Positions 1-64,000 of a stretch of DNA of 64,000 nucleotides are shown here, piece after piece; positions within the stretch are counted from its first letter, which is position 1; each line of letters starts with the position of its first letter. Below the pieces are notes generated by a model. It saw nothing but the letters and a program-made list of their open reading frames with translations, had not been told where the DNA came from and searched no databases. The stretch lies in contig CAXXVK010000074.1 in assembly GCA_963676915.2 (NCBI GenBank), forward strand, positions 1-64,000. The letters run 5' to 3'. The DNA is from Myxococcota bacterium (GTDB taxonomy: Bacteria > Myxococcota_A > SURF-8 > G963663525). The translations under genes and the position numbers were made by a program.

Positions 1-214
1 AGATCCGGTCGATGTGCTCCAGCACGAGATTCAAAAGCCGGGTTTCGTGCCAGATCTCCAGACATTCGTGGATCAGCGATCCAAACCAGAGCGAGGCTTC
101 CTTCGACTGGATCGGGACAATCTGCTTGACGTAGCGCCAGTAGCAGGCGCGGCGGCAGTTGCGGAACTTCGACCACATCGAATAGGTGGTGGTGAGGCGG
201 GTGTCAGCCGTCAT
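1..214 (-). CDS. PD-(D/E)XK (Cas4/RecB-like) phage-type nuclease, N-terminal part; runs off window start
   Basis: Manual translation MTADTRLTTTYSMWSKFRNCRRACYWRYVKQIVP...LWFGSLIHECLEIWH matches the typical SxS..C.R...Y / G..IH..LE N-terminus. RBS GGAGG upstream. Not in the ORF track. Confidence 0.7.
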   Translation of the reverse strand, partial: MTADTRLTTTYSMWSKFRNCRRACYWRYVKQIVPIQSKEASLWFGSLIHECLEIWHETRLLNLVLEHIDRI

Positions 215-506
215 GGCGCACCTCCCGTCCGTCGGCACATCGTCCATCATCTTCCGGATCCAGCAGAGACGCGGCGCGCAGCAGATAGGAAGCGGCCTCC
301 CGCAATTCCTCAGCCATCAGCGACTCGTCCATGGTCTGCGTGATCTGGATGCCGCGATGACTGAAACGCACGATCCGGCTCAACTTGCCAATCGCGAAGG
401 CGATCGCGAAGGAGGGACTCATCCAAGGGAAATCGGCTCCGTCCGACCGGCTGGTGCGCCGGGGGTCACCGACGGCCTGCAGCATTTTCTCGATCTGCCG
501 CCTCAT
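204..506 (-). CDS. Hypothetical protein (~100 aa, MRRQIEKMLQ...)
   Basis: ATGA overlap with the upstream gene's stop (503-506); RBS GGAGG; overlaps the start of the nuclease gene. Confidence 0.55.
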   Translation of the reverse strand: MRRQIEKMLQAVGDPRRTSRSDGADFPWMSPSFAIAFAIGKLSRIVRFSHRGIQITQTMDESLMAEELREAASYLLRAASLLDPEDDGRCADGREVRHDG

Positions 507-856
507 GCCGAAACCTCCAGACCGTCCATGCGCTGCATATAGCGCCGCACGGTGCTGCGGGCCTGGCACAGAATCTGGCGAACGCGTTCGCGGCTGATCT
601 CGAACTCGCAGCCGACTTCCTCCAGCGTGCGTTCCTCGAGAACGCACAACCGCAGGATGCGCTTCATGCGTTCGGCCTTTTTGGGCTTGTCTTTGCCGAA
701 GCTTTCATCGATGGCGCGCTCGGCGATACGGAGGGCATCCTCAGCCAGCAAGTTTTCTTCGGGATCGGCGGCGGCGGATTCGAGCCGGTTGCATTCCTGC
801 ATGCGCCAGGCTTCGGCGTAGGCGGGATCTTCAGTAGGGAAACAGGTCATGGTCAT
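503..856 (-). CDS. Small protein with sigma-70 region 4 HTH only
   Basis: RTLEEVGCEFEISRERVRQI matches the sigma region 4.2 motif TLEEVG..F..TRERIRQI. RBS AAGGAG. Confidence 0.8.
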   Translation of the reverse strand: MTMTCFPTEDPAYAEAWRMQECNRLESAAADPEENLLAEDALRIAERAIDESFGKDKPKKAERMKRILRLCVLEERTLEEVGCEFEISRERVRQILCQARSTVRRYMQRMDGLEVSA

Positions 857-910
857 TGCTCCTTTTCGGCGGTTCGGACACGCGAGGTGTCGGAAGATGC
901 CGTGCTATAG

Positions 911-926
911 AGCAACGCCCGTGCCA
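911..926 (-). promoter_or_regulatory. Sigma-54 (-24/-12) promoter
   Basis: Minus strand TGGCACG-GGCG-TTGCT matches the consensus TGGCACG-N4-TTGCW, 55 bp upstream of the 856 start. A weak IHF-like site (TACCAGCCAGTTA, 933-945) lies just upstream. Confidence 0.8.
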
Positions 927-1026
927 TGCTGGTAACTGGCTGGTATTACATGGTTAATTGTGATTTACAGGCGGGTTTTCGAAGATTCGAAGAGTTCTGT
1001 GCGTAAAGAGGCCTTGGAAGGGTGAA

Positions 1027-1070
1027 AAGTGCTCTATTAAGTGCTCTATTTCCCGAAAAAGTGCTCTATT
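1027..1070. repeat. Three direct repeats of AAGTGCTCTATT
   Basis: Exact copies at 1027-1038, 1039-1050 and 1059-1070. Confidence 0.9.
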
Positions 1071-1119
1071 TCCAATTTCGAAAAACCGGGAGAAATGAGC
1101 GACAACCCTGTATTTACTA

Positions 1120-1986
1120 GGCAGTGTCGTCACGAGATATCAAGCCAGAGAGCGAGACATCTGATATGAACGGCTGCGAGGAAAGATGCCGCGTTTTTTG
1201 CGTATCGTGTAGCGATTCCTCGCCATCGTTTCAGTTTCAGAAAAGCGTTTTCGACCAGATGTCGAACACGATAAAGCTCTTTATCGTATGGTCGTTGAAC
1301 TTTCCGATTCTTTTTCGGAGGAATGACTGCCACCATCTCCGCGTTTTCGGCTTTTTCAAGGATCACGTTCGTATCGTAGCCGCGATCAGCCAATAAATAC
1401 TCGGCGTCGATTCCTTCGATCAATGCGCAAGCTTCCTTGCAATCTGCTCGGGTACCCTCTGTAACAATCGCTCGGACTGGATTACCATGCGCATCCACGG
1501 CCAAATGTATCTTACTGTTGAGCCCCCTTTTGTACGGCCCATCGCTTGATTGCCACCCTTCGCTCCTGCGGCGTCAGGATGCACTTTGACGTGGCTGGCG
1601 TCGATCATCAACCATTCGTAGTCGGGATCGTCAATGAGGATCTCAAGCAATTTCTCCCAGATTCCCTTGTCGCGCCATCGGCAAAAACGACGGTTCGTGT
1701 TGTTCCAGCCACCGTAATCCGGGGGTAGGTCACGCCACGGCGCACCGGTACGCAGAATCCAGAAAACAGCATTGATGAATCGTCGATTGTCTTCCGCCAC
1801 GCCTCCCCACTCGCCGGAGCGTCCAGGTAGATGGGGTTCCAGGAGATTCCATACGTGATCGGAAATATCGTGACGATGGTAGGCAGCTTCCATGGTAATT
1901 CCTCTCGATATATTCTAGTAAATAGAAATATATCGAGAAGCCGAGGATTTTGTCCAGATAAATCGTTTTCTCGTGTCGACACTGTC
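1120..1986 (-). mobile_element. IS5-family insertion sequence (IS427-like), copy 1, 867 bp
   Basis: 18-bp terminal IRs GGCAGTGTCGTCACGAGA / GACAGTGTCGACACGAGA; TA duplication within a CTAG target; same sequence as 41514-42380. Confidence 0.92.
1130..1893 (-). CDS. IS5-family transposase in two ORFs joined by a -1 frameshift
   Basis: ORF A has the motif WILRTGAPWRDLP; ORF B has DRGYD and RHLVENAFLKLKRWRGIATRY. A shift at AAAAGGGGG (~1523-1531) restores GGLNSKIHLAVD. Confidence 0.88.
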
Positions 1987-2016
1987 TAGGATAACGGCGA
2001 TTTTGGCGATTTCAAT

Positions 2017-2060
2017 AAGTGCTCAATTAAGTGCGCCATTTCTCGAAAAAGTACTCTAAT
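2017..2060. repeat. Degenerate second copy of the three-repeat cluster
   Basis: AAGTGCTCAATT (2017), AAGTGCGCCATT (2029), AAGTACTCTAAT (2049); same 12/20-bp spacing as 1027-1070. Confidence 0.8.
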
Positions 2061-2091
2061 TTCGTTGAAACTGGGCAATTTCTCCTCTAAT

Positions 2092-2129
2092 AAACGACGA
2101 AACCCGCGTCAACTGGATCTGGACGCGGG
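2092..2129 (-). terminator. Probable intrinsic terminator after the SEC-C gene
   Basis: Stem CCCGCGTC/GACGCGGG followed on the minus strand by TTTCGTCGTTT. Confidence 0.45.
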
Positions 2130-2287
2130 GATGATTATGATCGAGGCTTGAATGCCTCGAATTTGCCTGTGAAAGAAGCTCTATTTTCGCTTCTGAATGG
2201 AAGTGATGTCGGCTTCGATAAAACGTAAAATCACTTTATGGTTTTCCCAATATTTAATCCATTCATTTCAGCCCAATTCCAATTCTT

Positions 2288-5200
2288 TTATGGAACTGTT
2301 TCTATATGAGCGCCACTTGATATTGTTGCCAGTGCATCCATTCCATTTCGCATTAGCGTTCGTAAAGTTATAACTGGGTACCCGGTATTTATCACAAAAC
2401 TAGAAGGAATGACCAACGAGGTCAGAAACAACGGCACGATTTTCCAAGTACCTTCACTCAAATTTAGTTTCTGCCTTACTTGATCCCAGTTGTCTTTCAA
2501 CCAAGCTATTCTGGCCTTATGCTTGTCAATTCTAACTTCTCTATCCGGGTAGCGTGGATCCCTTCTAAACAACATGTCAATCTCGCTACCAATTTCTACG
2601 GCATTTCGACTGGGATTCAGTCTTTTACATTCAACACAGAATAAAAGCATTTCGTTGGGATCCACAAGGAGTACATCAATATCGCCAAGTTCTTTGGGAC
2701 TATCGAAGAATTTCCCCGGTGCTATTGGCAAGTTTCTTTCAACACGAATTCCCAGATGTTGATTGCACCATGTATAAGCTCTGTTCTCGAAATCCTTTCC
2801 AAGCTGGTCGTTCATTGCACCGATATAGGATTGCAATTCTTGGGATTTTGCGTGCTTTTGTTTAAATTGGCCGTTCTCGATCAAGTGGTAGAGGTATTTG
2901 ATTGAATTATCGAGGTGCCGAGGCCCCCAATAAACAACCCATTTTTCAGGATCATCTTTGGGATGAATCATCAAAAATGGGCGTCTGATCATTGAGAGTC
3001 TTCTATTGTATCTGTAGGGGAGAATATCATCCATTTCAAAGCCAGTGGGGATATGATCCCATCGGCCTCGTGGCCTAAACGAAAATTCTTCAATAATATA
3101 ACGAACTCTTTCCTCTGCGACCTCTGACTTCTCCGATATCAAACTTATAAGTGCTTCATATTCTTCGCTTGGGCATGAGCTATCATATATTGCGAAGGCA
3201 GCAATAGACATCGATATAAATACACTGAATAACTCTTCTAGACTGCATCCGAATTCAGCAGCAATAGCTGCAGAGAGATCGGGCGGTAGTTCGATCTGGG
3301 GCTTTTCTTTCTCTCTTTCATGTTCGGAGTTCTCTTCTTTGCCAAGATCGTATGAATTATCCTCTTGAGCAGTTTCCAGATCTTCCAACGTTTTTGCATC
3401 CAAGAATCCATCGAGCATGTCTTTTCGATTGAGGTCGTTGCCTATCCGACCACTTTCAAGAATACTTAGTTTGTGGGAAAATACTCGGCAACGAATCTCG
3501 TCTCCCATCGCTCCCCAGTTGATATAATGATATGCGATCGCGAGCAATTCATCAAAATCATCGTCAGAAATTGGCGATGAAGCGGTATGCGGCTCAGCAA
3601 CCAGAAACTCAATAAGGAAGCGTGCCGACAACGCAAGATTCGCAATTTCTGAAGTGTGTTCCGCTTCGAGTTTCGCTTGTTTGGCAGTTCCATGAAAGCA
3701 AGCTGCGGAACGAGGTGCTGTATATTTGGCGAATTGTTGCTTCCATACTGTTCCTTCATTTACTAAAATAGCCTTCTCTAATAGTTGCTGATAGTCATAC
3801 TGTTTAATTTTGCTTCTCATACGATCTAGATGTATGGTGAGAATAGCTTCGTTTATTTCTCGACGATCTTGGTCGGCCACATCCCCCACAACCAAGGTTT
3901 TACCCGTAATGTTGACTACTTCATCAACTAACCCGTCCAGTTGTGACATCATGTTATGTTCACTGAGTTTACGATATGGTGGTAGATGTCGCATCTCTAG
4001 TCGAATGTCTTGGCTTGTGTCAATTCCGTTGAATTTCCTTTTCAATCCAACTGGAGCGATACTTTCAACTATTTGGTCCGTCTCAGATGCGGCAATCTTT
4101 TCTTCATCACAGTATTTATTAATCCCATGAATAATATTTCGAATTAAAAGCCTTTCTGCCTCATTGCTTTGACCGCTGGAAAAATATAGAAATACATCTG
4201 GGAGTGTCAGGATTATTTCGTTGTCAACAACTTCAGCCTGAAATTCGGAGCTCCCATTCCGCAACTCATCAGGTCTGTTATTGCCATCCCAAGTGGATGG
4301 GTTTTCCAGCCGAAAGGAAATTCTAATCGGTTCAGATAATATCACTTTTTGTTGCAGAGTAGGAAGTAGTTGCCATACCCAAAAAGCAAATGTTTCAACG
4401 AGGTGAAATGCCGTTCCAGATAGCTCCTGAGTTTTATAGTCAATATTAGGTCCAACCCATATAGGATATACGCATCCTTCAATGACCTGCTCGTAGTTTT
4501 TCGCGAAAAATTCTCCAATCGGCAAATATATTGGCACTTCATCACTATCTTCATGGCGGCGAACAACCTCTACCAACTTTGTTGGTTTTTGCCATCCCTC
4601 AACAAGGTGCTTATCCCAGGATCTCTTTGATTTGATTCTAAGTTCGCGACCGACGTCAGGAAGAATGTTAAGTAAATTAGGTTTTTGATCATCTGATATG
4701 TAAAAGGACTCACCATGGCCTTTATACAGTGAGTATATATCCAATGTAGAAGCACCCGGGCTGATTTTAACGCTTTTAGTAAACTCAGCCCACCCACGTG
4801 CAAATTTCCAAAGGGTCAGTTGGTCCATATCTCTCATTCTTGTCATGGTTTCTAGATCTTCAGCAAACAGCACTATTTGTTCGCACCCTTTGGGCGGAGC
4901 TTTGAATCCTGCGACTAACATTCTACCAAAATGCCCAATAACAAGAATATTTAAGATTTTTCTGTACGGGGAAGCATTTCCGGAGAGATGTTTTACTACA
5001 ATTTCTAATCTATTTCGCACTTGATCAAGTACTGAGTTTGCATCCCATGATGTCCATGGATCGGTGATGGAATAATTTTCCGCAAAATCGGTAACGACTT
5101 GAACATAACAAGCTATCTCAATATCGATATGAAATAGGACTTCAGTGTATTTTCTATCAGGCTCTGGCTCTAGACCTTCCATTGGAATAGGTTTAAAGCT

Positions 5201-6169
5201 CATGAGCATAGACGATTCTCTCACTGATGCTATTACCGCTTGATGATATGCATATGCCAATTTCTCCCGCATATTTGCTCTGATAGCAGAATTTAATATA
5301 AAATGTCGAATTGTCGAGGTGAATTCATGTGGGGCTAAAACGATGAAATCATCGCCAATCTCTAACAGTGGCTTTTGCAGTGTATACCATTGGTCTTTTT
5401 CAATCTCAGCTTTATCAATCGCATCAGCATGCAATGTAAATGGTTCAATTGCTGTTCGTGGAATATCGCGTAGGCTAAGCAAGGAATAAAACTCATCCCT
5501 ATTGAAAGAAACCCCATTTCTTAGAGTTTCCAGCATTGATTCACCGGGGATTTTAATTTGATCGATTGCGTAGTTTTCATTTGCTTCCCACCTGCCATGA
5601 CCCAGCTTATTTGCCACAGAGTCTGAAATAACGAGAAGCGCTTTTACTGGATCATACACTGAACCTATGAATTCATCGGGGAGAATCTTGCTAGGCGAAT
5701 TAAATACTGCTCTAAGAAGCTGAGTTGTCACGTATGCCCCAGGTCCAACATTGTCGGGATAAACTGTGTAATTGCCACCATGAAAACAAATATTTTCGGT
5801 CACTAGCTGCTCGGGTATATCCTCTTGTGGTTGGGCATCTAACAAATTCTGAGAGTTTGAAAACAAGGAATCCAATTCATTTTTATTTACAACTCTTGTT
5901 CCTTTTACCCGATCAAATTCCTGCAGAAGATGCCATATTGCACGTCCTATTTTCGCCCGGTGCATCAAATTATCTGGATCGACCAACAATCCAGATAGTG
6001 AAGAAAAAAGAGCCGAAGGATCGTGATTTTTAAACATCTTGAATACATCCTTCCTACTTTTCCTTTTATTGCCGAACATTGGTCGTTCAAATATTCCAGA
6101 TCTCAGGCAACATTTTTTATATTTCTTACCTGACCCACACGGGCATTTTGAGTTTCTGCCGATTTTCAT
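2288..6169 (-). CDS. Large SEC-C motif protein with C-terminal PD-(D/E)XK nuclease-like domain
   Basis: N-terminal GRNSKCPCGSGKKYKKCC; C-terminal FE...GDIDVLLVD...CVECKR. Visibly AT-rich. ATG 6169 follows GAGGTG (ORF track starts at 6175). Confidence 0.75.
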   Translation of the reverse strand: MKIGRNSKCPCGSGKKYKKCCLRSGIFERPMFGNKRKSRKDVFKMFKNHDPSALFSSLSGLLVDPDNLMHRAKIGRAIWHLLQEFDRVKGTRVVNKNELDSLFSNSQNLLDAQPQEDIPEQLVTENICFHGGNYTVYPDNVGPGAYVTTQLLRAVFNSPSKILPDEFIGSVYDPVKALLVISDSVANKLGHGRWEANENYAIDQIKIPGESMLETLRNGVSFNRDEFYSLLSLRDIPRTAIEPFTLHADAIDKAEIEKDQWYTLQKPLLEIGDDFIVLAPHEFTSTIRHFILNSAIRANMREKLAYAYHQAVIASVRESSMLMSFKPIPMEGLEPEPDRKYTEVLFHIDIEIACYVQVVTDFAENYSITDPWTSWDANSVLDQVRNRLEIVVKHLSGNASPYRKILNILVIGHFGRMLVAGFKAPPKGCEQIVLFAEDLETMTRMRDMDQLTLWKFARGWAEFTKSVKISPGASTLDIYSLYKGHGESFYISDDQKPNLLNILPDVGRELRIKSKRSWDKHLVEGWQKPTKLVEVVRRHEDSDEVPIYLPIGEFFAKNYEQVIEGCVYPIWVGPNIDYKTQELSGTAFHLVETFAFWVWQLLPTLQQKVILSEPIRISFRLENPSTWDGNNRPDELRNGSSEFQAEVVDNEIILTLPDVFLYFSSGQSNEAERLLIRNIIHGINKYCDEEKIAASETDQIVESIAPVGLKRKFNGIDTSQDIRLEMRHLPPYRKLSEHNMMSQLDGLVDEVVNITGKTLVVGDVADQDRREINEAILTIHLDRMRSKIKQYDYQQLLEKAILVNEGTVWKQQFAKYTAPRSAACFHGTAKQAKLEAEHTSEIANLALSARFLIEFLVAEPHTASSPISDDDFDELLAIAYHYINWGAMGDEIRCRVFSHKLSILESGRIGNDLNRKDMLDGFLDAKTLEDLETAQEDNSYDLGKEENSEHEREKEKPQIELPPDLSAAIAAEFGCSLEELFSVFISMSIAAFAIYDSSCPSEEYEALISLISEKSEVAEERVRYIIEEFSFRPRGRWDHIPTGFEMDDILPYRYNRRLSMIRRPFLMIHPKDDPEKWVVYWGPRHLDNSIKYLYHLIENGQFKQKHAKSQELQSYIGAMNDQLGKDFENRAYTWCNQHLGIRVERNLPIAPGKFFDSPKELGDIDVLLVDPNEMLLFCVECKRLNPSRNAVEIGSEIDMLFRRDPRYPDREVRIDKHKARIAWLKDNWDQVRQKLNLSEGTWKIVPLFLTSLVIPSSFVINTGYPVITLRTLMRNGMDALATISSGAHIETVP

Positions 6170-6260
6170 CTTCACCTCGATAGATTTGACATGAAAGCTG
6201 CATCGCTAAAGAATCATTCTATGCATGGGCCATATACTATGCGAGATAAATAAAATGATT

Positions 6261-7103
6261 TTAGCGAAATATGTGCTTAATCGCATTCTCTTTATTTATA
6301 ATGACAGCTCCTAGATAATACTCTCCCCGCCTGCAGATCAGGATGGACTCCTGCAAGTGCTCCCAAAGCCGTTCCTTCATCTTCGAGAACATCGAACTCA
6401 GATGACTGTCTTCGCCTTTCACGCCTACGCCGAAGTCATCGTATGGAACCATCGCCAGATAGCACTCCTTTTTCTTGCCGGTCCAGGCCTTCTGGGCATC
6501 GCCGAAAACCGCCAGCGCGTTCAACATCTGTTGAGTGACCTCCACCGGTTTACCGTTGACATGGATCCGGTAGCGCCGGTGGCCCACCTCTTCACAAGCC
6601 AGATCGATTTCATCTTTGCCCGTGGGCTTGGGCTTTTTCACCCGCTTGGGCTTGCGTTTGGTTCCTTCAGCCACCCGTTGCTCCCGGTCTTTCAGAAGAT
6701 CCGTGATTTCCTGCAGAATGCTGCTGTTGCCTTCAGCGGTGAAGGGTTTCTTCACAAACGACACCAGCGCCCCAGCCCGTTGCCGCTTCATGATGTCGAC
6801 GACGGTGTTCGTGTCATTGCCATACCCTGAGACCACCAACACCGGCAGGCCGGGATGGTTTTCGAGGATATGGTCGAGCAGGCGTTTGCCGAAATTCACA
6901 TCAGCGGCCGGACTGCCCGGCTCCTGCGGCAGACGCAGATCGAGCACCACATAATCGTAATTCTTATCGGAGATGCTCGTCTTGGCTTCCTCAACCGATC
7001 CGACCTCGTCGTAGCTGTGATTCAGATTTTTGAGATACGATGCGATCTCCAGACGGTTGTCCGGTTCGTCATCGATAATCAGTGCATGATAAAGGGCTTT
7101 CAT
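6261..7103 (-). CDS. Response regulator (REC + probable winged-helix output)
   Basis: LIIDDE, VVLDLRLP (phospho-Asp), VVSGYG, KKPF. The C-terminal ILICRRGEYYL resembles an OmpR-type wing. Confidence 0.85.
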   Translation of the reverse strand: MKALYHALIIDDEPDNRLEIASYLKNLNHSYDEVGSVEEAKTSISDKNYDYVVLDLRLPQEPGSPAADVNFGKRLLDHILENHPGLPVLVVSGYGNDTNTVVDIMKRQRAGALVSFVKKPFTAEGNSSILQEITDLLKDREQRVAEGTKRKPKRVKKPKPTGKDEIDLACEEVGHRRYRIHVNGKPVEVTQQMLNALAVFGDAQKAWTGKKKECYLAMVPYDDFGVGVKGEDSHLSSMFSKMKERLWEHLQESILICRRGEYYLGAVIINKENAIKHIFR

Positions 7104-7115
7104 CGATTCACTCCA

Positions 7116-8213
7116 TCAGGTTCCAAGCGGAACGCGGCAACGGAAGACGGTCCAGGATTCACCGTCGCTGTCAACCTCAATCGCTCCGCGATGCTCCAGT
7201 TCAACCACGCTGTAGGCCAGATAAAGTCCCATGCCCAGGTGGGGCCCCTGTTCCTTCTTACCGGAGGCGAAGGGCGTAAAGATCACCCGCCTGTACTCCT
7301 CCTTGATGCCGGGTCCGCTGTCCCGGATGACAAATTCGATCTCGCCAGCCTCTTCAAACAGAGTAGCGGAAAATTCGACGCGGCCGCCCTCCGGCGAGGC
7401 TTCGATTGCGTTTTTCACGATGTTGATCAGGGCGCGCGCCAGACGTTCAATCACGACCCGTAGATTTACGTCGGGCGGCTCTCGGACAATCAGGCTGACA
7501 CTTCTCTCATCAGCCAGATCCTGCACCGACTGGCAGACCTGATCGACCAGGGATCCGCATTGGACCACGTCAAAGTGCAGCTTCCGTCCCTCCGCAATGA
7601 ATCGCATAGACTCGCTGAAGTCTTCGAGGCGTTTGCTACGCTGAGCAATCCGGTTCAATGTTTCGGAATGCTTGCGCAGGGTGTGGTCGGAGAAGTCTTC
7701 TCTCAACCTAGACAATTGCGAATTGAGTGGATGTAAAAGATTCTTCAACTCATGGGCGAATTCGTTGATCGCCAGCCCTTGTGCATCGCGCAGCGCCGTC
7801 ATGACATCTTTGTGGAAGGCGTTCGGATTCTTGTTGGAAGCCGCTTCGATCTTGCTGGCCAGTCGGTCCAGTGCGCGTCCGTCCTTTTCGTCCTCTTTCT
7901 GCTCGGTAGACTGGCTGCGCAGGCGTTTCACGCGCAGGGCGGCCTTTTTTACATAGGGGTTCGCATCATCAAGCAGGCCGGGAATCAGCTTCCAGAACCA
8001 GGAATCTGGAAGCAGAGTGGCTTTTTCCGCCAGCGCCTGACGCACCTCCCATTTCCCATCCGAGGACAACAGTTTCAGCAGTTTGAACGCTTCGGTCGCA
8101 TCATCACTTTCGCCCCGGCGTACCTGGTCGACGAGATGCTCGACCGCCTTGACCCGGTCGCCACCGTTCGATGACGTCGCCAGTTTTTCAAGATCCCTAG
8201 CCGCGCTTGACAT
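7116..8213 (-). CDS. Cytoplasmic histidine kinase with N-terminal HEAT-like repeats
   Basis: H-box FAHELKN, N-box NIVKNAIEA, DSGPGI, F-box, GMGL. Repeats SDGKWEVRQALA and DDANPYVKKAAL; no TM segment. Start MSSAARD follows GGAG. Confidence 0.85.
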   Translation of the reverse strand: MSSAARDLEKLATSSNGGDRVKAVEHLVDQVRRGESDDATEAFKLLKLLSSDGKWEVRQALAEKATLLPDSWFWKLIPGLLDDANPYVKKAALRVKRLRSQSTEQKEDEKDGRALDRLASKIEAASNKNPNAFHKDVMTALRDAQGLAINEFAHELKNLLHPLNSQLSRLREDFSDHTLRKHSETLNRIAQRSKRLEDFSESMRFIAEGRKLHFDVVQCGSLVDQVCQSVQDLADERSVSLIVREPPDVNLRVVIERLARALINIVKNAIEASPEGGRVEFSATLFEEAGEIEFVIRDSGPGIKEEYRRVIFTPFASGKKEQGPHLGMGLYLAYSVVELEHRGAIEVDSDGESWTVFRCRVPLGT

Positions 8214-10092
8214 CGCGATATCTCCTTCCGCGTTCCTCAAACGCCTCCAGGCCGCCTTCCATGAGATTGACGATGAAATCGCGAATCTCCTTTCGATCGA
8301 GGTTTCCTTGTTCCGCCACTTCGGCCTGGCGTCCGTCCGATTTGAGGACCACGACATTCTTCGCCTCGCCCAGCACCGGGATGTTGGGGTTGTGGGTCAC
8401 GAAGATCATCTGCCGCCGCTCCTGTGTTTCTTTCAGCTTCGGCACGACCGTATCCGAGACATAGGAGTTGTCGAGGTTGTCTTCGGGCTGATCGATCAAC
8501 AGGGGTGCCACACTGTCGAGCAGCAGGATGGGCAGGATGGCGGAGCATTTCTGGCCGGTGGATACCCGTTCGGTGGGTCGGAACCCGGCCCCGGTATCGA
8601 GCTGAATCTCGACCAGATCATCCACGTCGATCACTTCCAGATCGTAGCGGACGTTGGAATCCTTCAGAAGCGCCTGAACCAATGCGGCGGCGAAATCATC
8701 CGTCACCTCAGAGGACTCGACGATCGCGTTCGCATTCTCCCTACCAACAAACATGGCCAAACGACGCGGGTCGATGGCGCTGGTCACCTTGGCTACCCGT
8801 GGCCGAAACTTGGTGCCGGAGCCTTTCATTTGGTCGTTTAGAAAGTCTGCGTAGGTTGTAGTATCCGCCGCCTGCCGCACTTCGATGCGGATCTTTCCAG
8901 CCAACTGTTGGTTTAGCGACTCAGCTGCCTGCTGCCGCACATCGTAGCGTTTCTGGCAGGCGTCCGAGAATTCCCATAACAGTTTGTCCCGCTCCTCCCG
9001 CATCTCTTTGATCTGCTCTTCGATGCGCATACGGGAGCGCTGCTTATTTTCCAGTTCCCGGATCTGCTTGGCCAGCGCATCCCGGTCCTTTACGCGGGCC
9101 TGCTTGTCCTTCTGCTTGGCCAGAGTATCGTGGTATTTCACATCTTCCGGCGCATGCCGTTTCTTCAACTCCTCCTGCATGGTATCGGCAGCACGATTCA
9201 TCTCGTCCAGGCACCCCAGAGCGTCATTGATCAGATCCTGAAACCGCTTGGCCTGATCCAGGTAAGTGACGCGGAGCTGCTCGAACAGTTCGCCGTTGGG
9301 ACCGCTTAGAAGTTCATCGGCAAAGACTTCCTTCAGACCCGTAAACATGCCCGTTCGCAAAGGCTCCGTGCGGCGACGGGCGCTATCGAGGATGGGTGGT
9401 ACGGCGTTCAGCGCGGCGAGTTCGTTATCGCGCATCTGCTTGGCCGTAGACGCAGCTTCCACTTCCGGGCCTACATCCACACCTTCCAGTTCCTTGTTCA
9501 GTCGATCGAGTTTTTCCTTCAGCGCGGGCAGTTCCTGAAGATTGACATCCTCCCCGCGCAGTTGCTGTTCCAGCAGGAGCAGGCTTTTCGCGTTCTGCTC
9601 CAGCTTCGTGCGTTTGCGCTGAATCTCCTGGCGCACCTCCCATATCTGCTTACGCTCGAAGCGATCCAGAAGTTCCCGCTGTGAAGGCGAATCGCTGGCG
9701 ATGGTTTCGATTTCGTTCTGACTGAAGACCGCTGCGCTGATGGACAGGCCCGAATCGAGGATCTTCGGATCCACAACCTCACCGGACTGGTCCATGACGA
9801 TCGGCGATTCCTTGTAGGCCCGCTTGATCGTAAAGCGTCCACCGTCCTCGGTTTCGAATTCCACCTCCACTACACCGTTGTGCAGGTTTCCCTTGAGCAG
9901 CTTGCCGAGGCGGTCGTCGGGATCGCCGCCGTTGATGCTGCCGCCCAGTGCGTAGCGAATCAGTTCCTGCAACGTGGTCTTCCCGGTGCCACGCCCGCCG
10001 ATAATGCAGTTGAGGCCATCGGTAAAAACTATATCCAGCCCGTCGAGAAAACCGCCGGTCACCCGGATCCGGCGAATCTGATGATGTCTCAT
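8197..10092 (-). CDS. ABC/SMC-type coiled-coil ATPase (TrlF/Ppl-ATPase-like, no PHP domain)
   Basis: Walker A GGRGTGKT, Q-loop FSQNE, long coiled coil, signature STGQ, Walker B LIDQPEDNLD, H-loop VTHNPN. Start at ATG 10092 after GGAGG. Confidence 0.85.
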   Translation of the reverse strand: MRHHQIRRIRVTGGFLDGLDIVFTDGLNCIIGGRGTGKTTLQELIRYALGGSINGGDPDDRLGKLLKGNLHNGVVEVEFETEDGGRFTIKRAYKESPIVMDQSGEVVDPKILDSGLSISAAVFSQNEIETIASDSPSQRELLDRFERKQIWEVRQEIQRKRTKLEQNAKSLLLLEQQLRGEDVNLQELPALKEKLDRLNKELEGVDVGPEVEAASTAKQMRDNELAALNAVPPILDSARRRTEPLRTGMFTGLKEVFADELLSGPNGELFEQLRVTYLDQAKRFQDLINDALGCLDEMNRAADTMQEELKKRHAPEDVKYHDTLAKQKDKQARVKDRDALAKQIRELENKQRSRMRIEEQIKEMREERDKLLWEFSDACQKRYDVRQQAAESLNQQLAGKIRIEVRQAADTTTYADFLNDQMKGSGTKFRPRVAKVTSAIDPRRLAMFVGRENANAIVESSEVTDDFAAALVQALLKDSNVRYDLEVIDVDDLVEIQLDTGAGFRPTERVSTGQKCSAILPILLLDSVAPLLIDQPEDNLDNSYVSDTVVPKLKETQERRQMIFVTHNPNIPVLGEAKNVVVLKSDGRQAEVAEQGNLDRKEIRDFIVNLMEGGLEAFEERGRRYRDVKRG

Positions 10093-10180
10093 ATCGTTCC
10101 TCCATCGTGAGTCTGCCAACAGGTTTTTACAAAACCCATCCTGCCTCAACTCACATTTCCTGTCGCCTGCGGCAGTTTTC

Positions 10181-10202
10181 AAAATCCTGCTAGCAGGATT
10201 TT
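10181..10202. promoter_or_regulatory. Perfect 22-bp palindrome, candidate operator
   Basis: AAAATCCTGCTAGCAGGATTTT lies in the divergent intergenic region between the ATPase and bEBP genes. Confidence 0.55.
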
Positions 10203-10373
10203 ACCCGTATCTCCAACTCCTGCTCGCAATGTCGTCACTGTTTGCCGCAGGAATACAAGCAGGCATCCATGCTGCCGCCCATCATGCCACAGGCGATTCC
10301 GGCGCATGGAAGAAGTACAGTATAGCTCAAAACGGCTCACAACGAATCGTTTTAATGTAATCAAGGACATAGC

Positions 10374-11399
10374 GTGTCACAAGAGTTGACGTATTCCAGA
10401 ACAGAAGGGCTGATCGGCGGCGATGCCGCCATGGATGCCCTGTTTGATACAATCCGGGGTATCGCCCGGATCGGGGATACGTCCATCCTGATACAAGGCG
10501 AAACCGGCGTCGGCAAGGAAGGCTGCGCCAGAGCCATCCACTATAACAGCCCGAGGAAAAGCGGCCCGCTCGTAACAGTCAACTGCGCCGCCATTCCGGA
10601 TTCTCTGGCTGAAAGCATGTGGTTCGGCCACAAAAAGGGAGCCTTCACCGGGGCCACAACCGATAAGGCTGGATATTTCGAAGCCGCGCATGGAGGCGTG
10701 CTTTTTCTGGATGAGGTCGGCGATCTGTCGCTGGACTCCCAGGCTCTGTTGCTTCGGGCCTTACAGGAAAAGGAAATCGTGAGAATCGGCGAAACGAAGC
10801 CTCGCCGGGTTGATGTCCGAATCGTCTCGGCCACCAACAAAGATCTGCTCGGCATGATCGAACGTGGTGAGTTTCGGCGGGATCTTTATCATCGCCTAGC
10901 GGAAGAGCCTCCCCTTATCATTCCCGCGCTTCGCGATCGACCTGAAAGCATTGCCGTACTGATTCAACACTTCATCGACCAGTTTTTCCGTCAGTACAAG
11001 GTCCGGATAGGCCTGCCGGAATCCGTCTTGGACGTACTGCGAGCCTTTTCATGGCCGGGCAATGTCCGTCAGCTCAAATCCACGATCAAGTATCTGGTGC
11101 TTACGGTTGCTCGCCGTGGGGGGAAGCAAATTCGGCAGGAAGACCTGCCGGAAGATATCCGCAACAGCCAGCTGCCTCAAATTCCCGCACCATACAGAAG
11201 CGACGTACTCCGCGACGCCATTCTGAGGGTACTGGGTCAGATGCAGAGTCTGTCCGTCAGCGATCTGGTTGATCGGGTCGGTCGGAATCGGCACGCCATC
11301 AGCTATCAGTTGGAACAGATGGAATCGGAAGGACTGGTCCGGATCGAGCGCCGACGCGGGCGAAGTGGAAACCTCGTGCATCTGCGCGCCGGAGATTGA
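10374..11399 (+). CDS. Sigma-54-dependent enhancer-binding protein with no N-terminal sensor and a winged-helix C-terminus
   Basis: GETGVGKE, GAFTGA, LFLDEVG, FRRDLYHRL, WPGNVRQL. The C-terminal LSVSDLVDRVGRNRHAISYQLEQMESEGLVRI is ArsR/MarR-like. Confidence 0.92.
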   Translation: MSQELTYSRTEGLIGGDAAMDALFDTIRGIARIGDTSILIQGETGVGKEGCARAIHYNSPRKSGPLVTVNCAAIPDSLAESMWFGHKKGAFTGATTDKAGYFEAAHGGVLFLDEVGDLSLDSQALLLRALQEKEIVRIGETKPRRVDVRIVSATNKDLLGMIERGEFRRDLYHRLAEEPPLIIPALRDRPESIAVLIQHFIDQFFRQYKVRIGLPESVLDVLRAFSWPGNVRQLKSTIKYLVLTVARRGGKQIRQEDLPEDIRNSQLPQIPAPYRSDVLRDAILRVLGQMQSLSVSDLVDRVGRNRHAISYQLEQMESEGLVRIERRRGRSGNLVHLRAGD

Positions 11400-11409
11400 T
11401 TTTACATCT

Positions 11410-11425
11410 TGGCATGATGGTTGCT
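11410..11425 (+). promoter_or_regulatory. Sigma-54 (-24/-12) promoter for the recombinase operon
   Basis: TGGCATG-ATGG-TTGCT, 10 bp after the bEBP stop and 46 bp before the next ORF. Confidence 0.75.
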
Positions 11426-11471
11426 TTATCTATCCACTCGAAAGAAGATATTAAGAATAACAACACCTTAG

Positions 11472-11663
11472 ATGATGGATATGCCCCAGACGAACAACCC
11501 CCAACATGAAATCGCAGATATTCTCGCCACCGGTTACCTGCGCTACAGAAGAAGACAGGCTGCTGAATGGGTGAAAGAAAAAACAGAGAAAACCCTTGAT
11601 GATGTCACCCAACGAGGGAAGCTCCGGACGACGGAGAATCGAACTCCGGAGAAAGGAGCCTGA
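11472..11663 (+). CDS. Small hypothetical protein preceding DUF2924
   Basis: EIADILATGYLRYR resembles small ORFs recalled upstream of DUF2924 genes; its stop is 1 bp before the next start. Confidence 0.55.
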   Translation: MMDMPQTNNPQHEIADILATGYLRYRRRQAAEWVKEKTEKTLDDVTQRGKLRTTENRTPEKGA

Positions 11664-11664
11664 T

Positions 11665-12171
11665 ATGACGAGCAAACCCGGTAGACGACAACGTGACACC
11701 ATCCTGCATCAACTGGCGGAACTTGATTCCCTGCCCACAGCGGAATTGAAGAAGCGCTGGAACGTGCTCTATGGACAGGAGCCGCCGCGTTTCAACCGAC
11801 AGTTCCTGATTAAACGCCTGGCCTACAGGATTCAGGAAATCGCCTATGGCGGAGTCGACGATCGAACGCGGACCCGAATGAATGACCTGCTTGAAGATGA
11901 AGGTTATGACGAGTTGGGGCGAAAAGTGCGCAAACCGACTCGCCGGGCGTCTGAACGCACCATCGTGCCGGGTACGGTCCTGGTGCGCGAATGGCAAGGG
12001 GAGCGCCATGAGGCGGTCGCCATGGACGATGGCGGTTTTGAGCATCGCGGCATGCCCTACCGCTCCTTATCAGCGGTGGCGCGGGCCATCACCGGCACAC
12101 GCTGGAATGGCCCGGCGTTCTTCGGATTGCGAGGCAAGACGGTTCCATTGAAGGAGGCCGCTCGTGATTAG
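11665..12171 (+). CDS. DUF2924 family protein
   Basis: LAYRIQEIAYGG, PGTVLVREWQG, YRSLSAVARAITGTRWNGPAFFGL. RBS AAGGAG. Confidence 0.85.
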   Translation: MTSKPGRRQRDTILHQLAELDSLPTAELKKRWNVLYGQEPPRFNRQFLIKRLAYRIQEIAYGGVDDRTRTRMNDLLEDEGYDELGRKVRKPTRRASERTIVPGTVLVREWQGERHEAVAMDDGGFEHRGMPYRSLSAVARAITGTRWNGPAFFGLRGKTVPLKEAARD

Positions 12172-13726
12172 GGACCGAAAGCAGACCCAAAACAATCCGA
12201 TCATTCGTTGCGCCATCTACACTCGCAAATCCACCGACGAGAATTTGGACTCTGACTTCAACAGTTTGGATGCCCAGCGAGAGTCTTGCGAGCATTTCAT
12301 CCAGTCCCACGCCCGCGAGAACTGGCATGCGCTGGACGCCCGATACGACGACGGAGCGTATTCAGGCGCAAGCATGGAGCGCCCGGGACTGAAACGGCTG
12401 CTGGCAGACATTGAGGACGGCATGGTGGACTGCGTTGTGGTCTACAAAATTGACCGGCTGTCGCGATCCATCGCGGATTTCACGCGCATGATGGAGTTTT
12501 TCAAACAACGCGATATCGCCATGGTCAGCGTGACCCAGGCCTTCAACACGAACACCTCCAGCGGCACGCTCATGGTGAATTTATTAATGACGTTCGCCAG
12601 TTACGAAAGAGAAGTTATCGCCGAGCGCATCCGGGACAAGGTGGCGGCCAGCAAAAAACGAGGTAAATACATGGGTGGCGTGCCGCCCCTCGGTTACGAT
12701 GTGGATCGTGACAGAAAACGGCTGGTCGTGAATTCCGAGGAAGCCGCTCTGGTGCGATTCATCTTCCGTCGTTACCTTCAATTGCATTCCGCAGTAGCGC
12801 TCATCAAAGAGTTGAACGGAAAAGGCCTGACCACCAAGTCCTGGGTAACGAAAAAGGGCATTCATCGGAAAGGCCGCGCCTGGAACAAATCGCACATCTA
12901 TCGCCTGCTGAACAACCCTATTTATGCAGGCAAGATCAAACACAAGGATCGGCTCTATGAGGGCGAACACGAGGCGATCATCGAAAAGTCCTTATGGGAT
13001 GAGGTGCAGTCGACGATCGGATCCGAGGGAAAAGCAGGAATTCGGCATAATGACACCTTGTCGCCGTTAAAGGGGATTCTTGTCTGCGGTCACTGCCGCA
13101 AACCGATGGGAGCCACATTCACAACAAAGGACGGTAAGCGCTACCGCTATTACCTCTGCCAACAGGCGGGAAAATCCAGTTACGACAGCTGTCCGATTCG
13201 TTCCGTACCAGCCGGAGATCTGGAAAACCTGGTGCATATTCAGATCAGGCGGATGCTCGGCTCCCCGGACATCGCCGCCGAAACGTTCCGGGAACTGGTG
13301 AGACGGGAAGCCGAGACGGTAAAGAAACTTGAACAACAGACCGACAAGCTGAGAGAGGAACTGTCAACACTGCAATCCGCTCGTAAGCGACTGATTGAAC
13401 CTGGGGATGGAGCATCAAAACTTGTGGCAGAGGAGCGGATCGGAATCGAAGAGAAAATCAATCATCTTACGCTTCAGCTTGCGAGCATGGATGCGGAACG
13501 CGAATTCTACAGCAACAATTTACTGACCGAACATGAATTGGCAGCGGAACTTCAGCGCTTGGATCTCTTCTGGAATGAACTCTTTCCCGGTGAAAAGACA
13601 CGGATTATCAAGCTGCTGGTGGATGAGATCATCGTGAATAAAGACGGAATCGACATTGCGTTGAAACCGACTGGTGTCGAAGGAGTTGCGTTGGAGATGT
13701 CGGGAGGACCACATGCACAACCGTGA
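12164..13726 (+). CDS. Large serine recombinase (resolvase + recombinase + Zn-ribbon domains)
   Basis: CAIYTRKS catalytic Ser motif, SGASMERPGL, YKIDRLSRS, CGHC...YRYYLC. Confidence 0.93.
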   Translation: MIRDRKQTQNNPIIRCAIYTRKSTDENLDSDFNSLDAQRESCEHFIQSHARENWHALDARYDDGAYSGASMERPGLKRLLADIEDGMVDCVVVYKIDRLSRSIADFTRMMEFFKQRDIAMVSVTQAFNTNTSSGTLMVNLLMTFASYEREVIAERIRDKVAASKKRGKYMGGVPPLGYDVDRDRKRLVVNSEEAALVRFIFRRYLQLHSAVALIKELNGKGLTTKSWVTKKGIHRKGRAWNKSHIYRLLNNPIYAGKIKHKDRLYEGEHEAIIEKSLWDEVQSTIGSEGKAGIRHNDTLSPLKGILVCGHCRKPMGATFTTKDGKRYRYYLCQQAGKSSYDSCPIRSVPAGDLENLVHIQIRRMLGSPDIAAETFRELVRREAETVKKLEQQTDKLREELSTLQSARKRLIEPGDGASKLVAEERIGIEEKINHLTLQLASMDAEREFYSNNLLTEHELAAELQRLDLFWNELFPGEKTRIIKLLVDEIIVNKDGIDIALKPTGVEGVALEMSGGPHAQP

Positions 13727-14171
13727 TGAAACAGAGGCACTTTCGAGGCCAAAGGCCGCTGAAAGCAAGCCCGATAAAAGGCAAAGAGTGTATCGGGATA
13801 AGCGCGGGCGATTGATCGTTCATATCCCGATGAACCTGAAAAGAAGAGGTGGCCGTAAAGAGATTGTGCTTCCACATGGCTCTGATCCCGACAGCCTCAA
13901 TGACGCAACTTCACTCAATCGACCACTGGCGCTGGCCGTGGCTCTCGGGCATCGCTGGTTGGACCTGTTGACCGAGGGGCGATTCGGTTCCGTGCAGGAA
14001 CTAGCCGAAACGATCGGTATGGATCCGTCGCAGGCGCGGCGGCACTTGAGTCTGGCCTGCCTTCCACCCAAACTTGTCCGGGCAATACTGAACGGCAAGG
14101 AGCCGGAAGGTTTGTCGGTGGAAGAGGCGGTAAATATCTCCCCTAATTGGGCAGACATGATTGAGGTGTAG
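13713..14171 (+). CDS. Recombinase-associated HTH protein
   Basis: RRGGRKEIV...ALGHRWLDLLTEGRFGSVQELAETIG...LACLPPKLVRAILNG; overlaps the recombinase stop; RBS GGAGG. Confidence 0.7.
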   Translation: MHNRDETEALSRPKAAESKPDKRQRVYRDKRGRLIVHIPMNLKRRGGRKEIVLPHGSDPDSLNDATSLNRPLALAVALGHRWLDLLTEGRFGSVQELAETIGMDPSQARRHLSLACLPPKLVRAILNGKEPEGLSVEEAVNISPNWADMIEV

Positions 14172-14177
14172 GCCCGA

Positions 14178-14957
14178 TTACATCACTCCCAATATCCATC
14201 CTTCACGTTCTTCAGCAATTCGTTTCTGTTCAGTGCTCAATGGCGGTTCCAAATACATTTGCAATTTGCCCGTCCGAGCCGTCTCACTCAACCATTTCGC
14301 TACAGCATAAGCGTCGTGCTCGTGAGAATTTCGATTCTCCTTCGGATAACGACGACTGAACACGGATGGATAGATTTCCGCGATCACGGACTTGCCATCG
14401 GCAGGCACCCAGCCATCAAAGGGCCAGAAGTGAACTTGCTCGCCTACACGCTCCCTTATATGTGCCAACCAGGGAATACCTGCCCAACTAGACTTGCCAA
14501 CTGCTCCCCTACCTTTAAACTGGAAAACGCTTTTTGCGCTGGGTGTCCATTTTTCGGTGATTCGAAGTTGATCGGGTCGACCGCCCGGTTGCATTGAGTC
14601 GGGTCTATCCAAGGTGAAATCGACATACATGCTCGGTTTGTGGGTCGGCCACCAGAGTGGAAAATGCCGAAGCATTTCTTCCCAATTTGGCAGCGATTGA
14701 TAATCGAACCACTCGTTTGGCAACGAAAAACAATGATCAATGCCGACAACCACACGCTCATTTGTCACTTGCTCGATCAGCCATGCGGCAATACCCATGC
14801 GTGACCAGTTTTTTGGACCGTGCTTGGAGGCATCCGGAGTAGTGATCTTAACGGGTTCTGCTCCTTCGAAGGCTTTGTAAACAGCAAGACCATTCAGACG
14901 ACTTTCGGGCGTTTCCGCACCAGAATAGTCGATACCGATGTAACTGGAGAATATCAT
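14178..14957 (-). CDS. Predicted RNase H-fold nuclease (DUF429-like)
   Basis: IGIDYSGA, VGIDHCFSLP, AEIYPS and HEHDA acidic motifs. Confidence 0.6.
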   Translation of the reverse strand: MIFSSYIGIDYSGAETPESRLNGLAVYKAFEGAEPVKITTPDASKHGPKNWSRMGIAAWLIEQVTNERVVVGIDHCFSLPNEWFDYQSLPNWEEMLRHFPLWWPTHKPSMYVDFTLDRPDSMQPGGRPDQLRITEKWTPSAKSVFQFKGRGAVGKSSWAGIPWLAHIRERVGEQVHFWPFDGWVPADGKSVIAEIYPSVFSRRYPKENRNSHEHDAYAVAKWLSETARTGKLQMYLEPPLSTEQKRIAEEREGWILGVM

Positions 14958-15214
14958 GGCTTCCCTTTGGCCCTTGTTTTATAGATCTGCTGCCCGCAAC
15001 TCTTACACTCCCACTTCGGATCATCATCCGTGACGCAGCAGCCACCAACAATCAGTCGACCAGAATCTACTTCCTTCTGGAACTCCTCAGACCATGCAGG
15101 CATTCCGTACAAGATATCACCCATCGGTTTGAAACCGCAGGTTGGGCATTTAGTGGGACGTCGGGTACGTTCGATTCTATGGTTCATTTTCCTTGCTCTA
15201 GTCACGTTCTCCAT
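14954..15214 (-). CDS. Small Zn-ribbon protein
   Basis: CPTCG...ILYGMP...GGCC...WECKSCG; 4-bp overlap with the downstream gene. Confidence 0.65.
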   Translation of the reverse strand: MENVTRARKMNHRIERTRRPTKCPTCGFKPMGDILYGMPAWSEEFQKEVDSGRLIVGGCCVTDDDPKWECKSCGQQIYKTRAKGKP

Positions 15215-15280
15215 ATTAAAGCATTAGGATCTTTGCATTTATGCATCTTTAGCATGTGATTACGAGTTTGACATGCTTTT

Positions 15281-16036
15281 CTATTCGCCGAGGTTTGGGT
15301 CGAATTCCTCAAACTCTCGAAATATTCGTTGGCCTTGGCTATTTTTATTTCTGCCAAGCTTTGTTTTGCGTATTCTGTCCTGCAAATAAGCGACTGCTTT
15401 CTCAAAATGCTCAATCGGTGTATCCTTGACTTTGTATTTAAAAACTCTTTGATATGCGACTCGAATGCGAGAATAATTCATTTTCTCACCGTTTTTCTCA
15501 CAGTCCCATTTCTTGAATTCGTTGTATCGAGAGATCAGATACTCAATATAACCGATTAGCCTTTTTTCAGATCCAAGGGTTCCTGGAATAATGATTGGAT
15601 TTGATTTGCTTCCTGATTTAGAAATTCGTGTCGTAACGTTGAGGTCGCCGTGTACCTCAGTTCCTTCTTTTATTGTTACATTCCCATCACCATGAATGCT
15701 TGTATTTGAAATCATCGATGGTCTTGATGGTTCATTTCCCTGCGCTTTCTTCTTGAACGCCTGGAAGTCAACTACGTTGCTGGATGGTGTCAATAGCTCT
15801 CTTTTTATCTTATACAGTTTGGTGCGCGATAGCGTGCCTGAATCCGCTTTGGAATGACAGCCAGAACAAAGAACAATCATATCATCAAAATTATGTTCCT
15901 GGTTGTTTGCATATGGGACAATGTGATGGATGACAAGAGAATCAACGTCGGTCTCACCGCAAACTGGACATTTAGAACTGACTTCCTGATACAGTTTCTT
16001 TTCAAGACGCTTCGGAATTGACTTTCGCCTCACCAT
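15281..16036 (-). CDS. HNH endonuclease domain protein
   Basis: CPVCG...IHHIVP...LCSGCH. Confidence 0.8.
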   Translation of the reverse strand: MVRRKSIPKRLEKKLYQEVSSKCPVCGETDVDSLVIHHIVPYANNQEHNFDDMIVLCSGCHSKADSGTLSRTKLYKIKRELLTPSSNVVDFQAFKKKAQGNEPSRPSMISNTSIHGDGNVTIKEGTEVHGDLNVTTRISKSGSKSNPIIIPGTLGSEKRLIGYIEYLISRYNEFKKWDCEKNGEKMNYSRIRVAYQRVFKYKVKDTPIEHFEKAVAYLQDRIRKTKLGRNKNSQGQRIFREFEEFDPNLGE

Positions 16037-16044
16037 TCTGTCTC

Positions 16045-17328
16045 CTATTCATTCCCCACTGGCTCCGGAAAATTATTTGAAAGTGTACCTGTTAGTTTGC
16101 TGCTCAATGTTGAAAGGAACATTTTTCCTTGTCCATCCAAATTATCGCCCAATCCAAAACACAGACTTCTTACCAGGATGCGACCGATCTGGACATTCAG
16201 CGGCTGGGGTAGAGACTCGGGATAGATTAGGAATGCCATTTCGCATCCCTTCGCCTCGGCGTATGCCACGGCCTGGTAGATATCCGCCTCTGCCGCTTGC
16301 TCAGGAACCTTGTATTTCGTGTCCATCACGCACAGCACACGCCCGGTATCTCTTTCTTCGACGACGAGATCGATGTTCATGCTGATGGCGTTGTTTTCCT
16401 CGAATGTCACCCGCTCTTGGGTCTTAAGTTGAAGCCCGCTGTCGATGTGGTGTTCCAGCCAGCGCGCTACGAACAGTTCGTAAAGTCGACCCATGTTGAC
16501 GAGGAACGGAATCATTGTCCGATCACCCCAGTCATGGCCCGGTCCCATCTGCTCCAGGAAGAAGCGGCAAAGCGCGTGTAGAGGGTGGTAATCGTTGTTC
16601 AAACGATTATAGAGCCGTCCGATGCAAGATTTCGGTAGTTGCGGCTCCAGTCTGGCCGCACCGCGAAGTTGTAAAAAAGCCTGTCTGACAACCGATAGCG
16701 CGTCATCCCGGCAGATACCGGAGCGGGCGATAGTGAAAAGTGTCCAGGCGAGGATGCGATTGTCCTCGTTGTCGGCATTATGGTCTTCATAGCGGCAGGG
16801 AAAATCAGCCTCCCAAGGTCGAAGCATAGCCCGAGCCATGTCGACTCGTCCACGGAGATAGGGTAATCGTTCTCCACGGCCTTGATATTCGCGATATAAG
16901 CCCTTTCGGCCACGATCCAGGACACGTTTTGCCAAAATCTTCGCCAACCGTTGGTAGATGTCATCCAGCGAAGTGCTTTGCGTCAACCCCTCAAAAATGT
17001 GGAAGTCCCCAAGATTATAGGCCCACTCCAGCATGCGGAAGAGATTGCCAATGCTGGTTTTAGGTGTGAGCGATAAGGCCAGTTCATCCGAAAGCGGAAT
17101 ATGACCGACATAGCCCTGGGAGCAGAGTTTCCATCGCATATCTGTTTTAGGATCGGGAAAATCGATGCTCAAGTACTTGCCGAAGGTGCGCCATAGCTTT
17201 TCGCCAAAAGCGAGTGTCATCGTATCCGACGGGAGATACTCGGGTTCGTATTCCCTGATCCGGATCACATTGGAAGCGACATCATTCACCTCGGACGCTC
17301 TCCTTAACTTTCTCCCAACGGAATTCAT
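16045..17328 (-). CDS. mcrC: McrC-family restriction endonuclease subunit (start possibly GTG 17289)
   Basis: NMGRLYELFV, IDLV...MDTKYK, ADIYQAVAYA; directly follows an McrB-like gene. Confidence 0.85.
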   Translation of the reverse strand: MNSVGRKLRRASEVNDVASNVIRIREYEPEYLPSDTMTLAFGEKLWRTFGKYLSIDFPDPKTDMRWKLCSQGYVGHIPLSDELALSLTPKTSIGNLFRMLEWAYNLGDFHIFEGLTQSTSLDDIYQRLAKILAKRVLDRGRKGLYREYQGRGERLPYLRGRVDMARAMLRPWEADFPCRYEDHNADNEDNRILAWTLFTIARSGICRDDALSVVRQAFLQLRGAARLEPQLPKSCIGRLYNRLNNDYHPLHALCRFFLEQMGPGHDWGDRTMIPFLVNMGRLYELFVARWLEHHIDSGLQLKTQERVTFEENNAISMNIDLVVEERDTGRVLCVMDTKYKVPEQAAEADIYQAVAYAEAKGCEMAFLIYPESLPQPLNVQIGRILVRSLCFGLGDNLDGQGKMFLSTLSSKLTGTLSNNFPEPVGNE

Positions 17329-20300
17329 TCACCTTCTCTGGTTTGTCGAAGAAATACTCCTCCAGATAAGGCTCGATCTCCATGCGCCAGATATCCTCGA
17401 GGTGCGCAGACAGACCGTCGACCAGGAAGAACGAAATGCCGATCTCATACTGGCGATCATTGATCTGGCGGTTGATCTTCTGTAGGAGATCGATCAGGCT
17501 CTTTGGGTTGTAACCGTTTCTCTGGTGGAATTTCTCCAGTACATCATATTTCGGGTAAAGACCGATGAAGGCAAAGCGTCGCCGCAGCGCATGATCCACC
17601 AAGGCAATGGAGCGATCTGCGGTGTTCATGGTGCCGATGAGGCGCACATTCTGAGGAATTTTCAGGCGATTGCCACCTGCCAATGGGATGGATTCGTTAC
17701 GGTATTCCAGTAGGTACATCAATTCGCCGAACACGCGCGATAGATTGGCGCGGTTGATTTCGTCAATGATAAGGACGCAGGTATCTTTGCGATTCTGTGC
17801 TTCTTTGCAGAAGGTGAGAAAGCGACCCGGCTCAAGGAAATACTCCAGTGCTCCATCATTCGTCTGTGGCCGAATGCCCTGCATGAAATCTTCGTATGCG
17901 TAAGCCGGATGAAACTGAACGAATTCTACGAATCCATCGCCGCCACCGATCAAGTGCTTTGCCAGCTTACGAGCAACAAAGGTCTTGCCTGTTCCCGGTG
18001 GCCCATACAACACTGCCTGGCCTTTGCGTTCGGTCGCGCTGACCCAGCGCTTGATCTCGGACAGATCAAAGCCGGTCTCTTCTGCGACCTTGGAAATTGG
18101 ATATTCCGGCTGGTTTTCGATAACCGGAGCCTCAATTCCCAGATACTCGCGTATCGCCTTCAGAGGAGTATCATCTGATGCCAATAGGAAGAGCGGAAAA
18201 ACTGTCTCCCAGGTGTCAGCTGCCAGTTGCACGAGTTCGTCTCGAGATTTCACCAGAACTTCGTCCTTCGATAGCTGGACGGAAACATGGATGCCGGGTT
18301 TGGATGGATCTCGGAGCCAATCGGTGAAAGCGAGCTTGCGCTCTCCGAACAGATCCTCTTTCTCCGGTTCGTCCGAATCTTCTCGATCTCCGAAATACAG
18401 ATTTACCCCTTTGAAATGAGGGCGAAGCAAGGAAAGGATGTCGGCTTGGTCCGACTGGCAGCGCTGAATGAACATCTTGCGGCGCTCGGAACCATATTCG
18501 CCGATGTAGAAGCCAAAGCGGATGGCGTGCGAGAACATGTAAATAAACAGTTGTGGGTCTTCGACTCTGTAGCCACCCTTGGGATATAGCGCCCCCCAGT
18601 AGTGAGGCCACGCGCCACCACGCCCGTAGTCGTTCTTGAGGATGCGAGAGAAAACGCCTTTCTCGGTCTCAACGCGATCGCTTATCAAATCGGGCAATTT
18701 GGCTATAGCTGCATTAAACAAGCTCTGAAACGGATCAATCACATGTTTCTGGTACTCGTCCTTCTTTCCCAGGTAGGTTTCCTTTTTAGGTTTGGCAAGA
18801 AGCTCGGCCAAGAGATCGAAGGAAGTGGTTGTGAATAGGGCTTCTGGATTGGGAGCAGGCAATGTAGAAGCATCCAAAATCGTGTTCAAGGTTGCCTCAT
18901 CTAAAGGAATGAGTGTCTTTCTCCAACCGGGCATATCGACTTTTCGCGGGGTGTTGTCATACCAGTCCACTTTTATACGATGGCCGTGTTCGCCGACATC
19001 CTCAAAATAGTAGGCCCTTGTGACTTTCCCGATACCGACAACTTCGCTGGTGCCCTTATTTGCTACAATGATCGAACCCACCGGGATTTGAGCGAACTCC
19101 CAAACTTGATTGAGTTTGCGATTTGACCAGCCATGTTTCTCTCGGAGAGTATCGCGAACTTCTACAAAATCATCCCAGTCCATTCCGCTCAAATCACCCA
19201 ATTCATCCCAACCGATTGTGGCGATGCCTTCATCTCTCCATTTGGGCCACATGGCCGCTTGCTCTTCAGGAGCAATCTTGAAACCCTTTGGTTGGTCGGT
19301 TTTAGGGCCAGATTTCGCGTCCACACCAAAGTGATAGTCCAGTAGTTCCTGTCCCTCGTCCGTGGCGACCAGAAAGTGATTCAGGTAGTCGGCTTTTTTG
19401 AAATCTTCCAGATCCGGGAAGCGCTTAATCAAAGCGTTTTGAATGCGGTGAACGGTTTGGTATCGTTCCACGAAATCCGAAGGAATACCGAAGCCCAGCG
19501 CTTTTAGGGCGTCCTTGGTTTTGTTGTTCAGGATCGCGTACCGAGATTTATCGACCCAGCACAGGTAAATTGTTGCGATACCCTTGCCGAAGTACTTGAC
19601 GTCTTTGCTGCGCTCCAGCCAATCCTCCACATCACAATCCGGTTTGAATGGCTCCATAACAAAACGGCGGAATCCGTCCACGTCGGCTTCGATGGTTTTC
19701 CTGAGCAGTCCTGCCGTTCGATAGCCTCCGGACTGTACGCCGCCCCCCTCGTGCGCGAACTTGAACATCGCCTCCACGAATTCCTCGTCGGACAGCTTCT
19801 CCAGGTTCTTGCGCGTGATGACTTCCCGAAAGAGGTTTTCCCTGCGTTCGATGTGCTTCGCGTCGGTCGAATACCAATCGAGAAATGCCGAAATGATATC
19901 TTCCGGTACGTTGGCGACAAGCCAATTAAAACCCTCGTCCGTTTTCCAAAGTTCAGCGGCGTCTTCCATTTTCATGCCTTCCTGGATTTTTGCCTGCATG
20001 AAACGGTTATAGCCGCTCAATAGTTTGCGCATGGATCTGTCCTTTCCAATCGGTTCGGACTCTGTTTCATCGATGTACTTGTCTATGGCCGGTGTCAGCG
20101 ATTCCATAATCAGGTGAAGTTGATTGACTACCGTGTCTGCCCAATTTTCAGCCTCCGCCATCGTATCGGGGAATGGCGGCTGTTCGATAAAATAGGGATT
20201 GTATCGAAACCAGCGATTCAATTTATCCTTGGTCGGTTTATCAAAAGCTACGCTTTCAGAAAGCGCGCCGAGTCCATCGGAAAGAAATTCATGGAGGTCA

Positions 20301-20635
20301 TCGGCCAGTTCTTTCTGCTTCCGCTTGTCATCCGTAGCTTGGCGAGAAAAAAGGTCTTGGTTGCGGATGGATACACTGACGAGGAATGTTTTTGTCGGAG
20401 AGGGCATATCCAACTTGGCCGAGTTGACCAGGCAGAATCCGAGAAGGTGCGAATCAACCTCCCACCGATCTTCCTTGGTCACAAGAAACGATACGGGCTC
20501 GCTACCGTTTTTATAATGGCCAAATGGCTTGATCGTCAGATCGAGCTTTTCACAAAGCGGTCGTATCGCCTCTTTGATCCTCTTTATCTGCGGAACGAGA
20601 AGCTCTTCAATGTCAGATTGTGTGATGATTGCCAT
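17282..20635 (-). CDS. mcrB: McrB-family AAA+ GTPase with extended multi-domain N-terminus
   Basis: GPPGTGKT, VQFHPAYAYEDF, IIDEINRAN, GTMNTADRS, ALRRRF. Confidence 0.88.
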   Translation of the reverse strand: MAIITQSDIEELLVPQIKRIKEAIRPLCEKLDLTIKPFGHYKNGSEPVSFLVTKEDRWEVDSHLLGFCLVNSAKLDMPSPTKTFLVSVSIRNQDLFSRQATDDKRKQKELADDLHEFLSDGLGALSESVAFDKPTKDKLNRWFRYNPYFIEQPPFPDTMAEAENWADTVVNQLHLIMESLTPAIDKYIDETESEPIGKDRSMRKLLSGYNRFMQAKIQEGMKMEDAAELWKTDEGFNWLVANVPEDIISAFLDWYSTDAKHIERRENLFREVITRKNLEKLSDEEFVEAMFKFAHEGGGVQSGGYRTAGLLRKTIEADVDGFRRFVMEPFKPDCDVEDWLERSKDVKYFGKGIATIYLCWVDKSRYAILNNKTKDALKALGFGIPSDFVERYQTVHRIQNALIKRFPDLEDFKKADYLNHFLVATDEGQELLDYHFGVDAKSGPKTDQPKGFKIAPEEQAAMWPKWRDEGIATIGWDELGDLSGMDWDDFVEVRDTLREKHGWSNRKLNQVWEFAQIPVGSIIVANKGTSEVVGIGKVTRAYYFEDVGEHGHRIKVDWYDNTPRKVDMPGWRKTLIPLDEATLNTILDASTLPAPNPEALFTTTSFDLLAELLAKPKKETYLGKKDEYQKHVIDPFQSLFNAAIAKLPDLISDRVETEKGVFSRILKNDYGRGGAWPHYWGALYPKGGYRVEDPQLFIYMFSHAIRFGFYIGEYGSERRKMFIQRCQSDQADILSLLRPHFKGVNLYFGDREDSDEPEKEDLFGERKLAFTDWLRDPSKPGIHVSVQLSKDEVLVKSRDELVQLAADTWETVFPLFLLASDDTPLKAIREYLGIEAPVIENQPEYPISKVAEETGFDLSEIKRWVSATERKGQAVLYGPPGTGKTFVARKLAKHLIGGGDGFVEFVQFHPAYAYEDFMQGIRPQTNDGALEYFLEPGRFLTFCKEAQNRKDTCVLIIDEINRANLSRVFGELMYLLEYRNESIPLAGGNRLKIPQNVRLIGTMNTADRSIALVDHALRRRFAFIGLYPKYDVLEKFHQRNGYNPKSLIDLLQKINRQINDRQYEIGISFFLVDGLSAHLEDIWRMEIEPYLEEYFFDKPEKVNEFRWEKVKESVRGE

Positions 20636-20685
20636 TATCCATTCCCCTTGAATTTTCAAGCGTCCACCGCACCTGGAGAGAATCG

Positions 20686-21177
20686 CTAATCGGCGACAGA
20701 GAACTTGGATAAATCAATTCGAAACTTTTTACTCATATACTCTTTGCCAATGTTCTCTTTAAGGAACGCCCGGAAAGTAACTTCGCCCTCGTGACCATTG
20801 TTGATAAGAGCTTTGGCGATCATTTGCGGCTTCATCCAAACAGAACATTTTTCGCCTTGTTTTAGTGTCCCAGGCAAAACCATATCGGAATCGAACTCAC
20901 CACCTTCCAATGCTCCTGGGGTAAAAACCATTTGCCCTTCCTTCCCGATGCGAAGGCCGAAATGGCTGATATTCACATCGAGCAAGCCAGGATTGTAACC
21001 TGTAATGAAGATCATTTTCTGGTGATTGTTCCTGTTCGCTCCGATCGTATATCCGGTATAAATCTCAACTTTGATTCTTCTTACACTTGCTCTAACCTGT
21101 AACCATAATGCCATTCCACCCGAAATCGCTCCGACAAAACCTGCTATGGCACCCAAAATTGAGATTATTGTATTCAT
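20686..21177 (-). CDS. Hypothetical protein with N-terminal transmembrane helix
   Basis: Hydrophobic N-terminus IISILGAIAGFVGAISGGMALWL; AT-rich; 3 bp from the RM gene stop. Confidence 0.65.
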   Translation of the reverse strand: MNTIISILGAIAGFVGAISGGMALWLQVRASVRRIKVEIYTGYTIGANRNNHQKMIFITGYNPGLLDVNISHFGLRIGKEGQMVFTPGALEGGEFDSDMVLPGTLKQGEKCSVWMKPQMIAKALINNGHEGEVTFRAFLKENIGKEYMSKKFRIDLSKFSVAD

Positions 21178-21180
21178 TTG

Positions 21181-24100
21181 TCACCCCTTCACATACATTC
21201 CATCGTCCGCCTCGTGAGCCTTGCCGAGGTTGGCTAGCATGCGCAGGAACGATTCGATCTGCGCCGCATTTGCGCCGGTGAAAGCCTTGGCCAGTTCCTT
21301 CGGGGTGACAGGAGCGTCCGCCACCTCCAGCGCTTCGGCGACGGCCTGGGCCTGTTCGGCCATGTCGGCGGGCCAAGGGCGCTTGGCGGCTTTCTTGGCT
21401 TTTGTCTTTTGGGCTGTCGGCGTCAGCGTCGCTTCCGTCTGCCTGGCGGATTTCTGGCCGCTCGGATTCTGGTACTCCGGCCGCAGCCAGCGAATCAGAC
21501 TGTCTTCCTCTTCTTTGGCGCGCCGGGCGTTCAGATCCACCAGGCGTTCCAGTATTTCGTCGTCGGTGAGGGTGGCAGGCCAGCCGTAGGCGTCGAAGAC
21601 CGCCGAATCCAGGTCATCGTGAATGGACTTCAGAACACCGATCAACGCAGTGTCGTGGAAGGTTCGCTCCTTGTCTGTCAGGGCCGGGCCGCCCTCTCGC
21701 TCGATCTGCCGCAGGCGCTCCATGGCGTTGTACTGGTTGGTCAAGGTGGCCTTAGGTTCTGTGGCCTGCACACGTTTGCGGTGGGCATCGAGCTTTTCTC
21801 CCAGCTCGCGGATGCGCGCCCGCTGGGTTTCGTCGACCTCCGGGAAGGGGAAGGGATTGAAAGTGCGCTTGTGTTGGTAACGAGGACGATCTTCGAGTGT
21901 CCCACCGGAGAACAGAGCCCAGGTCTTGTGGATTCTAGTAGAAAGCACGCCGAGCACATAGGCGTCATTGCTTGCAATCGCGACAACAGAACTGTCAGGG
22001 ATTGCATCTGAAGGTACGAACTGAAAAGAGAAATGCTTTGCCGTTCGAGGAACCAAGATGAACCTTTCAATATCAGCAATTGCTGCTCTAAGATTGGTTC
22101 GCGGCTCTGCAAACAACCACCATTTATCGCGATACGCCGCACGCTTATCTTGGTCCCGCTTTGGCTTTACTTGTTCAAGTATACGCTGGAATAGCGATGG
22201 AAAGGTCGAACGCGCCTCTTCCTTTGTTCTTGGAAAGAAGTCAACAACTTTGGTCTGCCGGTCTTTTTGAGTCAAATCCCGTGCTGTAAAATAGGTTTTC
22301 AGAACCGAATCCGTATCGCCATCATTTCCGACTGCCGAGTCATATTCTTCGGGGAAAACAACGAATCCTTGGCCGAGCGGATACATACCTGTATACGCCA
22401 TGTCTAAGTTGGCTTTCAGTTCCGAAGCACCTGCCACATCTGCGCCACCGGAGAGATCCCCATGAATCACCGGTACGCTCTTGTAGGCCACATCCACCGC
22501 CCGCGCCCAGTAGTCGGTGCTCTCGCCCTTGCGCTCGGCCACAACACGGCCTAGCCGTTTCAGGCGATCCTCGCCCGCCTTGGCCCCGATGGTCATGGCG
22601 ATGCGCACCGCCGCGCCCTCGGCTGCGTCAATCCACGGATGGTCGGGGATGGCCCAGGCGATCTCCAACGGATCGTTTTTGGCGCTCGTGTGCGCCTCGA
22701 TCACCTTGCGGTTGAAGGTCTGCGTGATCGAGTTGGTGGTGATAAGCCCGAAGCGTTTGAGCCTGCCCTCGCGCACCAGCCGCGCGGCCTTGTCCCACCA
22801 GTACATGACGTAATCGGCCATTTGCGGGACGTTTGCGTATGTAGTGCGTAATGTTTCTGTATATCCGTCTCCCAGGTCACGGCGCATAACTTTATTGCCG
22901 ATGAAAGGCGGGTTGCTCACCACGTAATCCGCTTCCGGCCAAGCCGCTTCACGAGGATTTGTGTATTCGTACACAATCTGGCGCTTTGTTTCGTCAGGTA
23001 TCTTTTTTCCTGATACGGGATCAGTACAGTAATCTCTGAAGTTCCAAACTGTTACTGGCTTGCCGTCCGCATCCAATTTCTCGCGCTCCTCGTCGTAGAG
23101 CAGCACGGCGTCGCGATGCTCGATGTTGCGGTAGCGCTTCAGGACCGGCTCGGGAGGATTCACGTTGCCGTGGGTGCGGAAATGCCATTGCAGATAGCCG
23201 ATCCACAATACCATCTCGGTGATGGTCGTGGCGTGCGGGTTGATCTCGATACCGAGGAACTGGTGAGGGTCAACCGTCAGGCCAGAAAGCGCCAGCGTCT
23301 GCTGGCCCACACCCAGAGCGGCCAAGAAGGTCACGACCTCCTGCTCCAACTCCTTCATGTTGGCAAGCGCAACGTACAGGAAGTTGCCGCTGCCGCAGGC
23401 CGGATCGAGCACGCGAGTTTGGCACAACTTGCGGTGGAAACGCTCCACCTCGTCGATGGCCGCCTGCTTCTTCTGTTTGGCGGGCTTGTCCTTGCCCTCG
23501 CTCTCCAGGCGCTCGGCTTCTTCCTTCAAGGCGTTAGCCGCCACCAGCGCTCCTTCCTCCCACTCGCGCCGCAAGGGCTCGATGACGGTCGGCAGCACCA
23601 GGCGCTCCACGTATTCGCGCGGCGTGTAATGCGCGCCGAGTTTGTGTCGCTCCACCGGGTCCAGGGCACGTTCCAAAAGCGTACCGAAGATGGCGGGCTC
23701 CACGGCGGACCAGTCCAACTCCGCCGCCTCGTGTAAAAGCCGGATCTGGCTTTCCGTCAACTCGAAAGCGAAGGGATCGGCGAACAGACCGCCATTGAAC
23801 TTGAGCAGCGTATCCAACGTCGGCTGGTAGAAACCACCTTCATTCATCACGCGCCAAAGCCCCTCGGCGGCAGGCTTGAAAACTTTCGGCTTGGCCTGAA
23901 GCTTATCGAGCAGATCGGTAAAGGTGCGCTCGGGCAACAACCCCACATCCTCGGCGAACATGGTGAACAAACAGCGCATGAGAAAGGCCGCCACCTCATG
24001 CGGATCATGCTTCTCTTCGAGCATCGGAGCAAGCAACGCCAGACGCTTCGCCACTTCATAGGAAACGACCTTGGCGTGTTCGCTGGGATCGAGCGTGCGG

Positions 24101-24708
24101 GGATGCTCCCAAATGGTCTTGACCGTTTCGCGTATGGTTTCGTCGGCCAGATCGGACAGGTACAGACGCGACTTACCCGAAATAGAAAACGGCTGGTAGT
24201 TCTTGCCCAGACCGGAAAAGTCCGCGTAGAGGTCGAGGCAGTATCCCACATCCGAGACGATCAGAAACGGCGGCCATTCGTCAGGCAGGTGGCGGGCGTA
24301 ATTGCGCGCCTGGGTCTTGGCATTCAGCATCTTGCGTCGCCAGCCCTCCGACTCGCGCACGCCGATCCCCTTGGCTCCCGGCTTCGCAACGCCAGGTGCG
24401 GCCAGCGGATCAACCTCCTGCTTGAAAACGCCCTGTTTGGACTCCAGGATGAAGCAGCCCTTGCGGTACAGGTCGATGCGCTTGGGCGGGCCGGACTCCC
24501 CGAAAGCCACCTCGCGCTCGAAAACATAATCGTTCGCTGTCCCGGCCTTGTACGGCTCGGGCCGCTCAACGCCGATCAGGTCGCAGAGGTCGTTCAGAAA
24601 CGATTGCGAATTAGCGATTTCCTTCCCCCCGGCGTCTTTCCAGCGGGCGATGAAGGATTCGGGAGATATGCTCGAATTTGGGCTCATGAAAAACCTACCA
24701 GCATCCAC
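21181..24708 (-). CDS. MmeI-like type IIG/IIL fused restriction-modification enzyme (N6-adenine MTase)
   Basis: N-terminal RIDLY...ILESK nuclease motif, GAHYTP, DPACGSGNF, NPPF, C-terminal TRD. Confidence 0.9.
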   Translation of the reverse strand: MDAGRFFMSPNSSISPESFIARWKDAGGKEIANSQSFLNDLCDLIGVERPEPYKAGTANDYVFEREVAFGESGPPKRIDLYRKGCFILESKQGVFKQEVDPLAAPGVAKPGAKGIGVRESEGWRRKMLNAKTQARNYARHLPDEWPPFLIVSDVGYCLDLYADFSGLGKNYQPFSISGKSRLYLSDLADETIRETVKTIWEHPRTLDPSEHAKVVSYEVAKRLALLAPMLEEKHDPHEVAAFLMRCLFTMFAEDVGLLPERTFTDLLDKLQAKPKVFKPAAEGLWRVMNEGGFYQPTLDTLLKFNGGLFADPFAFELTESQIRLLHEAAELDWSAVEPAIFGTLLERALDPVERHKLGAHYTPREYVERLVLPTVIEPLRREWEEGALVAANALKEEAERLESEGKDKPAKQKKQAAIDEVERFHRKLCQTRVLDPACGSGNFLYVALANMKELEQEVVTFLAALGVGQQTLALSGLTVDPHQFLGIEINPHATTITEMVLWIGYLQWHFRTHGNVNPPEPVLKRYRNIEHRDAVLLYDEEREKLDADGKPVTVWNFRDYCTDPVSGKKIPDETKRQIVYEYTNPREAAWPEADYVVSNPPFIGNKVMRRDLGDGYTETLRTTYANVPQMADYVMYWWDKAARLVREGRLKRFGLITTNSITQTFNRKVIEAHTSAKNDPLEIAWAIPDHPWIDAAEGAAVRIAMTIGAKAGEDRLKRLGRVVAERKGESTDYWARAVDVAYKSVPVIHGDLSGGADVAGASELKANLDMAYTGMYPLGQGFVVFPEEYDSAVGNDGDTDSVLKTYFTARDLTQKDRQTKVVDFFPRTKEEARSTFPSLFQRILEQVKPKRDQDKRAAYRDKWWLFAEPRTNLRAAIADIERFILVPRTAKHFSFQFVPSDAIPDSSVVAIASNDAYVLGVLSTRIHKTWALFSGGTLEDRPRYQHKRTFNPFPFPEVDETQRARIRELGEKLDAHRKRVQATEPKATLTNQYNAMERLRQIEREGGPALTDKERTFHDTALIGVLKSIHDDLDSAVFDAYGWPATLTDDEILERLVDLNARRAKEEEDSLIRWLRPEYQNPSGQKSARQTEATLTPTAQKTKAKKAAKRPWPADMAEQAQAVAEALEVADAPVTPKELAKAFTGANAAQIESFLRMLANLGKAHEADDGMYVKG

Positions 24709-24978
24709 TTACGAAAATAGTAGCACCCAGATGTAGAATGCTGGTTTTTATAGCATTAATAAGGCAAAGGCGGAAAGGAATTTATGTGGAGTTATCAGGA
24801 GGATAGATGGTCAAAGGGTCGTGTGACGTATTCTGGCACATATTGATTTTTCATATCGGTTCGACGGTTACAATCCCATGTCCTACCGGGAATCGAACTC
24901 AGCAAATTATGGGCGTCCTAATTATTTGATGGAACCCATTGAATATACATTGAAATCCCAATTCGGACGGCAAACGAC

Positions 24979-25003
24979 AAATTTCGGACGGCGTCCGAAA
25001 TTT
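24979..25003. repeat. Perfect 12-1-12 inverted repeat near the island end
   Basis: AAATTTCGGACG-G-CGTCCGAAATTT, with a further half-site ATTCGGACGGC at ~24961. Confidence 0.7.
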
Positions 25004-25148
25004 CAGAGACAGAGAGAGAAAATTACCAAGAATTTGGAGAAAATGGGCGAAATGCGCAAAAGCGGCGTCCGTTTTGAGCTGATTACTGGTCGGGTATCAG
25101 GAGGCGAAAAGCATTTGATATTCAGCAGATATAGCGCAACATCATAAA

Positions 25149-25188
25149 TCGAAACAGGCTCTCGGGATTGTCCAGAGAGCCAGTTCGA
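25149..25188 (-). terminator. Hairpin downstream of tmRNA
   Basis: GGCTCTC/GAGAGCC stem extended by TCGAA/TTCGA. Confidence 0.5.
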
Positions 25189-25199
25189 AAGTAGATTAA

Positions 25200-25549
25200 T
25201 GGTGGAGGCGGGGGGAATCGAACCCCCGTCCGAAACGGGTCAGTGAAGAGCGTCTACGTGTGTATTCGTTTGATGTTTCTTAAAGGGAGACGGCACAAAC
25301 GAAAAAGCCATACTTCCTTCCAGTTCGATGAATGTCCCTTGGAAAATTCGAACAGCACTTGCCAAGGTAAGTCACCTAATTGTCGTCACGTAAGAACCGA
25401 TGACACTTCCCTACGCGACGTGGCAGACATTAAGCTGCCATAGAGTAGTTTTCTTCGGCACTTGTAGTGCTTGCCGGTTTTTGACGAATGCCCGGCACAC
25501 CGACACGCAACTCAACCCCTTCTCGCTCCGTCGAAACCATATCGCCCCC
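25200..25549 (-). ncRNA. ssrA: tmRNA; tag reading frame (A)AEENYSMAA* at 25459-25430
   Basis: 5' GGGGGCGATATGGTTTCGAC; 3' GGGGGTTCGATTCCCCCCGCCTCCACCA; G.U pair in the acceptor stem; tag ends AA-stop. Confidence 0.95.
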
Positions 25550-25778
25550 ATGTCAAAGAACAAGTCTTCTATAAACTCTATGAATCTAAACCGTTTATAC
25601 CTGAAAATCAATCATCTGCTGAAGAAACAGTTTATTAAAACAAGATCTTGAATGTAGAAATGGACAAGTCAGCGACGAGAAGATCGCTCTCATTTTTGCT
25701 CCAACACATTTGCAATGTCGGATAAGGAGCATTCCCGAACCACGCAAACAATTAGCCAAACTACCTCAAATACCAGTT

Positions 25779-27053
25779 TTATCGCACTTTTTCCAAACGA
25801 AAACGGGCGGCGTTGGCATGACCTGCCAGTCCTTCGATGTCCGCCAGCGCGGCGGCGTCTTCGAGTAGTCCGGTGGAATCTTTGGGGTCGTCGATGCGCA
25901 TCCAGGTGCGGATTTTCAGAAAATTGAAGACCGAAAGCCCCCCGATGAAGCGCGCCGTACCTCCGGTCGGTAAAACGTGGTTCGGACCTGCACCGTAGTC
26001 TCCCAGAACTTCCGCACTGTCGGAGCCGATGAAAATCGCGCCGAAATGGGTCAGATCGCTCACAACGTCATCCGGGTTCTCTACCATCACTTCGAGATGT
26101 TCCGGGGCCAGCCGATTGCAGACCTCGATTCCCTCCGCAAGGTTTTGTACCAACACGGTGAATCCGTTCGAAACGGCGGCTTGGGCGGTGGCGCGGGTTT
26201 TCAACGTTTCCAGTTGGCGGGAAAGTTCGAGGTCCACCTTTTCCGCCAGGGCTTCGGATATCGTAACGAGAATAGGCAGGGCGTCGGGGTCGTGCTCGGC
26301 TTGGGCCAGCAGATCGGCGGCGATGAGTTGCACGTCTGCTTGTTCGTCCGCGAACACCACCAACTCGGACGGTCCGGCCAGCATGTCGATACCGACGTGT
26401 CCGCTGACCAGCATCTTTGCGGCAGTTACCCAGCGATTGCCGGGACCGACCAGTGCGTCGCAGCGTGGAACGCATTCGGTGCCATACGCAAGAGCTGCGA
26501 CGGCTTGTGCTCCACCTGCGGCAAGCAAAGCATCCGCACCGCCGATGTAGGCTGCCGCCAGGGTTTCGGTGGTCGGTCGAGGTGAGGCGGCGATTACATG
26601 GTGAACGCCAGCGGCTCGGGCCGTGACGGTGGTCATCAAGATGGAGGAGGGGAGGGGAAAGCGTCCTCCCGGTCCGTAGCAGCCTGCCGTACCTACCGGA
26701 GTCACCCGATGTCCCGCCCAACCACCTTCGATGGAGATGGAGGTTTCCGGTAGGCATTCCCGTTGCGCCAGCGCAAACGTTTCGATACGCTCTTTCGTGC
26801 GTTCGAGCAACGCACGTACGTTGGCAGGGAGTGCATCGAACGCCACCCTCAATTCCGAACGCGGAATCATCAAAGGCACATCCTCTCCCAGATCGTCCAG
26901 GCGTCGGGCGTATTCGATCAGAGCGACATCTTTACGTTGCCGTACGTCCTCTACGATGCGGGATGCCGCCGTTAGCGTTTCGGCATCGACCGGATCGCGT
27001 AACAGCGACGGCAGACGGTCGGGAGTGACACGGCGTAAACAGGCGGTTTTCAT
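25779..27053 (-). CDS. hisD: Histidinol dehydrogenase
   Basis: PGGRFPLPSS, GPGN, DMLAGPSE, QAEHD, APEHLE, DYGAGPNHVLPT. Confidence 0.95.
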   Translation of the reverse strand: MKTACLRRVTPDRLPSLLRDPVDAETLTAASRIVEDVRQRKDVALIEYARRLDDLGEDVPLMIPRSELRVAFDALPANVRALLERTKERIETFALAQRECLPETSISIEGGWAGHRVTPVGTAGCYGPGGRFPLPSSILMTTVTARAAGVHHVIAASPRPTTETLAAAYIGGADALLAAGGAQAVAALAYGTECVPRCDALVGPGNRWVTAAKMLVSGHVGIDMLAGPSELVVFADEQADVQLIAADLLAQAEHDPDALPILVTISEALAEKVDLELSRQLETLKTRATAQAAVSNGFTVLVQNLAEGIEVCNRLAPEHLEVMVENPDDVVSDLTHFGAIFIGSDSAEVLGDYGAGPNHVLPTGGTARFIGGLSVFNFLKIRTWMRIDDPKDSTGLLEDAAALADIEGLAGHANAARFRLEKVR

Positions 27054-27056
27054 GGT

Positions 27057-28313
27057 TCAGTCCTTGGCGTTACCCGGCCTACGGGTGAGTTTCAATGCGC
27101 GGCGATCCAGCACCTTTTCCACGTCTTCCAAAGAGACTCCGGCCCGTGCCATGGCAACGGAAGCAAAGTACAGCACGTCCGCAGCTTCCCAGGCGATGTC
27201 TTCGGGCGTTTTCGCCTCGGCCAGTTCTCCGGCTTCTTCGACGAGTTTTTTCCCCAACAGATTCGGGTCGTCGAACAGTCGTTTGGTATAGGAACCTTCA
27301 GGGGCGTCTTTCAGGCGCGAGGCCAGTGTTCGTTCCAGTTTACCCAAGCCTCCCGTTTCTCCCCAGCAACTCCAGGTGTCGAGGTGGCAAAAGCCTTCGC
27401 CTTTCTGGCGCACGACGAAGCGTAGGGCGTCCCGGTCGCAATCGAGGTCGATACGTAACAATTCCTGGGTGGCTCCGCTGGTCAGACCTTTTATCCATAG
27501 TCCGCGAGAGCGAGAATGGTAGACCCCCATTTTTCGCTTTACCGATTCTTTCAGGCTTTCGAGATCGGAGTATACCAACCCCAGTGCCACGCCACTCGTA
27601 TCGGTAACGACGGTAGGCCACAAGCCGTCGGGACGGTCGGAGACAAGCGGAGCGGCGATGGCCTCGGCGAAGTCCATTTTGTGGGTATACAACGCCATAC
27701 CGACTTGGGCATCCGCTCCCAGGCGGTCGATCGTTGCCACGTCCTCGGCTGTGGTGATGCCTCCGGCGACCGTCAGCCGAGCTTGTCCGGCAGCCGCCAC
27801 GAGCTTTTCGATCCGCTCCGGGTCGATTCCTCCCAAACGTCCTTCTTTTTCCACGAAAGTCACAAGGAATCCGCCTACGAGTCCTTTGAGGGCTTCCATG
27901 CGTTCGAAGATCGTATGACCGGTTTTCTTGCGCCAGCCTTCGACTACGACTTCATCGTTATAGGCGTCCAGAGCGGCAACGATGCGCTCGGCAGGAAGCT
28001 GTGAAAGAACTTCCGGTGTAGCGGCGGTTCCCATTACGATTTTCGGGGCTCCGGCGTCTAACCACTCGACGGCGTCACGAACGCTTCGGATGCCTCCGCC
28101 GATGCGACATTCCGCTATATCCATAAGGTTGCGCATCACCTCGCGGTTGTCGCCTTTTCCCAATGCGGCGTCCAGGTCTACGACGGCGATTTCCCCGGAA
28201 AGTCGAAACGTTTCGGCAATGGGAAAGGGGTTGCCGGCATCCAAGGCTTTATCCCGGCCTCCGATGAGTTGCACGGACTCGCCGTTCATCAGGTCTATGG
28301 AAGGAATGATCAT
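27057..28313 (-). CDS. hisIE: HisA-like / HisI / HisE fusion
   Basis: N-terminal IIPSIDL...VVDLDAA...GGGIR; HisI DCDRD...GFCH...SC; HisE SYT...KKLVEEAGE...WEAAD. Confidence 0.88.
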   Translation of the reverse strand: MIIPSIDLMNGESVQLIGGRDKALDAGNPFPIAETFRLSGEIAVVDLDAALGKGDNREVMRNLMDIAECRIGGGIRSVRDAVEWLDAGAPKIVMGTAATPEVLSQLPAERIVAALDAYNDEVVVEGWRKKTGHTIFERMEALKGLVGGFLVTFVEKEGRLGGIDPERIEKLVAAAGQARLTVAGGITTAEDVATIDRLGADAQVGMALYTHKMDFAEAIAAPLVSDRPDGLWPTVVTDTSGVALGLVYSDLESLKESVKRKMGVYHSRSRGLWIKGLTSGATQELLRIDLDCDRDALRFVVRQKGEGFCHLDTWSCWGETGGLGKLERTLASRLKDAPEGSYTKRLFDDPNLLGKKLVEEAGELAEAKTPEDIAWEAADVLYFASVAMARAGVSLEDVEKVLDRRALKLTRRPGNAKD

Positions 28314-29065
28314 AAACGAACCTCGATTTGTCGTTGGTTGAGAAACTCTTTGATTTCACGGACGGAAATATCACCGTCGTGGAAAATCGACGCGGCCAGC
28401 ACGGCGTCGGCTCCCGCTTCGATGCCCTCTAGCATGTGTTGCATGGAATCGACGCCGCCCGAGGCGATAACCGGAACCGTGACGTTTTGCGATACGGCTC
28501 GAACGAGATCCAGGTCGTAGCCGCTTCGTGTGCCGTCGCGGTCCCAACTGGTCAGCAGGATTTCTCCTGCACCGAGTTCTACGGCCTCCATTGCCCATTG
28601 CAGGACGTCTTTTCCGGTATCCGTTTGTCCCGAACGAACGACGTTCTGCCAGTGACCATCGCCCGTAGCTTTGGCATCGATGGCCAATACGGTGCATTGG
28701 CGACCGAAGCGCATTGCCATTTCGGAAAGCAGTTCCGGTCGTGTCAATGCGGCGGTATTGACCGAAACCTTGTCGGCACCTGCTTCGAGCAGCAGGGCGG
28801 CGTCGTCGGCCTCGCGAACGCCGCCGCCGACGGTCAACGGAATGGAAAGCGCTTCGCGAACTTTGCGCACGGTTTCGTATTGAGTTTTCCGGCCTTCGGT
28901 GGTGGCGGAGACATCGAGCAGAACGAGTTCGTCCGCACCTTGTTCCTCGTAGAGTCGGGCTTGCTCCTCGGGGCAACCTGCGTCTCGCAAGGCCTGGAAG
29001 CGGATACCTTTGACAACCCGGCCATCGCGAACGTCGAGACAGGGAATGATTCGGCGTGTCAGCAT
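28310..29065 (-). CDS. hisF: Imidazole glycerol phosphate synthase cyclase subunit
   Basis: RIIPCLDV, GADELVLLD, DRDGTRSGYD, AASIFH. Confidence 0.95.
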   Translation of the reverse strand: MLTRRIIPCLDVRDGRVVKGIRFQALRDAGCPEEQARLYEEQGADELVLLDVSATTEGRKTQYETVRKVREALSIPLTVGGGVREADDAALLLEAGADKVSVNTAALTRPELLSEMAMRFGRQCTVLAIDAKATGDGHWQNVVRSGQTDTGKDVLQWAMEAVELGAGEILLTSWDRDGTRSGYDLDLVRAVSQNVTVPVIASGGVDSMQHMLEGIEAGADAVLAASIFHDGDISVREIKEFLNQRQIEVRL

Positions 29066-29066
29066 G

Positions 29067-29684
29067 TTACACCTCACTTGAAAAGGCTCGATCCAGCCAG
29101 CGTTTCAGTAATTCCAATCCCCATGCGCCGGACAGTTCCGGGTGAAACTGGCAGGCCAGCACGGCGTTTTTTTCGAGCGCGGCGACGAACTCCCCGCCGT
29201 GATCGCACGTTGCGGCGTGCCAACCGTCGGGGGCCGCGTCGAATTTGTAGGAGTTGGCGAAATAGGCGTATCCAGGGCGAAGTAGGTTGCAGCCCTCGCC
29301 GGGAACGACCCGGTTCCAGCCAAGTTGAGGAATGCGAACGTTACCGGAAAAGCGGCTGACGTGGGCATCGAAAACGCCAAGTCCGCGTGCCTCGGGGCTT
29401 TCCTCGCTGGTTTTTCCAAGAATCTGAAGACCCAGGCAGATTGCCAACGTGGGTTTTCCCGATGCGATGCGCTCTTTTAGGGCATCGGCCAATCCATACT
29501 CGTGAATCGTTTCCATGGCGGCGGCCATTGCGCCTACACCGGGAAGAACGAGCGCTTGCGCCTGCTTTACATCCTCGATTTCTCGGCTGATACGCGGTTG
29601 TGCGCCTGCCCGACGTAATCCTGCCAGCACAGAGGCGAGGTTCGCCGTTCCGGTCGAAACGACCGCTACGTCCCGTTCGGTCAT
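29067..29684 (-). CDS. hisH: Imidazole glycerol phosphate synthase glutaminase subunit
   Basis: LPGVG, ICLGLQ, QFHPE. Confidence 0.93.
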   Translation of the reverse strand: MTERDVAVVSTGTANLASVLAGLRRAGAQPRISREIEDVKQAQALVLPGVGAMAAAMETIHEYGLADALKERIASGKPTLAICLGLQILGKTSEESPEARGLGVFDAHVSRFSGNVRIPQLGWNRVVPGEGCNLLRPGYAYFANSYKFDAAPDGWHAATCDHGGEFVAALEKNAVLACQFHPELSGAWGLELLKRWLDRAFSSEV

Positions 29685-30271
29685 CACAGAACTCCTTTCG
29701 TGCTGGGGATGTCGTCCGAATCGTTGCGTTGCACGGCTTGACGACAAGCCAGCGCCAGCGCCTTGAAGGCCGATTCCGCCCGGTGGTGGTCGTTTTCACC
29801 GTGGAGTACATCCACATGCAGGGTAAACCGACCGCTCATGGCCATGGATGTCAGCACGTGACCGATGTTTTCGCAGGCCAGTGTCCCGATGGCATCCCGG
29901 ACAAGTTTCAGCTCGATACGGGCATAGGAGCGTCCCGAAAAGTCGAGCACCGCTCTCGAAAGAGCTTCATCCAGCGGCGCATAGGCATGGCCGAAACGGC
30001 GAATGCCGCGTTTGTCTCCCAACGCTTGTTCGAGCGCTTCGCCCAAGACGATGCCGCAGTCCTCGGCGCTGTGATGGTCGTCCACGTCGAGATCACCATT
30101 GCAGTTCAAGGTCAGATCGAAACGTGCATGTTTGGCCCAGGAGGATAAAAGATGGTCCAAAAAACCGATCCCGGTTTTTACATCGGTTTCTCCCTTGCCG
30201 TCGAGGTTGAGACGGCATTGGATGTCGGTTTCGTTCGTCTTGCGTTCGATCGTTGCTTCTCGTTTTGTCAT
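29684..30271 (-). CDS. hisB: Imidazoleglycerol-phosphate dehydratase (monofunctional)
   Basis: RKTNET, DDHHSAED, NDHHRAES, PSTKG. Confidence 0.95.
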   Translation of the reverse strand: MTKREATIERKTNETDIQCRLNLDGKGETDVKTGIGFLDHLLSSWAKHARFDLTLNCNGDLDVDDHHSAEDCGIVLGEALEQALGDKRGIRRFGHAYAPLDEALSRAVLDFSGRSYARIELKLVRDAIGTLACENIGHVLTSMAMSGRFTLHVDVLHGENDHHRAESAFKALALACRQAVQRNDSDDIPSTKGVL

Positions 30272-31998
30272 GGCAACCACGCTTTCATGTCGCAAGGGTC
30301 GGTAATCACTCTCGCCGCACCGGCGGCGTACAAAGGTTCACAACGTTTTTCGAAATCGTCGCCGGGAGACACGACGCCGATAGGCAGCACTCCCGCCGCT
30401 CGTGCGGCAAGGATGTCGTCCGGCGTGTCGCCCATCATCCAGGCTCGCTGGATAGAAAGTTTTTTCATGGCTAGTGCGACCGGGGCCGGGTCGGGCTTAA
30501 GCGGCGCGTCTTCCCGAGCGATTACCTCTCGAAAAAGTCGCGCTATTTCGTGCTGATTCAGAAAAAAGTCCGCATCTTTGCGCGGTCGCCCGGTGACAAC
30601 GGCCAACGGCAGCCGGTCATGAAGTTTTTCAAGTTCGGAACGATCCGGGATCAGGCGTTCTCTTGCCTTCAAACCCTCGTTTTCATAGGTTCCCTGATAC
30701 AGGATTTCGAAAGCGTCGGTTACCTCGTCCAGAGGCTTTTCGACACCTGCCCCGGACATCAGCCGTTGGGTCAGGGACCAGTCGTCGTTGCTTCCCGGTT
30801 CGGCTTTGGCGGCGGATATGGTTGTTTCGTCCAGAATGACACCGAACGAATCGGCAGTCAGGCGGATCGCTTCACGGAACGATAGCGACACATCGGCCAG
30901 CACGCCATCCATGTCGAACAAGATCCCTTCGGGAGCAAGCACGGTTTCCAGGGCGTGAGTTAGGCGTTTGAACAGTTTCTCATTTCCCGGACAGGTTATC
31001 CGCAGGCCACCGCGAAAATGTTCTTCATCCGGTACCAGCCGGACGGCGATTCCCATTCCCGCTAGTGCATCACGGGTGAAAAGCGGATTTTTTACGCGAC
31101 AGAATACGAAATTCGCTTGAGAATCCAGCACTTCGGCCCCAAGATCATTCAAGGTACGGGACAGCCGCGTGCGCTCTTCGATGATTCGCGATACCGTGCG
31201 TTCAACCTGTGCTTTTCCTGTCTTTCGCCATTCGAGAGCCATTTCCAGGGAGAGATTCGAAACGGGGAAGGGCGTGCCGCAGGTCCGAAGCGTATCGATA
31301 ACGGGCTTCGAGCCAACGACGAAGCCTATGCGCAGACCGGCCATTCCCCATGCTTTCGAAAATGTATGCAAAGCGACGACGTTGGGATATTTCAGCGCCA
31401 AGGGAGTGAGGTTTCGTTCCGCGAACTCGCCATAGGCAAGATCCATCAAAATTACGCCGTGGGGACAGGCTTGCGACAGACGCTCGATGTCTTCTCCAAT
31501 TGCGACACTTCCCGTAGGATTGTTGGGGCTGATGACCGTTACGATTCCGGTATCGGGTTCGATTTTTTCCAATACGGCTTCAATTGGGTAGGTTCCCTCA
31601 GGCCAGGATACGTATTCCATTTTCGCACCGACCATGCGGGCCAGCGTCGGAAACATTTCGAAGGTCGGCGAGGCGATCAGCATTTTCCGGCCTTCCGGCA
31701 GATACGCCAGACAGCAGCGCTGAATTCCCTCATCCGCTCCGGCGGTGACCAGCACTTGCGAGGGGGCGGTTCCCAATTCTTCGGCGATCAATTCTTCCAG
31801 CGGAGTAGCTCGGCGATATCGGGAGAAATTTTCCAGATCCATGCCTGAGAATTTCTCCAGTAGTTCCGCTGGAGGGGGGAGCCCTTCGTTGGCGTCCAGT
31901 TTCAGATCCGTCGGTGCAAGCGCTTTGGGGGCTGAATAGGCACGCAAACCGTCGAGAAAAGGGGAAGGTTTCGGCAAAAAGTTTTTGTTTTCCGGCAT
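30268..31998 (-). CDS. hisC: Histidinol-phosphate aminotransferase fused to a C-terminal HAD phosphatase
   Basis: SPNNPTG, DLAYGEF, TFSKAWGMAGLRIG; then FDMDGVL, TGRP, KPDP, GDTPDD. Confidence 0.9.
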   Translation of the reverse strand: MPENKNFLPKPSPFLDGLRAYSAPKALAPTDLKLDANEGLPPPAELLEKFSGMDLENFSRYRRATPLEELIAEELGTAPSQVLVTAGADEGIQRCCLAYLPEGRKMLIASPTFEMFPTLARMVGAKMEYVSWPEGTYPIEAVLEKIEPDTGIVTVISPNNPTGSVAIGEDIERLSQACPHGVILMDLAYGEFAERNLTPLALKYPNVVALHTFSKAWGMAGLRIGFVVGSKPVIDTLRTCGTPFPVSNLSLEMALEWRKTGKAQVERTVSRIIEERTRLSRTLNDLGAEVLDSQANFVFCRVKNPLFTRDALAGMGIAVRLVPDEEHFRGGLRITCPGNEKLFKRLTHALETVLAPEGILFDMDGVLADVSLSFREAIRLTADSFGVILDETTISAAKAEPGSNDDWSLTQRLMSGAGVEKPLDEVTDAFEILYQGTYENEGLKARERLIPDRSELEKLHDRLPLAVVTGRPRKDADFFLNQHEIARLFREVIAREDAPLKPDPAPVALAMKKLSIQRAWMMGDTPDDILAARAAGVLPIGVVSPGDDFEKRCEPLYAAGAARVITDPCDMKAWLP

Positions 31999-32016
31999 GA
32001 TGAATACCTTCCAGTG

Positions 32017-32892
32017 TCAGGGAATCAACTGGTCCGGGGCCGTGACGACGAGATCGGTTCCCCCTTCCGACTTGATGGCAGGGATCAACCGAGGTAGATC
32101 TTTTCGTGGTACGGCGGCTTTGACGGCATACCCGGCTTCACCAAACAGTGGCGAGATCGTGGGTTCCCGCATACAGGGCAGCAGGTTGACGATACTTTCC
32201 AGCTTTTCGGTCGGAACGTTGAGTTCCAACATAACGCGCTGCCGGGCGTCAAGCACAGAGCGCAGCAACAGCACGACATGCTCGATAGCATCTCTAACCC
32301 CTGGAATTTCCATGGACTTCGGGTGGGCATACAGTCGTGTGGAGGATTGCGCCAACTCGGCAATGATACTCAGTCGGTTTCGTGCCAGCGTACTTCCGGT
32401 GGCGGTGTTGTCTACGATGCAATCGGCGTCCTCCGGGGGGAAGACTTCCGTTGCGCCGAACGATCGGACGAAGGCCGCATTCAGTCCTTGATCTTCGATC
32501 CAACGGCGAGTGATGCGTTCGTATTCGGAGGCAATGACGATTCGTCGTTCGGGGAGGCGACCATCGACGAGCAGTTGGTCCGGGGCGGCGGCAACGATGC
32601 GTACCGGGTCCAGGCCGGTGTCGAGCAACTCCACGAGATCAGCGCCTTTTTCGGCTACCCAGTCCGCACCAGCGAACCCGAAATCACGGGAGCCTACGTG
32701 CAGCATCTCCACGATGTTCTGAGGTTTCAGAATTTTCGTCTCGAAGCCGGAAAGCGATAGAGTAGGGCGGTAGTTTCGACTGTCTGCCCGGACACGAATC
32801 CCAGCATCGGACAGCAATGCAAAAACGGATTCTTTCATGTGCCCTTTGGGAAGCGCCAGACGAACCTTGCGTGTTTCGGAACTTTCTTGCAT
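32017..32892 (-). CDS. hisG: ATP phosphoribosyltransferase, long form
   Basis: ALPKG, GATE...ADCIVDNTATGSTL, C-terminal PTISPL regulatory domain. Confidence 0.95.
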   Translation of the reverse strand: MQESSETRKVRLALPKGHMKESVFALLSDAGIRVRADSRNYRPTLSLSGFETKILKPQNIVEMLHVGSRDFGFAGADWVAEKGADLVELLDTGLDPVRIVAAAPDQLLVDGRLPERRIVIASEYERITRRWIEDQGLNAAFVRSFGATEVFPPEDADCIVDNTATGSTLARNRLSIIAELAQSSTRLYAHPKSMEIPGVRDAIEHVVLLLRSVLDARQRVMLELNVPTEKLESIVNLLPCMREPTISPLFGEAGYAVKAAVPRKDLPRLIPAIKSEGGTDLVVTAPDQLIP

Positions 32893-32906
32893 CGTTTTTA
32901 CTCCAT

Positions 32907-32940
32907 AAACAAAAACGCCGGCTTGAAAGCCGGCGTTGGA
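32907..32940 (-). terminator. his attenuator terminator
   Basis: AACGCCGGCT-TTCA-AGCCGGCGTT followed by TTTGTTT, between the leader peptide and hisG. Confidence 0.85.
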
Positions 32941-32963
32941 ATTGGTCCTGTATATTCAGACAC

Positions 32964-33026
32964 TCATCCGGCTCTCCTAAGCGGCGATTCGTGATGGTGA
33001 TGAATGGCATGTCGGTTCGTTTTCAT
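32964..33026 (-). CDS. hisL: his operon leader peptide MKTNRHAIHHHHESPLRRAG
   Basis: 20-aa ORF with 5 His codons (4 in tandem) immediately upstream of a terminator and hisG. Confidence 0.85.
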   Translation of the reverse strand: MKTNRHAIHHHHESPLRRAG

Positions 33027-33102
33027 GGACAACAACGTATCCGTTTCGATGGTTTTTGTCAACTCAAAGGAATCGAACGGAATCGAAAAAGTACAAAGGT
33101 GA

Positions 33103-33777
33103 TCACTTTTTCTCTTCTTTGGGTGCTTCTGCAGCTTCGGCGACTTCCTCTTCGGGAGCGGGTTGTTGCGGAGCTTCGATTTCGGGTTTCTTCCACTGGT
33201 CCACTACGCCGTCACCGTCCAGATCGATGCCGATACGCTTGATCTGCTCGCCTCCGAGGTATTCTTCCCAGTAGTTTACTTTGCCGTCGCCGTTGGTATC
33301 GGCTTCCTTGCGGATCAACATTCCCTTGGAATAGAACTTGAAGACATCCGGCTTTTCGTCGAACTGGTTGTCGATTTCCTGGCGGATCATCGCGCCTTTG
33401 GAAAAGTAATCGACCATATCGATTTTTCCGTCATAATCCAGGTCGAACGATTCCTGGGTTACGTCGCCCTTGATGCCGTACATCGTCCAGACATCCACTT
33501 TACCATCGGCGTTCAGATCGAGTTCCCGCTTGACCAGTACCGGTTCTTTGGTGCTCGGATTCAAGGTGTTGGGATCGAAAAACTTGAACATATCCGGTTG
33601 CTTGTCGTGGTTCATGTCGAACTCGCGAATCGTAAGATTTCCCGGGTCCGAATGCTCGACGCGCACGGCTTCCTTGACTTTGATCGTGTCAGGCTTCTGA
33701 ACGACTTTCTTTTCGGCGCAGGCCATGAAGGCAAACAGAACGGCTATTCCGATTCCCATACGGAGCAGACCCTTCAT
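33103..33777 (-). CDS. Lipoprotein with DxDxDG (Ca-binding-like) repeats
   Basis: Lipobox FMAC; repeats DMNHDKQPD, DLNADGKVD, DLDYDGKID, DTNGDGKVN, DLDGDGVVD. Confidence 0.8.
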   Translation of the reverse strand: MKGLLRMGIGIAVLFAFMACAEKKVVQKPDTIKVKEAVRVEHSDPGNLTIREFDMNHDKQPDMFKFFDPNTLNPSTKEPVLVKRELDLNADGKVDVWTMYGIKGDVTQESFDLDYDGKIDMVDYFSKGAMIRQEIDNQFDEKPDVFKFYSKGMLIRKEADTNGDGKVNYWEEYLGGEQIKRIGIDLDGDGVVDQWKKPEIEAPQQPAPEEEVAEAAEAPKEEKK

Positions 33778-33962
33778 AAGTCTTTCCTTTCCAACGTGAT
33801 CCTCAAAAAGAAACGATACGCATGATTGTGGAAATCATACACCGAATCACTCCCGAATTGCAACGCTTATCGTTTTCTTTCTCTAATTATGGGCGCGATT
33901 TCTTGTAGAAAAAATCACAAGTCGGGTGGTTTTTGCCTAAATAATTCGTATGTTTCAACTGA

Positions 33963-35195
33963 CTAATCACGTTCTAAATAATAGATTTCATTGGGGAATT
34001 TGCAGAGACTTTCGCAGCCGTTCTCGGTCACAACAAAGGTACTCTCCGCGCCGACCGGACCGACTGTAGGTAAAAACGCCTTCGGTTCGATGGCGATGAC
34101 CATGTTTTTCTTCAACTCGATGTCCACTTTGTTCGCGATCACCGGAAGTTCGTCCAATTCTATGCCGACCCCGTGTCCGAAGAATTTCACCCGGTTTTCG
34201 CCGTATCCCAAGAATCCTTCCGGTTCACCACGTTCGGCGGCTTTGGCTGCAACATCATTGAAAATCTCCGAACAAATCGCTCCTGGTTTGGCCTGCTCTG
34301 CCACGGCCAGCATGGTGTGTACGCAGAAATCATGGGCTTGCACCACGAATTCCGGTGCTTTTTTCCCTGCATAAAACGTACGGGCGTTATCGGCGTTGTA
34401 GCCGTTCCAGTTGCTCACCATGTCGAGCATCAGGGTTTCGTCCTTCTCGAAACGCTTGATTCCCGCCCCCATCGCCGACGCCGGAGAGGGACCGATGCTG
34501 CCGATAGGACCGTTGAAGTTCGTCGGAGCACAGGCGGCTTTACCGCTGGACACCGTGATGATCGCCATTTCCTGTCCCGGCTTGCGAAGGCGAATGGTTC
34601 CACCATGGCCTTTGGTGCGCAGAAAACGTTCGACATCGGCAGAAATCTCCAGCTCCGAGCGACCGGGTTTGGCGATTTGCTCCAACAATGTGAATGTTTC
34701 TTCGGCATGTCCGGCGGCGGTGCGGATTTGCTCCAACTCCCAATTGCTTTTCACTGCTCGTTGCATTCGAATCGTGAAGGAAATGTCTTTGATCTGGGGA
34801 TTGCCGAGTTTGTGAACCAGGTACAGGTATTCTTTGGCGGGAACGACATCCAGCGAAAGTCCCAACTGGCCGTTTCCTTTCAGCAATTTTTCCACTTCAG
34901 CCAAGAGCGGTTTTCGTCCCGCAAAAGGCAACACGGCAAGAGGCGATTCCTTGGCGGCGCGTTCCCGGCTTTTTCGTACGAAATACAGCGGCTGTCCCAC
35001 CGCCGGGACCAACAGCACCGCGTCTTGAATCGAGCCGGTAAAATACAGAAGGTCGTTGGCGTGCTCGATCCACGCTACGGCGACATCCATGGCGTCCAGC
35101 GATTGTTGAAAAGCGGCCAGTCGTTGTTCGATTTCGTTTTTAGGAACGTACAAGCTTGCGTGATTGGTAAACATCGGCACTCCTTGAGTGAACAT
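33963..35195 (-). CDS. M24 family (Xaa-Pro) metallopeptidase
   Basis: GYNADNART, GHGVGIELDE, AIEPK, GAES. Confidence 0.85.
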   Translation of the reverse strand: MFTQGVPMFTNHASLYVPKNEIEQRLAAFQQSLDAMDVAVAWIEHANDLLYFTGSIQDAVLLVPAVGQPLYFVRKSRERAAKESPLAVLPFAGRKPLLAEVEKLLKGNGQLGLSLDVVPAKEYLYLVHKLGNPQIKDISFTIRMQRAVKSNWELEQIRTAAGHAEETFTLLEQIAKPGRSELEISADVERFLRTKGHGGTIRLRKPGQEMAIITVSSGKAACAPTNFNGPIGSIGPSPASAMGAGIKRFEKDETLMLDMVSNWNGYNADNARTFYAGKKAPEFVVQAHDFCVHTMLAVAEQAKPGAICSEIFNDVAAKAAERGEPEGFLGYGENRVKFFGHGVGIELDELPVIANKVDIELKKNMVIAIEPKAFLPTVGPVGAESTFVVTENGCESLCKFPNEIYYLERD

Positions 35196-35241
35196 TCATC
35201 GATGAAAATTGGCAGCCATTCTCATTTTTTTCGTAGAAACA

Positions 35242-36468
35242 TTATTTTCGCGAAACCAGGGCATTGGCTTCCCGGTGAATGGCTTCGATCACTTCGTTGG
35301 TATACTCGCGAATAAATCCTTTCAAATCACGTTCGACCTGCCGCCGCCGCGTGAGATCCAACTCAGGAAGGATATGTTCGACGAAATCCGGCACTTTGTC
35401 GTAAATGTAGCGTTCGTGCCGGGATTGCGCGTCTTCAAGCAACGGAGCCAAGGGACGTTCGGCACAGAAAGCGGAGAATTCCTCGATACCCTGCTCCACG
35501 ATGTTCAGGGCTTTTTGTTCGCTTTCATCATCCAGTTTCTGCGATTTGGCCGTAAAAAGGCGGTCCAAGCCGTCGTAATGGAGATCTTTCCAGGGGTCGT
35601 CTTTCGTTCCTTCCACCTGGGCCGGAATCCCCAGATCGAGGATATCCAGCCGCCCTTTTCCTTTCCAATGGGCGAATTCTTCCATGGAAAACAAAGGTTT
35701 CAGCGCTCCAGTGGCCAGGACCAGCGCGTCGGCTTCTTCCACGACTTCTTCGATTTTCGAAAGCGGCACGATGGCGTGGGTGTCCGCCCATACCGTTCGG
35801 TTGACTCGAATCAGGCGATAGGGCGTGTGACTTTCCAAAAGTGCCGCCGTTTTGCGTCCGATTTCTCCCATGCCGATTACGGCTATGGTTTTTCGTTCGT
35901 CCCGGAAACGGTCCACGAAGTAATCGAGCGTCAGGCCGTGCACGCCTCTGCGCAAACCGCCTTGAATTCCGGCCCGATAGGCCTCACGGGTGACCCGTCC
36001 GACGGTGCGCGCCAGCCCGTTGAGAATGGTGGAAATCGTACCGTTTTTGCGCGATTGTTCGATGCTGGCGTTGAGTTGCCCGGCAATCTGTGCTTCGCCG
36101 GTCACGAAAGATTCGAGTCCAACGGCGACACGCAAAATATGTTCGACCGCATCGGTCCCGGTGAAAGAGTAAGGTTTCGGTGTTTTATCGAAATGATTTT
36201 TCTGCCAGCGCCCGATCATCTGGGCTTCCAGCAGTTGCACCGCCCATTGAGGTTGTTCCGAACTGACGATCCACTCATTGCGGTTGCAGGTATCGAGGAA
36301 CGCGATGCCATCTGCCTGTTTGCTCTGAATCAGAGAATGGGCCATCCGTTGACGCTCTTCCGGGTCAAGCACCAGAGCCGAACGCCAGGCGCTGGAGGCA
36401 ACCCGAAAATCGCAACCGACCACGGCGATAGGGAGTGTCGTTTCCATTTGTGGCTGATCCATCGACAT
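35242..36468 (-). CDS. hemA: Glutamyl-tRNA reductase
   Basis: TCNRNE, GLESFVTGEAQIAGQ, GMGEIG. Confidence 0.88.
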   Translation of the reverse strand: MSMDQPQMETTLPIAVVGCDFRVASSAWRSALVLDPEERQRMAHSLIQSKQADGIAFLDTCNRNEWIVSSEQPQWAVQLLEAQMIGRWQKNHFDKTPKPYSFTGTDAVEHILRVAVGLESFVTGEAQIAGQLNASIEQSRKNGTISTILNGLARTVGRVTREAYRAGIQGGLRRGVHGLTLDYFVDRFRDERKTIAVIGMGEIGRKTAALLESHTPYRLIRVNRTVWADTHAIVPLSKIEEVVEEADALVLATGALKPLFSMEEFAHWKGKGRLDILDLGIPAQVEGTKDDPWKDLHYDGLDRLFTAKSQKLDDESEQKALNIVEQGIEEFSAFCAERPLAPLLEDAQSRHERYIYDKVPDFVEHILPELDLTRRRQVERDLKGFIREYTNEVIEAIHREANALVSRK

Positions 36469-36472
36469 CTTC

Positions 36473-37849
36473 TTACTGCCCGATTTCCCGTAGTTTGTGT
36501 TCGACCTGACTTGCGGCCAGGTAGCCGCTACTCACGGCATGGTCCACGCCGACACCGGTTAAGTAATTCCCTGCAAATACGAGAGGTTTGAAGGTGCTTG
36601 AAAGCGCCATCAGCGTTTCGATGCGCTCCGGGTGATCCGGCAGCAGTTGAGGAATGGCCGACGGATGGCGCAGAATCCTGATGAAATCGCCCGCAGGTTG
36701 GTCGTAAAGCGTCTGCTGATCCTCGAAGGCGATACGCACGATGTCTTCGTCGCCGAGTTCCATCGCTTCTTTGTCGAACATGCCTCCGATGAACGATGTC
36801 GCCAGCCAGCGATTTTCGGGAGCGCGTCCCGCATACAGGTTGGACATGAACACCGTTCCCAGCGTGCGGATGTCGTAATGCCTCGGAATCAGACAGCCAA
36901 AGCCTTCGGGGAAAGCTCGACGCTCGTTGGTGCCACCGAAATGCACCACAACCATCGGAGCCATGGGAATACCGCCCAGAATCTCGCCGAAACGGGAGTC
37001 GATAGGCTGCAACAGGCGTGCAGAGGTATCGGGAGGTGTCGCCATTACCAGCACTTTGCAGCGATACCGATCGGAACCGGCGAGAAGGCTGTAGCCATCC
37101 TCCGTGCTTTCGATGGAATCCACCGAAACGTTGGTGCGGACATCTTCGCCGAGCGATTCTTTTTGCAGGGTTTCGGCAAGAACGCCAAGACCCTCCACGA
37201 AACTGAACAACCCTTTGCGGGTTTTCTGTGTGGGATTCGCTTTTTTCTTGGCTTTCATGTGGCGCATGGCACCCTTGATCATGCTTCCGGCCTCGTTTTC
37301 GAAATTCCAGAATTTCGGAAACGCCGCCCGTGCGCCGAGTTGCTCGGGATCTCCCCCGTAAATACCTGAAATGAAAGGTCCGGCGAGATAGCGAACCGCT
37401 TCTTCTCCGAAACGGCGAGTAAAAAATTCTTCCGCCGATTCATCGGGTTGTGCGCCGGATTTGCGGAAAGGCTCTTGCATCAGTCGCCATTTCGCTCCCA
37501 TGCTCAACAGCGGGGTGGTGAGGAAACTCCAAGCACTCATGGGCAAGGGATGAAGTTTGTTCTTGCGGTAGACGTAGCGCTTGTTCGACTCCGGGGAAGC
37601 GGAAATAACCTTACCTCCAAGTCCCAGATCTCCGATCAGTTGCCAGACGTTTTCCGCGAATCCGGGCCAGGAATGCGGGCCTTGTTCGAGCAGATAGCCG
37701 TCTTCGTGCTGTGTCCGAAGATTTCCGCCCGGTGTGGATTCCCGTTCGAGGACCAATACGTCGTGGCCGTTGCGTTTCAGTCTCCAGGCAGCGGTCAGTC
37801 CTGAAATGCCGCCACCGACAACGATGATGTCTGCTTGATGTTCGCTCAT
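36473..37849 (-). CDS. hemY: Protoporphyrinogen/coproporphyrinogen oxidase (HemY type)
   Basis: GGGISGL FAD motif, EQGPHS, GIYGGD, AIPQ, GNYLTGVG. Confidence 0.88.
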   Translation of the reverse strand: MSEHQADIIVVGGGISGLTAAWRLKRNGHDVLVLERESTPGGNLRTQHEDGYLLEQGPHSWPGFAENVWQLIGDLGLGGKVISASPESNKRYVYRKNKLHPLPMSAWSFLTTPLLSMGAKWRLMQEPFRKSGAQPDESAEEFFTRRFGEEAVRYLAGPFISGIYGGDPEQLGARAAFPKFWNFENEAGSMIKGAMRHMKAKKKANPTQKTRKGLFSFVEGLGVLAETLQKESLGEDVRTNVSVDSIESTEDGYSLLAGSDRYRCKVLVMATPPDTSARLLQPIDSRFGEILGGIPMAPMVVVHFGGTNERRAFPEGFGCLIPRHYDIRTLGTVFMSNLYAGRAPENRWLATSFIGGMFDKEAMELGDEDIVRIAFEDQQTLYDQPAGDFIRILRHPSAIPQLLPDHPERIETLMALSSTFKPLVFAGNYLTGVGVDHAVSSGYLAASQVEHKLREIGQ

Positions 37850-38853
37850 GCTTTTCTAAATACTCTGCTGGCCGTTTCCACCGCCATGGCGGCCAGAGCT
37901 TCGATGAAAAACGGGTCGTCTCCGACGGCGGAGACCCGCAACACGGTTTCGATTCCCGACTCTATTGCAAGATCCGTAGCTTTCAGGTCGAGATCGTAAA
38001 TGGTTTCGAGATGTTCACTGACGAAACTGATGGGGAACAGAATCAGCGTTTTCACGCCTTCTGCGCCAAGTCGCTTGATTTCGTCGTCGAGGTACGGTTG
38101 GGTCCACTTTGCAGGACCGAAACGACTCTGCCAGGCCAGCGAAGCCTTTTTAATTTCCGGCAGGCGCGCTCGGACCGCTTGCATCGTGGCTTCGACGCGG
38201 TAAGGGTATTCGTCGCCACGTTTGACGTAAGATAGTGGGATGCCGTGCGCCGTGAACAGGACATAGGCGTTTTCCGGGTCGATTTCGGGGACATCGACCG
38301 TTTCCGCCCATTTCATGGCCAATCCCTCGATGAAGCCGGGATGCTCGGGGTAGTCCCGAATAAAGGCGATGTTCAAGCCGAGGGTTTCGGCCGCACGTTC
38401 CAACTCGGCCATGGACGTGCCCACGGTGGTTCCCGATTCCTGCGGATACAGCGACAAGGCCACGATATTGCGGATACCCTGTTCCTTGAGTTTCCCCAAC
38501 ACGGTTTCGGCTTTGGGCTCGATGTAGCGGTAGACCGGTTCCACCTTGGCACCCAAAAGTCTTTCCATAGCGTAGCATTGTTTTCGAGTGTTGGCGGCCA
38601 GTGGCGAACCACCGATGGCCGAGTACCGTGGCTCTACTTTCTCAACACGTTTTCTCGAAACCTTTTTCGCGAAATATTTTTGGAAGAGAAAGCCCAAAGG
38701 CAGGCGAACCACCGCTGGATCGGAGAGTAATTCGTATAGAAACGGCTCGATTTGGTGCGACTTTTCAGGTGCTCCCATCGTAAAAGCCACAACGGCCGTA
38801 TCGTCCGGCAGAACGAACATGAAATCGGTACGGACGGAGCGAAAGTTGGACAT
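37846..38853 (-). CDS. hemH: Ferrochelatase
   Basis: GGSPL, LYPQ, FTAHGIP, QSRFGP, FVSEHLET. Confidence 0.92.
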   Translation of the reverse strand: MSNFRSVRTDFMFVLPDDTAVVAFTMGAPEKSHQIEPFLYELLSDPAVVRLPLGFLFQKYFAKKVSRKRVEKVEPRYSAIGGSPLAANTRKQCYAMERLLGAKVEPVYRYIEPKAETVLGKLKEQGIRNIVALSLYPQESGTTVGTSMAELERAAETLGLNIAFIRDYPEHPGFIEGLAMKWAETVDVPEIDPENAYVLFTAHGIPLSYVKRGDEYPYRVEATMQAVRARLPEIKKASLAWQSRFGPAKWTQPYLDDEIKRLGAEGVKTLILFPISFVSEHLETIYDLDLKATDLAIESGIETVLRVSAVGDDPFFIEALAAMAVETASRVFRKA

Positions 38854-38855
38854 GT

Positions 38856-40247
38856 TTACACCGTTTTGGAAAATTGAACGTTTTGCCGGTTCGCGCTTAA
38901 AAAACGATCGAACACCGTGCAAATGTTACGAATGAAAAAACGCCCCAGGGAATGAACGCGGATCTCCCGGTTGTCCCAATCCATCAGCGCATCGTTTCGG
39001 AAAACTTCCAGCTTTTGTTGTTCGTCGGAAAACGTTTTCCAGAAATCGATATCGAATGCGGCTTCGTAACGGTCGATTTCCAAATGGAAATTGCAGAACA
39101 GATCGAGAATGATATCCCGTCGAAGCAGGTCTTCTTCCGTCATCAAGTAGCCGCGCATCCAGGGCACAGAGTCGGCGAGAGTCTTATCGTAAGGTTCGAG
39201 ATCCTTGAGGTTTTGCGTATAGGTTCCATGCACCGAGGAAATCGCTGAAACGCCCAACGCCACGAGGTCGCGACCCCGCATCGTCGTATATCCCATAAAG
39301 TTGCGGTGCAACGTGCGCTTTTGCAGCGCTTGATACAAAGGATCGTCTTTTTTCGCGAAGTGATCCATGCCAACGGGCACGTAGTTTTTCTCCACGAATG
39401 CATCGAAGGCTTCGCCGAATACGGCGATTTTTTCTTCGTCGTTGGGAAGGCCGTATTTTTCCAGGGCTTTTTGATGCGGTTTGAGCGTCGGAAGGTGGGC
39501 GTAGCTGAACAGCGCGATACGTGACGGCTGAAAGTCCACGACTTGGGACGCCGTTTCGATCATGGTTTTGGCCGATTGTCCGGGAAGACCGAAAATCAGA
39601 TCGAAATTGATGCTTTCGACTCCACGAGCACGCAGGAATTCCACCTGTTTTCCAATGGTTTCGGTTTCTTGCGGGCGCCCGACGTACTGCATCACCGTGG
39701 CGTTCAAATCCTGAATGCCGAAACTGAAGCGATTGAAACCAAGATCTACCAGCGCTCCGAGGTAGTTTTCGTCTACGCTGCGCGGATCGATTTCGATCGA
39801 ACGTTCTCCGTTGGGATCGAAACCGAAGCGGTGGTCGATTTCTCGCACCAATCGTTGCATTTGTTCGATGGGCAAAAAGGTTGGTGTTCCTCCGCCCATG
39901 GCCAACTGTTCGATGATCCGTCCGGGACCGATGGTGTCGGCGATGCGATCCATTTCCCGCAAGAGGTTGTCTACGTAACCTGTGGAAATCGCAGAATCCT
40001 GCCGGACGAAGGTGTGACAACCGCAGTAAAGACAACGTTTTTTACAAAACGGAACGTGAACGTACAGGGAGATGGGATCTTCGCTGGACCAACCTTCGAT
40101 CCACCGTCGACGGGCTTCGTCACGGTCGAATGTCTCGGTGAAGTTCGGAGCCGTCGGATAGCTGGTGTAACGTGGCGCTCGTGTCGAATAGGTTTCCCAG
40201 TACCTTTTTGGAACGCTTTTGGGGGAAACGAACGTTTCGGATGTCAT
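38856..40247 (-). CDS. hemN: Oxygen-independent coproporphyrinogen III oxidase
   Basis: PRYTSYPTA, CKKRCLYCGC, GGGTP, HRNFMGY. Confidence 0.93.
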   Translation of the reverse strand: MTSETFVSPKSVPKRYWETYSTRAPRYTSYPTAPNFTETFDRDEARRRWIEGWSSEDPISLYVHVPFCKKRCLYCGCHTFVRQDSAISTGYVDNLLREMDRIADTIGPGRIIEQLAMGGGTPTFLPIEQMQRLVREIDHRFGFDPNGERSIEIDPRSVDENYLGALVDLGFNRFSFGIQDLNATVMQYVGRPQETETIGKQVEFLRARGVESINFDLIFGLPGQSAKTMIETASQVVDFQPSRIALFSYAHLPTLKPHQKALEKYGLPNDEEKIAVFGEAFDAFVEKNYVPVGMDHFAKKDDPLYQALQKRTLHRNFMGYTTMRGRDLVALGVSAISSVHGTYTQNLKDLEPYDKTLADSVPWMRGYLMTEEDLLRRDIILDLFCNFHLEIDRYEAAFDIDFWKTFSDEQQKLEVFRNDALMDWDNREIRVHSLGRFFIRNICTVFDRFLSANRQNVQFSKTV

Positions 40248-41279
40248 TTATGCCTCGTTGCTCAGATTTTGAACGGCGTTGACCAGTGTTTCCACCGCAT
40301 CAAGTGGAGTATCGGGACGAATGCCGTGACCCAGGTTGAAAATGTGTCCTATCCCACCGGTTTCGTTATGGATTCTGGATACTTCCGCTTGAATGCGTTC
40401 CTTGGGACCGTACAGAACCGCCGGATCGAGATTCCCTTGCAAAGCGAAATCGTCCCCGACTCTTTGGCGTACTTGTGAGAGATTCTGCCGCCAGTCGATA
40501 CCTAGCACGTCGGCACCGCTTTCTGCCATAAGTTCCAGAACGCCGGAACCGTCCTTGACGAAAAGAATCAACGGGACTCCGAGCGGTTTCAAGGCTTTGA
40601 AAATCTTTTGGTGATAGGGATGAACCAGTTCCCGGTAATCGCTGGGTTGCAGTTGTCCAGCCCAAGTGTCGAACAATTGCACTGCGGCGGCTCCCGAACG
40701 AATTTGCAGACGCAGCAGATCGATGACTACACGGGTAAGGCGCTCCATCAATCCATGATAAAATTCCGGATCTCGATAGGCTTTGACGCGAAGTGCGAAA
40801 TGGTGGTCCCAGTCGTTTTTTTTCAGCATGTAACAGGCCAGAGTGAAAGGCGCTCCGGCGAATCCGAGGATAGGGGTTTCGTTGTTTGATTTTTCGCTAA
40901 CGATTTCAATGGCTTCCCCGATAAACGACAGGGATTCGGAAGCCTCGACATCTTGGAGTTTCCGAAGGTCGTCGAGGGTTTGCAGACCCGGTTCGAGCAG
41001 TGGACCGCCTTTGGGAAAACTTAATGTCATTCCCATGGCTTCCGGAACGATGAGAATGTCCGAAAAAATGATTCCCGCATCGAATCCGAAACGTCGCAAA
41101 GGCTGCAACGTGGCTTCTGCCGCTAATTCGGGAGTATGACAGACCTCGACGAAATCGTGCTTTTCTCTCAGTTCGAGATATTCCGGCAGGTAGCGTCCCG
41201 CTTGTCTCATAATCCAGAGCGGCGGACGATCCACCGGTTTGCTGTGGCAGGCGGATTGGAATCTCGTAATGCGGTCCAT
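40248..41279 (-). CDS. hemE: Uroporphyrinogen decarboxylase
   Basis: WIMRQAGRYLPEY, FSDIL, QGNLDP, NLGHG. Confidence 0.95.
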   Translation of the reverse strand: MDRITRFQSACHSKPVDRPPLWIMRQAGRYLPEYLELREKHDFVEVCHTPELAAEATLQPLRRFGFDAGIIFSDILIVPEAMGMTLSFPKGGPLLEPGLQTLDDLRKLQDVEASESLSFIGEAIEIVSEKSNNETPILGFAGAPFTLACYMLKKNDWDHHFALRVKAYRDPEFYHGLMERLTRVVIDLLRLQIRSGAAAVQLFDTWAGQLQPSDYRELVHPYHQKIFKALKPLGVPLILFVKDGSGVLELMAESGADVLGIDWRQNLSQVRQRVGDDFALQGNLDPAVLYGPKERIQAEVSRIHNETGGIGHIFNLGHGIRPDTPLDAVETLVNAVQNLSNEA

Positions 41280-41414
41280 GGTTCTCCGTTCTTTTTATAA
41301 CCTGCATCCAATGATTTGTCTGACAATGTAAGCCATGGGATTCAAATGACAAGGGATGAATATCACGAGTGAGTTTGATATGTCACGGTTTTGTCACCGA
41401 TTTGTTGTTTGTTG

Positions 41415-41451
41415 AAAAAAAACGCCCAATACATCATGAAATGATTGGGCG
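41415..41451 (-). terminator. Intrinsic terminator of the RACo-cooC unit
   Basis: CGCCCAAT/ATTGGGCG stem with a T8 tail on the minus strand. Confidence 0.65.
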
Positions 41452-41513
41452 ATGGAAGGTCATGTTGTGGAATCAAGGATGGGAAAAGCATCCACCAAGT
41501 TGGAAACTACCTA

Positions 41514-42380
41514 GGCAGTGTCGTCACGAGATATCAAGCCAGAGAGCGAGACATCTGATATGAACGGCTGCGAGGAAAGATGCCGCGTTTTTTGCGTATC
41601 GTGTAGCGATTCCTCGCCATCGTTTCAGTTTCAGAAAAGCGTTTTCGACCAGATGTCGAACACGATAAAGCTCTTTATCGTATGGTCGTTGAACTTTCCG
41701 ATTCTTTTTCGGAGGAATGACTGCCACCATCTCCGCGTTTTCGGCTTTTTCAAGGATCACGTTCGTATCGTAGCCGCGATCAGCCAATAAATACTCGGCG
41801 TCGATTCCTTCGATCAATGCGCAAGCTTCCTTGCAATCTGCTCGGGTACCCTCTGTAACAATCGCTCGGACTGGATTACCATGCGCATCCACGGCCAAAT
41901 GTATCTTACTGTTGAGCCCCCTTTTGTACGGCCCATCGCTTGATTGCCACCCTTCGCTCCTGCGGCGTCAGGATGCACTTTGACGTGGCTGGCGTCGATC
42001 ATCAACCATTCGTAGTCGGGATCGTCAATGAGGATCTCAAGCAATTTCTCCCAGATTCCCTTGTCGCGCCATCGGCAAAAACGACGGTTCGTGTTGTTCC
42101 AGCCACCGTAATCCGGGGGTAGGTCACGCCACGGCGCACCGGTACGCAGAATCCAGAAAACAGCATTGATGAATCGTCGATTGTCTTCCGCCACGCCTCC
42201 CCACTCGCCGGAGCGTCCAGGTAGATGGGGTTCCAGGAGATTCCATACGTGATCGGAAATATCGTGACGATGGTAGGCAGCTTCCATGGTAATTCCTCTC
42301 GATATATTCTAGTAAATAGAAATATATCGAGAAGCCGAGGATTTTGTCCAGATAAATCGTTTTCTCGTGTCGACACTGTC
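41514..42380 (-). mobile_element. IS5-family insertion sequence, copy 2
   Basis: Same IRs, same 867-bp length and identical ORF translations as copy 1; TA duplication within CTAG. Confidence 0.92.
41524..42287 (-). CDS. IS5-family transposase (-1 frameshift)
   Basis: Translations identical to 1130-1893. Confidence 0.88.
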
Positions 42381-43132
42381 TAGAAAACGCTCTCAAGAAT
42401 CTTGTTGACCGCGACCACGGAAGGCGAATCGTCCGGTAAATCCAGCAAGGAACGTTGTTCGAAATCATAGGTTTCGAGGTTTTGATCTGCGGGAATCTGT
42501 CCTACGATGGTCAGCCCCAGCTTTTCGACTTCTGCAAGGAAGGCCGGATCGAGCGTTTCGGGAGCGCGGTTGACGACCAGTCCTTTTTCTCCGATGTTCA
42601 AATCAAGACCATCGATCAATTCGTTGATCCGGCGCACGGCTCGCAGCCCGCGAAGTGCATGATCGGAAACGAGAAGCAGGTAGTCGATTTTGTGGTTGGT
42701 GCGGCGGCTCAGGTGTTCCATGCCAGCTTCGTTGTCCACCACCATCGTTTTGTAGTTTTCCGCCAGCTCTTCGGAGTATTTTCGAAGAATGTTGTTGATG
42801 AAGCAGTAACAGCCCGGTCCTTCCTGGCGACCCATCACCAGCATATCGAAACCGGTGGATTCGAGAACGACCTGATTCAACTGCATACTCAGATAAATCT
42901 CTTTTGACATACCGGCGGGAACTTCGCCCTTTTTCTGGAAAAAGTCCTCTCTCATTCCGCCGATGGTTCTGTCTACGTTGATTCCCAGGGATTCACCCAG
43001 ATTGCTGTTGGGATCGGCATCGACGGCCAATACGGGTTTGTGGTTGCTCTGAATCAGGCTACGTACGGTCAGCGCCGAAATCGTGGTTTTTCCCGTTCCG
43101 CCTTTTCCTGCGACGGCGATAACTTTCGTCAT
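42380..43132 (-). CDS. cooC: CooC/AcsF-type nickel-insertion ATPase
   Basis: GKGGTGKT, DADPNSN, GPGCYC, DNEAGMEHLSR. Confidence 0.85.
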   Translation of the reverse strand: MTKVIAVAGKGGTGKTTISALTVRSLIQSNHKPVLAVDADPNSNLGESLGINVDRTIGGMREDFFQKKGEVPAGMSKEIYLSMQLNQVVLESTGFDMLVMGRQEGPGCYCFINNILRKYSEELAENYKTMVVDNEAGMEHLSRRTNHKIDYLLLVSDHALRGLRAVRRINELIDGLDLNIGEKGLVVNRAPETLDPAFLAEVEKLGLTIVGQIPADQNLETYDFEQRSLLDLPDDSPSVVAVNKILESVF

Positions 43133-43141
43133 GGCTTTTCC

Positions 43142-45115
43142 TTATTTCTGGTTTTGTAGAAGTTGTTTCACGGAAGGAAACAGCGTGTCATCGGTGTGAG
43201 GCAGGAACATCCCCGCCATATATTCATCCATGAACCGGCTATCCGCTCCCAAGTCGATATACGTCATTTGCGCGGCGATGGCGTCGCCTTCGGCCATGCC
43301 TTTTCCACATTGCAAGGCAAGACGCGCACCCATTAGAGAGCCGTTGCCGATGAAGGTAAAGCGCTCGATCGGCAGATCCGGCAACAGGCCGATAATCACC
43401 GCTCGCTCGACATCCAGGCTTTGTCCGAAGGAACCGGCAATGATGACCTGCTCCAGCATGGAAGGTTCCATACCAGCGTCGGTCAACAGCGTGCGAATTC
43501 CGGAGTAAACCGCCGATTTGGCACGCATTAGGTTATCGAGGTCCACTTCGGTCAGGGTAATATCCTGGTCGATGTCAGAGTCTTCGGCCCAGACCAGAAC
43601 GTATTCCATGCCCTCGTCGCCTTCGCGCAGACGTGGGATATTCAGGTCGCTGGAGTACTTTCCGTTGGGCTGCAACACTCCTGCCAGGAATAAACCTGCT
43701 ACGACGTTGATCAGGCCCGAGCCGCAGATACCTTTTGCCGGTTTCTGGCCGATGGTCAGGATCATCGGTTCGGCATCCGCGCCGTTGAGGTGGAAATCCT
43801 CGATGGCTCCGTCCATGGCCCGCATTCCGTGGCGGATTTCGCCGCCTTCAAAAGCCGGACCCGCCGAGCAGGAGGCACTAAGCAAGAAATCCTGACTTCC
43901 GAGGACGATCTCGCCGTTCGTACCCAGGTCGATGAACAGCGTCAGTTTTTCTTGTTTGGAGAAGCCGGAAATCAGCGTACCGGCTACGATATCCCCACCG
44001 ACCCAGGCCGAAACGGACGGAACCGTGAACAGTTCGGCATACTGTGAAGTTTTAAGACCGATCGATTGTGCCGGTACCGGCGGTGTAAAACGAGCTACCG
44101 GTGTATGGGGGGCCATCTGGATATACTTCGGTTCGAGACCCAACATGATGTGAGACATCGTGGTATTGCCTGCCGCTACGAAATACACGATATTTTCTGC
44201 CGAGATACCGCTTTTTTCGCACATTTGCTTCAAAAGCATGTTCATTGTCTCGACAACAGCGCCCTGTACTTTGTGAATACCGGCCTTTTTACAGGCAAGG
44301 ATACGGTTGATGACATCCGCTCCGAAGCGAGATTGTGCGTTGTAGTCGGCGGCGTCTGCGAGAACTTTTCCGCTACGAAGGTCAATCAAGCTGGCCCATA
44401 CGGAGGTTGTTCCGATGTCGTAGGCCACGGCGTACAAGTTGTCCGAGGTGTCGCCCGCTTCCAGACGGATCACTGTGGGAATGCAGGCACCGAAAAGGTT
44501 GTTTTCGGTCTGCGGGATTCGGATCGTCGCCGTGACTTCTCCGCCTTTTTCCCGAAGAATTTCAGGGATTCCTTTCAGTACCTCGTATTCGATACCGACT
44601 TTTTCGTAAGGAGTCGCCGCACGTAAAGCCGCCAGCAAACGGTCCAGGTCGGGAGAATTGACATCCATCGTCGGTTCAGGCACCACGACGCGTACTTTGT
44701 CGATCACCGGTCGGACGCCGCATTCCTCGATTACGGCCTCAATATCGATGCCGGTGAGTTTCGAACGGCTGGTTCCTTTGGAACGTGTCGGAAGGGTTCC
44801 CGTGACGCGGGTGGCTTCCGGTACCGTGACCGTCAGATCGCCGGTGACGTTGGTGCAGCAGGCGAGATAGGTGTCCGGTGGAAGTTCGCCCGGATTTTTT
44901 CTCGGTGGAATTTTTTCGTAACTTCCATCGAGTTTGACCCGGCATTTGCCGCAGACACGTGCGCCGCCGCAGTTGGCGTCGATATGAATGTCATTGGCCA
45001 TGGCGAGCTTCAAAAGATTTTCGCCCTCGGCAACTTCAACCTTGATGTCGTCCGGCAGAAAATGAACTTGGCAGCGTTTGGGTTCCATAAGGGTATCTCC
45101 ACGGTCAGAATTCAT
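43142..45115 (-). CDS. RACo/AcsV-type corrinoid reductive activator (2Fe-2S + ASKHA)
   Basis: CGGARVCGKC, DIGTT, GNTTM, DLGTNGE, AGPAFEG, GICGSG. Confidence 0.88.
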   Translation of the reverse strand: MNSDRGDTLMEPKRCQVHFLPDDIKVEVAEGENLLKLAMANDIHIDANCGGARVCGKCRVKLDGSYEKIPPRKNPGELPPDTYLACCTNVTGDLTVTVPEATRVTGTLPTRSKGTSRSKLTGIDIEAVIEECGVRPVIDKVRVVVPEPTMDVNSPDLDRLLAALRAATPYEKVGIEYEVLKGIPEILREKGGEVTATIRIPQTENNLFGACIPTVIRLEAGDTSDNLYAVAYDIGTTSVWASLIDLRSGKVLADAADYNAQSRFGADVINRILACKKAGIHKVQGAVVETMNMLLKQMCEKSGISAENIVYFVAAGNTTMSHIMLGLEPKYIQMAPHTPVARFTPPVPAQSIGLKTSQYAELFTVPSVSAWVGGDIVAGTLISGFSKQEKLTLFIDLGTNGEIVLGSQDFLLSASCSAGPAFEGGEIRHGMRAMDGAIEDFHLNGADAEPMILTIGQKPAKGICGSGLINVVAGLFLAGVLQPNGKYSSDLNIPRLREGDEGMEYVLVWAEDSDIDQDITLTEVDLDNLMRAKSAVYSGIRTLLTDAGMEPSMLEQVIIAGSFGQSLDVERAVIIGLLPDLPIERFTFIGNGSLMGARLALQCGKGMAEGDAIAAQMTYIDLGADSRFMDEYMAGMFLPHTDDTLFPSVKQLLQNQK

Positions 45116-45183
45116 AAGAAGTATGGGGTCTCAATCGGTCAAGGTCAATAGCCGAATCTGCGGAATTCGGATTGTTTTGGCCC

Positions 45184-45218
45184 AAAAAAACCGGGCTCGT
45201 TACGTTAGAGCCCGGTTC
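45184..45218 (-). terminator. Intrinsic terminator after folD
   Basis: AACCGGGCTC/GAGCCCGGTT stem with a T-run on the minus strand. Confidence 0.75.
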
Positions 45219-45238
45219 GAAACGAAACGTTTCACATT

Positions 45239-46132
45239 TTAGCCCTCAAGAGCGAATTTGGCGGATTTGAGGGTGTTTTTCATCAGCATGGTGATGGTCA
45301 TGGGGCCGACGCCACCCGGAACCGGAGTGATTTTGCCGGCGATTTCCTTGGCCTTGTCGAAATCTACGTCCCCGCGCAGGATGGCTTTGCCGGTTTTTTC
45401 GCTGACGCCGACACGGTTGACTCCTACGTCGATGACGGTCGCGCCAGGCTTGATCCATTCGGGCTTGACGAGGTTCGGTACGCCAGCCGCGACGACGAGG
45501 ATGTCGGCACGCTTGCAATGGCCTGCAAGGTCTTTCGTACGGGTGTGCACGATGGTCACGGTACTGTTGGCACCAACGCCTTTTTGCGCCATCATGATCG
45601 CGATGGGCTTGCCGACGATGTTCGACCGACCGACTACGACCGTTTCCGCACCGGAAGTTTCCGTGCCGGAACGGACGATCATTTCCTGGATGCCTGCTGG
45701 CGTGCAGGGCGCGAATTTCACTTCATTGCCGCCGATCATCAGGCGACCGACGTTGACCGGATGGAAGCCGTCCACGTCCTTGTCGGGATCGATGGCGTTG
45801 AGCACTTTTTTCTCGTCGATATGCTTGGGCAGCGGCAATTGCACGAGAATGCCGTGGATTTTCGCATCGTTGTTGTATTTGTCGATCAGCGCCAGCAGAT
45901 CTTCTTCGGAAATATCCACCGGTTGGGTGTCCTGAACTTCATGAAATCCCACCTGGTGGGCGGTTTTGATTTTCAGGCTGACGTAACTTTGGGAGGCGGG
46001 ATTCTCGCCCACGAGAATGGTCACCAGTCCGGGGACAGTCCCGTGTTTTTCCTTCATTTCCTTCACTTCCTGGGTAATTTCTTCCAGGATGACTTTTCGA
46101 ATCTCGGTACCCGAAATGATTTCAGCGGACAT
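45239..46132 (-). CDS. folD: Methylenetetrahydrofolate dehydrogenase/cyclohydrolase
   Basis: KDVDGFHP, PCTPAG, GRSNIVGKP, TPVPGGVGPMT. Confidence 0.95.
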   Translation of the reverse strand: MSAEIISGTEIRKVILEEITQEVKEMKEKHGTVPGLVTILVGENPASQSYVSLKIKTAHQVGFHEVQDTQPVDISEEDLLALIDKYNNDAKIHGILVQLPLPKHIDEKKVLNAIDPDKDVDGFHPVNVGRLMIGGNEVKFAPCTPAGIQEMIVRSGTETSGAETVVVGRSNIVGKPIAIMMAQKGVGANSTVTIVHTRTKDLAGHCKRADILVVAAGVPNLVKPEWIKPGATVIDVGVNRVGVSEKTGKAILRGDVDFDKAKEIAGKITPVPGGVGPMTITMLMKNTLKSAKFALEG

Positions 46133-46239
46133 GCTTTTCACCTCGTTTGTAAGGGTGCTCAAAACACCCGAGTGATTTATCGTTCCGAACACGAATCAGG
46201 GGCGCTGGTGCGCCCCTGGAAGAATCTAAAAGCAAGGAC

Positions 46240-48012
46240 TTAGAACAGACCCTTGACTTTACCGGTTTCCGTATCGACATCCACACGGCGATAGGCCGGG
46301 TTGGAGCCGGTTCCCGGCATCAGGCTGATAGCACCTGCGACCGGCACGACGAATCCGGCACCATTGTAGGTCAGAACGTCGCGGACGAACAGTTTCCAGC
46401 CCTTTGGTACACCCTTGAGGGCGGGGTTATCCGAGAGGGACAGGTGAGTTTTTACCATGCACATGCCGAGTTTGGCGACTTCGGGATCGGCCTGGTATTT
46501 CTCCAGTTTGGTCTTGGCTTCGGCAGAGAATTCCACTCCGTCCGCACCGTAGACTTCCCCGGCGATTTTCTCGATGCGGTCTGCCAGCGGCAGATCCAGA
46601 TCGTACAGGAAGTGGAAGTCGTTTTCTTCTTCGCAGGCGTCGATGACGGCATCGGCGAATTCCAAAGCACCTTCGCCACCCTTTTCCCAGTGACGGGACA
46701 GCGCCACGCGAGCACCGGCGGCTTCGGCCATTTCGCGGACCTTGGCGATTTCGTTGTCGGTATCCGTGTAGAAAGCGTTGATGCAGACGACCGGGTTGAT
46801 ACCGGCTTTTTTGACGTTATTGATGTGGTGGGTAAGGTTTTCGCAGCCTTTTTCGACCCAACCGACATTCTCTCCGCTGTATTCTTCGGGCATCGGCTTG
46901 CCGGGCACCGGGATCGGGGCTCCACCGTGGCACTTCAGGGCGCGGATGGTAGCGACGACGACCGCAGCGTTGGGCTTGAGGCCGGAGAAGCGGCATTTCA
47001 GGTTCCAGAATTTCTCGAAGCCGATGTCCGCACCGAAGCCGGATTCGGTGACGTGGTAGTCGCCGAGCTTCAGGCCGACCTGGTCGGCGATAATCGAGCT
47101 TTGGCCGATGGCGATGTTCGCGAACGGTCCGGCGTGGACGAACACGGGCTGGCCTTCGAGGGTTTGCATCAGGTTCGGGTTGAGGGCTTCGGCCATCCAG
47201 GCGGTCATGGCACCGGCGACTTCCAGATCCTCGGTGGTGACAGCGTTGCCGCGCTTGTCGTAACCGACGACGATTTTACCCATGCGCTCGCGCATGTCGG
47301 CCAGACTCGTCGAAACGGCCAGAATCGCCATGACTTCGGAACTGACGGCGATACCGAACTTGGAACGCATCATAAAGCCGTCGGCTTTGCCGTTGACGCC
47401 ATCGATACCGATGATGATGTTACGCAGCGATTGGGCGCAGAAGTCGATGATCCAGCCCATTTCGATTTTGGTGGGATCGAGGTCCAGGCGGCGCATGTGG
47501 GACAAGCGGGCAAGTTGCTCGTCATTATAGTTGCGCTCGTGCTGCATACGGGAGGTCAGAGCGACCATTGCCAGGTTGTGGGCGTTCATAATGGCGTTGA
47601 TGTCGCCCGTCAAGCCCAGGGAGAACGGAGTCAGCGGAATGCATTGGGCGAGTCCGCCACCGGCCGCCGAACCTTTGATGTTCATGGTCGGTCCGCCGGA
47701 AGGCTGACGAATCGCGGCGGTCACGTTGACGTTGCGCTTGCCGAGACCTTGGACAAGACCCATCGACGAGGTGGATTTGCCTTCTCCCAGCGGGGTGGGG
47801 GTAATGGCGGTCACGTCGATGTATTTGGCCTGTGGTTTGTCTTTCAGGCGGTTGAGCACGGCTCGGAAATCCACCTTGGCAACGTAGTGTCCGTGAGGAA
47901 GAAGCTCTTCCTTGGTCAAACCGAGTTGTTCACCCAGTTCGTACACGGTTTTCATACGGCTCTCTGCCTCTTCAGCGATTTCCCAGTCTGCATGTTTCGT
48001 CGGGTCTAGCAT
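46240..48012 (-). CDS. fhs: Formate-tetrahydrofolate ligase
   Basis: [33 protein letters not shown]. Confidence 0.95.
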
Positions 48013-48372
48013 CAGATTTCCTCCTTGACGTTTTACCGGGCACACGCCGGCATTTGAAGACACGAATTCTCCTTCACCTCAACCGAAAACGGAAAGGCTA
48101 AACGAAATTGGACTAAATGTTCCAAATCCGTGAAAACTTGGATCAAAGCTTTCTCTACCAATCAAGAATGCACCGTACACCGTAAACAAAACGCAGTAAA
48201 AATGTATACCAAAACAGAGAAACTGTGAAAACAATTCTTTCTTTTTTTGCAAATTGGTTTAAAAGACCTCACAAATGGACATCGCTCGGACATTTTTTTC
48301 AGACAAAAAACAGCCGTCGTCCGAAACTCCGGCTTTGAAATAGAGCAGCATTGTATTTTGTGGTTTCGAGAA

Positions 48373-48876
48373 TCAGACGAAACGAAGACTTCGTAAGAAT
48401 CCCGGTGTGGTGCGGAAACGGAAATGCGTTACCGAGCGGGAAACGAGTTTTCCGTGATCCATTTCGGTGATGGTTCCGAAACAAGTGGTGTGGGAAACGG
48501 CAAGATTCCAGGGCTTGATATTAACCTTTTCCCCGATGAAGTGGTAGGGTTTGCCGTCAACGCTGAATTGAAAATCGTAAATGATTTTGTGGGAACGGAA
48601 GTAATCGAGGGTTAATGTTCCCTGACAATGACAGTCGCGGCATAGTCCACCGGCTGTCAGTTTTCCCACGAGAGGTTGGGATAAAAACGTTCCTGAGTTG
48701 GGATTGCCCCACTGGAGAATATCGTCCGGTCCCCAGGTTACTTGGAATTCGAAGGGATGTTCTCCTTCAGAACCGAAACCCGGTTCGAAAACGTGGCTTC
48801 CGCTCATGGTTTCATCGATGGCGAAACCTATTTGCATCTCTTTGAATTTATTGATGAAATCTTCGAGCATAGCCAT
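48373..48876 (-). CDS. Hypothetical protein
   Basis: ORF with AAGGAG RBS before MAMLEDF; follows the CBS gene. Confidence 0.6.
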   Translation of the reverse strand: MAMLEDFINKFKEMQIGFAIDETMSGSHVFEPGFGSEGEHPFEFQVTWGPDDILQWGNPNSGTFLSQPLVGKLTAGGLCRDCHCQGTLTLDYFRSHKIIYDFQFSVDGKPYHFIGEKVNIKPWNLAVSHTTCFGTITEMDHGKLVSRSVTHFRFRTTPGFLRSLRFV

Positions 48877-48899
48877 GTTCGGACTCCTTGGAAGGAACG

Positions 48900-49316
48900 T
48901 TATTTCGGCTCTTGACAAACGATCCGGCGCAGGATGTCTTTCCAGGTGACGATTCCGGCTACTGCGCCGCTTTTGTCGAGAATGGGCAGGCAGGAAATAC
49001 CGAAACGGACGAGCTTGTCGGCAGCCTCGCAAACCTGCGTTTCCGGTCGGGCCGTAATGAGTTTTCTCGTCATGATCTGATGCGCTCGTCGTTCCAGCGT
49101 TTTCGTATCTCGTTTTTTCTCTGCCAGCGTATCCAAAAACGGGCTGATGGCCTTGAATAGATCGCGGTCCGAAATAACGCCGACCGGACGATCGTCGTCG
49201 TCCAGCACCAACAGATGGCGGAAACGAGCTTGGGTGAATATGCCGCGAATGGTGTCGAGCGTGTCATCCAATTCCACCGTAACCACACGGGTCGTCATGA
49301 TGTCCGCGAGTTTCAT
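48900..49316 (-). CDS. CBS-domain pair protein
   Basis: IMTTRVVTV...GVISDRD; IMTRKLIT...GIVTWKD. Confidence 0.85.
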   Translation of the reverse strand: MKLADIMTTRVVTVELDDTLDTIRGIFTQARFRHLLVLDDDDRPVGVISDRDLFKAISPFLDTLAEKKRDTKTLERRAHQIMTRKLITARPETQVCEAADKLVRFGISCLPILDKSGAVAGIVTWKDILRRIVCQEPK

Positions 49317-49377
49317 GGGCGTTTTCCGGTTTTCGAAACGATAACGGTATGTTCGAACTCACCGAATCCGGTAGAGA

Positions 49378-50448
49378 TCAGTTCTCCGAACCCGCTTTCA
49401 GTGCTTCCGCCTGAAAATAGGTTCTCAAAGAAGTAATGACATCTTCTAGATTTCCTTCGATGATTTCATCCAACTTATAGAGTGTAAGCCCGATTCGATG
49501 ATCCGTCAAACGTCCTTGTGGAAAATTGTAGGTGCGTACGCGCTCGGAGCGGTCGCCGGTACCGACCTGGGCTTTTCGGTTGTCGGCTTGTTCTTGCTGG
49601 ACCTTTTGTTGTTCGATTTCGAGGAGCTTGGCCCGAAGGATTTTCATCGCCTTGGACTTGTTCTTGATTTGCGAACGTTCGTCCTGGCAGGTGACGACGA
49701 GGTTGGTAGGCAAGTGGGTGATACGAACCGCCGAATCGCTGGTGTTGACGTGCTGGCCGCCAGCGCCGGAGGAACGGTAGACATCGATGCGCAGGTCTTC
49801 GTCACGGACCTCGATGTCGGCGTCTTCCGCTTCCGGGAGAACGGCGACGGTCGAAGCCGAGGTGTGAATCCGTCCTTGGGATTCGGTGACCGGTACCCGC
49901 TGAACGCGATGCACGCCCGATTCATATTTCAGGTGGGAATAGACATCCTTGCCCGAAATCGTCGCGACGATTTCTTTATAACCGCCGATTTCGTTGGGAC
50001 TGGAGGAAAGCGTTTCCACTTTCCAGCGTTTCGTTTCTGCAAAGCGGCTGTACATACGAAACAAATCGCCCGCAAACAACGCCGCTTCGTTGCCACCGGT
50101 TCCCGCACGGATTTCGAGCAGGATGTTTTTACCGTCGTTGGGATCTTTCGGTAACAACAACTGTTTGAGTTTTTTTTCGGTGGCGGAAAGTTCTTTATGC
50201 AACTCGGCCAATTCTTCTTTGGCCAGCATTCGCATATCTTCGTCATCGTCTTCCATCAGAAGCGTGGCGTCTTTGGCTTTTTGGTCCAATTCTTTATAAA
50301 AACGCCAGGTTTCCACCAGTTCTTCCAGGTCGCTTCTCTCTTTGTTGATGACCCGAAACGCGTCGGGATTGACGGCAATGTCGGGTTCTCCGAGTTTTTG
50401 CGTCAATTCTTCGAAACGCTCTTCGATTTCCTGTAGTTTGTCGAACAT
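49378..50448 (-). CDS. prfA: Peptide chain release factor 1
   Basis: GGQ motif, PVT anticodon-mimic motif, RTYNFPQGR. Confidence 0.96.
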
Positions 50449-50477
50449 GATGGATTTGGTCCTCGTACCCCGATGAA

Positions 50478-51533
50478 CTAAAAGCCGACTTCCGCCAAGC
50501 TGCTGTAGACTTCGATTTTGCCTTTTCCGTCGTTCAAATCATCGAGGCCAACCGTTTCCCGCCAGAGAGCTTTTTTTAGCGCGACCAAAGCGATTTCAAG
50601 CTGTTCGTCGTCGGGTTCCTGAGTTGTGATTTTCTGCATCCACAGACCCGGTTTCGTGGCAATGCGGATCAACCAGTGATCCATATGCCGGGAGGACCAG
50701 CGTTGAAATTCGTAGGCCAGGCCGGCAATCGGTAGCATCAATGGAAGTTTTATCGCAACCTGTATCAGTGCATTGACAAACCAGTGCGGATGGAACCGAG
50801 GAAGAAACGGGAAAACGATCATGAAAATGAAAATCGAACTCAACAGAACGATCAGTATGAAACTTGTTCCGCAACGAGGATGCAAGGTCGTGTATTTTCT
50901 TGCATTTTCGACGGTAAGTTCTTCGTCGTTTTCATAGGCGTAGATCGATTTGTGCTCGGCGCCGTGGTATTGGAAAATCCGCTTCATGTCCGGAAGACGA
51001 GCCACCAGCAGAATGTATCCGATGAAAAGCGCCAGTTTGATCGCGCCGTCCAGAACGTGGAACAACATCTGATCGGTCTGCAAACCGGTGAAGGTCGTCA
51101 ACAGATGCGGCAATCCTTTGAATAAGGCGAATCCCAAGCCAAGAGACAATACAATAGTACCGTACAGCGCCCAGCGCGACACAGCACCGTCCTTGTCGTC
51201 GAGGTTATCGGGATCGAGCGGCACGGAAGCTTCGACGTTTTCCTCCTCACCGTTCTCTTCCCGTTGGATGCGCTCTTCCTCGTCGAGCATGGCGTGGTGT
51301 GCCGAGAAATACAGCGCTTGAATGCCGTTGACGAGGGCTTCGATCAGCACAATCGAACCTCTAAGGAACGGAAGACGCAGGAATTTCAAGCGACTCCAGA
51401 TGGATTCCCAAGGACGTTCGGTGACGACGATCTCGCCCGAGGCACGGCGGATAGCAATAGCCAAGGAGTGCGGCGAACGCATCATGATGCCTTCGATGAT
51501 CGCCTGTCCCCCGACGTTGTGTTGTGACTTCAT
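50478..51533 (-). CDS. DUF1385 family membrane protein
   Basis: [27 protein letters not shown]. Confidence 0.88.
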
Positions 51534-51766
51534 TTTTTCTTTTTGCCCGTGAAGCGATCTTCGAGCGAGGTTCCGCCGAAGCGCTTGTTGAAGCGGTCAA
51601 CGCGACCTTCACTATCGATCAGTTTCTGCTTGCCAGTAAAGAAGGGGTGGCAGGCGGAACAGATGTCGATCGTATAATCGCCTGCGGTGCTTTTGGTTTC
51701 GTAGGAAGCGCCACAGGCACAGCTGATCGTCGCTTTGGTGTATTGCGGGTGAATTCCTTGTTTCAT
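51530..51766 (-). CDS. rpmE: 50S ribosomal protein L31 (Zn-binding type)
   Basis: [29 protein letters not shown]. Confidence 0.95.
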
Positions 51767-52098
51767 CTTTCATCTCCCTGTAGGATACTCGGCGTGTACG
51801 AGTACCAAGTTAAAAAGCGCTACTAATCTAACGATCCACGAACGAATAGCAAGGAAAAAACGAAAAACCTTGAAAATTCGGTACTTCGCAGCGCCGTGCA
51901 TACTTAGAAAGTGATGATTCTCTTCCGATGGTCAAGCTACATTTTTCAACGAAAGATTCGTTTTTTATAAATACTGGAAACTCAATAGACTTTATGGAAT
52001 AAATCGGTACACCGTCAAAGGCGTTTCATCATTATGAAAAAATGCGAACCGCTTTGGAAAAATGTAGGTACTGAATTTGAAAAATCGAAGGAAAAACC

Positions 52099-52974
52099 AT
52101 GGCCGAGGAAAAACGTAAAATTACATCTTTGGGAACGATCAAAACCTTTTTGTCTGTCGGAGCATGCTCCGAGGCGTTGATGAATGTGATCAATCGGGCT
52201 TATGGATTTCCTATGGTGCCGGAGGAGCATGCCTCGTCCATTTTCGCCGGGGGAATCCTGCAACACGGGTATCAATGCGGAATGCTTTGGGGCGCGGCGT
52301 TGGCGGCGGGTGCGGAAGCGCATCGCCGATATGGGACAGGGTCGCAGGCCGAAAACGTTTCCATTTCCGCTGCACGAAAATTGGTAGAAGCTTTTCAGCC
52401 TCGTAATAATACCATCGATTGTGCAGAGATAACGAACACGGAATGGAGTTCGAAATGGCAAATGTTCCTATATATGATCAAAGGTGGTCCCATCGGTTGT
52501 TTTCGTATGGCAGCATGGTATGCTGGAACGTCATCTACTGAATTGACCGAGGAGTTTTCGAAGGATTCGCAAGAAAACGTTGAAGAACCGGTCAGTTGTT
52601 CGGCTTTGTTGGCTCGAAAAGCGGGGGCGTTCGAACTACGCTCGACGATGCTATCCGGCTTTGCCGGGGGAATCGGTCTGAGTGGCGGAGCTTGTGGTGC
52701 TTTGGGTGCGGCATTGTGGCTGTTGGCGCTCAAGCATATCGAGCAACTTGGCGATGTTGAGGATGCCGGGAAAAACCTGTGGGATTCCAAAGAGTTTCAG
52801 GCTAAGGCCGAGGAAGTGATCGAAGATTTTCTAAAGCGCTCCGATTATGAATTCACCTGTTCCAAGATTGTCGGAAAAACCTTTGAAAACGTTTCCGACC
52901 ATAACCGCCATCTTTGTGACGGCGGATGTAAGGAAATCATCGACGGGTTAGTCCAAAGCATTGAAAATTCATAA
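52099..52974 (+). CDS. C-GCAxxG-C-C family protein with tandem duplicated domain
   Basis: Two repeats of C...FAGGI...CG(M/A)L.(G/A)A...C..I. Confidence 0.7.
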   Translation: MAEEKRKITSLGTIKTFLSVGACSEALMNVINRAYGFPMVPEEHASSIFAGGILQHGYQCGMLWGAALAAGAEAHRRYGTGSQAENVSISAARKLVEAFQPRNNTIDCAEITNTEWSSKWQMFLYMIKGGPIGCFRMAAWYAGTSSTELTEEFSKDSQENVEEPVSCSALLARKAGAFELRSTMLSGFAGGIGLSGGACGALGAALWLLALKHIEQLGDVEDAGKNLWDSKEFQAKAEEVIEDFLKRSDYEFTCSKIVGKTFENVSDHNRHLCDGGCKEIIDGLVQSIENS

Positions 52975-53016
52975 TAACGGCAAGCAATTGCCGATGAAAC
53001 GAAGGAGAGTTGCAGG

Positions 53017-53971
53017 ATGCTCGGAAAAGCGAAATGGATGCTTTTCTTACTCTTTATTATTGTTTTTACGCTGGGATGCGAACGAGGCGATGGTGCTAAG
53101 ACAACGTCAGATGATGGTACCACCAAGATTGTTGCCTCTGAAAAACTGAAAATCGTTGCTACCGTCGGAATGATCGCCGATCTTGCTCGGCAGATCGTAA
53201 GGGAACATGGCACGGTGGAATGTCTGATGGGACCGGGAACGGACCCGCATTTATACAAAGCCCGCGAAAAAGACATCCGTAAGCTGGTGAAAGCCGATGT
53301 GGTTTTCTATAATGGCTTGCATCTGGAAGGAAAACTGGGAGACGTTCTTAAAAAACTACAGCGCAAGAAAACGGTGGCGGCGGTTGCTGACGACCTACCG
53401 CCCGAGAAACTTCGTGAACCGGTAGAGGGTGGACACGATCCGCATGTCTGGTTCGATGTCGAACTATGGATGCTTGCCGCCGGGAAAATCCGTGACGTGC
53501 TTGTTGAAAAAGATCCGGTTCATAAACAGGATTATGTTAACAATTCCAAGGTGTTATTGCAAGACATGCAAGACTTGCACGAGTGGACGGGGCGGCAGAT
53601 CTCTTCGATTCCGAAATCGGGGCGCGTCTTGATTACCGCGCACGATGCATTCGGTTATTTCGGCGATGCTTATAGCATCGAAGTCATGGGTGTCCAGGGA
53701 ATCAGCACCGAGGACGAGGCCGGAGTCAAGGACATCAACCACATGGTGTCGTTCATCGTGGAACGCAAGATCAAAGCGATTTTCGTCGAGTCGAGCGTAT
53801 CGCGGAAAAATGTGGAAGCTCTGATCGAAGGTTGTCGTTCGAAAGGGCACGAACTTGTCATCGGAGGCGAACTGTTCAGTGACGCGATGGGGGGCGGCGG
53901 GTTCACCGGAAGGGACGTATCTGGGAATGGTTCGGCATAATGTCCAAACGATCGTTAACGCATTGAAATAA
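53017..53971 (+). CDS. Mn/Zn ABC transporter substrate-binding lipoprotein (TroA/MntA-like), one frameshift near the 3' end
   Basis: Lipobox LGC, DPHLY, DPHVW, TAHDAF, FSDAMG. An extra G in the run at 53889-53894 displaces the conserved tail [19 protein letters not shown]. Confidence 0.85.
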
Positions 53972-53982
53972 CAGGAAATACA

Positions 53983-54804
53983 ATGCAATCCAAAGATACT
54001 GGCGGTCACGAAAAAGCCGTTGAAAATCGTTCGAAATCTCTCGAAAAAATCCCCCCGCTGGAAATTCACGATATGACGGTGGCATACCATCGTAAGCCGG
54101 TGTTGTGGGATGTAGACCTGACCGTGCCCGAAAACAATCTCATTGCGGTCTTGGGTCCGAATGGAGCGGGAAAAAGTACGCTGATGAAAGCCGTGCTCGA
54201 TCTCGTGCCGCGTGCCAGTGGACGAGTCGATATTTTCGGTAAACCCTACAAAGAGCAACGCTCGCTCGTCGGGTACGTTCCGCAACGTGAGTCGGTGGAC
54301 TGGGACTTTCCGATCAGCGTCGAGGAAGTCGTGCTGATGGGGCGATACGGTCATGTGGGGTGGTTCCGGCGACCGGAAAAAAAAGATCGGGAGATTGCTT
54401 TGGACTGCCTGGAGAAAGTCGCCATGGCCGATTTCGCCAAACGGCAGATCAACCAGCTTTCCGGTGGACAGCAGCAGCGGGTATTTTTAGCGCGAGCTTT
54501 GGCGCAGGATGCGAAACTGTATTTCATGGACGAGCCGTTTGCCGGCGTGGATGCCGCCACCGAACAGGCGATTTTAACCATGCTTCATGCGCTTCGGGAC
54601 AGTGGGAAAACCGTAATTGTGGTGCATCATACGTTGCAGACGGTCAAAGAATATTTCGATCATTTGATCCTTTTGAACATGCGCGTGATTGCCCACGGAC
54701 CGGTTTCCACGACGTTTACCGAAGAAAACCTGCAAAAGACCTACGGAGGTCGCTTGTCGGTGCTGGATCAGGCGGCGGAAGCCATGCGGCAGGCGAGGAA
54801 ATGA
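53983..54804 (+). CDS. Mn/Zn ABC transporter ATP-binding protein
   Basis: [25 protein letters not shown]. Confidence 0.92.
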
Positions 54805-54805
54805 G

Positions 54806-56204
54806 ATGAAACCTCTGCTCGTCATCGCTGCAATTCTCGCTGTGGAAGCTGTGTTTTCTGGGGATTTTCGGTCTGGAGGGATTTCAGAACCTGTTTCGTG
54901 GACGTGGCGAGATGGGGGTGGCATTCCATACAACACGATGATCGTCTTGCTAGGAACTTCGGTGTTGGGGACTCGCCAGCGGAACCATCGGTGTTTTTGC
55001 GGTGTTTACGTCGTCGTTCCCTCGTTGGGGATGCCGTAGCCCACTCGGCGTTGCCGGGGACTGGCGGTTTTCTTTCTTGATCCTGGGGAGAGCGCAGCTT
55101 TTTGGCGATGATGGCCGGTGCGGTGGTTTTCGGGCTTTTCGGCAGTCCTGTCGATTTCGTGGTTGCAGAAAAATACCCGGATCAAGGCCGACGCCGCCAT
55201 CGGTATCGTGCTGAGCGTGCTGTTCGGCTTGGGTCTGATGCTTTCCGGTATTGTGCAGGGACGACCCCAGCGGTCGCCAAGCCGGTCTGGATTCCTTTCT
55301 ATTGGGAAAAAACAGCGGGGATGGTAGCGCAGGATCTGATGTCCTATTTTCCTCGTTGCGGCCAACGTTTTTTCTTTTTGTCGTGCTGTTTTTCAAGGAA
55401 TTCAAGCTGGTTAGCTTCGATGGCTCCTTTGCTTCCGTTCAAGGATTTCCTGCCTTGACGCTCGATGCGATCATGATGGGATTGATCGTGATAACCACCG
55501 TAATCGGGCTTCCGGCGGTCGGTGTCGTGCTGATGGCGGCGTTGTTGATTATCCCGGCGGTATCGGCCCGGTTTTGGATCGATAATCTTCGAGGAATGGT
55601 GGTGTTGTCCGGCGGAATCGGCTTGTTGACGGGTCTGGCTGGTACGTGGCTGAGTTCCCGCTACGACGATTTACCTGCCGGTGCGGTGATCGTGCTGTCC
55701 GGTGCGGCACTGTTTGTCGTTTCCGTATTCGTGGCTCCGAAAAAGGGAATTTTCGCACGAGCTTTCCGTCGTCTGGGCACGGGACTGCATATTGCCGAAG
55801 AACACCTGTTGCGGGCGTTTTTCGAGATCGAGGAATGCCGGGAAGTTGGAAAACACTCAGGCGTTTCGATACAAAGCCTGATTCAACGTCGAAGTTGGAG
55901 CGTTTTGACCGTTCGTTGGCTGCTTTGGCGTTCTTTATGGAGCGGTGATGTCAAACGAGAAGATTCCGACGGCTGGTGCTTGAGTCGGAAGGGCAGGGAA
56001 AGGGCGGCGGATGTCGTTCGGCGTCACCGGCTTTGGGAGATTTTCCTCGTCGAACAGGCGTCCATCGCGCCCGACCATGTGGACCGCGATGCCGACGAAT
56101 TGGAGCATCTGTTGACCGATGAAATGATCCAGGAATTGGAACGCAAACACATGGGGGATACTGCCGAATTACCGGCATCGGTTCATCCCGTGGAGCAGGA
56201 TTAG
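54806..56204 (+). pseudogene. ABC-3 permease fused to a DtxR-like domain, broken by several +1 homopolymer frameshifts (probably assembly errors)
   Basis: The fragments LRRRSLVGDAVAHSALPG, RIKADAAIGIVLS and KEFKLVSFD lie in different frames; C-terminal RRHRLWEIFL...DADELEH. Confidence 0.75.
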
Positions 56205-56206
56205 TC

Positions 56207-57517
56207 ATGGATACGATCTTGGGGTTCGATGCTATCGGCTTTTGGATTGTCGCGACCGGTGCGTTGGTGAATATTTCCGGGGCGCTGTTGGGAAACTATC
56301 TCGTGCTGCGGAAAATGAGCCTGCTGGGTGACGCGATTTCCCATGCCGTGCTTCCAGGGTTGGCGGTGGCGTTCATCGTAACGCAAAGTCGTGCTACGTG
56401 GCCGATGTTGATCGGTGCCCTGCTGGCGGGATTGCTGACGATTGTATTGACCGAAACGGTTCGACGTTTTGCAGGCGTTGCAGAAGATGCATCCATCGGC
56501 GTGATTTTTACCTCCATGTTCGCACTTGGGGTGGTTTTGATCAGTCGGGTGGCCAGTCAGGTCGACCTCGATCCGGGTTGTGTCCTGTACGGAATTCTGG
56601 AGTCCGCCGCCCTGGATACGGAGGTCTTTCTCGGGATAGAAATTCCTATCATGACGTTGAACCTCGCTTTTCTGACGCTTGCGATTTTGGGCTTCGTGCT
56701 GTTGTTCTGGAAAGAATTGAAGCTGGTTTCTTTCGATTCCGCGTTGGCTACGACTCTGGGTTTTCATGCCACGCTCGTGCATTACCTTTTAATGGCGATG
56801 GTCGCCGTATTCACCGTGCTGGCTTTCGAAGCGGTGGGTTCGATTCTGGTTGTGGCGATGCTGGTTGCTCCGTCCGCTACAGCGTATTTGCTGACGGACC
56901 GCATGAAAGTCATGGCCTGGTTGGCTCCGCTGATCGGGATTTCATCGGCGGTATTGGGACGAGAACTTGCCTTCGAATGGGATACGCCCGTGGCTGGCGC
57001 TATGGCTGTCGCGGTAGGATTGCATTTCGTGCTTGCCGTATTTTTCGCTCCTCGTCATGGTGTGCTGGCGCGTAAATTGTACCAACTTCGAGTGAGTTTT
57101 CGCGTATTACGGGAAGATATCCTCGCGTTGCTCTATCGCTGGGAGGAACGCAATCCTTCCGAGTCGATGCTTCACGAGGATCTGTTGCGAGCGATGGGCG
57201 GTGGCTGGCAGGTACGGTTCGCACTTGGCGCGGGACGTTTTTCGGGAGAATGGCAGCAGCAGGCCGGAGCATTTCGGTTGTCCGAAATCGGAAGACAGGC
57301 CGGAAGAAAACTGATTCGCAAACACCGCCTGTGGGAAGCCTATCTTGCGAAACATACGCCGCTGCCCTCCGATCACCTGCACGATCCCGCCGACCGGGTA
57401 GAGCATTACATTACCAACGAACTGGTTCACGAAGTGGCACAAGATGTTGGATTTCCACAAAAAGATCCACACGGTCAGCCGATAGAAACGGACTCGACAT
57501 CTTTGGAAGAATCGTGA
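56207..57517 (+). CDS. ABC-3 permease fused to a DtxR/MntR-like metal-binding/dimerisation domain
   Basis: GDAISHAVLPG, KELKLVSFD; C-terminal RKHRLWEAYL...ADRVEH...DPHGQPI. Confidence 0.88.
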   Translation: MDTILGFDAIGFWIVATGALVNISGALLGNYLVLRKMSLLGDAISHAVLPGLAVAFIVTQSRATWPMLIGALLAGLLTIVLTETVRRFAGVAEDASIGVIFTSMFALGVVLISRVASQVDLDPGCVLYGILESAALDTEVFLGIEIPIMTLNLAFLTLAILGFVLLFWKELKLVSFDSALATTLGFHATLVHYLLMAMVAVFTVLAFEAVGSILVVAMLVAPSATAYLLTDRMKVMAWLAPLIGISSAVLGRELAFEWDTPVAGAMAVAVGLHFVLAVFFAPRHGVLARKLYQLRVSFRVLREDILALLYRWEERNPSESMLHEDLLRAMGGGWQVRFALGAGRFSGEWQQQAGAFRLSEIGRQAGRKLIRKHRLWEAYLAKHTPLPSDHLHDPADRVEHYITNELVHEVAQDVGFPQKDPHGQPIETDSTSLEES

Positions 57518-57540
57518 TTTTGTGAATCAAACCTGAAATT

Positions 57541-59040
57541 CTAGACGGATCTCGGGTTGAATCCCTCCCGGACGTGTCGCAAGCGACCTTCTTGGAATAC
57601 CATCAGCGGCTTTTTCAGGTGAAGCGCGGATTGCAGCGGGTTGTTGCGGAAAACCGCGAGGTCCGCAAGCTTGCCTTCGTCGATGCTTCCCAACGTGCTT
57701 TCCAATCCCATCAGCTTCGCATTGTTCAACGTCGCCATTTTCAGACCTTCGGCGGCGGGAATGCCGATTTGTTCCAACATTTCGATTTCAATGTGGAGCG
57801 CTCCGGGGAAAACGAAGGGGATGCCGCCATCGTTGCCGCAACCGAAGGGAATCCCTGCGTCATAGAGCTTTTTGGCGTTGCTTTTGCCTAAAACGACCGC
57901 AGAGGTGAACACGTTCTGGTCCGGCCAGGGAATCAGGTGTTTACGGGTATAGGATTCTGGACGCGCCAGCCGGTTGAAGTAATCGAGACTGCCTCGGACG
58001 AATTCCGGTTCGAGGTATTCACGAAGCAGATCGGGAAAGACCCGTTTGCGCCAGGTGTTGAAATTCTGTAGATCTTCACTGGCCCAGCGAGCGTCTCCGG
58101 GGCTTTTGTGTGCCAAACCGAAAGGCGCGGAAAGGGTTGGAATCACTGCCGCTTTGGCATCCTGCATCCGGCGCAGATCTTCGTCTGTAAAGGGATAGTC
58201 GCGGATGACGTGCTGCATGTCGCGGATGCCGCCGTCTATTCCTCGGTTGAACCCTCCGTGCTCGGTCTGGTGCAGGGCGACCGCAAGTCCCTGCCTGCCA
58301 GCTTCCTCCGTAACGGAACGGATCGTTTGCACGTCCATGACTTCCAGAGGCTTGCCGGGAATGAACAGCTCTTTGGGTTGTTGAAACAGTTTGATGCAGT
58401 GGATACCGTTGTCTTTGGCCTCTCGAACGGCTGTGGCTCCTTCTTCCGCCGATTGGATCATTTTCCAGAATTTCGGTTTGCGGATAGGGATCATCTTCGA
58501 GCCGTATCCGCCCTCGATACACAAAGCCCGACTGGAAAGAATCCGGGGGCCGATGATTTCCCCACGGTCGATTTTATCCGTCAGTCGATCGAGCCAGTCC
58601 GAAAAGGCCAGCATGTCGCGTACGGTAGTGACACCGTGGCGGATGCATTCCTCGGCGTTGCGCTCGGCTTGTCGTTCCAGGGAAAACAACATTCCGGGAC
58701 GCAAACTGAGACCGCTCGGAAGAGTCATGTGTGTGTGCAGGTTCATCAGGCCGGGCGTGATGTACGCACCGTCGAGGTCAAGGGTTTTGTCTGCGCTCAG
58801 GCGTTGTGTGGACGTGTGGCCGATTCCCTCGATTCTTCCGCCGCTTATCCGGATTTCTTTTTCCGGGCGAAGGCGTCCGGACCGGACATCGACGAGCCGG
58901 ACGTTTCTCAGCAACAGGGATTCCTCTGTCCTTACGAGAGGTTGCGGAGCCAGGTAGCGACTCGTGTTTTTCGAGCAGGAAGAGGTCGCCAATGGTGCGG
59001 CGAACAGAGCGGACAACTGAAGAAACTGCCTGCGGTCCAT
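57541..59040 (-). CDS. Tat-exported (lipo)amidohydrolase
   Basis: MDRRQFL Tat motif with SSC; PGLMNLHTH; GNDGG; GKLADL. Confidence 0.82.
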   Translation of the reverse strand: MDRRQFLQLSALFAAPLATSSCSKNTSRYLAPQPLVRTEESLLLRNVRLVDVRSGRLRPEKEIRISGGRIEGIGHTSTQRLSADKTLDLDGAYITPGLMNLHTHMTLPSGLSLRPGMLFSLERQAERNAEECIRHGVTTVRDMLAFSDWLDRLTDKIDRGEIIGPRILSSRALCIEGGYGSKMIPIRKPKFWKMIQSAEEGATAVREAKDNGIHCIKLFQQPKELFIPGKPLEVMDVQTIRSVTEEAGRQGLAVALHQTEHGGFNRGIDGGIRDMQHVIRDYPFTDEDLRRMQDAKAAVIPTLSAPFGLAHKSPGDARWASEDLQNFNTWRKRVFPDLLREYLEPEFVRGSLDYFNRLARPESYTRKHLIPWPDQNVFTSAVVLGKSNAKKLYDAGIPFGCGNDGGIPFVFPGALHIEIEMLEQIGIPAAEGLKMATLNNAKLMGLESTLGSIDEGKLADLAVFRNNPLQSALHLKKPLMVFQEGRLRHVREGFNPRSV

Positions 59041-59051
59041 GTGATACCCCG

Positions 59052-59894
59052 TTATTTTTTCGGAGCCTCCGGATGGGGGGCTTCATGAAGTTTGCGGACG
59101 ATACGGTCGGTCATGAATTCCCGAACGCTGGGAAGAAGCCTTTGGAACAGATAGACCATTCGGCCTTTTTTACCCGGAATGATCACAGCTTCGTTGCGTT
59201 CCATGCCTTCCAACATTCCCTGAACGACCTCTTCGGCGCTCATAACACCGGCGTTGGCGTTGATCGCTTTGGTGACTTCCGGTTTGTACTGGTTGGTTTC
59301 GGCCAGCATCGGCGTGTCCACCTGAACGGGGCACATCACCGAAACGTGAATGCCGTGGGGTTTCATTTCGGCGCGCAGTGCGTAACTGAAACCGACGACG
59401 GCGAATTTCGAACTGCTGTAGCCGGTATAACCATACAGCCCCACCAGGCCGCTCATGGAGGACACGTTGACGATATAGCCTTCTCCTAGCCCTTTCATAG
59501 AGGGCAGACAGGCGGCGGTGACGTTTCGGATACCATACACGTTGAGTTTGAGCATCCGGTCGAAGCGCTCGTAGGTCATTTCTTCGAATACGATAGCGCC
59601 GCCCATTCCGGCGCTATTGATAAGCACGTAAGGGGCACCGAAGGTTTCGCAAGCCTCACCCAGCACTTTTTGTACGGTGTCGTTGTCCGTGATGTCGAGC
59701 GAGACGGCTTCGACCTTCTGGTCTTTCGAGATGCAGGCGTTGCGGATGCTTTCCACCGCTTCTTTCATGCGTTCGGGCGAATCGATGGAAAACGAAAAAA
59801 TGTTCGCACCTTTCGAAGCGAATAGGCAGGCAGCAGCCAATCCAATGCCACTGGTTCCACCACTGATATAAACGTTTTTTTGATTCACTTGCAT
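59052..59894 (-). CDS. Short-chain dehydrogenase/reductase (KDSR-like)
   Basis: ISGGTSGIG, NSAG, NVSS, YSSSK. Real start MQVNQK; the ORF-track extension overlaps the MFS gene. Confidence 0.85.
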   Translation of the reverse strand: MQVNQKNVYISGGTSGIGLAAACLFASKGANIFSFSIDSPERMKEAVESIRNACISKDQKVEAVSLDITDNDTVQKVLGEACETFGAPYVLINSAGMGGAIVFEEMTYERFDRMLKLNVYGIRNVTAACLPSMKGLGEGYIVNVSSMSGLVGLYGYTGYSSSKFAVVGFSYALRAEMKPHGIHVSVMCPVQVDTPMLAETNQYKPEVTKAINANAGVMSAEEVVQGMLEGMERNEAVIIPGKKGRMVYLFQRLLPSVREFMTDRIVRKLHEAPHPEAPKK

Positions 59895-59950
59895 GGTTCG
59901 TTCTCTTTTTTTATCGGTTGAATGCGGCTTGTACTGTTTTTTCCGGTTGT

Positions 59951-61249
59951 TTAGGATTCGAAGCGGAATTCCACTTTCTCCACCTTCGCCAGGTCTTGTT
60001 TGTAAAACAGCGAAGCGACGAAAAACAGCATGCTCGCCAGCAAGGAGAACACTGGCAGAATCGTCATTGCCGTGGAGATGCCGTATTGATCCGAAACGAC
60101 ACCCACGAAAATCGGTCCCATCGAGCTGCCGACGAGATTCTGCACGATGACGCATAGACTGTAGCTGGTTGCTCGCAGTCCAGGATGGACGACATCCTGA
60201 GTGACCGCCGCCGCCGCCGGGACGAAGGCCGCGACCGAGACGCCGCCTGCCAGCAGAAGCGCATATTGAGCGTAGCCTTCGAGACAACCGAAGGCTGTCA
60301 TCATCAATATGGCGGTGATAGACGAGGAAATGATGCAAAAATGCAGTCGGGCGTTGGCGTGACGTTTTTGCCAGCGATCCGCCAGGTATCCACCCAGTGG
60401 TGCGCCGATGATGGCGAAAAGCATTACGGCGCTGCTTTTCAGTCCTGCCGTGGTTTCATCCAATCCCTGAATGCGATGAAAATAGGTTGGCATCCAGGAG
60501 AGCAGAGCCGTCGTGACGAAGGTATTGCCCGCAAAGGCGAAATATGTGGCCAAAAGCGATCCGGTGTGGGTGAATTCCCGAACCATGTCTTTTTTGGACA
60601 TCTTCACCTGCTGGGAATTTTCCGTATCGCTTTTCACCGTTTTGACAAGTTCGACGGATTCGTAATCTCTGGTCCAGAAGAACAGGAAAGCCACGATCAT
60701 TCCCGGAAAGGCGACCAAGCCGAAGGCGTGTTGCCATCCGAAATGATTGGCTACCCAACCGCCGATAGCGATACCGATGGCGCTTCCCAGTGGAATTGCG
60801 GCCGACCACAAGCCGAGAAACAAGGCTCGTTTCGACTTGGGAAACAGGGCCGAGATCATCGCGGTTCCACCGGGGGCGTATCCGGCTTCACCAATACCTA
60901 TCGCGGCTCGTGCCATGAAAAGCTGGTGGAAATTCTTGGTAATGGCACAGGCAGCCGTTGCCAGACTCCACAGCAGCGCCATGATCGCGATGCATTTTTT
61001 CCGGCTCCAGCGGTCGATGAAGAGGGACACCGGAAAGGAAAAAGCCAGAATCGACCAGTACACGGCAGAGATCAACATGCCGCATTCGGCGTCGGTCAGT
61101 CCCCAATCTCGTTTGATGAAAGGAAACAGGGACGCCACGATCATACGGTCGATGTAATCGAACATATAAAGCAGAGTCAACAGTGTGAATACGTAGTACG
61201 AGTACTTCGAAGCGACGGGTTGATTATCGCTGGAACTTCCGTTTTTCAT
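59951..61249 (-). CDS. MFS transporter (spinster-like)
   Basis: FDYIDR, DRWSRKK motif A, GIGEAGY, multiple TM segments. Confidence 0.88.
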   Translation of the reverse strand: MKNGSSSDNQPVASKYSYYVFTLLTLLYMFDYIDRMIVASLFPFIKRDWGLTDAECGMLISAVYWSILAFSFPVSLFIDRWSRKKCIAIMALLWSLATAACAITKNFHQLFMARAAIGIGEAGYAPGGTAMISALFPKSKRALFLGLWSAAIPLGSAIGIAIGGWVANHFGWQHAFGLVAFPGMIVAFLFFWTRDYESVELVKTVKSDTENSQQVKMSKKDMVREFTHTGSLLATYFAFAGNTFVTTALLSWMPTYFHRIQGLDETTAGLKSSAVMLFAIIGAPLGGYLADRWQKRHANARLHFCIISSSITAILMMTAFGCLEGYAQYALLLAGGVSVAAFVPAAAAVTQDVVHPGLRATSYSLCVIVQNLVGSSMGPIFVGVVSDQYGISTAMTILPVFSLLASMLFFVASLFYKQDLAKVEKVEFRFES

Positions 61250-61482
61250 CGAACCACTGACCTTCCGCAAATATAAAATGAGACTGAGTCGCGGCTCATC
61301 ATAACGGGTTCGTTGTTTTCGCGCTAAGAGAAAAATGGTGGAAAGTCTGATTTTTCTCAGGAAAAACCAGACTTTTTGTCTTTGTGAGTTTCATATGGCA
61401 GAAACTGTCACATGTGGAGCCGATTTTTCGAAAAATGTTTGTCAGAATTCAGGATGCAGCACATCGGAATCGTGTGTTGCCG

Positions 61483-62412
61483 TTATCGATACTCGATGTC
61501 GTCTTCGTTAACGATGGTCAGCGAGCGGGTGATGGGATCGATACGAACGATATGGAACACGGGTTGCGTACAATGCTTAAGGTCGTCGGTCATGTAAAAC
61601 GGGATGCCGTTCCATTCGACGTGCGCAAAATAGTGTTTGTGTCCCATAAAAACGCCCAGTACGATGTCTTGATACTCCTCGATCAGCGCGATCATTCCTT
61701 CGGCGTCGGGGAGGATGGTTTCGTGCGGATCGATAAAATGATGCCAGAACATCAGGGTGGGAAGTCCTTTTTCCAGTCGTTCGCGGGTCCAGTCGAGTTG
61801 ATCCTGCCCGAAGGATGGGTCGTCGTTGGTGTCGTGGTCTACGGCGAGGTCTGTTGCATCTAGCATCAGGAACTGAACCCCTTTGTGCTCCACTGCGTAA
61901 TAAGGAGAGGGCAGGGATGGCGTATCCCCGAAAACCGTATCCCAGGAGTAGGCCGGACGCTCGCGGGTCTCGAAGGTGTCGAAATAGCGGTTGTCGTGGT
62001 TGCCGATCACGTTGTACAGCGGAACATCGTACGAGGTTTCGATCAAGTCCCGGTAGGTAGTCAGAATCGGTAGTGGATCGCTGCAATTGATATCGGGAAA
62101 GCAGAACAGATCGTCCACGAGATCACCGGTATTTACGATGAAATCCGGTCCAAAGGGGTGTATAGCTTCGGCGGCTTCAATAAAATGTTTGTTTTGATCC
62201 GAATCATTCGAAAGCTGAACGTGACTATCCGAGATTACCGCAATCGAAAAGGCCTCGAGTTGCGTCTCGGTTTCGTCGGCTTCTTCCACGAACTCCAAGT
62301 TGTCGCTATCGGCTTCCAGGGACGGGGGGCTGTCCTCGCCACAAGCGAAAAATACAACTAGGGAAAAAATCACCACAATGAAAGCTAGTGGAAAGCGGGG
62401 ATGGATTGCCAT
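61483..62412 (-). CDS. Calcineurin-like metallophosphoesterase lipoprotein
   Basis: Lipobox FFAC; DSH, GDLVD, GNHD, GHKH. Confidence 0.85.
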   Translation of the reverse strand: MAIHPRFPLAFIVVIFSLVVFFACGEDSPPSLEADSDNLEFVEEADETETQLEAFSIAVISDSHVQLSNDSDQNKHFIEAAEAIHPFGPDFIVNTGDLVDDLFCFPDINCSDPLPILTTYRDLIETSYDVPLYNVIGNHDNRYFDTFETRERPAYSWDTVFGDTPSLPSPYYAVEHKGVQFLMLDATDLAVDHDTNDDPSFGQDQLDWTRERLEKGLPTLMFWHHFIDPHETILPDAEGMIALIEEYQDIVLGVFMGHKHYFAHVEWNGIPFYMTDDLKHCTQPVFHIVRIDPITRSLTIVNEDDIEYR

Positions 62413-62695
62413 GGCGGTTCCCTTTTCGAAAATAGAGCGATAAAATCCTAACTAAACCGTAACATGGAATCGATGGAGAAGAAACGAGACATTTGCTTCC
62501 CAACAAATTTTGCCGAAACTATCGTCAAAAGACCTGGAATGCTTGGTTTTCCGATGAGTAATTTTTTTTGTTATTTTGTAGAGACGAGAAAATTTACATT
62601 CAAAAGTGTTGAATAATGGCACGTATAGGGAAACGTTGCGCCATCGACGCCTTTGCGGTACAACCTAGCGGTGACAAGAAAGAGGAGATCTTGCA

Positions 62696-64000
62696 ATGAA
62701 AGCAATCATTTCGGTATGGATCGCGCTGTTCGGGCTGGCCCTTTTCGGTTGCGAAGATACGAAAGCCTTGAATACCGCTGGAGACGATGAGATCGACCTT
62801 CCCAATGGAACGGCGGATAGGGATTACTACGAACTTCCGGAGGCGGAAACGGACGATGACCTCGACAGCGTGGACAGTCCTACCGAGACAGATGCCGCAA
62901 CGGAAAAGGATATAGATCTTGTGGATCTTGATGAAACCCAGGTCGAGGCCGAACCGGAAGAGGAAGAAATCTGCGAGTTCGATCCTCTGACCGATTGTTT
63001 TCCCGAAATCGAAGGAGTGGAATCGGGCTATTTCTGTTACATGAACAAGCTTTTTTATACCGAGCCGGGGTGTTCGAGCAGTACGGCTTGTCCCGAAGGT
63101 TGTAGCTGTACCTACATCAAGCAATGTGACGAAGGTTGCCAGGACGATCAGGACGGCGGAGCCTACTGTATCGAAGAACCACCGGCGGATGGAGACGAAG
63201 AAGAAGTCGAGGATGAGACGGACGACCTCGATGTTGTCGAAATCGAGGAAGCTGAAGAAGAAATCCCCGAACAGGGACCGGATTACTGTGGCCCCGAAGG
63301 TCGCCGCTGCGAACCGGAAGAAAACGAAGTCGCCGAGTGCATCAATGGAAGTTGCCTGTATTACTGCGCTACGGGTTATGTGGATCTCGATCAGGAAATT
63401 CCCGGATGCGAATGCATGAAAACCGCCGAATACGACTGGCCGGATGCGGATGAAATCGATGCCAACTGCGATGGCCTGGACGGAATGCGTCTGGATGCGG
63501 TGTTTGTCGATGCCGATGCCGTAGCAGGTGGAGACGGCACGATGAGCGCACCGTTCGATAACATTACGGACGGTATCGAGGCCGCGCTTGCAGCGGAGCG
63601 TGGGCAGGTCTTGATCGCTCGTGGCGATTACCTGGAAGAAATTCATCTCGAATCGCTGAATCTTTCTCGGGCGTTCGGTGTTTTCGGTGGTTTCGAGCCA
63701 TTAGACGAGTGGAATCGTACCAATTTGCTGACCAAAGTCCGGCGTGGCAATCCGGCGATTACCGTGCGCAACGTTCAAGGAGAATTGCGGCTAGGTGGGT
63801 TGACTGTTGCCGGAACCGGTGGCAGAGAACGTGGTGAAAACGGGTACAGCCTCTGGTTGGAGAACAGCGAGCACGTTATTCTCGACGACTCCTGGATCAA
63901 TAGTGCGGCTGGTGCGAGTGGAGCCGATGGAGAGTCGGGAGGTTCAGGAGTCGATGGTGTCGATGGCGGACCGGGTGGCTCTCATGACTGCCGAGAAAAA
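62696..64000 (+). CDS. Acidic Cys-rich surface lipoprotein (DUF1565-like region), runs off window end
   Basis: Manual translation MKAIISVWIALFGLALFGC..., DANCDGLDG, GDGTMSAPFDNITDGI; RBS GAGGAG. Missing from the ORF track because there is no stop in the window. Confidence 0.8.
   Translation, partial: MKAIISVWIALFGLALFGCEDTKALNTAGDDEIDLPNGTADRDYYELPEAETDDDLDSVDSPTETDAATEKDIDLVDLDETQVEAEPEEEEICEFDPLTDCFPEIEGVESGYFCYMNKLFYTEPGCSSSTACPEGCSCTYIKQCDEGCQDDQDGGAYCIEEPPADGDEEEVEDETDDLDVVEIEEAEEEIPEQGPDYCGPEGRRCEPEENEVAECINGSCLYYCATGYVDLDQEIPGCECMKTAEYDWPDADEIDANCDGLDGMRLDAVFVDADAVAGGDGTMSAPFDNITDGIEAALAAERGQVLIARGDYLEEIHLESLNLSRAFGVFGGFEPLDEWNRTNLLTKVRRGNPAITVRNVQGELRLGGLTVAGTGGRERGENGYSLWLENSEHVILDDSWINSAAGASGADGESGGSGVDGVDGGPGGSHDCREK

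What the first reader, a model, noticed from the sequence alone, without database searches (positions are those of the whole stretch)
503..14171. Mobile element apparently run by its own sigma-54 circuit: a sensor-less bEBP plus -24/-12 promoters on both the phage-type operon and the recombinase operon
Seen: an intact bEBP (GAFTGA, Walker A/B, R-finger) with no N-terminal regulatory domain and a winged-helix rather than Fis-type C-terminus. TGGCATG-N4-TTGCT lies 10 bp after its stop, in front of small ORF-DUF2924-serine recombinase-HTH. TGGCACG-N4-TTGCT (911-926, minus) lies in front of sigma-R4-ORF-nuclease. Established: sigma-54 promoters are silent without a bEBP, and sensor-less bEBPs (PspF, HrpR/S) are controlled in trans by partner proteins. 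Inference: excision and replication of this element are switched on together by an element-encoded sigma-54 activator rather than a CI/LexA-type switch. I see no such repressor in the window and know of no described element wired this way.
Basis: partly seen in the sequence, partly recalled or inferred. Interest (0 to 1): 0.88.

Follow-up and report, generated by a model that had tools for sequence, protein, structure and literature searches.

The report
Prophage switched on through sigma-54
A family of integrated bacterial viruses carries its own sigma-54 activator protein and sigma-54 promoters in front of its replication and integration genes, a way of wiring a virus switch for which I found no description in print.

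Summary
Window 10374-11399 encodes an intact 341-aa sigma-54 activator (bEBP). It has no N-terminal sensor domain and a winged-helix tail. Two near-consensus -24/-12 promoters face outward. One (11410-11425, +) lies 10 nt after the bEBP stop, before small ORF-DUF2924-serine recombinase-HTH. The other (911-926, -) lies before a sigma-region-4 protein, an ORF and a PD-(D/E)XK nuclease.

The element is a tailed prophage cut by the contig start. In 11 related loci, 7 keep a -24/-12 box at the bEBP stop, even where the recombinase is replaced by a tyrosine integrase or by helicase-primase genes. All 6 loci with the nuclease operon keep a -24/-12 box in front of it. Those promoters carry element-specific arrays of 5-10 direct repeats about 100-400 bp upstream, the position of enhancers.

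Most likely the phage bEBP is the early-gene activator. The "no repressor" part is not established. Same-genus relatives carry a candidate XRE/CI-like protein beside the bEBP. The window has an SMC-like ATPase-histidine kinase-response regulator operon there, but that trio also occurs elsewhere without a bEBP.

Five literature searches found no such circuit. Everything here is computational.

The parts
2..250 (-). N-terminal part of a PD-(D/E)XK nuclease, third gene of the leftward early operon, cut by the contig start
   Evidence: PF12705 4.8e-5. The full-length homologue is 384 aa in G001 (PF12705 1e-19). The window starts at base 1 of contig C74.
204..647 (-). ORF of 147 aa of unknown function, second gene of the leftward operon
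   Evidence: No Pfam or PHROG hit. Homologues at 44-93% identity in G001, G004 and G003 in the same position.
503..856 (-). 117-aa protein consisting of little more than sigma-70 region 4, first gene of the leftward operon
   Evidence: PF04545 6.4e-10; phrog_351 sigma factor 4.9e-6; 70% identical in G001.
911..926 (-). Leftward sigma-54 (-24/-12) promoter, TGGCACGGGCGTTGCT
   Evidence: The same or an equivalent box precedes the nuclease operon in G004, G001 x2, L040 and L141.
1027..1069 (-). Proximal array of three direct repeats ATAGAGCACTT (starts 1027, 1039, 1059), about 100-145 bp upstream of the -24 box; candidate enhancer
   Evidence: An identical array lies in G004. Analogous element-specific arrays lie in L014/L016, L040, L059 and L141.
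1118..1988 (-). IS (DUF4096 + DDE_Tnp_1 transposase in two frames) inserted in the spacer between the two repeat arrays
   Evidence: Pfam. G004 has the two arrays 121 bp apart with no IS. The IS unitig has depth 24 against 2-4 for its flanks.
2017..2059 (-). Distal array of three degenerate copies of the same repeat (starts 2017, 2029, 2049)
   Evidence: with the same 12/20-nt spacing as the proximal array.
2288..6175 (-). 1295-aa SEC-C-motif protein like the Upx defence candidate; low-GC cargo in a variable slot
   Evidence: PADLOC Upx 1.5e-53; PF02810; GC 0.41-0.42 against about 0.54 around it. G004 has an unrelated 327-aa ORF in this slot.
6261..7103 (-). Response regulator: receiver domain plus about 150 aa of unknown fold
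   Evidence: PF00072 2e-11. D11 D12 D55 K119 are conserved. The C-terminal part was not modelled, pLDDT below 50.
7116..8357 (-). Cytoplasmic histidine kinase with a HEAT-like N-terminal part (true start probably near 8216)
   Evidence: HATPase_c 1.2e-19. The H-box EFAHELKNLLHPL is conserved in three homologues.
8197..10182 (-). SMC/Rad50-like ABC ATPase, first gene of the ATPase-kinase-regulator operon, divergent from the bEBP
   Evidence: AAA_23 6.7e-17, AAA_21, SMC_N. Heads resemble LmuB/Ppl. It lies next to the bEBP in G004, G008/L005, L040 and G003.
10181..10202 (.). Perfect 22-nt palindrome AAAATCCTGCTAGCAGGATTTT in the divergent promoter region, preceded by GCGGCAGTTTT; candidate operator
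   Evidence: Read. Kept with one change in L005. The GC(G/C)GCAGTTTT word is repeated three times in L040.
10374..11399 (+). Sensor-less sigma-54 activator (bEBP): AAA+ domain, lid, winged-helix tail
   Evidence: About 13 clusters of this architecture exist among 1.84 billion representatives.
11410..11425 (+). Rightward sigma-54 (-24/-12) promoter, TGGCATGATGGTTGCT
   Evidence: A -24/-12 box lies at the bEBP stop in 7 of 11 related loci. The promoter plus leader is 87% identical to G001, against 61-63% in the flanks.
11472..11663 (+). Small ORF (63 aa), first gene behind the rightward promoter
   Evidence: Homologue at 42-59% identity in both G001 copies. No family hit.
11596..12171 (+). DUF2924 protein (true start probably ATG 11666)
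   Evidence: PF11149 2.5e-47; phrog_11806 6.9e-52.
12164..13726 (+). Large serine recombinase (integrase)
   Evidence: Resolvase 2.4e-36, Recombinase 1.7e-17, Zn_ribbon_recom 3.7e-11.
13674..14171 (+). 165-aa HTH protein, last gene of the recombinase operon at the right end of the element
   Evidence: HTH_IclR 4e-4, below cut-off; phrog_14161 4.8e-24. Homologues follow the recombinase in G001 and L040.

Best explanation
The region is the regulatory and integration end of a temperate tailed phage (prophage) whose early transcription runs on the host's sigma-54 RNA polymerase.

The phage encodes a bEBP made only of the AAA+ motor and a winged-helix DNA-binding tail. Two outward-facing sigma-54 promoters flank the regulatory cassette. 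The leftward one drives a sigma-region-4 protein, an unknown ORF and a PD-(D/E)XK nuclease. In complete relatives that operon continues into RecD2-like helicase, AEP primase and then packaging and head genes. The rightward one, placed at the bEBP's own stop codon, drives the recombinase operon.

Sigma-54 promoters are silent without an activator, so the prophage stays quiet as long as the bEBP is not made or not active. When it is, replication/recombination genes and the integrase operon come on together. The arrays of direct repeats about 100-400 bp upstream of the leftward promoter are most likely the bEBP's enhancer.

The decision layer above the bEBP is variable. In the window, G004, G008, L040 and G003 it would be an SMC-like ATPase-histidine kinase-response regulator operon. 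In the same-genus prophages it would be a candidate XRE/CI-like 431-aa protein.

Shown: the sequence features, their conservation and their placement. Inferred: that this bEBP acts at these promoters, that the repeats are its enhancer, that this is the induction switch, and what controls the bEBP.
For: (1) The bEBP is intact and sensor-less. It is the only bEBP locus with a short complete frame among the 22 found in G000. Nineteen others have open frames of 445 aa or more, and two are fragments at contig ends.

(2) The host has rpoN. The same strict motif precedes its pilin gene.

(3) Motif density: TGGCAY-N5-TTGCW occurs 13 times in 221,254 bases of nine loci around these bEBPs, against 14 times in the 5,182,139-base genome.

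(4) In 7 of 11 related loci the box lies from 48 nt before to 13 nt after the bEBP stop: window, G004, L005/G008, G001 x2, L040, L057.

(5) The gene behind that box changes while the box stays. It is DUF2924-serine recombinase in the window, L005 and G001. It is a tyrosine integrase in G004, whose bEBP is 93% identical. It is RecD2 helicase plus primase in L040 and G003.

(6) In 6 of 6 loci where the nuclease operon was found, a box precedes it. In L141 two divergent boxes flank one repeat array and drive the nuclease operon and a serine recombinase.

(7) Repeat arrays were seen in 7 of 7 loci with such a promoter. All copies run in the promoter's orientation, the unit is element-specific and all units share a CAC(A/T)TTT-like core.

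(8) Footprint: the promoter plus leader is 87% identical between the window and G001, against 61-63% in the flanks.

(9) Relatives are tailed prophages, with major head, portal, neck, TerL and MuF genes. IMG/VR calls L040's record a provirus.

(10) Controls: only 7 of 80 other bEBP loci in viral contigs, and 3 of 21 other G000 bEBPs, have a box within -60..+400 of the stop.
Against: There is no expression, TSS or binding data; no RNA run holds the stretch.

The rightward promoter has no repeat array nearby. The nearest array is 9.4-10.4 kb away in the window and 3-7 kb away in relatives, so activation there would need long-range looping or action from solution.

The repeats are direct, not inverted, and could be iterons or sites for another protein. 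Similarity between bEBP tails did not track repeat similarity, for example L040 against L141.

Two related loci (L058, L140) have no box. In L059 the box lies upstream of the bEBP instead.

In the window an IS splits the two arrays. About 22 kb of the prophage is absent from the assembly. The G004 copy is a remnant in which the nuclease is followed directly by a MuF-like gene and then host-type genes. This particular copy may therefore not be functional.

The SMC-kinase-regulator trio occurs without a bEBP in 4 of 7 further loci, which weakens its proposed role as the bEBP's sensor.
Confidence: 0.7

Rival explanations
1. A conventional repressor sits at the top and the bEBP is only a relay. 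A CI/XRE-type repressor (the 431-aa protein in G001-type phages, an unidentified one in the window's type) holds the bEBP promoter off. The sigma-54 step is a delayed-early amplifier comparable to lambda N/Q or Mu Mor/C, not a replacement for a repressor switch.
For: The G001 431-aa protein is transcribed divergently from the 75aa-102aa-bEBP operon. It has a weak HTH_3 match at residues 25-54 (E 0.015, below cut-off). Its language-model features resemble cro/C1-type HTH_26 clusters (score 0.93, 196 of 256 features). A perfect 22-nt palindrome lies in the window's bEBP promoter region.
Against: The HTH evidence is sub-threshold. No S24 autocleavage domain lies in either G001 prophage copy or in L040's record. 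The window type has no homologue of the 431-aa protein. This rival is compatible with the sigma-54 circuit and disputes only the 'no repressor' clause.
Confidence: 0.4
2. The SMC-like ATPase-kinase-regulator operon is lysogeny-expressed cargo, a defence or exclusion system like lambda rexAB, and has nothing to do with controlling the bEBP.
For: The trio, or at least its ATPase-kinase pair, is found without any bEBP within about 8 kb in 4 of 7 further loci of the phylum (L142-L145). Its ATPase heads resemble LmuB/Ppl/AriA defence ATPases. In the window it lies next to an Upx-like defence candidate. G001-type phages do without it.
Against: It stays directly divergent from the bEBP in five elements whose bEBPs are only 44-96% identical: window, G004, G008, L040, G003. 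In G003 the regulator is receiver-only, the kind that works by protein contact.
Confidence: 0.4
3. The repeat arrays are not enhancers. They are iterons of the phage replication origin, or sites for another phage DNA-binding protein such as the sigma-region-4 protein or the wHTH of the primase.
For: They are direct repeats at 11-12 and 20-21-nt spacing, as iterons are. bEBP tail similarity did not follow repeat similarity. L040's primase carries an IclR-type wHTH.
Against: The arrays always accompany a sigma-54 promoter at enhancer distance and in its orientation. This holds in L059, where only bEBP and recombinase genes follow, and in L141, where one array lies between two divergent boxes. 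In L040 the arrays are on the opposite side of the cassette from helicase-primase.
Confidence: 0.25
4. The promoters are served by host bEBPs, and the phage bEBP regulates host genes or something else.
For: The -24/-12 core is read by sigma-54, not by the activator. The rightward core differs by one base from the host pilin promoter. G000 has 21 other bEBP loci.
Against: The box is physically tied to the phage bEBP's stop codon in 7 of 11 loci across three host families and an IMG/VR record. Element-specific arrays argue for an element-specific activator.
Confidence: 0.08

Closest known systems
PspF of Escherichia coli (recalled, not retrieved by a call)
   Same: A bEBP of about 330 aa with no N-terminal regulatory domain: AAA+ motor plus a C-terminal DNA-binding domain. 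Its gene lies next to its target sigma-54 promoter, and it is controlled in trans by a partner protein.
   Different: PspF has a Fis-type HTH and a chromosomal envelope-stress role with PspA as inhibitor. Here the tail is a MarR/ArsR-like winged helix and the gene sits in a prophage. I made no targeted search for a PspA-like partner; no neighbour I scanned carried a PspA family hit.
HrpR/HrpS of Pseudomonas syringae (recalled)
   Same: Sensor-less bEBPs carried on a horizontally acquired island, which switch on the island's own genes through sigma-54.
   Different: They act as a heterohexamer on one promoter (hrpL) of a secretion island. They are not encoded by a phage and do not act on replication or recombinase genes.
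Phage-encoded activators of early, middle or late promoters: lambda CII and Q, Mu Mor and C, P2 Ogr (recalled)
   Same: A phage protein that is made first and is required for otherwise silent phage promoters, including the integrase promoter (CII at PI).
   Different: Those work with sigma-70 RNA polymerase by recruitment or antitermination. Here the promoters have the -24/-12 architecture, which needs ATP-driven opening by a bEBP.
RtcR-type bEBPs (best PADLOC model: RtcR_PspF2, 2.2e-89)
   Same: The AAA+ sigma-54 interaction core, with a link to conflict and stress biology.
   Different: RtcR has an N-terminal CARF sensor; this protein has none. The match covers only the AAA+ core (residues 9-266).
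Htm (Gp204) of Mosigvirus AV110, bioRxiv 10.64898/2026.10.06.757011 (passages read)
   Same: A phage-encoded AAA+ protein with structural likeness to bEBPs, proposed to act with sigma-54 polymerase.
   Different: [quoted passage not shown] No phage sigma-54 promoters are described in the passages I read.
Non-SOS prophage switches, for example the small-protein modules of Silpe et al., Nature 2023, PMC10432266 (search listing and abstract only)
   Same: Prophage induction controlled by modules other than RecA/LexA-type cleavage.
   Different: No sigma-54 or bEBP component appears in the abstract I saw.

Membership tests
Bacterial enhancer-binding protein (sigma-54 activator) | Sigma54_activat AAA+ domain above the Pfam cut-off | tested here: met
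   PF00158 211.7 bits against a cut-off of 20.2.
Bacterial enhancer-binding protein (sigma-54 activator) | GAFTGA loop, Walker A, Walker B, conserved arginines | tested here: met
   GAFTGA at 89-94, GETGVGKE at 42-49, DE at 113-114; R168, R174 and R232 are invariant in the family alignment.
Bacterial enhancer-binding protein (sigma-54 activator) | C-terminal DNA-binding domain of the Fis (HTH_8) type | tested here: not met
   No HTH_8 match. MarR/ArsR-type winged helix at 282-328 instead. This is a variant architecture, shared by about 13 clusters.
Bacterial enhancer-binding protein (sigma-54 activator) | ATP-dependent activation of sigma-54 holoenzyme | not testable with these tools
   Needs biochemistry or reporters.
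Sigma-54-dependent promoter | GG and GC elements 10 nt apart within TGGCAC-N5-TTGCW (consensus recalled) | tested here: met
   0 and 1 mismatches respectively. These are the only 2 matches to the stricter pattern in the window, against 0.05 expected.
Sigma-54-dependent promoter | Intergenic, correctly oriented, 30-60 nt before a start codon | tested here: met
Sigma-54-dependent promoter | rpoN present in the host | tested here: met
   PF04552 218.7 bits on contig C72.
Sigma-54-dependent promoter | Conserved in related elements | tested here: met
   7 of 11 loci at the bEBP stop; 6 of 6 before the nuclease operon.
Sigma-54-dependent promoter | Upstream enhancer bound by the activator | tested here: inconclusive
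   Repeat arrays at about -100 to -400 of the leftward-type promoters, none near the rightward one. Binding was not testable and the covariation test gave no signal.
Sigma-54-dependent promoter | Transcript start about 11-12 nt after the GC, dependent on RpoN | not testable with these tools
   No RNA run was listed for the stretch.
Temperate tailed phage (prophage) | Head, portal, neck/tail and terminase genes | tested here: met
   In the G001 relatives: phrog_2522 major head 1.4e-63, portal 6.6e-37, Neck1 4.9e-29, Terminase_6N, MuF. In G000 the head and neck homologues lie at the end of contig C29, and the middle of the element was not found.
Temperate tailed phage (prophage) | Integrase at one end, with defined att sites | tested here: inconclusive
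   A serine recombinase lies at the right end. The left end in G001 was resolved to a few bases. The right end and the att core were not resolved.
Lambda-type CI/LexA repressor switch | Repressor with S24 autocleavage domain inside the element | tested here: not met
   No PF00717 match inside G001:C4:42032-80429 or G001:C1:2672800-2710234, in the G004 element, or in L040's record. None was found among the window ORFs scanned.
Lambda-type CI/LexA repressor switch | XRE/Cro-type HTH repressor at the divergent control region | tested here: inconclusive
   G001 431-aa protein: HTH_3 E 0.015, below cut-off; atlas score 0.93 to HTH_26 clusters. No counterpart in the window.
Large serine recombinase (phage integrase type) | Resolvase catalytic domain + Recombinase domain + zinc ribbon | tested here: met
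   All three are above cut-off.
PspF/HrpS-like trans-regulated bEBP | No N-terminal regulatory domain | tested here: met
   The AAA+ domain starts at residue 13.
PspF/HrpS-like trans-regulated bEBP | A partner protein that binds and inhibits the AAA+ domain | not tested
   No partner was identified. The one complex job (regulator receiver with bEBP) gave no verdict and is listed under Tried and rejected.

The most novel reading that the evidence does not exclude
The phage has replaced RecA/LexA-type induction by a phosphorelay that ends in a 'split NtrC'. An SMC/Rad50-like ATPase senses DNA ends or foreign DNA. It signals to a HEAT-repeat histidine kinase, an arrangement reminiscent of Rad50-ATM. 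The kinase phosphorylates a stand-alone receiver protein, which gates the sensor-less bEBP in trans. The six direct repeats template one bEBP hexamer that fires two sigma-54 promoters, so the lysis-lysogeny state is held by an absolute-off promoter class rather than by a repressor.
Probability: 0.12. Interest if true: 0.92.

Novelty: new variant of a known kind. Interest (0 to 1): 0.72.

Why it matters
Textbook temperate phages hold their lytic genes off with a repressor on sigma-70 promoters. Here the early promoters belong to the one bacterial promoter class that cannot open without an ATP-driven activator, and the phage brings that activator along.

If confirmed, this would be a positive-control design for lysogeny, with very low leakiness by construction. 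It would also tie phage development to the host's RpoN, so rpoN mutants would be expected to be immune or non-inducible.

It would supply a compact, portable and orthogonal part set: a 341-aa activator, a 16-nt core promoter and short repeat enhancers with element-specific sequence.

The comparative set also shows recombinase modules (serine or tyrosine) being exchanged behind a retained sigma-54 promoter. That makes integrase regulation in these phages directly testable.

Tried and rejected
Complex prediction of the bEBP AAA+ part (A2, residues 1-270) with the response-regulator receiver (A5, residues 1-150) gave score 0.23 against a mark of 0.32. That is no support and no verdict, and I do not use it either way.

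The AlphaFold model of the response regulator had mean pLDDT 61.9, and the C-terminal 130 aa were below 50. No fold search was run on it. The atlas lead for that part (Trans_reg_C cluster, 0.84) is below the useful range.

Covariation of bEBP tails with repeat units: pairwise tail scores did not group L040 with L141, although their repeats share GCCGCAC. This is inconclusive.

RNA structure of the conserved leader behind the rightward promoter: consensus energy -0.86 kcal/mol and 1 compensatory pair in 7. I dropped the hairpin idea.

The sigma-70 promoter scan of 9900-11700 found 0 sites, so the bEBP's own promoter is unidentified.

Sequencing runs: no RNA holder was listed. Laying the contigs of 4 runs gave no joint across the element ends and no extension beyond window base 1.

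The word-index search with the bEBP tail alone found only 2 proteins. The metagenome scan with the tail profile gave 3 loci: one a near-copy of L005, and two that are not bEBPs.

tblastn against 50,697 phage records found 62 records, all under 60% identity. Judging by the listed rows, they are host contigs or fragments filed as phage. I found no cultured phage relative.

Literature: searches listed no paper on a phage- or element-encoded bEBP with sigma-54 promoters. The library lacks most subscription journals, and supplements were closed, so this is not proof of absence.

Full report
OBSERVATION

The ORF at 10374-11399(+) is a 341-aa sigma-54 activator. Sigma54_activat matches at 7e-63 over residues 13-176, the AAA+ lid over 187-267, and a MarR/ArsR-type winged helix over 282-328. 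There is no Fis-type HTH and nothing before the AAA+ domain. Walker A, GAFTGA, Walker B and the conserved arginines are in place.

TGGCATGATGGTTGCT lies at 11410-11425(+), 10 nt after the stop. TGGCACGGGCGTTGCT lies at 911-926(-), 54 nt before the ATG of a 117-aa sigma-70-region-4 protein.

The stricter pattern TGGCAYG-N4-TTGCW has 2 matches in the window against 0.05 expected. It has 4 matches in the whole 5.18-Mb genome, and one of the other two precedes a type IV pilin gene. That shows the pattern picks real sigma-54 promoters in this organism. rpoN is present.

WHAT THE ELEMENT IS

The window begins at base 1 of contig C74, inside the nuclease gene. A same-genus genome (G001) holds two copies, 85-96% identical over most of their length, of a roughly 38-kb element that carries the same module. 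From the leftward promoter it reads sigma-region-4 protein, ORF, PD-(D/E)XK nuclease, two ORFs, RecD2-like helicase and AEP primase. It then continues to large terminase, portal, MuF-like protein, a DNA methylase, major head protein and neck protein. It is a tailed prophage.

In G000, homologues of the head and neck end lie at the very end of contig C29, together with the same left flank as in G001. The roughly 22 kb between them was not found in the assembly. The window thus holds the regulatory and integration end of a prophage. Whether this copy is whole cannot be told.

To its right lie an HNH gene, McrBC-like genes and an MmeI-type enzyme, then the tmRNA gene at 25200-25549 and the his operon.

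COMPARATIVE TEST OF THE PROMOTERS

I examined 11 loci with a bEBP of this kind:
- the window
- G004:C2 (bEBP 93% identical)
- L005 = G008, also recovered as L041 (83%)
- G001:C4 and G001:C1:2.68 Mb (65%, near-duplicates)
- IMG/VR record L040, classed as provirus (46%)
- G003:C1:1.60 Mb, L057 (44%)
- G001:C1:74 kb, L059 (39%)
- G001:C1:20 kb, L058 (40%)
- G003:C1:4.14 Mb, L141 (40%)
- G001:C1:1.33 Mb, L140 (37%)
.

In 7 of the 11 (6 of 10 if the G001 twins count once), a TGGCAY-N5-TTGCW box lies from 48 nt before to 13 nt after the bEBP stop, on the same strand. What follows the box differs:
- small ORF-DUF2924-serine recombinase-HTH in the window, L005 and both G001 copies
- a 442-aa tyrosine integrase in G004
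- RecD2-like helicase and primase in L040 and L057
.

In the 6 loci where a homologue of the nuclease operon was found (window, G004, G001 x2, L040, L141), all 6 have a box in front of it. In L141 two divergent boxes 538 nt apart drive that operon and a serine recombinase. In L059 the box precedes 64aa-bEBP-DUF2924-recombinase-HTH, an autoregulatory layout. L058 and L140 have no box, and L058's bEBP looks truncated at its N-terminus.

Density is 13 boxes in 221 kb of these loci, against 14 in 5.18 Mb of G000.

Controls: 7 of 80 other bEBP loci in viral contigs, and 3 of 21 other bEBPs of G000, have a box within -60..+400 of the stop. Adjacency to a target promoter is normal for some bEBPs. That fits the reading that the adjacent box is this protein's target. 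The constancy seen in this family is not a general property of bEBPs.

Between the window and G001, the 71 nt around the rightward box are 87% identical while the flanks are 61-63% identical.

In G001 the two prophage copies are about 95% identical up to roughly 50 nt past the box, and about 66% identical beyond it. In G004 the identity to the window breaks inside the last codons of the bEBP, and a different box comes with the tyrosine integrase. Recombinase modules are therefore swapped, but always with a sigma-54 promoter in front.

ENHANCER-LIKE ARRAYS

Upstream of the leftward promoter the window has three exact ATAGAGCACTT repeats (1027, 1039, 1059) and three degenerate ones (2017, 2029, 2049), all in the promoter's orientation. 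G004 has the same 3+3 repeats, 121 nt apart. In the window an IS with terminal inverted repeats has landed in the spacer.

The other elements have their own units:
- TAATTGGCCACTT, 10 copies in L014
- AATAGCCGCACATTT, 6 copies at 21-nt steps in L040
- TCCGTCTATTTA, 5 copies in L059
- CTAACGCCGCACTTTT-like, 7 copies read by eye between the two boxes of L141
.

That is 7 of 7 loci with a box that is not at the bEBP stop. Position (about -100 to -400), orientation and element specificity fit an enhancer for an element-specific activator. Direct repeats would equally fit iterons, and I could not show covariation with the bEBP tail. The rightward box has no array nearby.

THE bEBP FAMILY

A profile of the 80-aa tail, searched against 1.84 billion representatives, gave 530 hits at E of 0.001 or lower and 22 at 1e-10 or lower. 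Of the 14 I aligned because the match lay at the end of a 328-380-aa protein (plus one 244-aa fragment), 13 are sensor-less bEBPs with GAFTGA-type loops and the ...GLVRIERRRGRGG... tail, and one (P0247) is not a bEBP. This is a small, distinct subfamily.

WHAT CONTROLS THE bEBP

In the window, G004, G008, L040 and G003 the bEBP is divergent from a tight operon:
- an SMC/Rad50-like ATPase
- a cytoplasmic histidine kinase with an H-box and HEAT-like repeats
- a response regulator with the phospho-acceptor residues
.

In G003 the regulator is receiver-only. This invites the idea of a receiver acting in trans on a receiver-less NtrC-like motor. However, the ATPase-kinase pair, with the regulator in two of the four loci, also occurs without any bEBP nearby in 4 of 7 further loci. 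It resembles defence ATPases. It may therefore be lysogeny-expressed cargo, as the Upx-like gene beside it probably is.

The G001 prophages have instead a 431-aa protein with a sub-threshold XRE-type HTH, plus two small ORFs ahead of the bEBP. No S24 peptidase lies in these elements. A 22-nt perfect palindrome and a GCGGCAGTTTT word, repeated in L040, lie in the bEBP promoter region.

MECHANISM

I commit to the following at about 0.7. The phage bEBP is the activator of both outward sigma-54 promoters. It thereby switches on the early replication/recombination operon, which leads into the morphogenetic genes, together with the recombinase operon.

My odds are about 0.5 that this step is the actual induction switch rather than a relay below a repressor. 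They are about 0.3 that the kinase system feeds into it.

NOVELTY

Five full-text searches listed no paper describing a phage or other mobile element with its own bEBP and sigma-54 promoters. The nearest was a preprint on Htm, a bEBP-like AAA+ protein without the GAFTGA loop or a DNA-binding domain (passages read). No cultured phage record holds a close relative. The parts are known, but their use as the core wiring of a temperate phage appears undescribed. I rate it a new variant of a known kind.

CAVEATS

Everything here is sequence-based. The genomes are MAG-like drafts.

Noticed in passing
window 1118-1988: An IS5-like element (DUF4096 plus DDE transposase in two frames, terminal inverted repeats) sits exactly in the spacer between the two repeat arrays. 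Its unitig has depth about 24, against 2-4 for the flanks, so it is multi-copy in the source sample.
   Followed up: partly
window 2288-6175: A 1295-aa SEC-C-motif protein matches the PADLOC Upx model over nearly its whole length (1.5e-53) in a low-GC stretch (0.41). G004 has an unrelated 327-aa ORF in the same slot, so this looks like a cargo hot spot inside the prophage's regulatory region.
   Followed up: partly
window 14178-25549: Right of the recombinase operon lie an HNH endonuclease, a McrC-like protein, a 1125-aa AAA_5 (McrB-like) protein and an 1175-aa MmeI-type restriction-modification enzyme. The tmRNA gene (25200-25549, minus strand) and the his operon follow. This may be a separate island at the tmRNA gene.
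   Followed up: no
window 11426-11471; L014 13634-13683: The roughly 45-nt leader behind the rightward promoter (…CTATCCACTCGAAAGAAGATA…TAAGAATAACAA) is conserved far better than its flanks among the window, L005 and G001. No convincing RNA hairpin was found. It may be an operator or a translation signal.
   Followed up: partly
window 11566-14125: In one other public run, a 30.9-kb contig carries this DUF2924-serine recombinase-HTH block at about 95% identity with unrelated sequence on both sides. The recombinase module appears to move as a cassette whose left edge lies inside the small ORF.
   Followed up: no
L038 7780-8696; L037 9923-10885; L032 4589-5455: Other IMG/VR contigs encode very short bEBPs (243-288 aa, Sigma54_activat only, no DNA-binding domain) as the last gene of a helicase/ligase/polymerase cluster. 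In L038 a TGGCACGATTCCTGCT box follows 44 nt after the stop, and in L037 TGGCACTAAACCTGCT follows about 215 nt after. Sigma-54-based timing may exist in unrelated, possibly lytic, phages.
   Followed up: partly
L142, L143, L144, L145 (G380, G240, G250, G110): The SMC-like ATPase followed by the HEAT-type histidine kinase recurs in distant genomes of the phylum with no bEBP within about 8 kb. The receiver protein follows in L142 and L144. It looks like a self-standing module of unknown function.
   Followed up: partly
G000:C39:19156-19171 (L003 8757-8772, minus strand): The host's type IV pilin gene has the box TGGCACGATGGTTGCT, which differs by one base from the phage's rightward box and is identical to the one in L005.
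   Followed up: no
L058 and L059 (G001:C1 near 20 kb and 74 kb): Two further bEBP-DUF2924-serine recombinase islands in one genome have almost identical bEBP tails. Only L059 has the sigma-54 box and the repeat arrays. L059 lies next to McrBC-like genes, and no phage genes were seen in the stretch fetched.
   Followed up: partly
window 503-856: The first gene of the leftward operon encodes little more than sigma-70 region 4. It could be a phage modifier of host RNA polymerase or a late-gene regulator. It is 70% identical in G001, but the first gene in L040 is not clearly homologous to it.
   Followed up: no

Follow-up and report, generated by a model that had tools for sequence, protein, structure and literature searches.

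A mobile three-gene cassette of a Ppl/TrlF-type ATPase, a HEAT-repeat histidine kinase and a response regulator, proposed as a switch of its carrier element

What could an SMC-like ABC ATPase do in one operon with a soluble histidine kinase and a response regulator? The question is raised by the first 64,000 nucleotides of contig CAXXVK010000074.1 (assembly GCA_963676915.2, a Myxococcota bacterium), hereafter the window, in which the original prediction had seen a candidate intracellular threat-sensing system. We read the three genes as a self-contained, horizontally mobile signaling cassette that acts as a switch of its carrier element with the ATPase as sensor, with a probability of roughly 0.55. 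The ORF coordinates (Table 1) confirm the tight linkage first noticed, with a 17-bp overlap (8197-8213) between the ATPase stop and the kinase start and a 12-bp gap (7104-7115) between kinase and regulator, and the neighboring sigma-54 activator gene (bEBP) is indeed divergent from the operon. The ATPase ORF is extendable to a TTG at 10182; the ATG at 10092 was chosen as its start because the homologue alignment A1 begins there. The kinase ORF is read from an internal ATG. Catalytic residues of the ABC ATPase, the histidine kinase and the receiver domain are all retained.

Table 1. Features of the cassette and its surroundings in the window
Feature	Position	Strand	Description
Regulator	6261..7103	-	280 aa: NtrC/NtrX-like REC (residues 8-123) and divergent OmpR/PhoB-like winged helix (~165-265)
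Kinase	7116..8213	-	Cytoplasmic histidine kinase, 365 aa: HEAT pair, linker helix, DHp (H154), CA domain
HEAT-repeat pair of kinase	7890..8102	-	Residues ~38-108; motifs D-G-KWEVR, DDANPYV; predicted ATPase docking surface
ATPase	8197..10092	-	PHP-less Ppl/TrlF-type SMC-like ABC ATPase, 631 aa; proposed sensory subunit
Divergent intergenic region	10093..10373	.	Perfect 22-bp palindrome at 10181-10202 and related half-sites
bEBP	10374..11399	+	Short sigma-54 activator: AAA+ with GAFTGA, lid, MarR-like wHTH; lineage-specific fourth gene
Sigma-54-type promoter (predicted)	11410..11424	+	TGGCAT-N5-TTGC, one mismatch to consensus
Recombination module	11596..13726	+	DUF2924 (11596-12171) and large serine recombinase (12164-13726)

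The original prediction had staked itself on the three genes occurring together elsewhere, which they do. The order ATPase, HEAT-kinase and REC-winged-helix regulator is found in 59 of 80 genome loci, which span at least seven phyla, and on viral contigs in 31 of 41 full-length loci; groups with triad loci include Planctomycetota, Verrucomicrobiota, Myxococcota, Alphaproteobacteria, Acidobacteriota, Gemmatimonadota and Chloroflexota. The REC gene lies at most 500 nt after the kinase in 55 of the 56 assessable loci, and one triad-type locus (L034) is without the regulator. No conserved flanking gene family was found, the neighbors changing between loci. Pairwise distances over 49 loci covary (r 0.92 for ATPase and kinase, 0.91 for ATPase and regulator, 0.88 for kinase and regulator), and none of 2000 permutations in a Mantel test reached the observed values. 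A recognized HEAT partner gene is missing at five of the 80 ATPase loci, namely L002-L005, which gave no HEAT match, and L069, where the neighboring ORF lay outside the analysis. In 16 loci of an Acidobacteriota type, a homologous N-terminal domain (hhalign to the HEAT domain: probability 92.6%, E 4.5e-7) is fused either to PP2C/SpoIIE (11) or to a kinase (5). At the one locus of the latter kind that was scanned (L068), a REC-APH/TCAD9 protein comes next after the kinase, and its family (cluster c24) is found at all five. Since the HEAT domain can be fused to a PP2C phosphatase in place of the kinase, ATPase and HEAT domain make up the invariant core.

The ATPase carries LLIDQPEDNLDN and FVTHNPNIP and matches AAA_23, AAA_21 and SMC_N in Pfam. 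The NCBIfam profile TrlF_fam_ATP scores 312 bits against it (cut-off 350), over profile positions 288-944 only; with no match to positions 1-287, the protein lacks the N-terminal PHP part and is the PHP-less Ppl/TrlF relative that had been anticipated. The Ppl_antiphage and PADLOC Ppl models align to it by the C-terminus only, and there are weak N-terminal matches with the LmuB, AriA and GajA models. Residues of Walker A, Q-loop, signature, Walker B/DQPEDNLD and H-loop are invariant or nearly so in 25 homologues, and full-length coverage extends over more than 120 clusters, each of about 630 aa. By sequence, no close solved relative was found, the best match being to SMC heads (E 1.2e-6).

The kinase matches HATPase_c at 9e-20 (Pfam), and H154, N268, D298, G327 and G329 are invariant in 46 homologues (alignment A3). 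As first described, it lacks a transmembrane helix, to judge from a maximal Kyte-Doolittle 19-residue mean of 0.94, and no PAS or GAF domain was found. Pfam HEAT and HEAT_2 reach E 0.006-0.007, under the cut-off. The HEAT-like repeats are nevertheless backed by a profile of the kinase N-terminus, which matches multi-repeat HEAT proteins (24,932 proteins at E ≤ 1e-3), with 5-31 matched stretches per protein in the top matches, and the motif of the HEAT pair is conserved across the 46 homologues.

Three runs of a complex prediction with the full-length ATPase and kinase residues 1-130 gave ipSAE values of 0.69, 0.68 and 0.69, against 0.00 for the best control; at least 97% of the contacts are common to the runs, and partner pLDDT is at least 80. 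Among solved complexes, 58 of 80 reach that ipSAE mark, and among mismatched pairs 2 of 110; these counts are only a rough guide here since our own alignments were used. The modeled contacts involve kinase residues 54-56, 59, 63, 84-87, 90-91 and 94, on the conserved KWEVR and DxNxxV motifs, and on the ATPase the region between the coiled coil and the C-terminal half of the head. Within the kinase N-terminus the interface is more conserved than the remainder (2.36 versus 1.73 bits, permutation p 0.013); conservation of the ATPase-side interface was not significant (p 0.11). The model thus supports docking of the HEAT pair on residues 369-462, in the middle of the ATPase. Of the route proposed at the outset, from ATPase through HEAT domain to kinase, the binding is predicted by this model, and signaling along it we infer. 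No precedent for an ATPase paired with a HEAT-docked kinase was found in the literature and databases that could be searched.

The regulator matches Response_reg at 2e-11 (Pfam), and D12, D55 and K119 are invariant in 50 homologues. All 50 have the REC domain, 13 an extra DeoR or HTH_11-type wHTH, and none an enzymatic or effector domain. Although Pfam Trans_reg_C recognizes the effector domain in 0 of 50, AF2 models give the C-terminal domain an OmpR/PhoB-like fold, and with the isolated domain all PDB matches listed by Foldseek (E 5e-3 to 0.4, TM 0.42-0.55) are OmpR/PhoB-type DNA-binding domains or regulators bearing one. Fold and matches bear out the suspected winged helix, which is predicted to bind DNA as the sole output domain, and support a transcriptional output of the cassette.

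Several observations point to mobility. The ATPase is found in 5 of 40 relatives, and a genome of a different family (G004) holds a 97%-identical copy. The DNA block common to the window and G004 measures 5.08 kb, is 92% identical and runs exactly from regulator to bEBP; in G004 its neighbors are phage-type portal and head genes together with a tyrosine integrase. The recombination module of the window matches DUF2924 (2.5e-47), Resolvase, Recombinase and Zn_ribbon_recom in Pfam. Its homologues adjoin the triad in 13 of the 31 viral-contig triad loci, taken from IMG/VR, which is by construction enriched for integrative elements, and are there often divergent and 470-720 bp from the ATPase. They lie beside the triad in 4-6 of the 59 genome loci (recombinase: 4/59, E<1e-30, within 8 kb), and the broader large-serine-recombinase family, by clustering, in 8 of 80. 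As most genome triads are without a close recombinase homologue within 8 kb, recombinase control cannot be the general role of the cassette. The Upx-like gene downstream of the regulator, absent from the G004 block and with a GC of 0.41 versus about 0.56, is a local insertion and not a conserved partner. The window is a mosaic island with insertions, among them this gene and an IS fragment.

The bEBP matches Sigma54_activat at 7e-63 and the phage family phrog_7998 at 9e-47, and Pfam found no N-terminal sensor domain in it. Homologues with 36-46% identity lie at most 6 kb from the triad in G001, G003 (two loci) and L096, and four of the six loci of this lineage have the bEBP immediately divergent from the triad. 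Outside the lineage a bEBP near the triad is uncommon, with 3 of 59 genome loci and 2 of 31 viral ones having it. The predicted sigma-54 promoter lies 11 nt past the bEBP stop and faces DUF2924 and the recombinase. Sites with at most one mismatch number seven in 128 kb of strand (window), about 5e-3 per 100-nt target by our own arithmetic. Of six loci, four (window, G004, L096 and L093) have a sigma-54 site no more than 50 nt from the bEBP stop, L092 and L094 having none in that range, and in the lineage the promoter at the 3' end of the bEBP gene points toward recombinase or replication genes. The genome encodes rpoN; no sigma-54 promoter facing the ATPase operon was found. The transcriptional output originally expected is supported, and of its three proposed targets the bEBP/recombinase route gains support, while the downstream nuclease (Upx-like) gene drops out. 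Palindrome and repeat analysis established no binding site for the regulator. The 22-bp palindrome of the divergent region is unique in the window and genome; this region differs from that of G004 in 11 of 296 aligned columns (whole block 92% identity), but two of the changes fall in the palindrome and disrupt it. Across 54 loci, the DNA upstream of the ATPase showed no enrichment of palindromes (mean score 6.1 versus 5.5 shuffled, 2/54 above all shuffles).

How might such a cassette work? A review (PMC12904381) describes activation of E. coli Ppl by nucleotide depletion and 3'-OH ends. The Ppl-type ATPase would be the sensor, reading DNA ends and/or the nucleotide pool, a choice of signal made purely by analogy with Ppl. 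Its state may gate autophosphorylation of the kinase, and the phosphorylated regulator would bind DNA and alter transcription of the carrier element's genes. In the window and its lineage the relay would run via the divergent, sensor-less bEBP to the sigma-54 promoter; because this faces DUF2924 and the serine recombinase, the cassette would be an induction/excision switch of a phage-like integrative element rather than a toxic-effector immune system.

A threat-sensing or defense role would be conceivable too, and the mobile-element context speaks at least as strongly for a switch that regulates the element as for immunity. As anti-phage defense, which we consider unlikely, the ATPase would detect phage DNA or nucleotide depletion, and the phosphorylated regulator would be the effector, by transcriptional shutdown or dormancy, or would activate neighboring defense genes, like WYL/BrxR-type regulators. 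The nearest named relatives of the ATPase are the defense proteins Ppl and TrlF, and at least 9 of 89 immediate neighbors, a raw count without a control set, are strong defense matches (PADLOC E ≤ 1e-10): SAVED-HNH (2), type I REase (2-3), type III REase, pAgo, Aga, BrxL and PDC-M68A (2). A large, defense-like single gene on the same strand follows the regulator in the window (the Upx-like gene, PADLOC 1.5e-53), in L014 (NERD and kinases) and in L015 (sacsin/NOV_C), and the island to which the window belongs also carries McrBC and HNH next to a tmRNA gene. However, effector domains are lacking in all 50 regulators, PADLOC v2.0.0 has no model that matches the kinase and matches the regulator through its receiver domain only, neighbors vary between loci, and the 92%-identical G004 block is without the Upx-like gene. 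The cassette as such is absent from PADLOC v2.0.0, so it is not already catalogued there.

SMC/Rad50-like ATPases are classical repair proteins, and this kinship, together with Ku and LigD adjoining the triad in one locus, would fit everyday chromosomal control of DNA repair or stress genes, in response to chromosome breaks or replication problems and with no special link to mobile elements or phages. Many genome loci, notably those of the Acidobacteriota PP2C variant, also lie amid housekeeping-looking genes (MacB/FtsX permeases, outer-membrane barrels). The patchy presence among relatives, the near-identical copy in a different family, the frequency on viral contigs and the recombinases or integrases beside many copies make this improbable. 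We give even less credence to a reversed signal, in which the HEAT domain would recruit or regulate the ATPase as output (e.g. a DNA-binding or compacting machine) and the regulator would only set expression: the complex model carries no signal direction, and cohesin and condensin offer a precedent for HEAT subunits that control SMC ATPases, but the kinase has no other input domain, and the HEAT domain is fused to PP2C or kinase signaling outputs while the ATPase is constant. Chance adjacency of three independent genes by shuffling of the island, conceivable in so mosaic a window, is refuted by the neighborhood counts, since the same order recurs while the flanks vary, with tight spacing and correlated divergence.

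Read as a signaling cassette of its carrier element, the triad resembles several known systems in part. With Ppl (Gao_Ppl) and TrlF its ATPase shares DQPEDNLD and THNPN, aligning in full length to the TrlF ATPase part and the Ppl C-terminus; unlike them, it has no PHP exonuclease domain and scores under both curated cut-offs (350, 1000), and the cassette is multi-gene, with a kinase instead of a fused nuclease as partner. As in EnvZ/OmpR and PhoR/PhoB, there is a DHp-CA kinase with H, N, G1 and G2 boxes and a regulator with a D-D-K receiver and an OmpR/PhoB-fold winged helix, but the kinase is soluble, has the HEAT pair as input instead of a membrane or PAS/GAF sensor, and follows a conserved ATPase gene upstream. 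Kinases controlled by a separate cytoplasmic protein are exemplified by NtrB with PII and KinA with Sda/KipI; the cassette as proposed would likewise receive its signal from a bound protein, which is here a 631-aa SMC-like ABC ATPase docked through the HEAT pair. In cohesin and condensin, HEAT-repeat subunits (HAWKs) sit on SMC heads and regulate the ATPases. The predicted docking of a HEAT surface on an SMC-type ATPase is a likeness in arrangement, and the cassette has two HEAT repeats only, fused to a kinase. The neighboring bEBP resembles PspF-type sigma-54 activators, which lack a regulatory domain, in its AAA+ sigma-54 domain with GAFTGA and no N-terminal sensor, and differs from them in ending in a MarR-like wHTH instead of a Fis-type HTH, in its phage association (phrog_7998) and in having its candidate target promoter directly at its own 3' end. 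Finally, Lamassu LmuB, Wadjet JetC, PARIS AriA and Gabija GajA use an ABC/SMC-type ATPase as a nucleic-acid or infection sensor, as proposed here; those systems couple it to nucleases or toxins, whereas the cassette would couple it to a phosphorelay with a DNA-binding output.

We read the cassette of ATPase, HEAT-repeat histidine kinase and response regulator as an ATPase-gated two-component switch carried by mobile DNA, with a probability of roughly 0.55. The three genes lie where the original prediction had placed them, with a 17-bp overlap between ATPase and kinase and a 12-bp gap between kinase and regulator, and the short sigma-54 activator gene beside them (bEBP) does occupy the opposite strand. 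An alignment of 25 ATPase homologues (A1) was scanned against one genome per species; 556 places were confirmed and the best 80 were kept. A HEAT-kinase gene directly follows the ATPase in 59 of these best 80 genome loci (tblastn and HEAT profile), and a receiver gene is found within 500 nt downstream in 55 of the 56 assessable loci (exception, L034; three contigs end too early), so that the triad does co-occur elsewhere. The 80 loci come from Planctomycetota, Verrucomicrobiota, Myxococcota, Alphaproteobacteria, Acidobacteriota, Gemmatimonadota, Chloroflexota and Lentisphaerota-type MAGs. Clustering of all ORFs revealed no conserved flanking gene besides the triad on either side.

Features of the cassette and its surroundings (positions in the window, or in the related genome G004 or individual ATPase locus named)
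Feature	Position	Strand	Description
ATPase	10092..8197	minus	631 aa; Pfam AAA_23, AAA_21, SMC_N
Kinase	8213..7116	minus	365 aa; HATPase_c 9e-20
Regulator	7103..6261	minus	280 aa; receiver domain and ~150 residues that Pfam leaves unnamed
Upx-like gene	2288-6175	minus	1295 aa; N-terminal SEC-C motif
bEBP	10374..11399	plus	divergent from triad; GAFTGA, MarR-like wHTH, sensor-less
Sigma-54-type promoter	11410-11424	plus	TGGCATGATGGTTGC
Sigma-54-type promoter, G004	overlaps bEBP stop codon		TGGCATAGACATTGC
Sigma-54-type promoters, L096	6741-6755; 12167-12181	minus; plus	
Sigma-54-type promoter, L093	7395-7409	minus	
Sigma-54-type promoter, L091	3178-3193		at bEBP 3' end
Perfect 22-bp palindrome	10181-10202		AAAATCCTGCT/AGCAGGATTTT; half-sites 10113-10130, 10212-10228
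McrB-like GTPase, then McrC and HNH protein	15281-20659	minus	McrC 427 aa; HNH protein 251 aa
tmRNA gene	25200-25549	minus	tag peptide AEENYSMAA

The translated ATPase contains the motifs LLIDQPEDNLDN and FVTHNPNIP, and its SMC_N match spans residues 19-571. Among the 25 homologues, G32, G35, G37, K38, T40, Q125, S511, G513, D534 and E537 are invariant and H567 is nearly so. Judged by its sequence, the protein has the Walker A, Q-loop, signature, Walker B/D-loop, H-loop and helix-split head of an SMC/Rad50-like ABC ATPase. Its best NCBIfam model is the TrlF-family ATPase (TrlF_fam_ATP, 312 bits against a cut-off of 350), which aligned over profile positions 288-944 of 944, so that all but the N-terminal PHP part is present. 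Pfam found no PHP domain either, in line with the earlier claim that this protein lacks one. The Ppl_antiphage model scored 146 bits against a cut-off of 1000 and matched the C-terminus only. Full-length alignment to the ATPase, at 33-59% identity, extends to more than 120 clusters of proteins of about 630 aa, all of them PHP-less.

In the kinase, H154, N268, D298, G327 and G329 are invariant across 46 sequences, giving a predicted phospho-accepting histidine in a DHp domain and the N, G1 and G2 boxes of a CA domain. All 50 regulators compared contain a REC domain with invariant D12, D55 and K119, that is, the acidic pocket, phospho-Asp and conserved Lys of a receiver. By their residues, kinase and regulator are a bona fide two-component system. 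A second winged helix-turn-helix (wHTH) of DeoR or HTH_11 type is found in 13 of the 50 regulators, and none of the 50 has an enzymatic domain or a Trans_reg_C match at E<=0.01. Searching the PDB with the regulator profile returned only VanR at E 0.49 and ToxR at about 1. The AF2 model of the whole window regulator (pLDDT 73.7) gave full-length Foldseek matches to OmpR/PhoB-family regulators, VanR first at 4e-9. Modelled in isolation, the C-terminal domain (residues 158-272, pLDDT 73.6) forms a beta-sheet, helices and a hairpin, and all of its listed PDB matches, which are weak (E 5e-3 to 0.4, TM-scores 0.42-0.55), are OmpR/PhoB-type DNA-binding domains or regulators carrying one. The model thus agrees with the probable winged helix assigned earlier. 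An OmpR/PhoB-like C-terminal domain and the lack of an enzymatic one point to DNA binding as the output, in line with the proposal of a transcriptional rather than toxic response. The cassette is without an effector of its own.

This bears on the possible but doubtful alternative that the cassette is a defence system. On its side, at least nine of the 89 immediate neighbours of the genome loci are strong PADLOC matches (a raw count, not an enrichment), namely SAVED-HNH, type I and type III REases, pAgo, Aga, BrxL and PDC-M68A. Within PADLOC v2.0.0, no model matches the kinase, the ATPase matches Ppl, LmuB and PDC-M49A partly, the regulator is hit only via its REC domain, and no listed system covers all three genes; the cassette is therefore uncatalogued there, as anticipated. 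A full-text literature search found no description of the triad, and the ABC ATPase classification of Krishnan et al. (2020) could still contain one. The downstream nuclease gene, once suggested as a target, encodes a near full-length but distant match to Upx (PADLOC 1.5e-53; NCBIfam 203 bits against a cut-off of 1900). Because its GC content is about 0.41, against about 0.56 in its neighbours, and because it is missing from the otherwise 92%-identical block of G004, we consider this Upx-like gene a recent insertion beside the cassette and not a conserved partner.

The ATPase is present in 5 of the 40 relatives searched. G004, from the same order and another family, carries a 97%-identical copy, and a genome of the same genus only a 40%-identical one. 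The DNA block common to the window and G004 (6304-11384, 92.2% identity) extends exactly from regulator to bEBP, and in G004 it is flanked by phage portal, head-morphogenesis and sigma-like genes on one side and by a tyrosine integrase on the other. A second common stretch (1-1091, 90% identical) is phage-like DNA in G004. It includes a small sigma-factor-like ORF (503-856, phrog_351), and an IS-type transposase fragment (1420-1893, minus strand) lies between it and the Upx-like gene.

IMG/VR viral contigs contain 58 loci with ATPase relatives, 41 of them full-length, and the kinase is present in 31 of the 41. Homologues of both the DUF2924 gene and the large serine recombinase of the window occur in 13 of these 31 viral triad loci, a fraction that is not a population estimate because IMG/VR is biased towards integrative elements. 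In the typical layout, DUF2924 is divergent and starts 470-720 bp from the ATPase (L103, L110, L115, L117, L132 and L134); genome loci L013 and L022 have the divergent arrangement too. A 152-aa ORF between the two genes in L013 and L022 was rejected as spurious (no Pfam match, low-complexity translation). At genome loci, a close recombinase homologue accompanies only 4 of 59 triads, a broader large-serine-recombinase cluster is represented in 8 of 80 loci, and the 89 immediate neighbours include three tyrosine integrases and two resolvase-type recombinases. A role as a housekeeping regulator is improbable beside the near-identical copy in another family and the loci on viral contigs.

On the far side of the recombinase from the cassette, the window has a McrBC/HNH block and the tmRNA gene. 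The McrB-like GTPase (1125 aa) has a very long N-terminal extension, with the NCBIfam McrB match (2e-47) at residues 879-1112 and a PADLOC PDC-S02-like region at residues 461-573. The McrBC-like, HNH, recombinase and cassette genes below the tmRNA gene look like one or two islands inserted beside ssrA.

As the original prediction had it, the kinase lacks a transmembrane segment (maximum 19-residue hydropathy 0.94), and neither a PAS nor a GAF domain was detected in it. Pfam HEAT matches are below threshold; the HEAT-like repeats can be recognised in an N-terminal motif common to the kinase family, D-P-KWEVR...D-x-N-x-x-V-R-x-A-A, which corresponds to two HEAT repeats. The profile of this motif also matches thousands of generic multi-repeat HEAT proteins, and these swamped the representative-library search, so that no domain-architecture census was obtained from it. 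The complex of the whole ATPase (A1) with kinase residues 1-130 (kinase alignment A3) was predicted in three runs with ipSAE values of 0.69, 0.68 and 0.69, the best control giving 0.00; in a calibration that is approximate for custom alignments such as ours, 58 of 80 solved complexes but also 2 of 110 mismatched pairs attained this ipSAE level. At least 97% of the contacts agree between the runs, with a partner pLDDT of at least 80. Memory of a solved complex is unlikely, since the PDB matches of the ATPase profile are limited to head fragments of SMC and Rad50, with E-values of 1e-6 or higher. The predicted contact involves ATPase residues 369-387, 405-409, 438-443 and 460-462 and kinase residues 16-18, 54-56, 59, 63, 84-87, 90-91 and 94, the latter set corresponding to the two conserved HEAT motifs. 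Interface positions are more conserved than the remaining N-terminus in the kinase (2.36 vs 1.73 bits, p 0.013); in the ATPase, their conservation is not significantly different (p 0.11). As a prediction, the model supports the proposed binding of the ATPase to the HEAT region of the kinase.

At 16 further loci, mostly in Acidobacteriota, the gene after the ATPase starts with a HEAT-related domain (hhalign probability 92.6%, E 4.5e-7). Among these loci, which fall within L063-L081, the HEAT-like domain is fused to a PP2C/SpoIIE phosphatase in 11 (Pfam 7e-52 in L064; the other ten assigned from alignment A5) and to a kinase in five. The gene following the variant kinase encodes a receiver-APH/TCAD9 kinase-like fusion in L068, the only locus scanned with Pfam, and all five kinase-variant loci have a member of its protein family (cluster c24). 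L077, L078 and L081 share a conserved ORF of 190-217 aa without Pfam match (cluster c36) ahead of the ATPase gene; in L068 it is located about 3.5 kb upstream of that gene. In 5 of the 80 loci, a HEAT partner gene was not recognised: L002-L005 (no HEAT match) and L069 (adjacent ORF unanalysed). The PHP-less ATPases of L002-L005 (Polyangia, Nannocystis) have the top tblastn scores of the genome-contig set, at 35-39% identity, and are without kinase or regulator. A protein of 389-447 aa (cluster c25) is encoded divergently upstream in all four, with a PDZ domain by Pfam in L002 only; an ankyrin/TPR protein follows the ATPase in L005, and the neighbour genes of L004 have no Pfam match. An apparent ATPase-kinase fusion in L044 was set aside. 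Its most likely cause is a frameshift close to where the genes overlap, and another frame encodes the usual ATPase C-terminus with its stop.

A constant ATPase and a constant docking domain, combined with interchangeable signalling domains, argue that the ATPase is the input. The same predicted contact could carry a signal in the reverse direction, which, given this pattern, we regard as very improbable. Across 49 loci, pairwise distances correlate at 0.92 for ATPase and kinase, 0.91 for ATPase and regulator and 0.88 for kinase and regulator, values to which shared ancestry contributes and which no permutation out of 2000 in a Mantel test matched. Shared ancestry notwithstanding, the ATPase follows the kinase no less closely than kinase and regulator follow each other, and a chance adjacency of the three genes can practically be dismissed.

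With a Sigma54_activat match at 7e-63 and GAFTGA in its translation, the bEBP is an enhancer-binding protein, and rpoN is encoded in the genome. Short homologues (36-46% identity, full length) lie at most 6 kb from the triad in the window, in the related genomes G004 and G001, at both G003 loci and in viral contig L096. In the window, G004, L093 and L096, the bEBP gene is the immediate divergent neighbour of the ATPase gene; in L092 and L094, other genes intervene. At four of six loci, a sigma-54-type promoter pointing away from the bEBP is located within 50 nt of its stop codon; L092 and L094 have none there. The window's 128 kb of strand contain 7 sites with at most one mismatch and, by our own arithmetic, a 100-nt target would be matched randomly at about 5e-3, so that four of six is not chance. 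Behind these promoters are DUF2924 and the serine recombinase in the window, a tyrosine integrase in G004, a RecD-like helicase and a 1205-aa protein without Pfam match in L093, and a RecD2-like helicase and an AEP primase in L096. A second site in L096, a perfect consensus after the regulator, faces genes for PD-(D/E)XK, AAA_24, DUF669, ERCC4, DUF2924 and recombinase proteins, which together make up a module for phage replication and recombination. L018 has a similar site between bEBP and triad. These data suggest that a family of phage-like elements expresses genes in a sigma-54-dependent manner. The sensor-less short bEBPs belong to the phage family phrog_7998 and have a sigma-54 promoter at their own 3' end and variable downstream modules.

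Without a sensor domain, the bEBP must be governed either in trans or through its own expression level, and the triad next to it is the obvious candidate controller. The suggestion that bEBP or recombinase is the target of the cassette holds in part: it is favoured by the promoters at the bEBP 3' end, and its generality is limited by the rarity of the bEBP elsewhere (3 of 59 genome and 2 of 31 viral triad loci). Between the window and G004, the 281-bp spacer separating ATPase and bEBP is better conserved than the coding part of the block, with 11 differences over 296 alignment columns against 92% identity overall. Palindrome analysis and the G004 comparison established no regulator binding site in this spacer. 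Its perfect 22-bp palindrome is unique in the 5.18-Mb genome and was rejected as a general regulator site, as two substitutions break the G004 copy and it does not generalise to other loci; the upstream regions of other ATPase genes show no enrichment of palindromes. In the window and in L092-L094, the ATPase operon has no sigma-54 promoter directed at it.

In the ATPase-gated switch that we favour, the ATPase would sense an intracellular nucleic-acid or nucleotide cue, a property transferred from Ppl by analogy only; according to part of a review (PMC12904381), E. coli Ppl requires nucleotide depletion and 3'-OH ends. The HEAT contact would relay the signal to the kinase, and the regulator would alter transcription of genes of the carrier element. 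In the window, the recombination module would probably be reached by way of the bEBP and its sigma-54 promoter. More tentatively, widespread phage-like and integrative elements might decide on induction or excision in this way, the two-component system replacing a LexA/CI-type repressor. The Ppl-type SMC-like ATPase, docked on the kinase through the HEAT pair, would then report DNA ends or nucleotide depletion caused by host damage or a competing phage, and the phosphorelay would turn on recombinase and replication genes, here via the sensor-less bEBP and sigma-54 promoters. In chromosomal settings, PP2C or kinase-like outputs would be coupled to this same ATPase-HEAT sensor. Should the connection to recombinase and replication genes hold, the cassette would provide an SOS-independent induction switch for widespread serine-recombinase elements and prophages. 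Protein binding, phosphotransfer and DNA binding are straightforward to assay, as the module has only three genes and is soluble and well conserved.

Compared with known systems, the regulator model has the effector fold of the OmpR/PhoB family (N-terminal beta-sheet, three helices and C-terminal hairpin wing) and, despite this fold, differs in lacking the sequence-level Trans_reg_C match. Ppl and TrlF are single-gene systems with an N-terminal PHP exonuclease domain, whereas the cassette ATPase has no PHP domain and is followed by a kinase gene in most genome loci. On these sequence features and its scores under the cut-offs, the multi-gene cassette is not a member of the Ppl/TrlF family. To our knowledge, nearly all studied histidine kinases sense via membrane, PAS or GAF-type domains, and a Ppl-type sensor is known only within a suicide or exonuclease defence protein. 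If our reading is right, such a sensor has been re-wired to a transcriptional output, and a kinase with an SMC-like ABC ATPase as its only input would be a new route from the state of DNA or the nucleotide pool to a phosphorelay. Two-component systems and Ppl-type ATPases are each already known; the novelty would lie in their combination, with a Ppl-type ATPase serving as the sensor of a two-component system.
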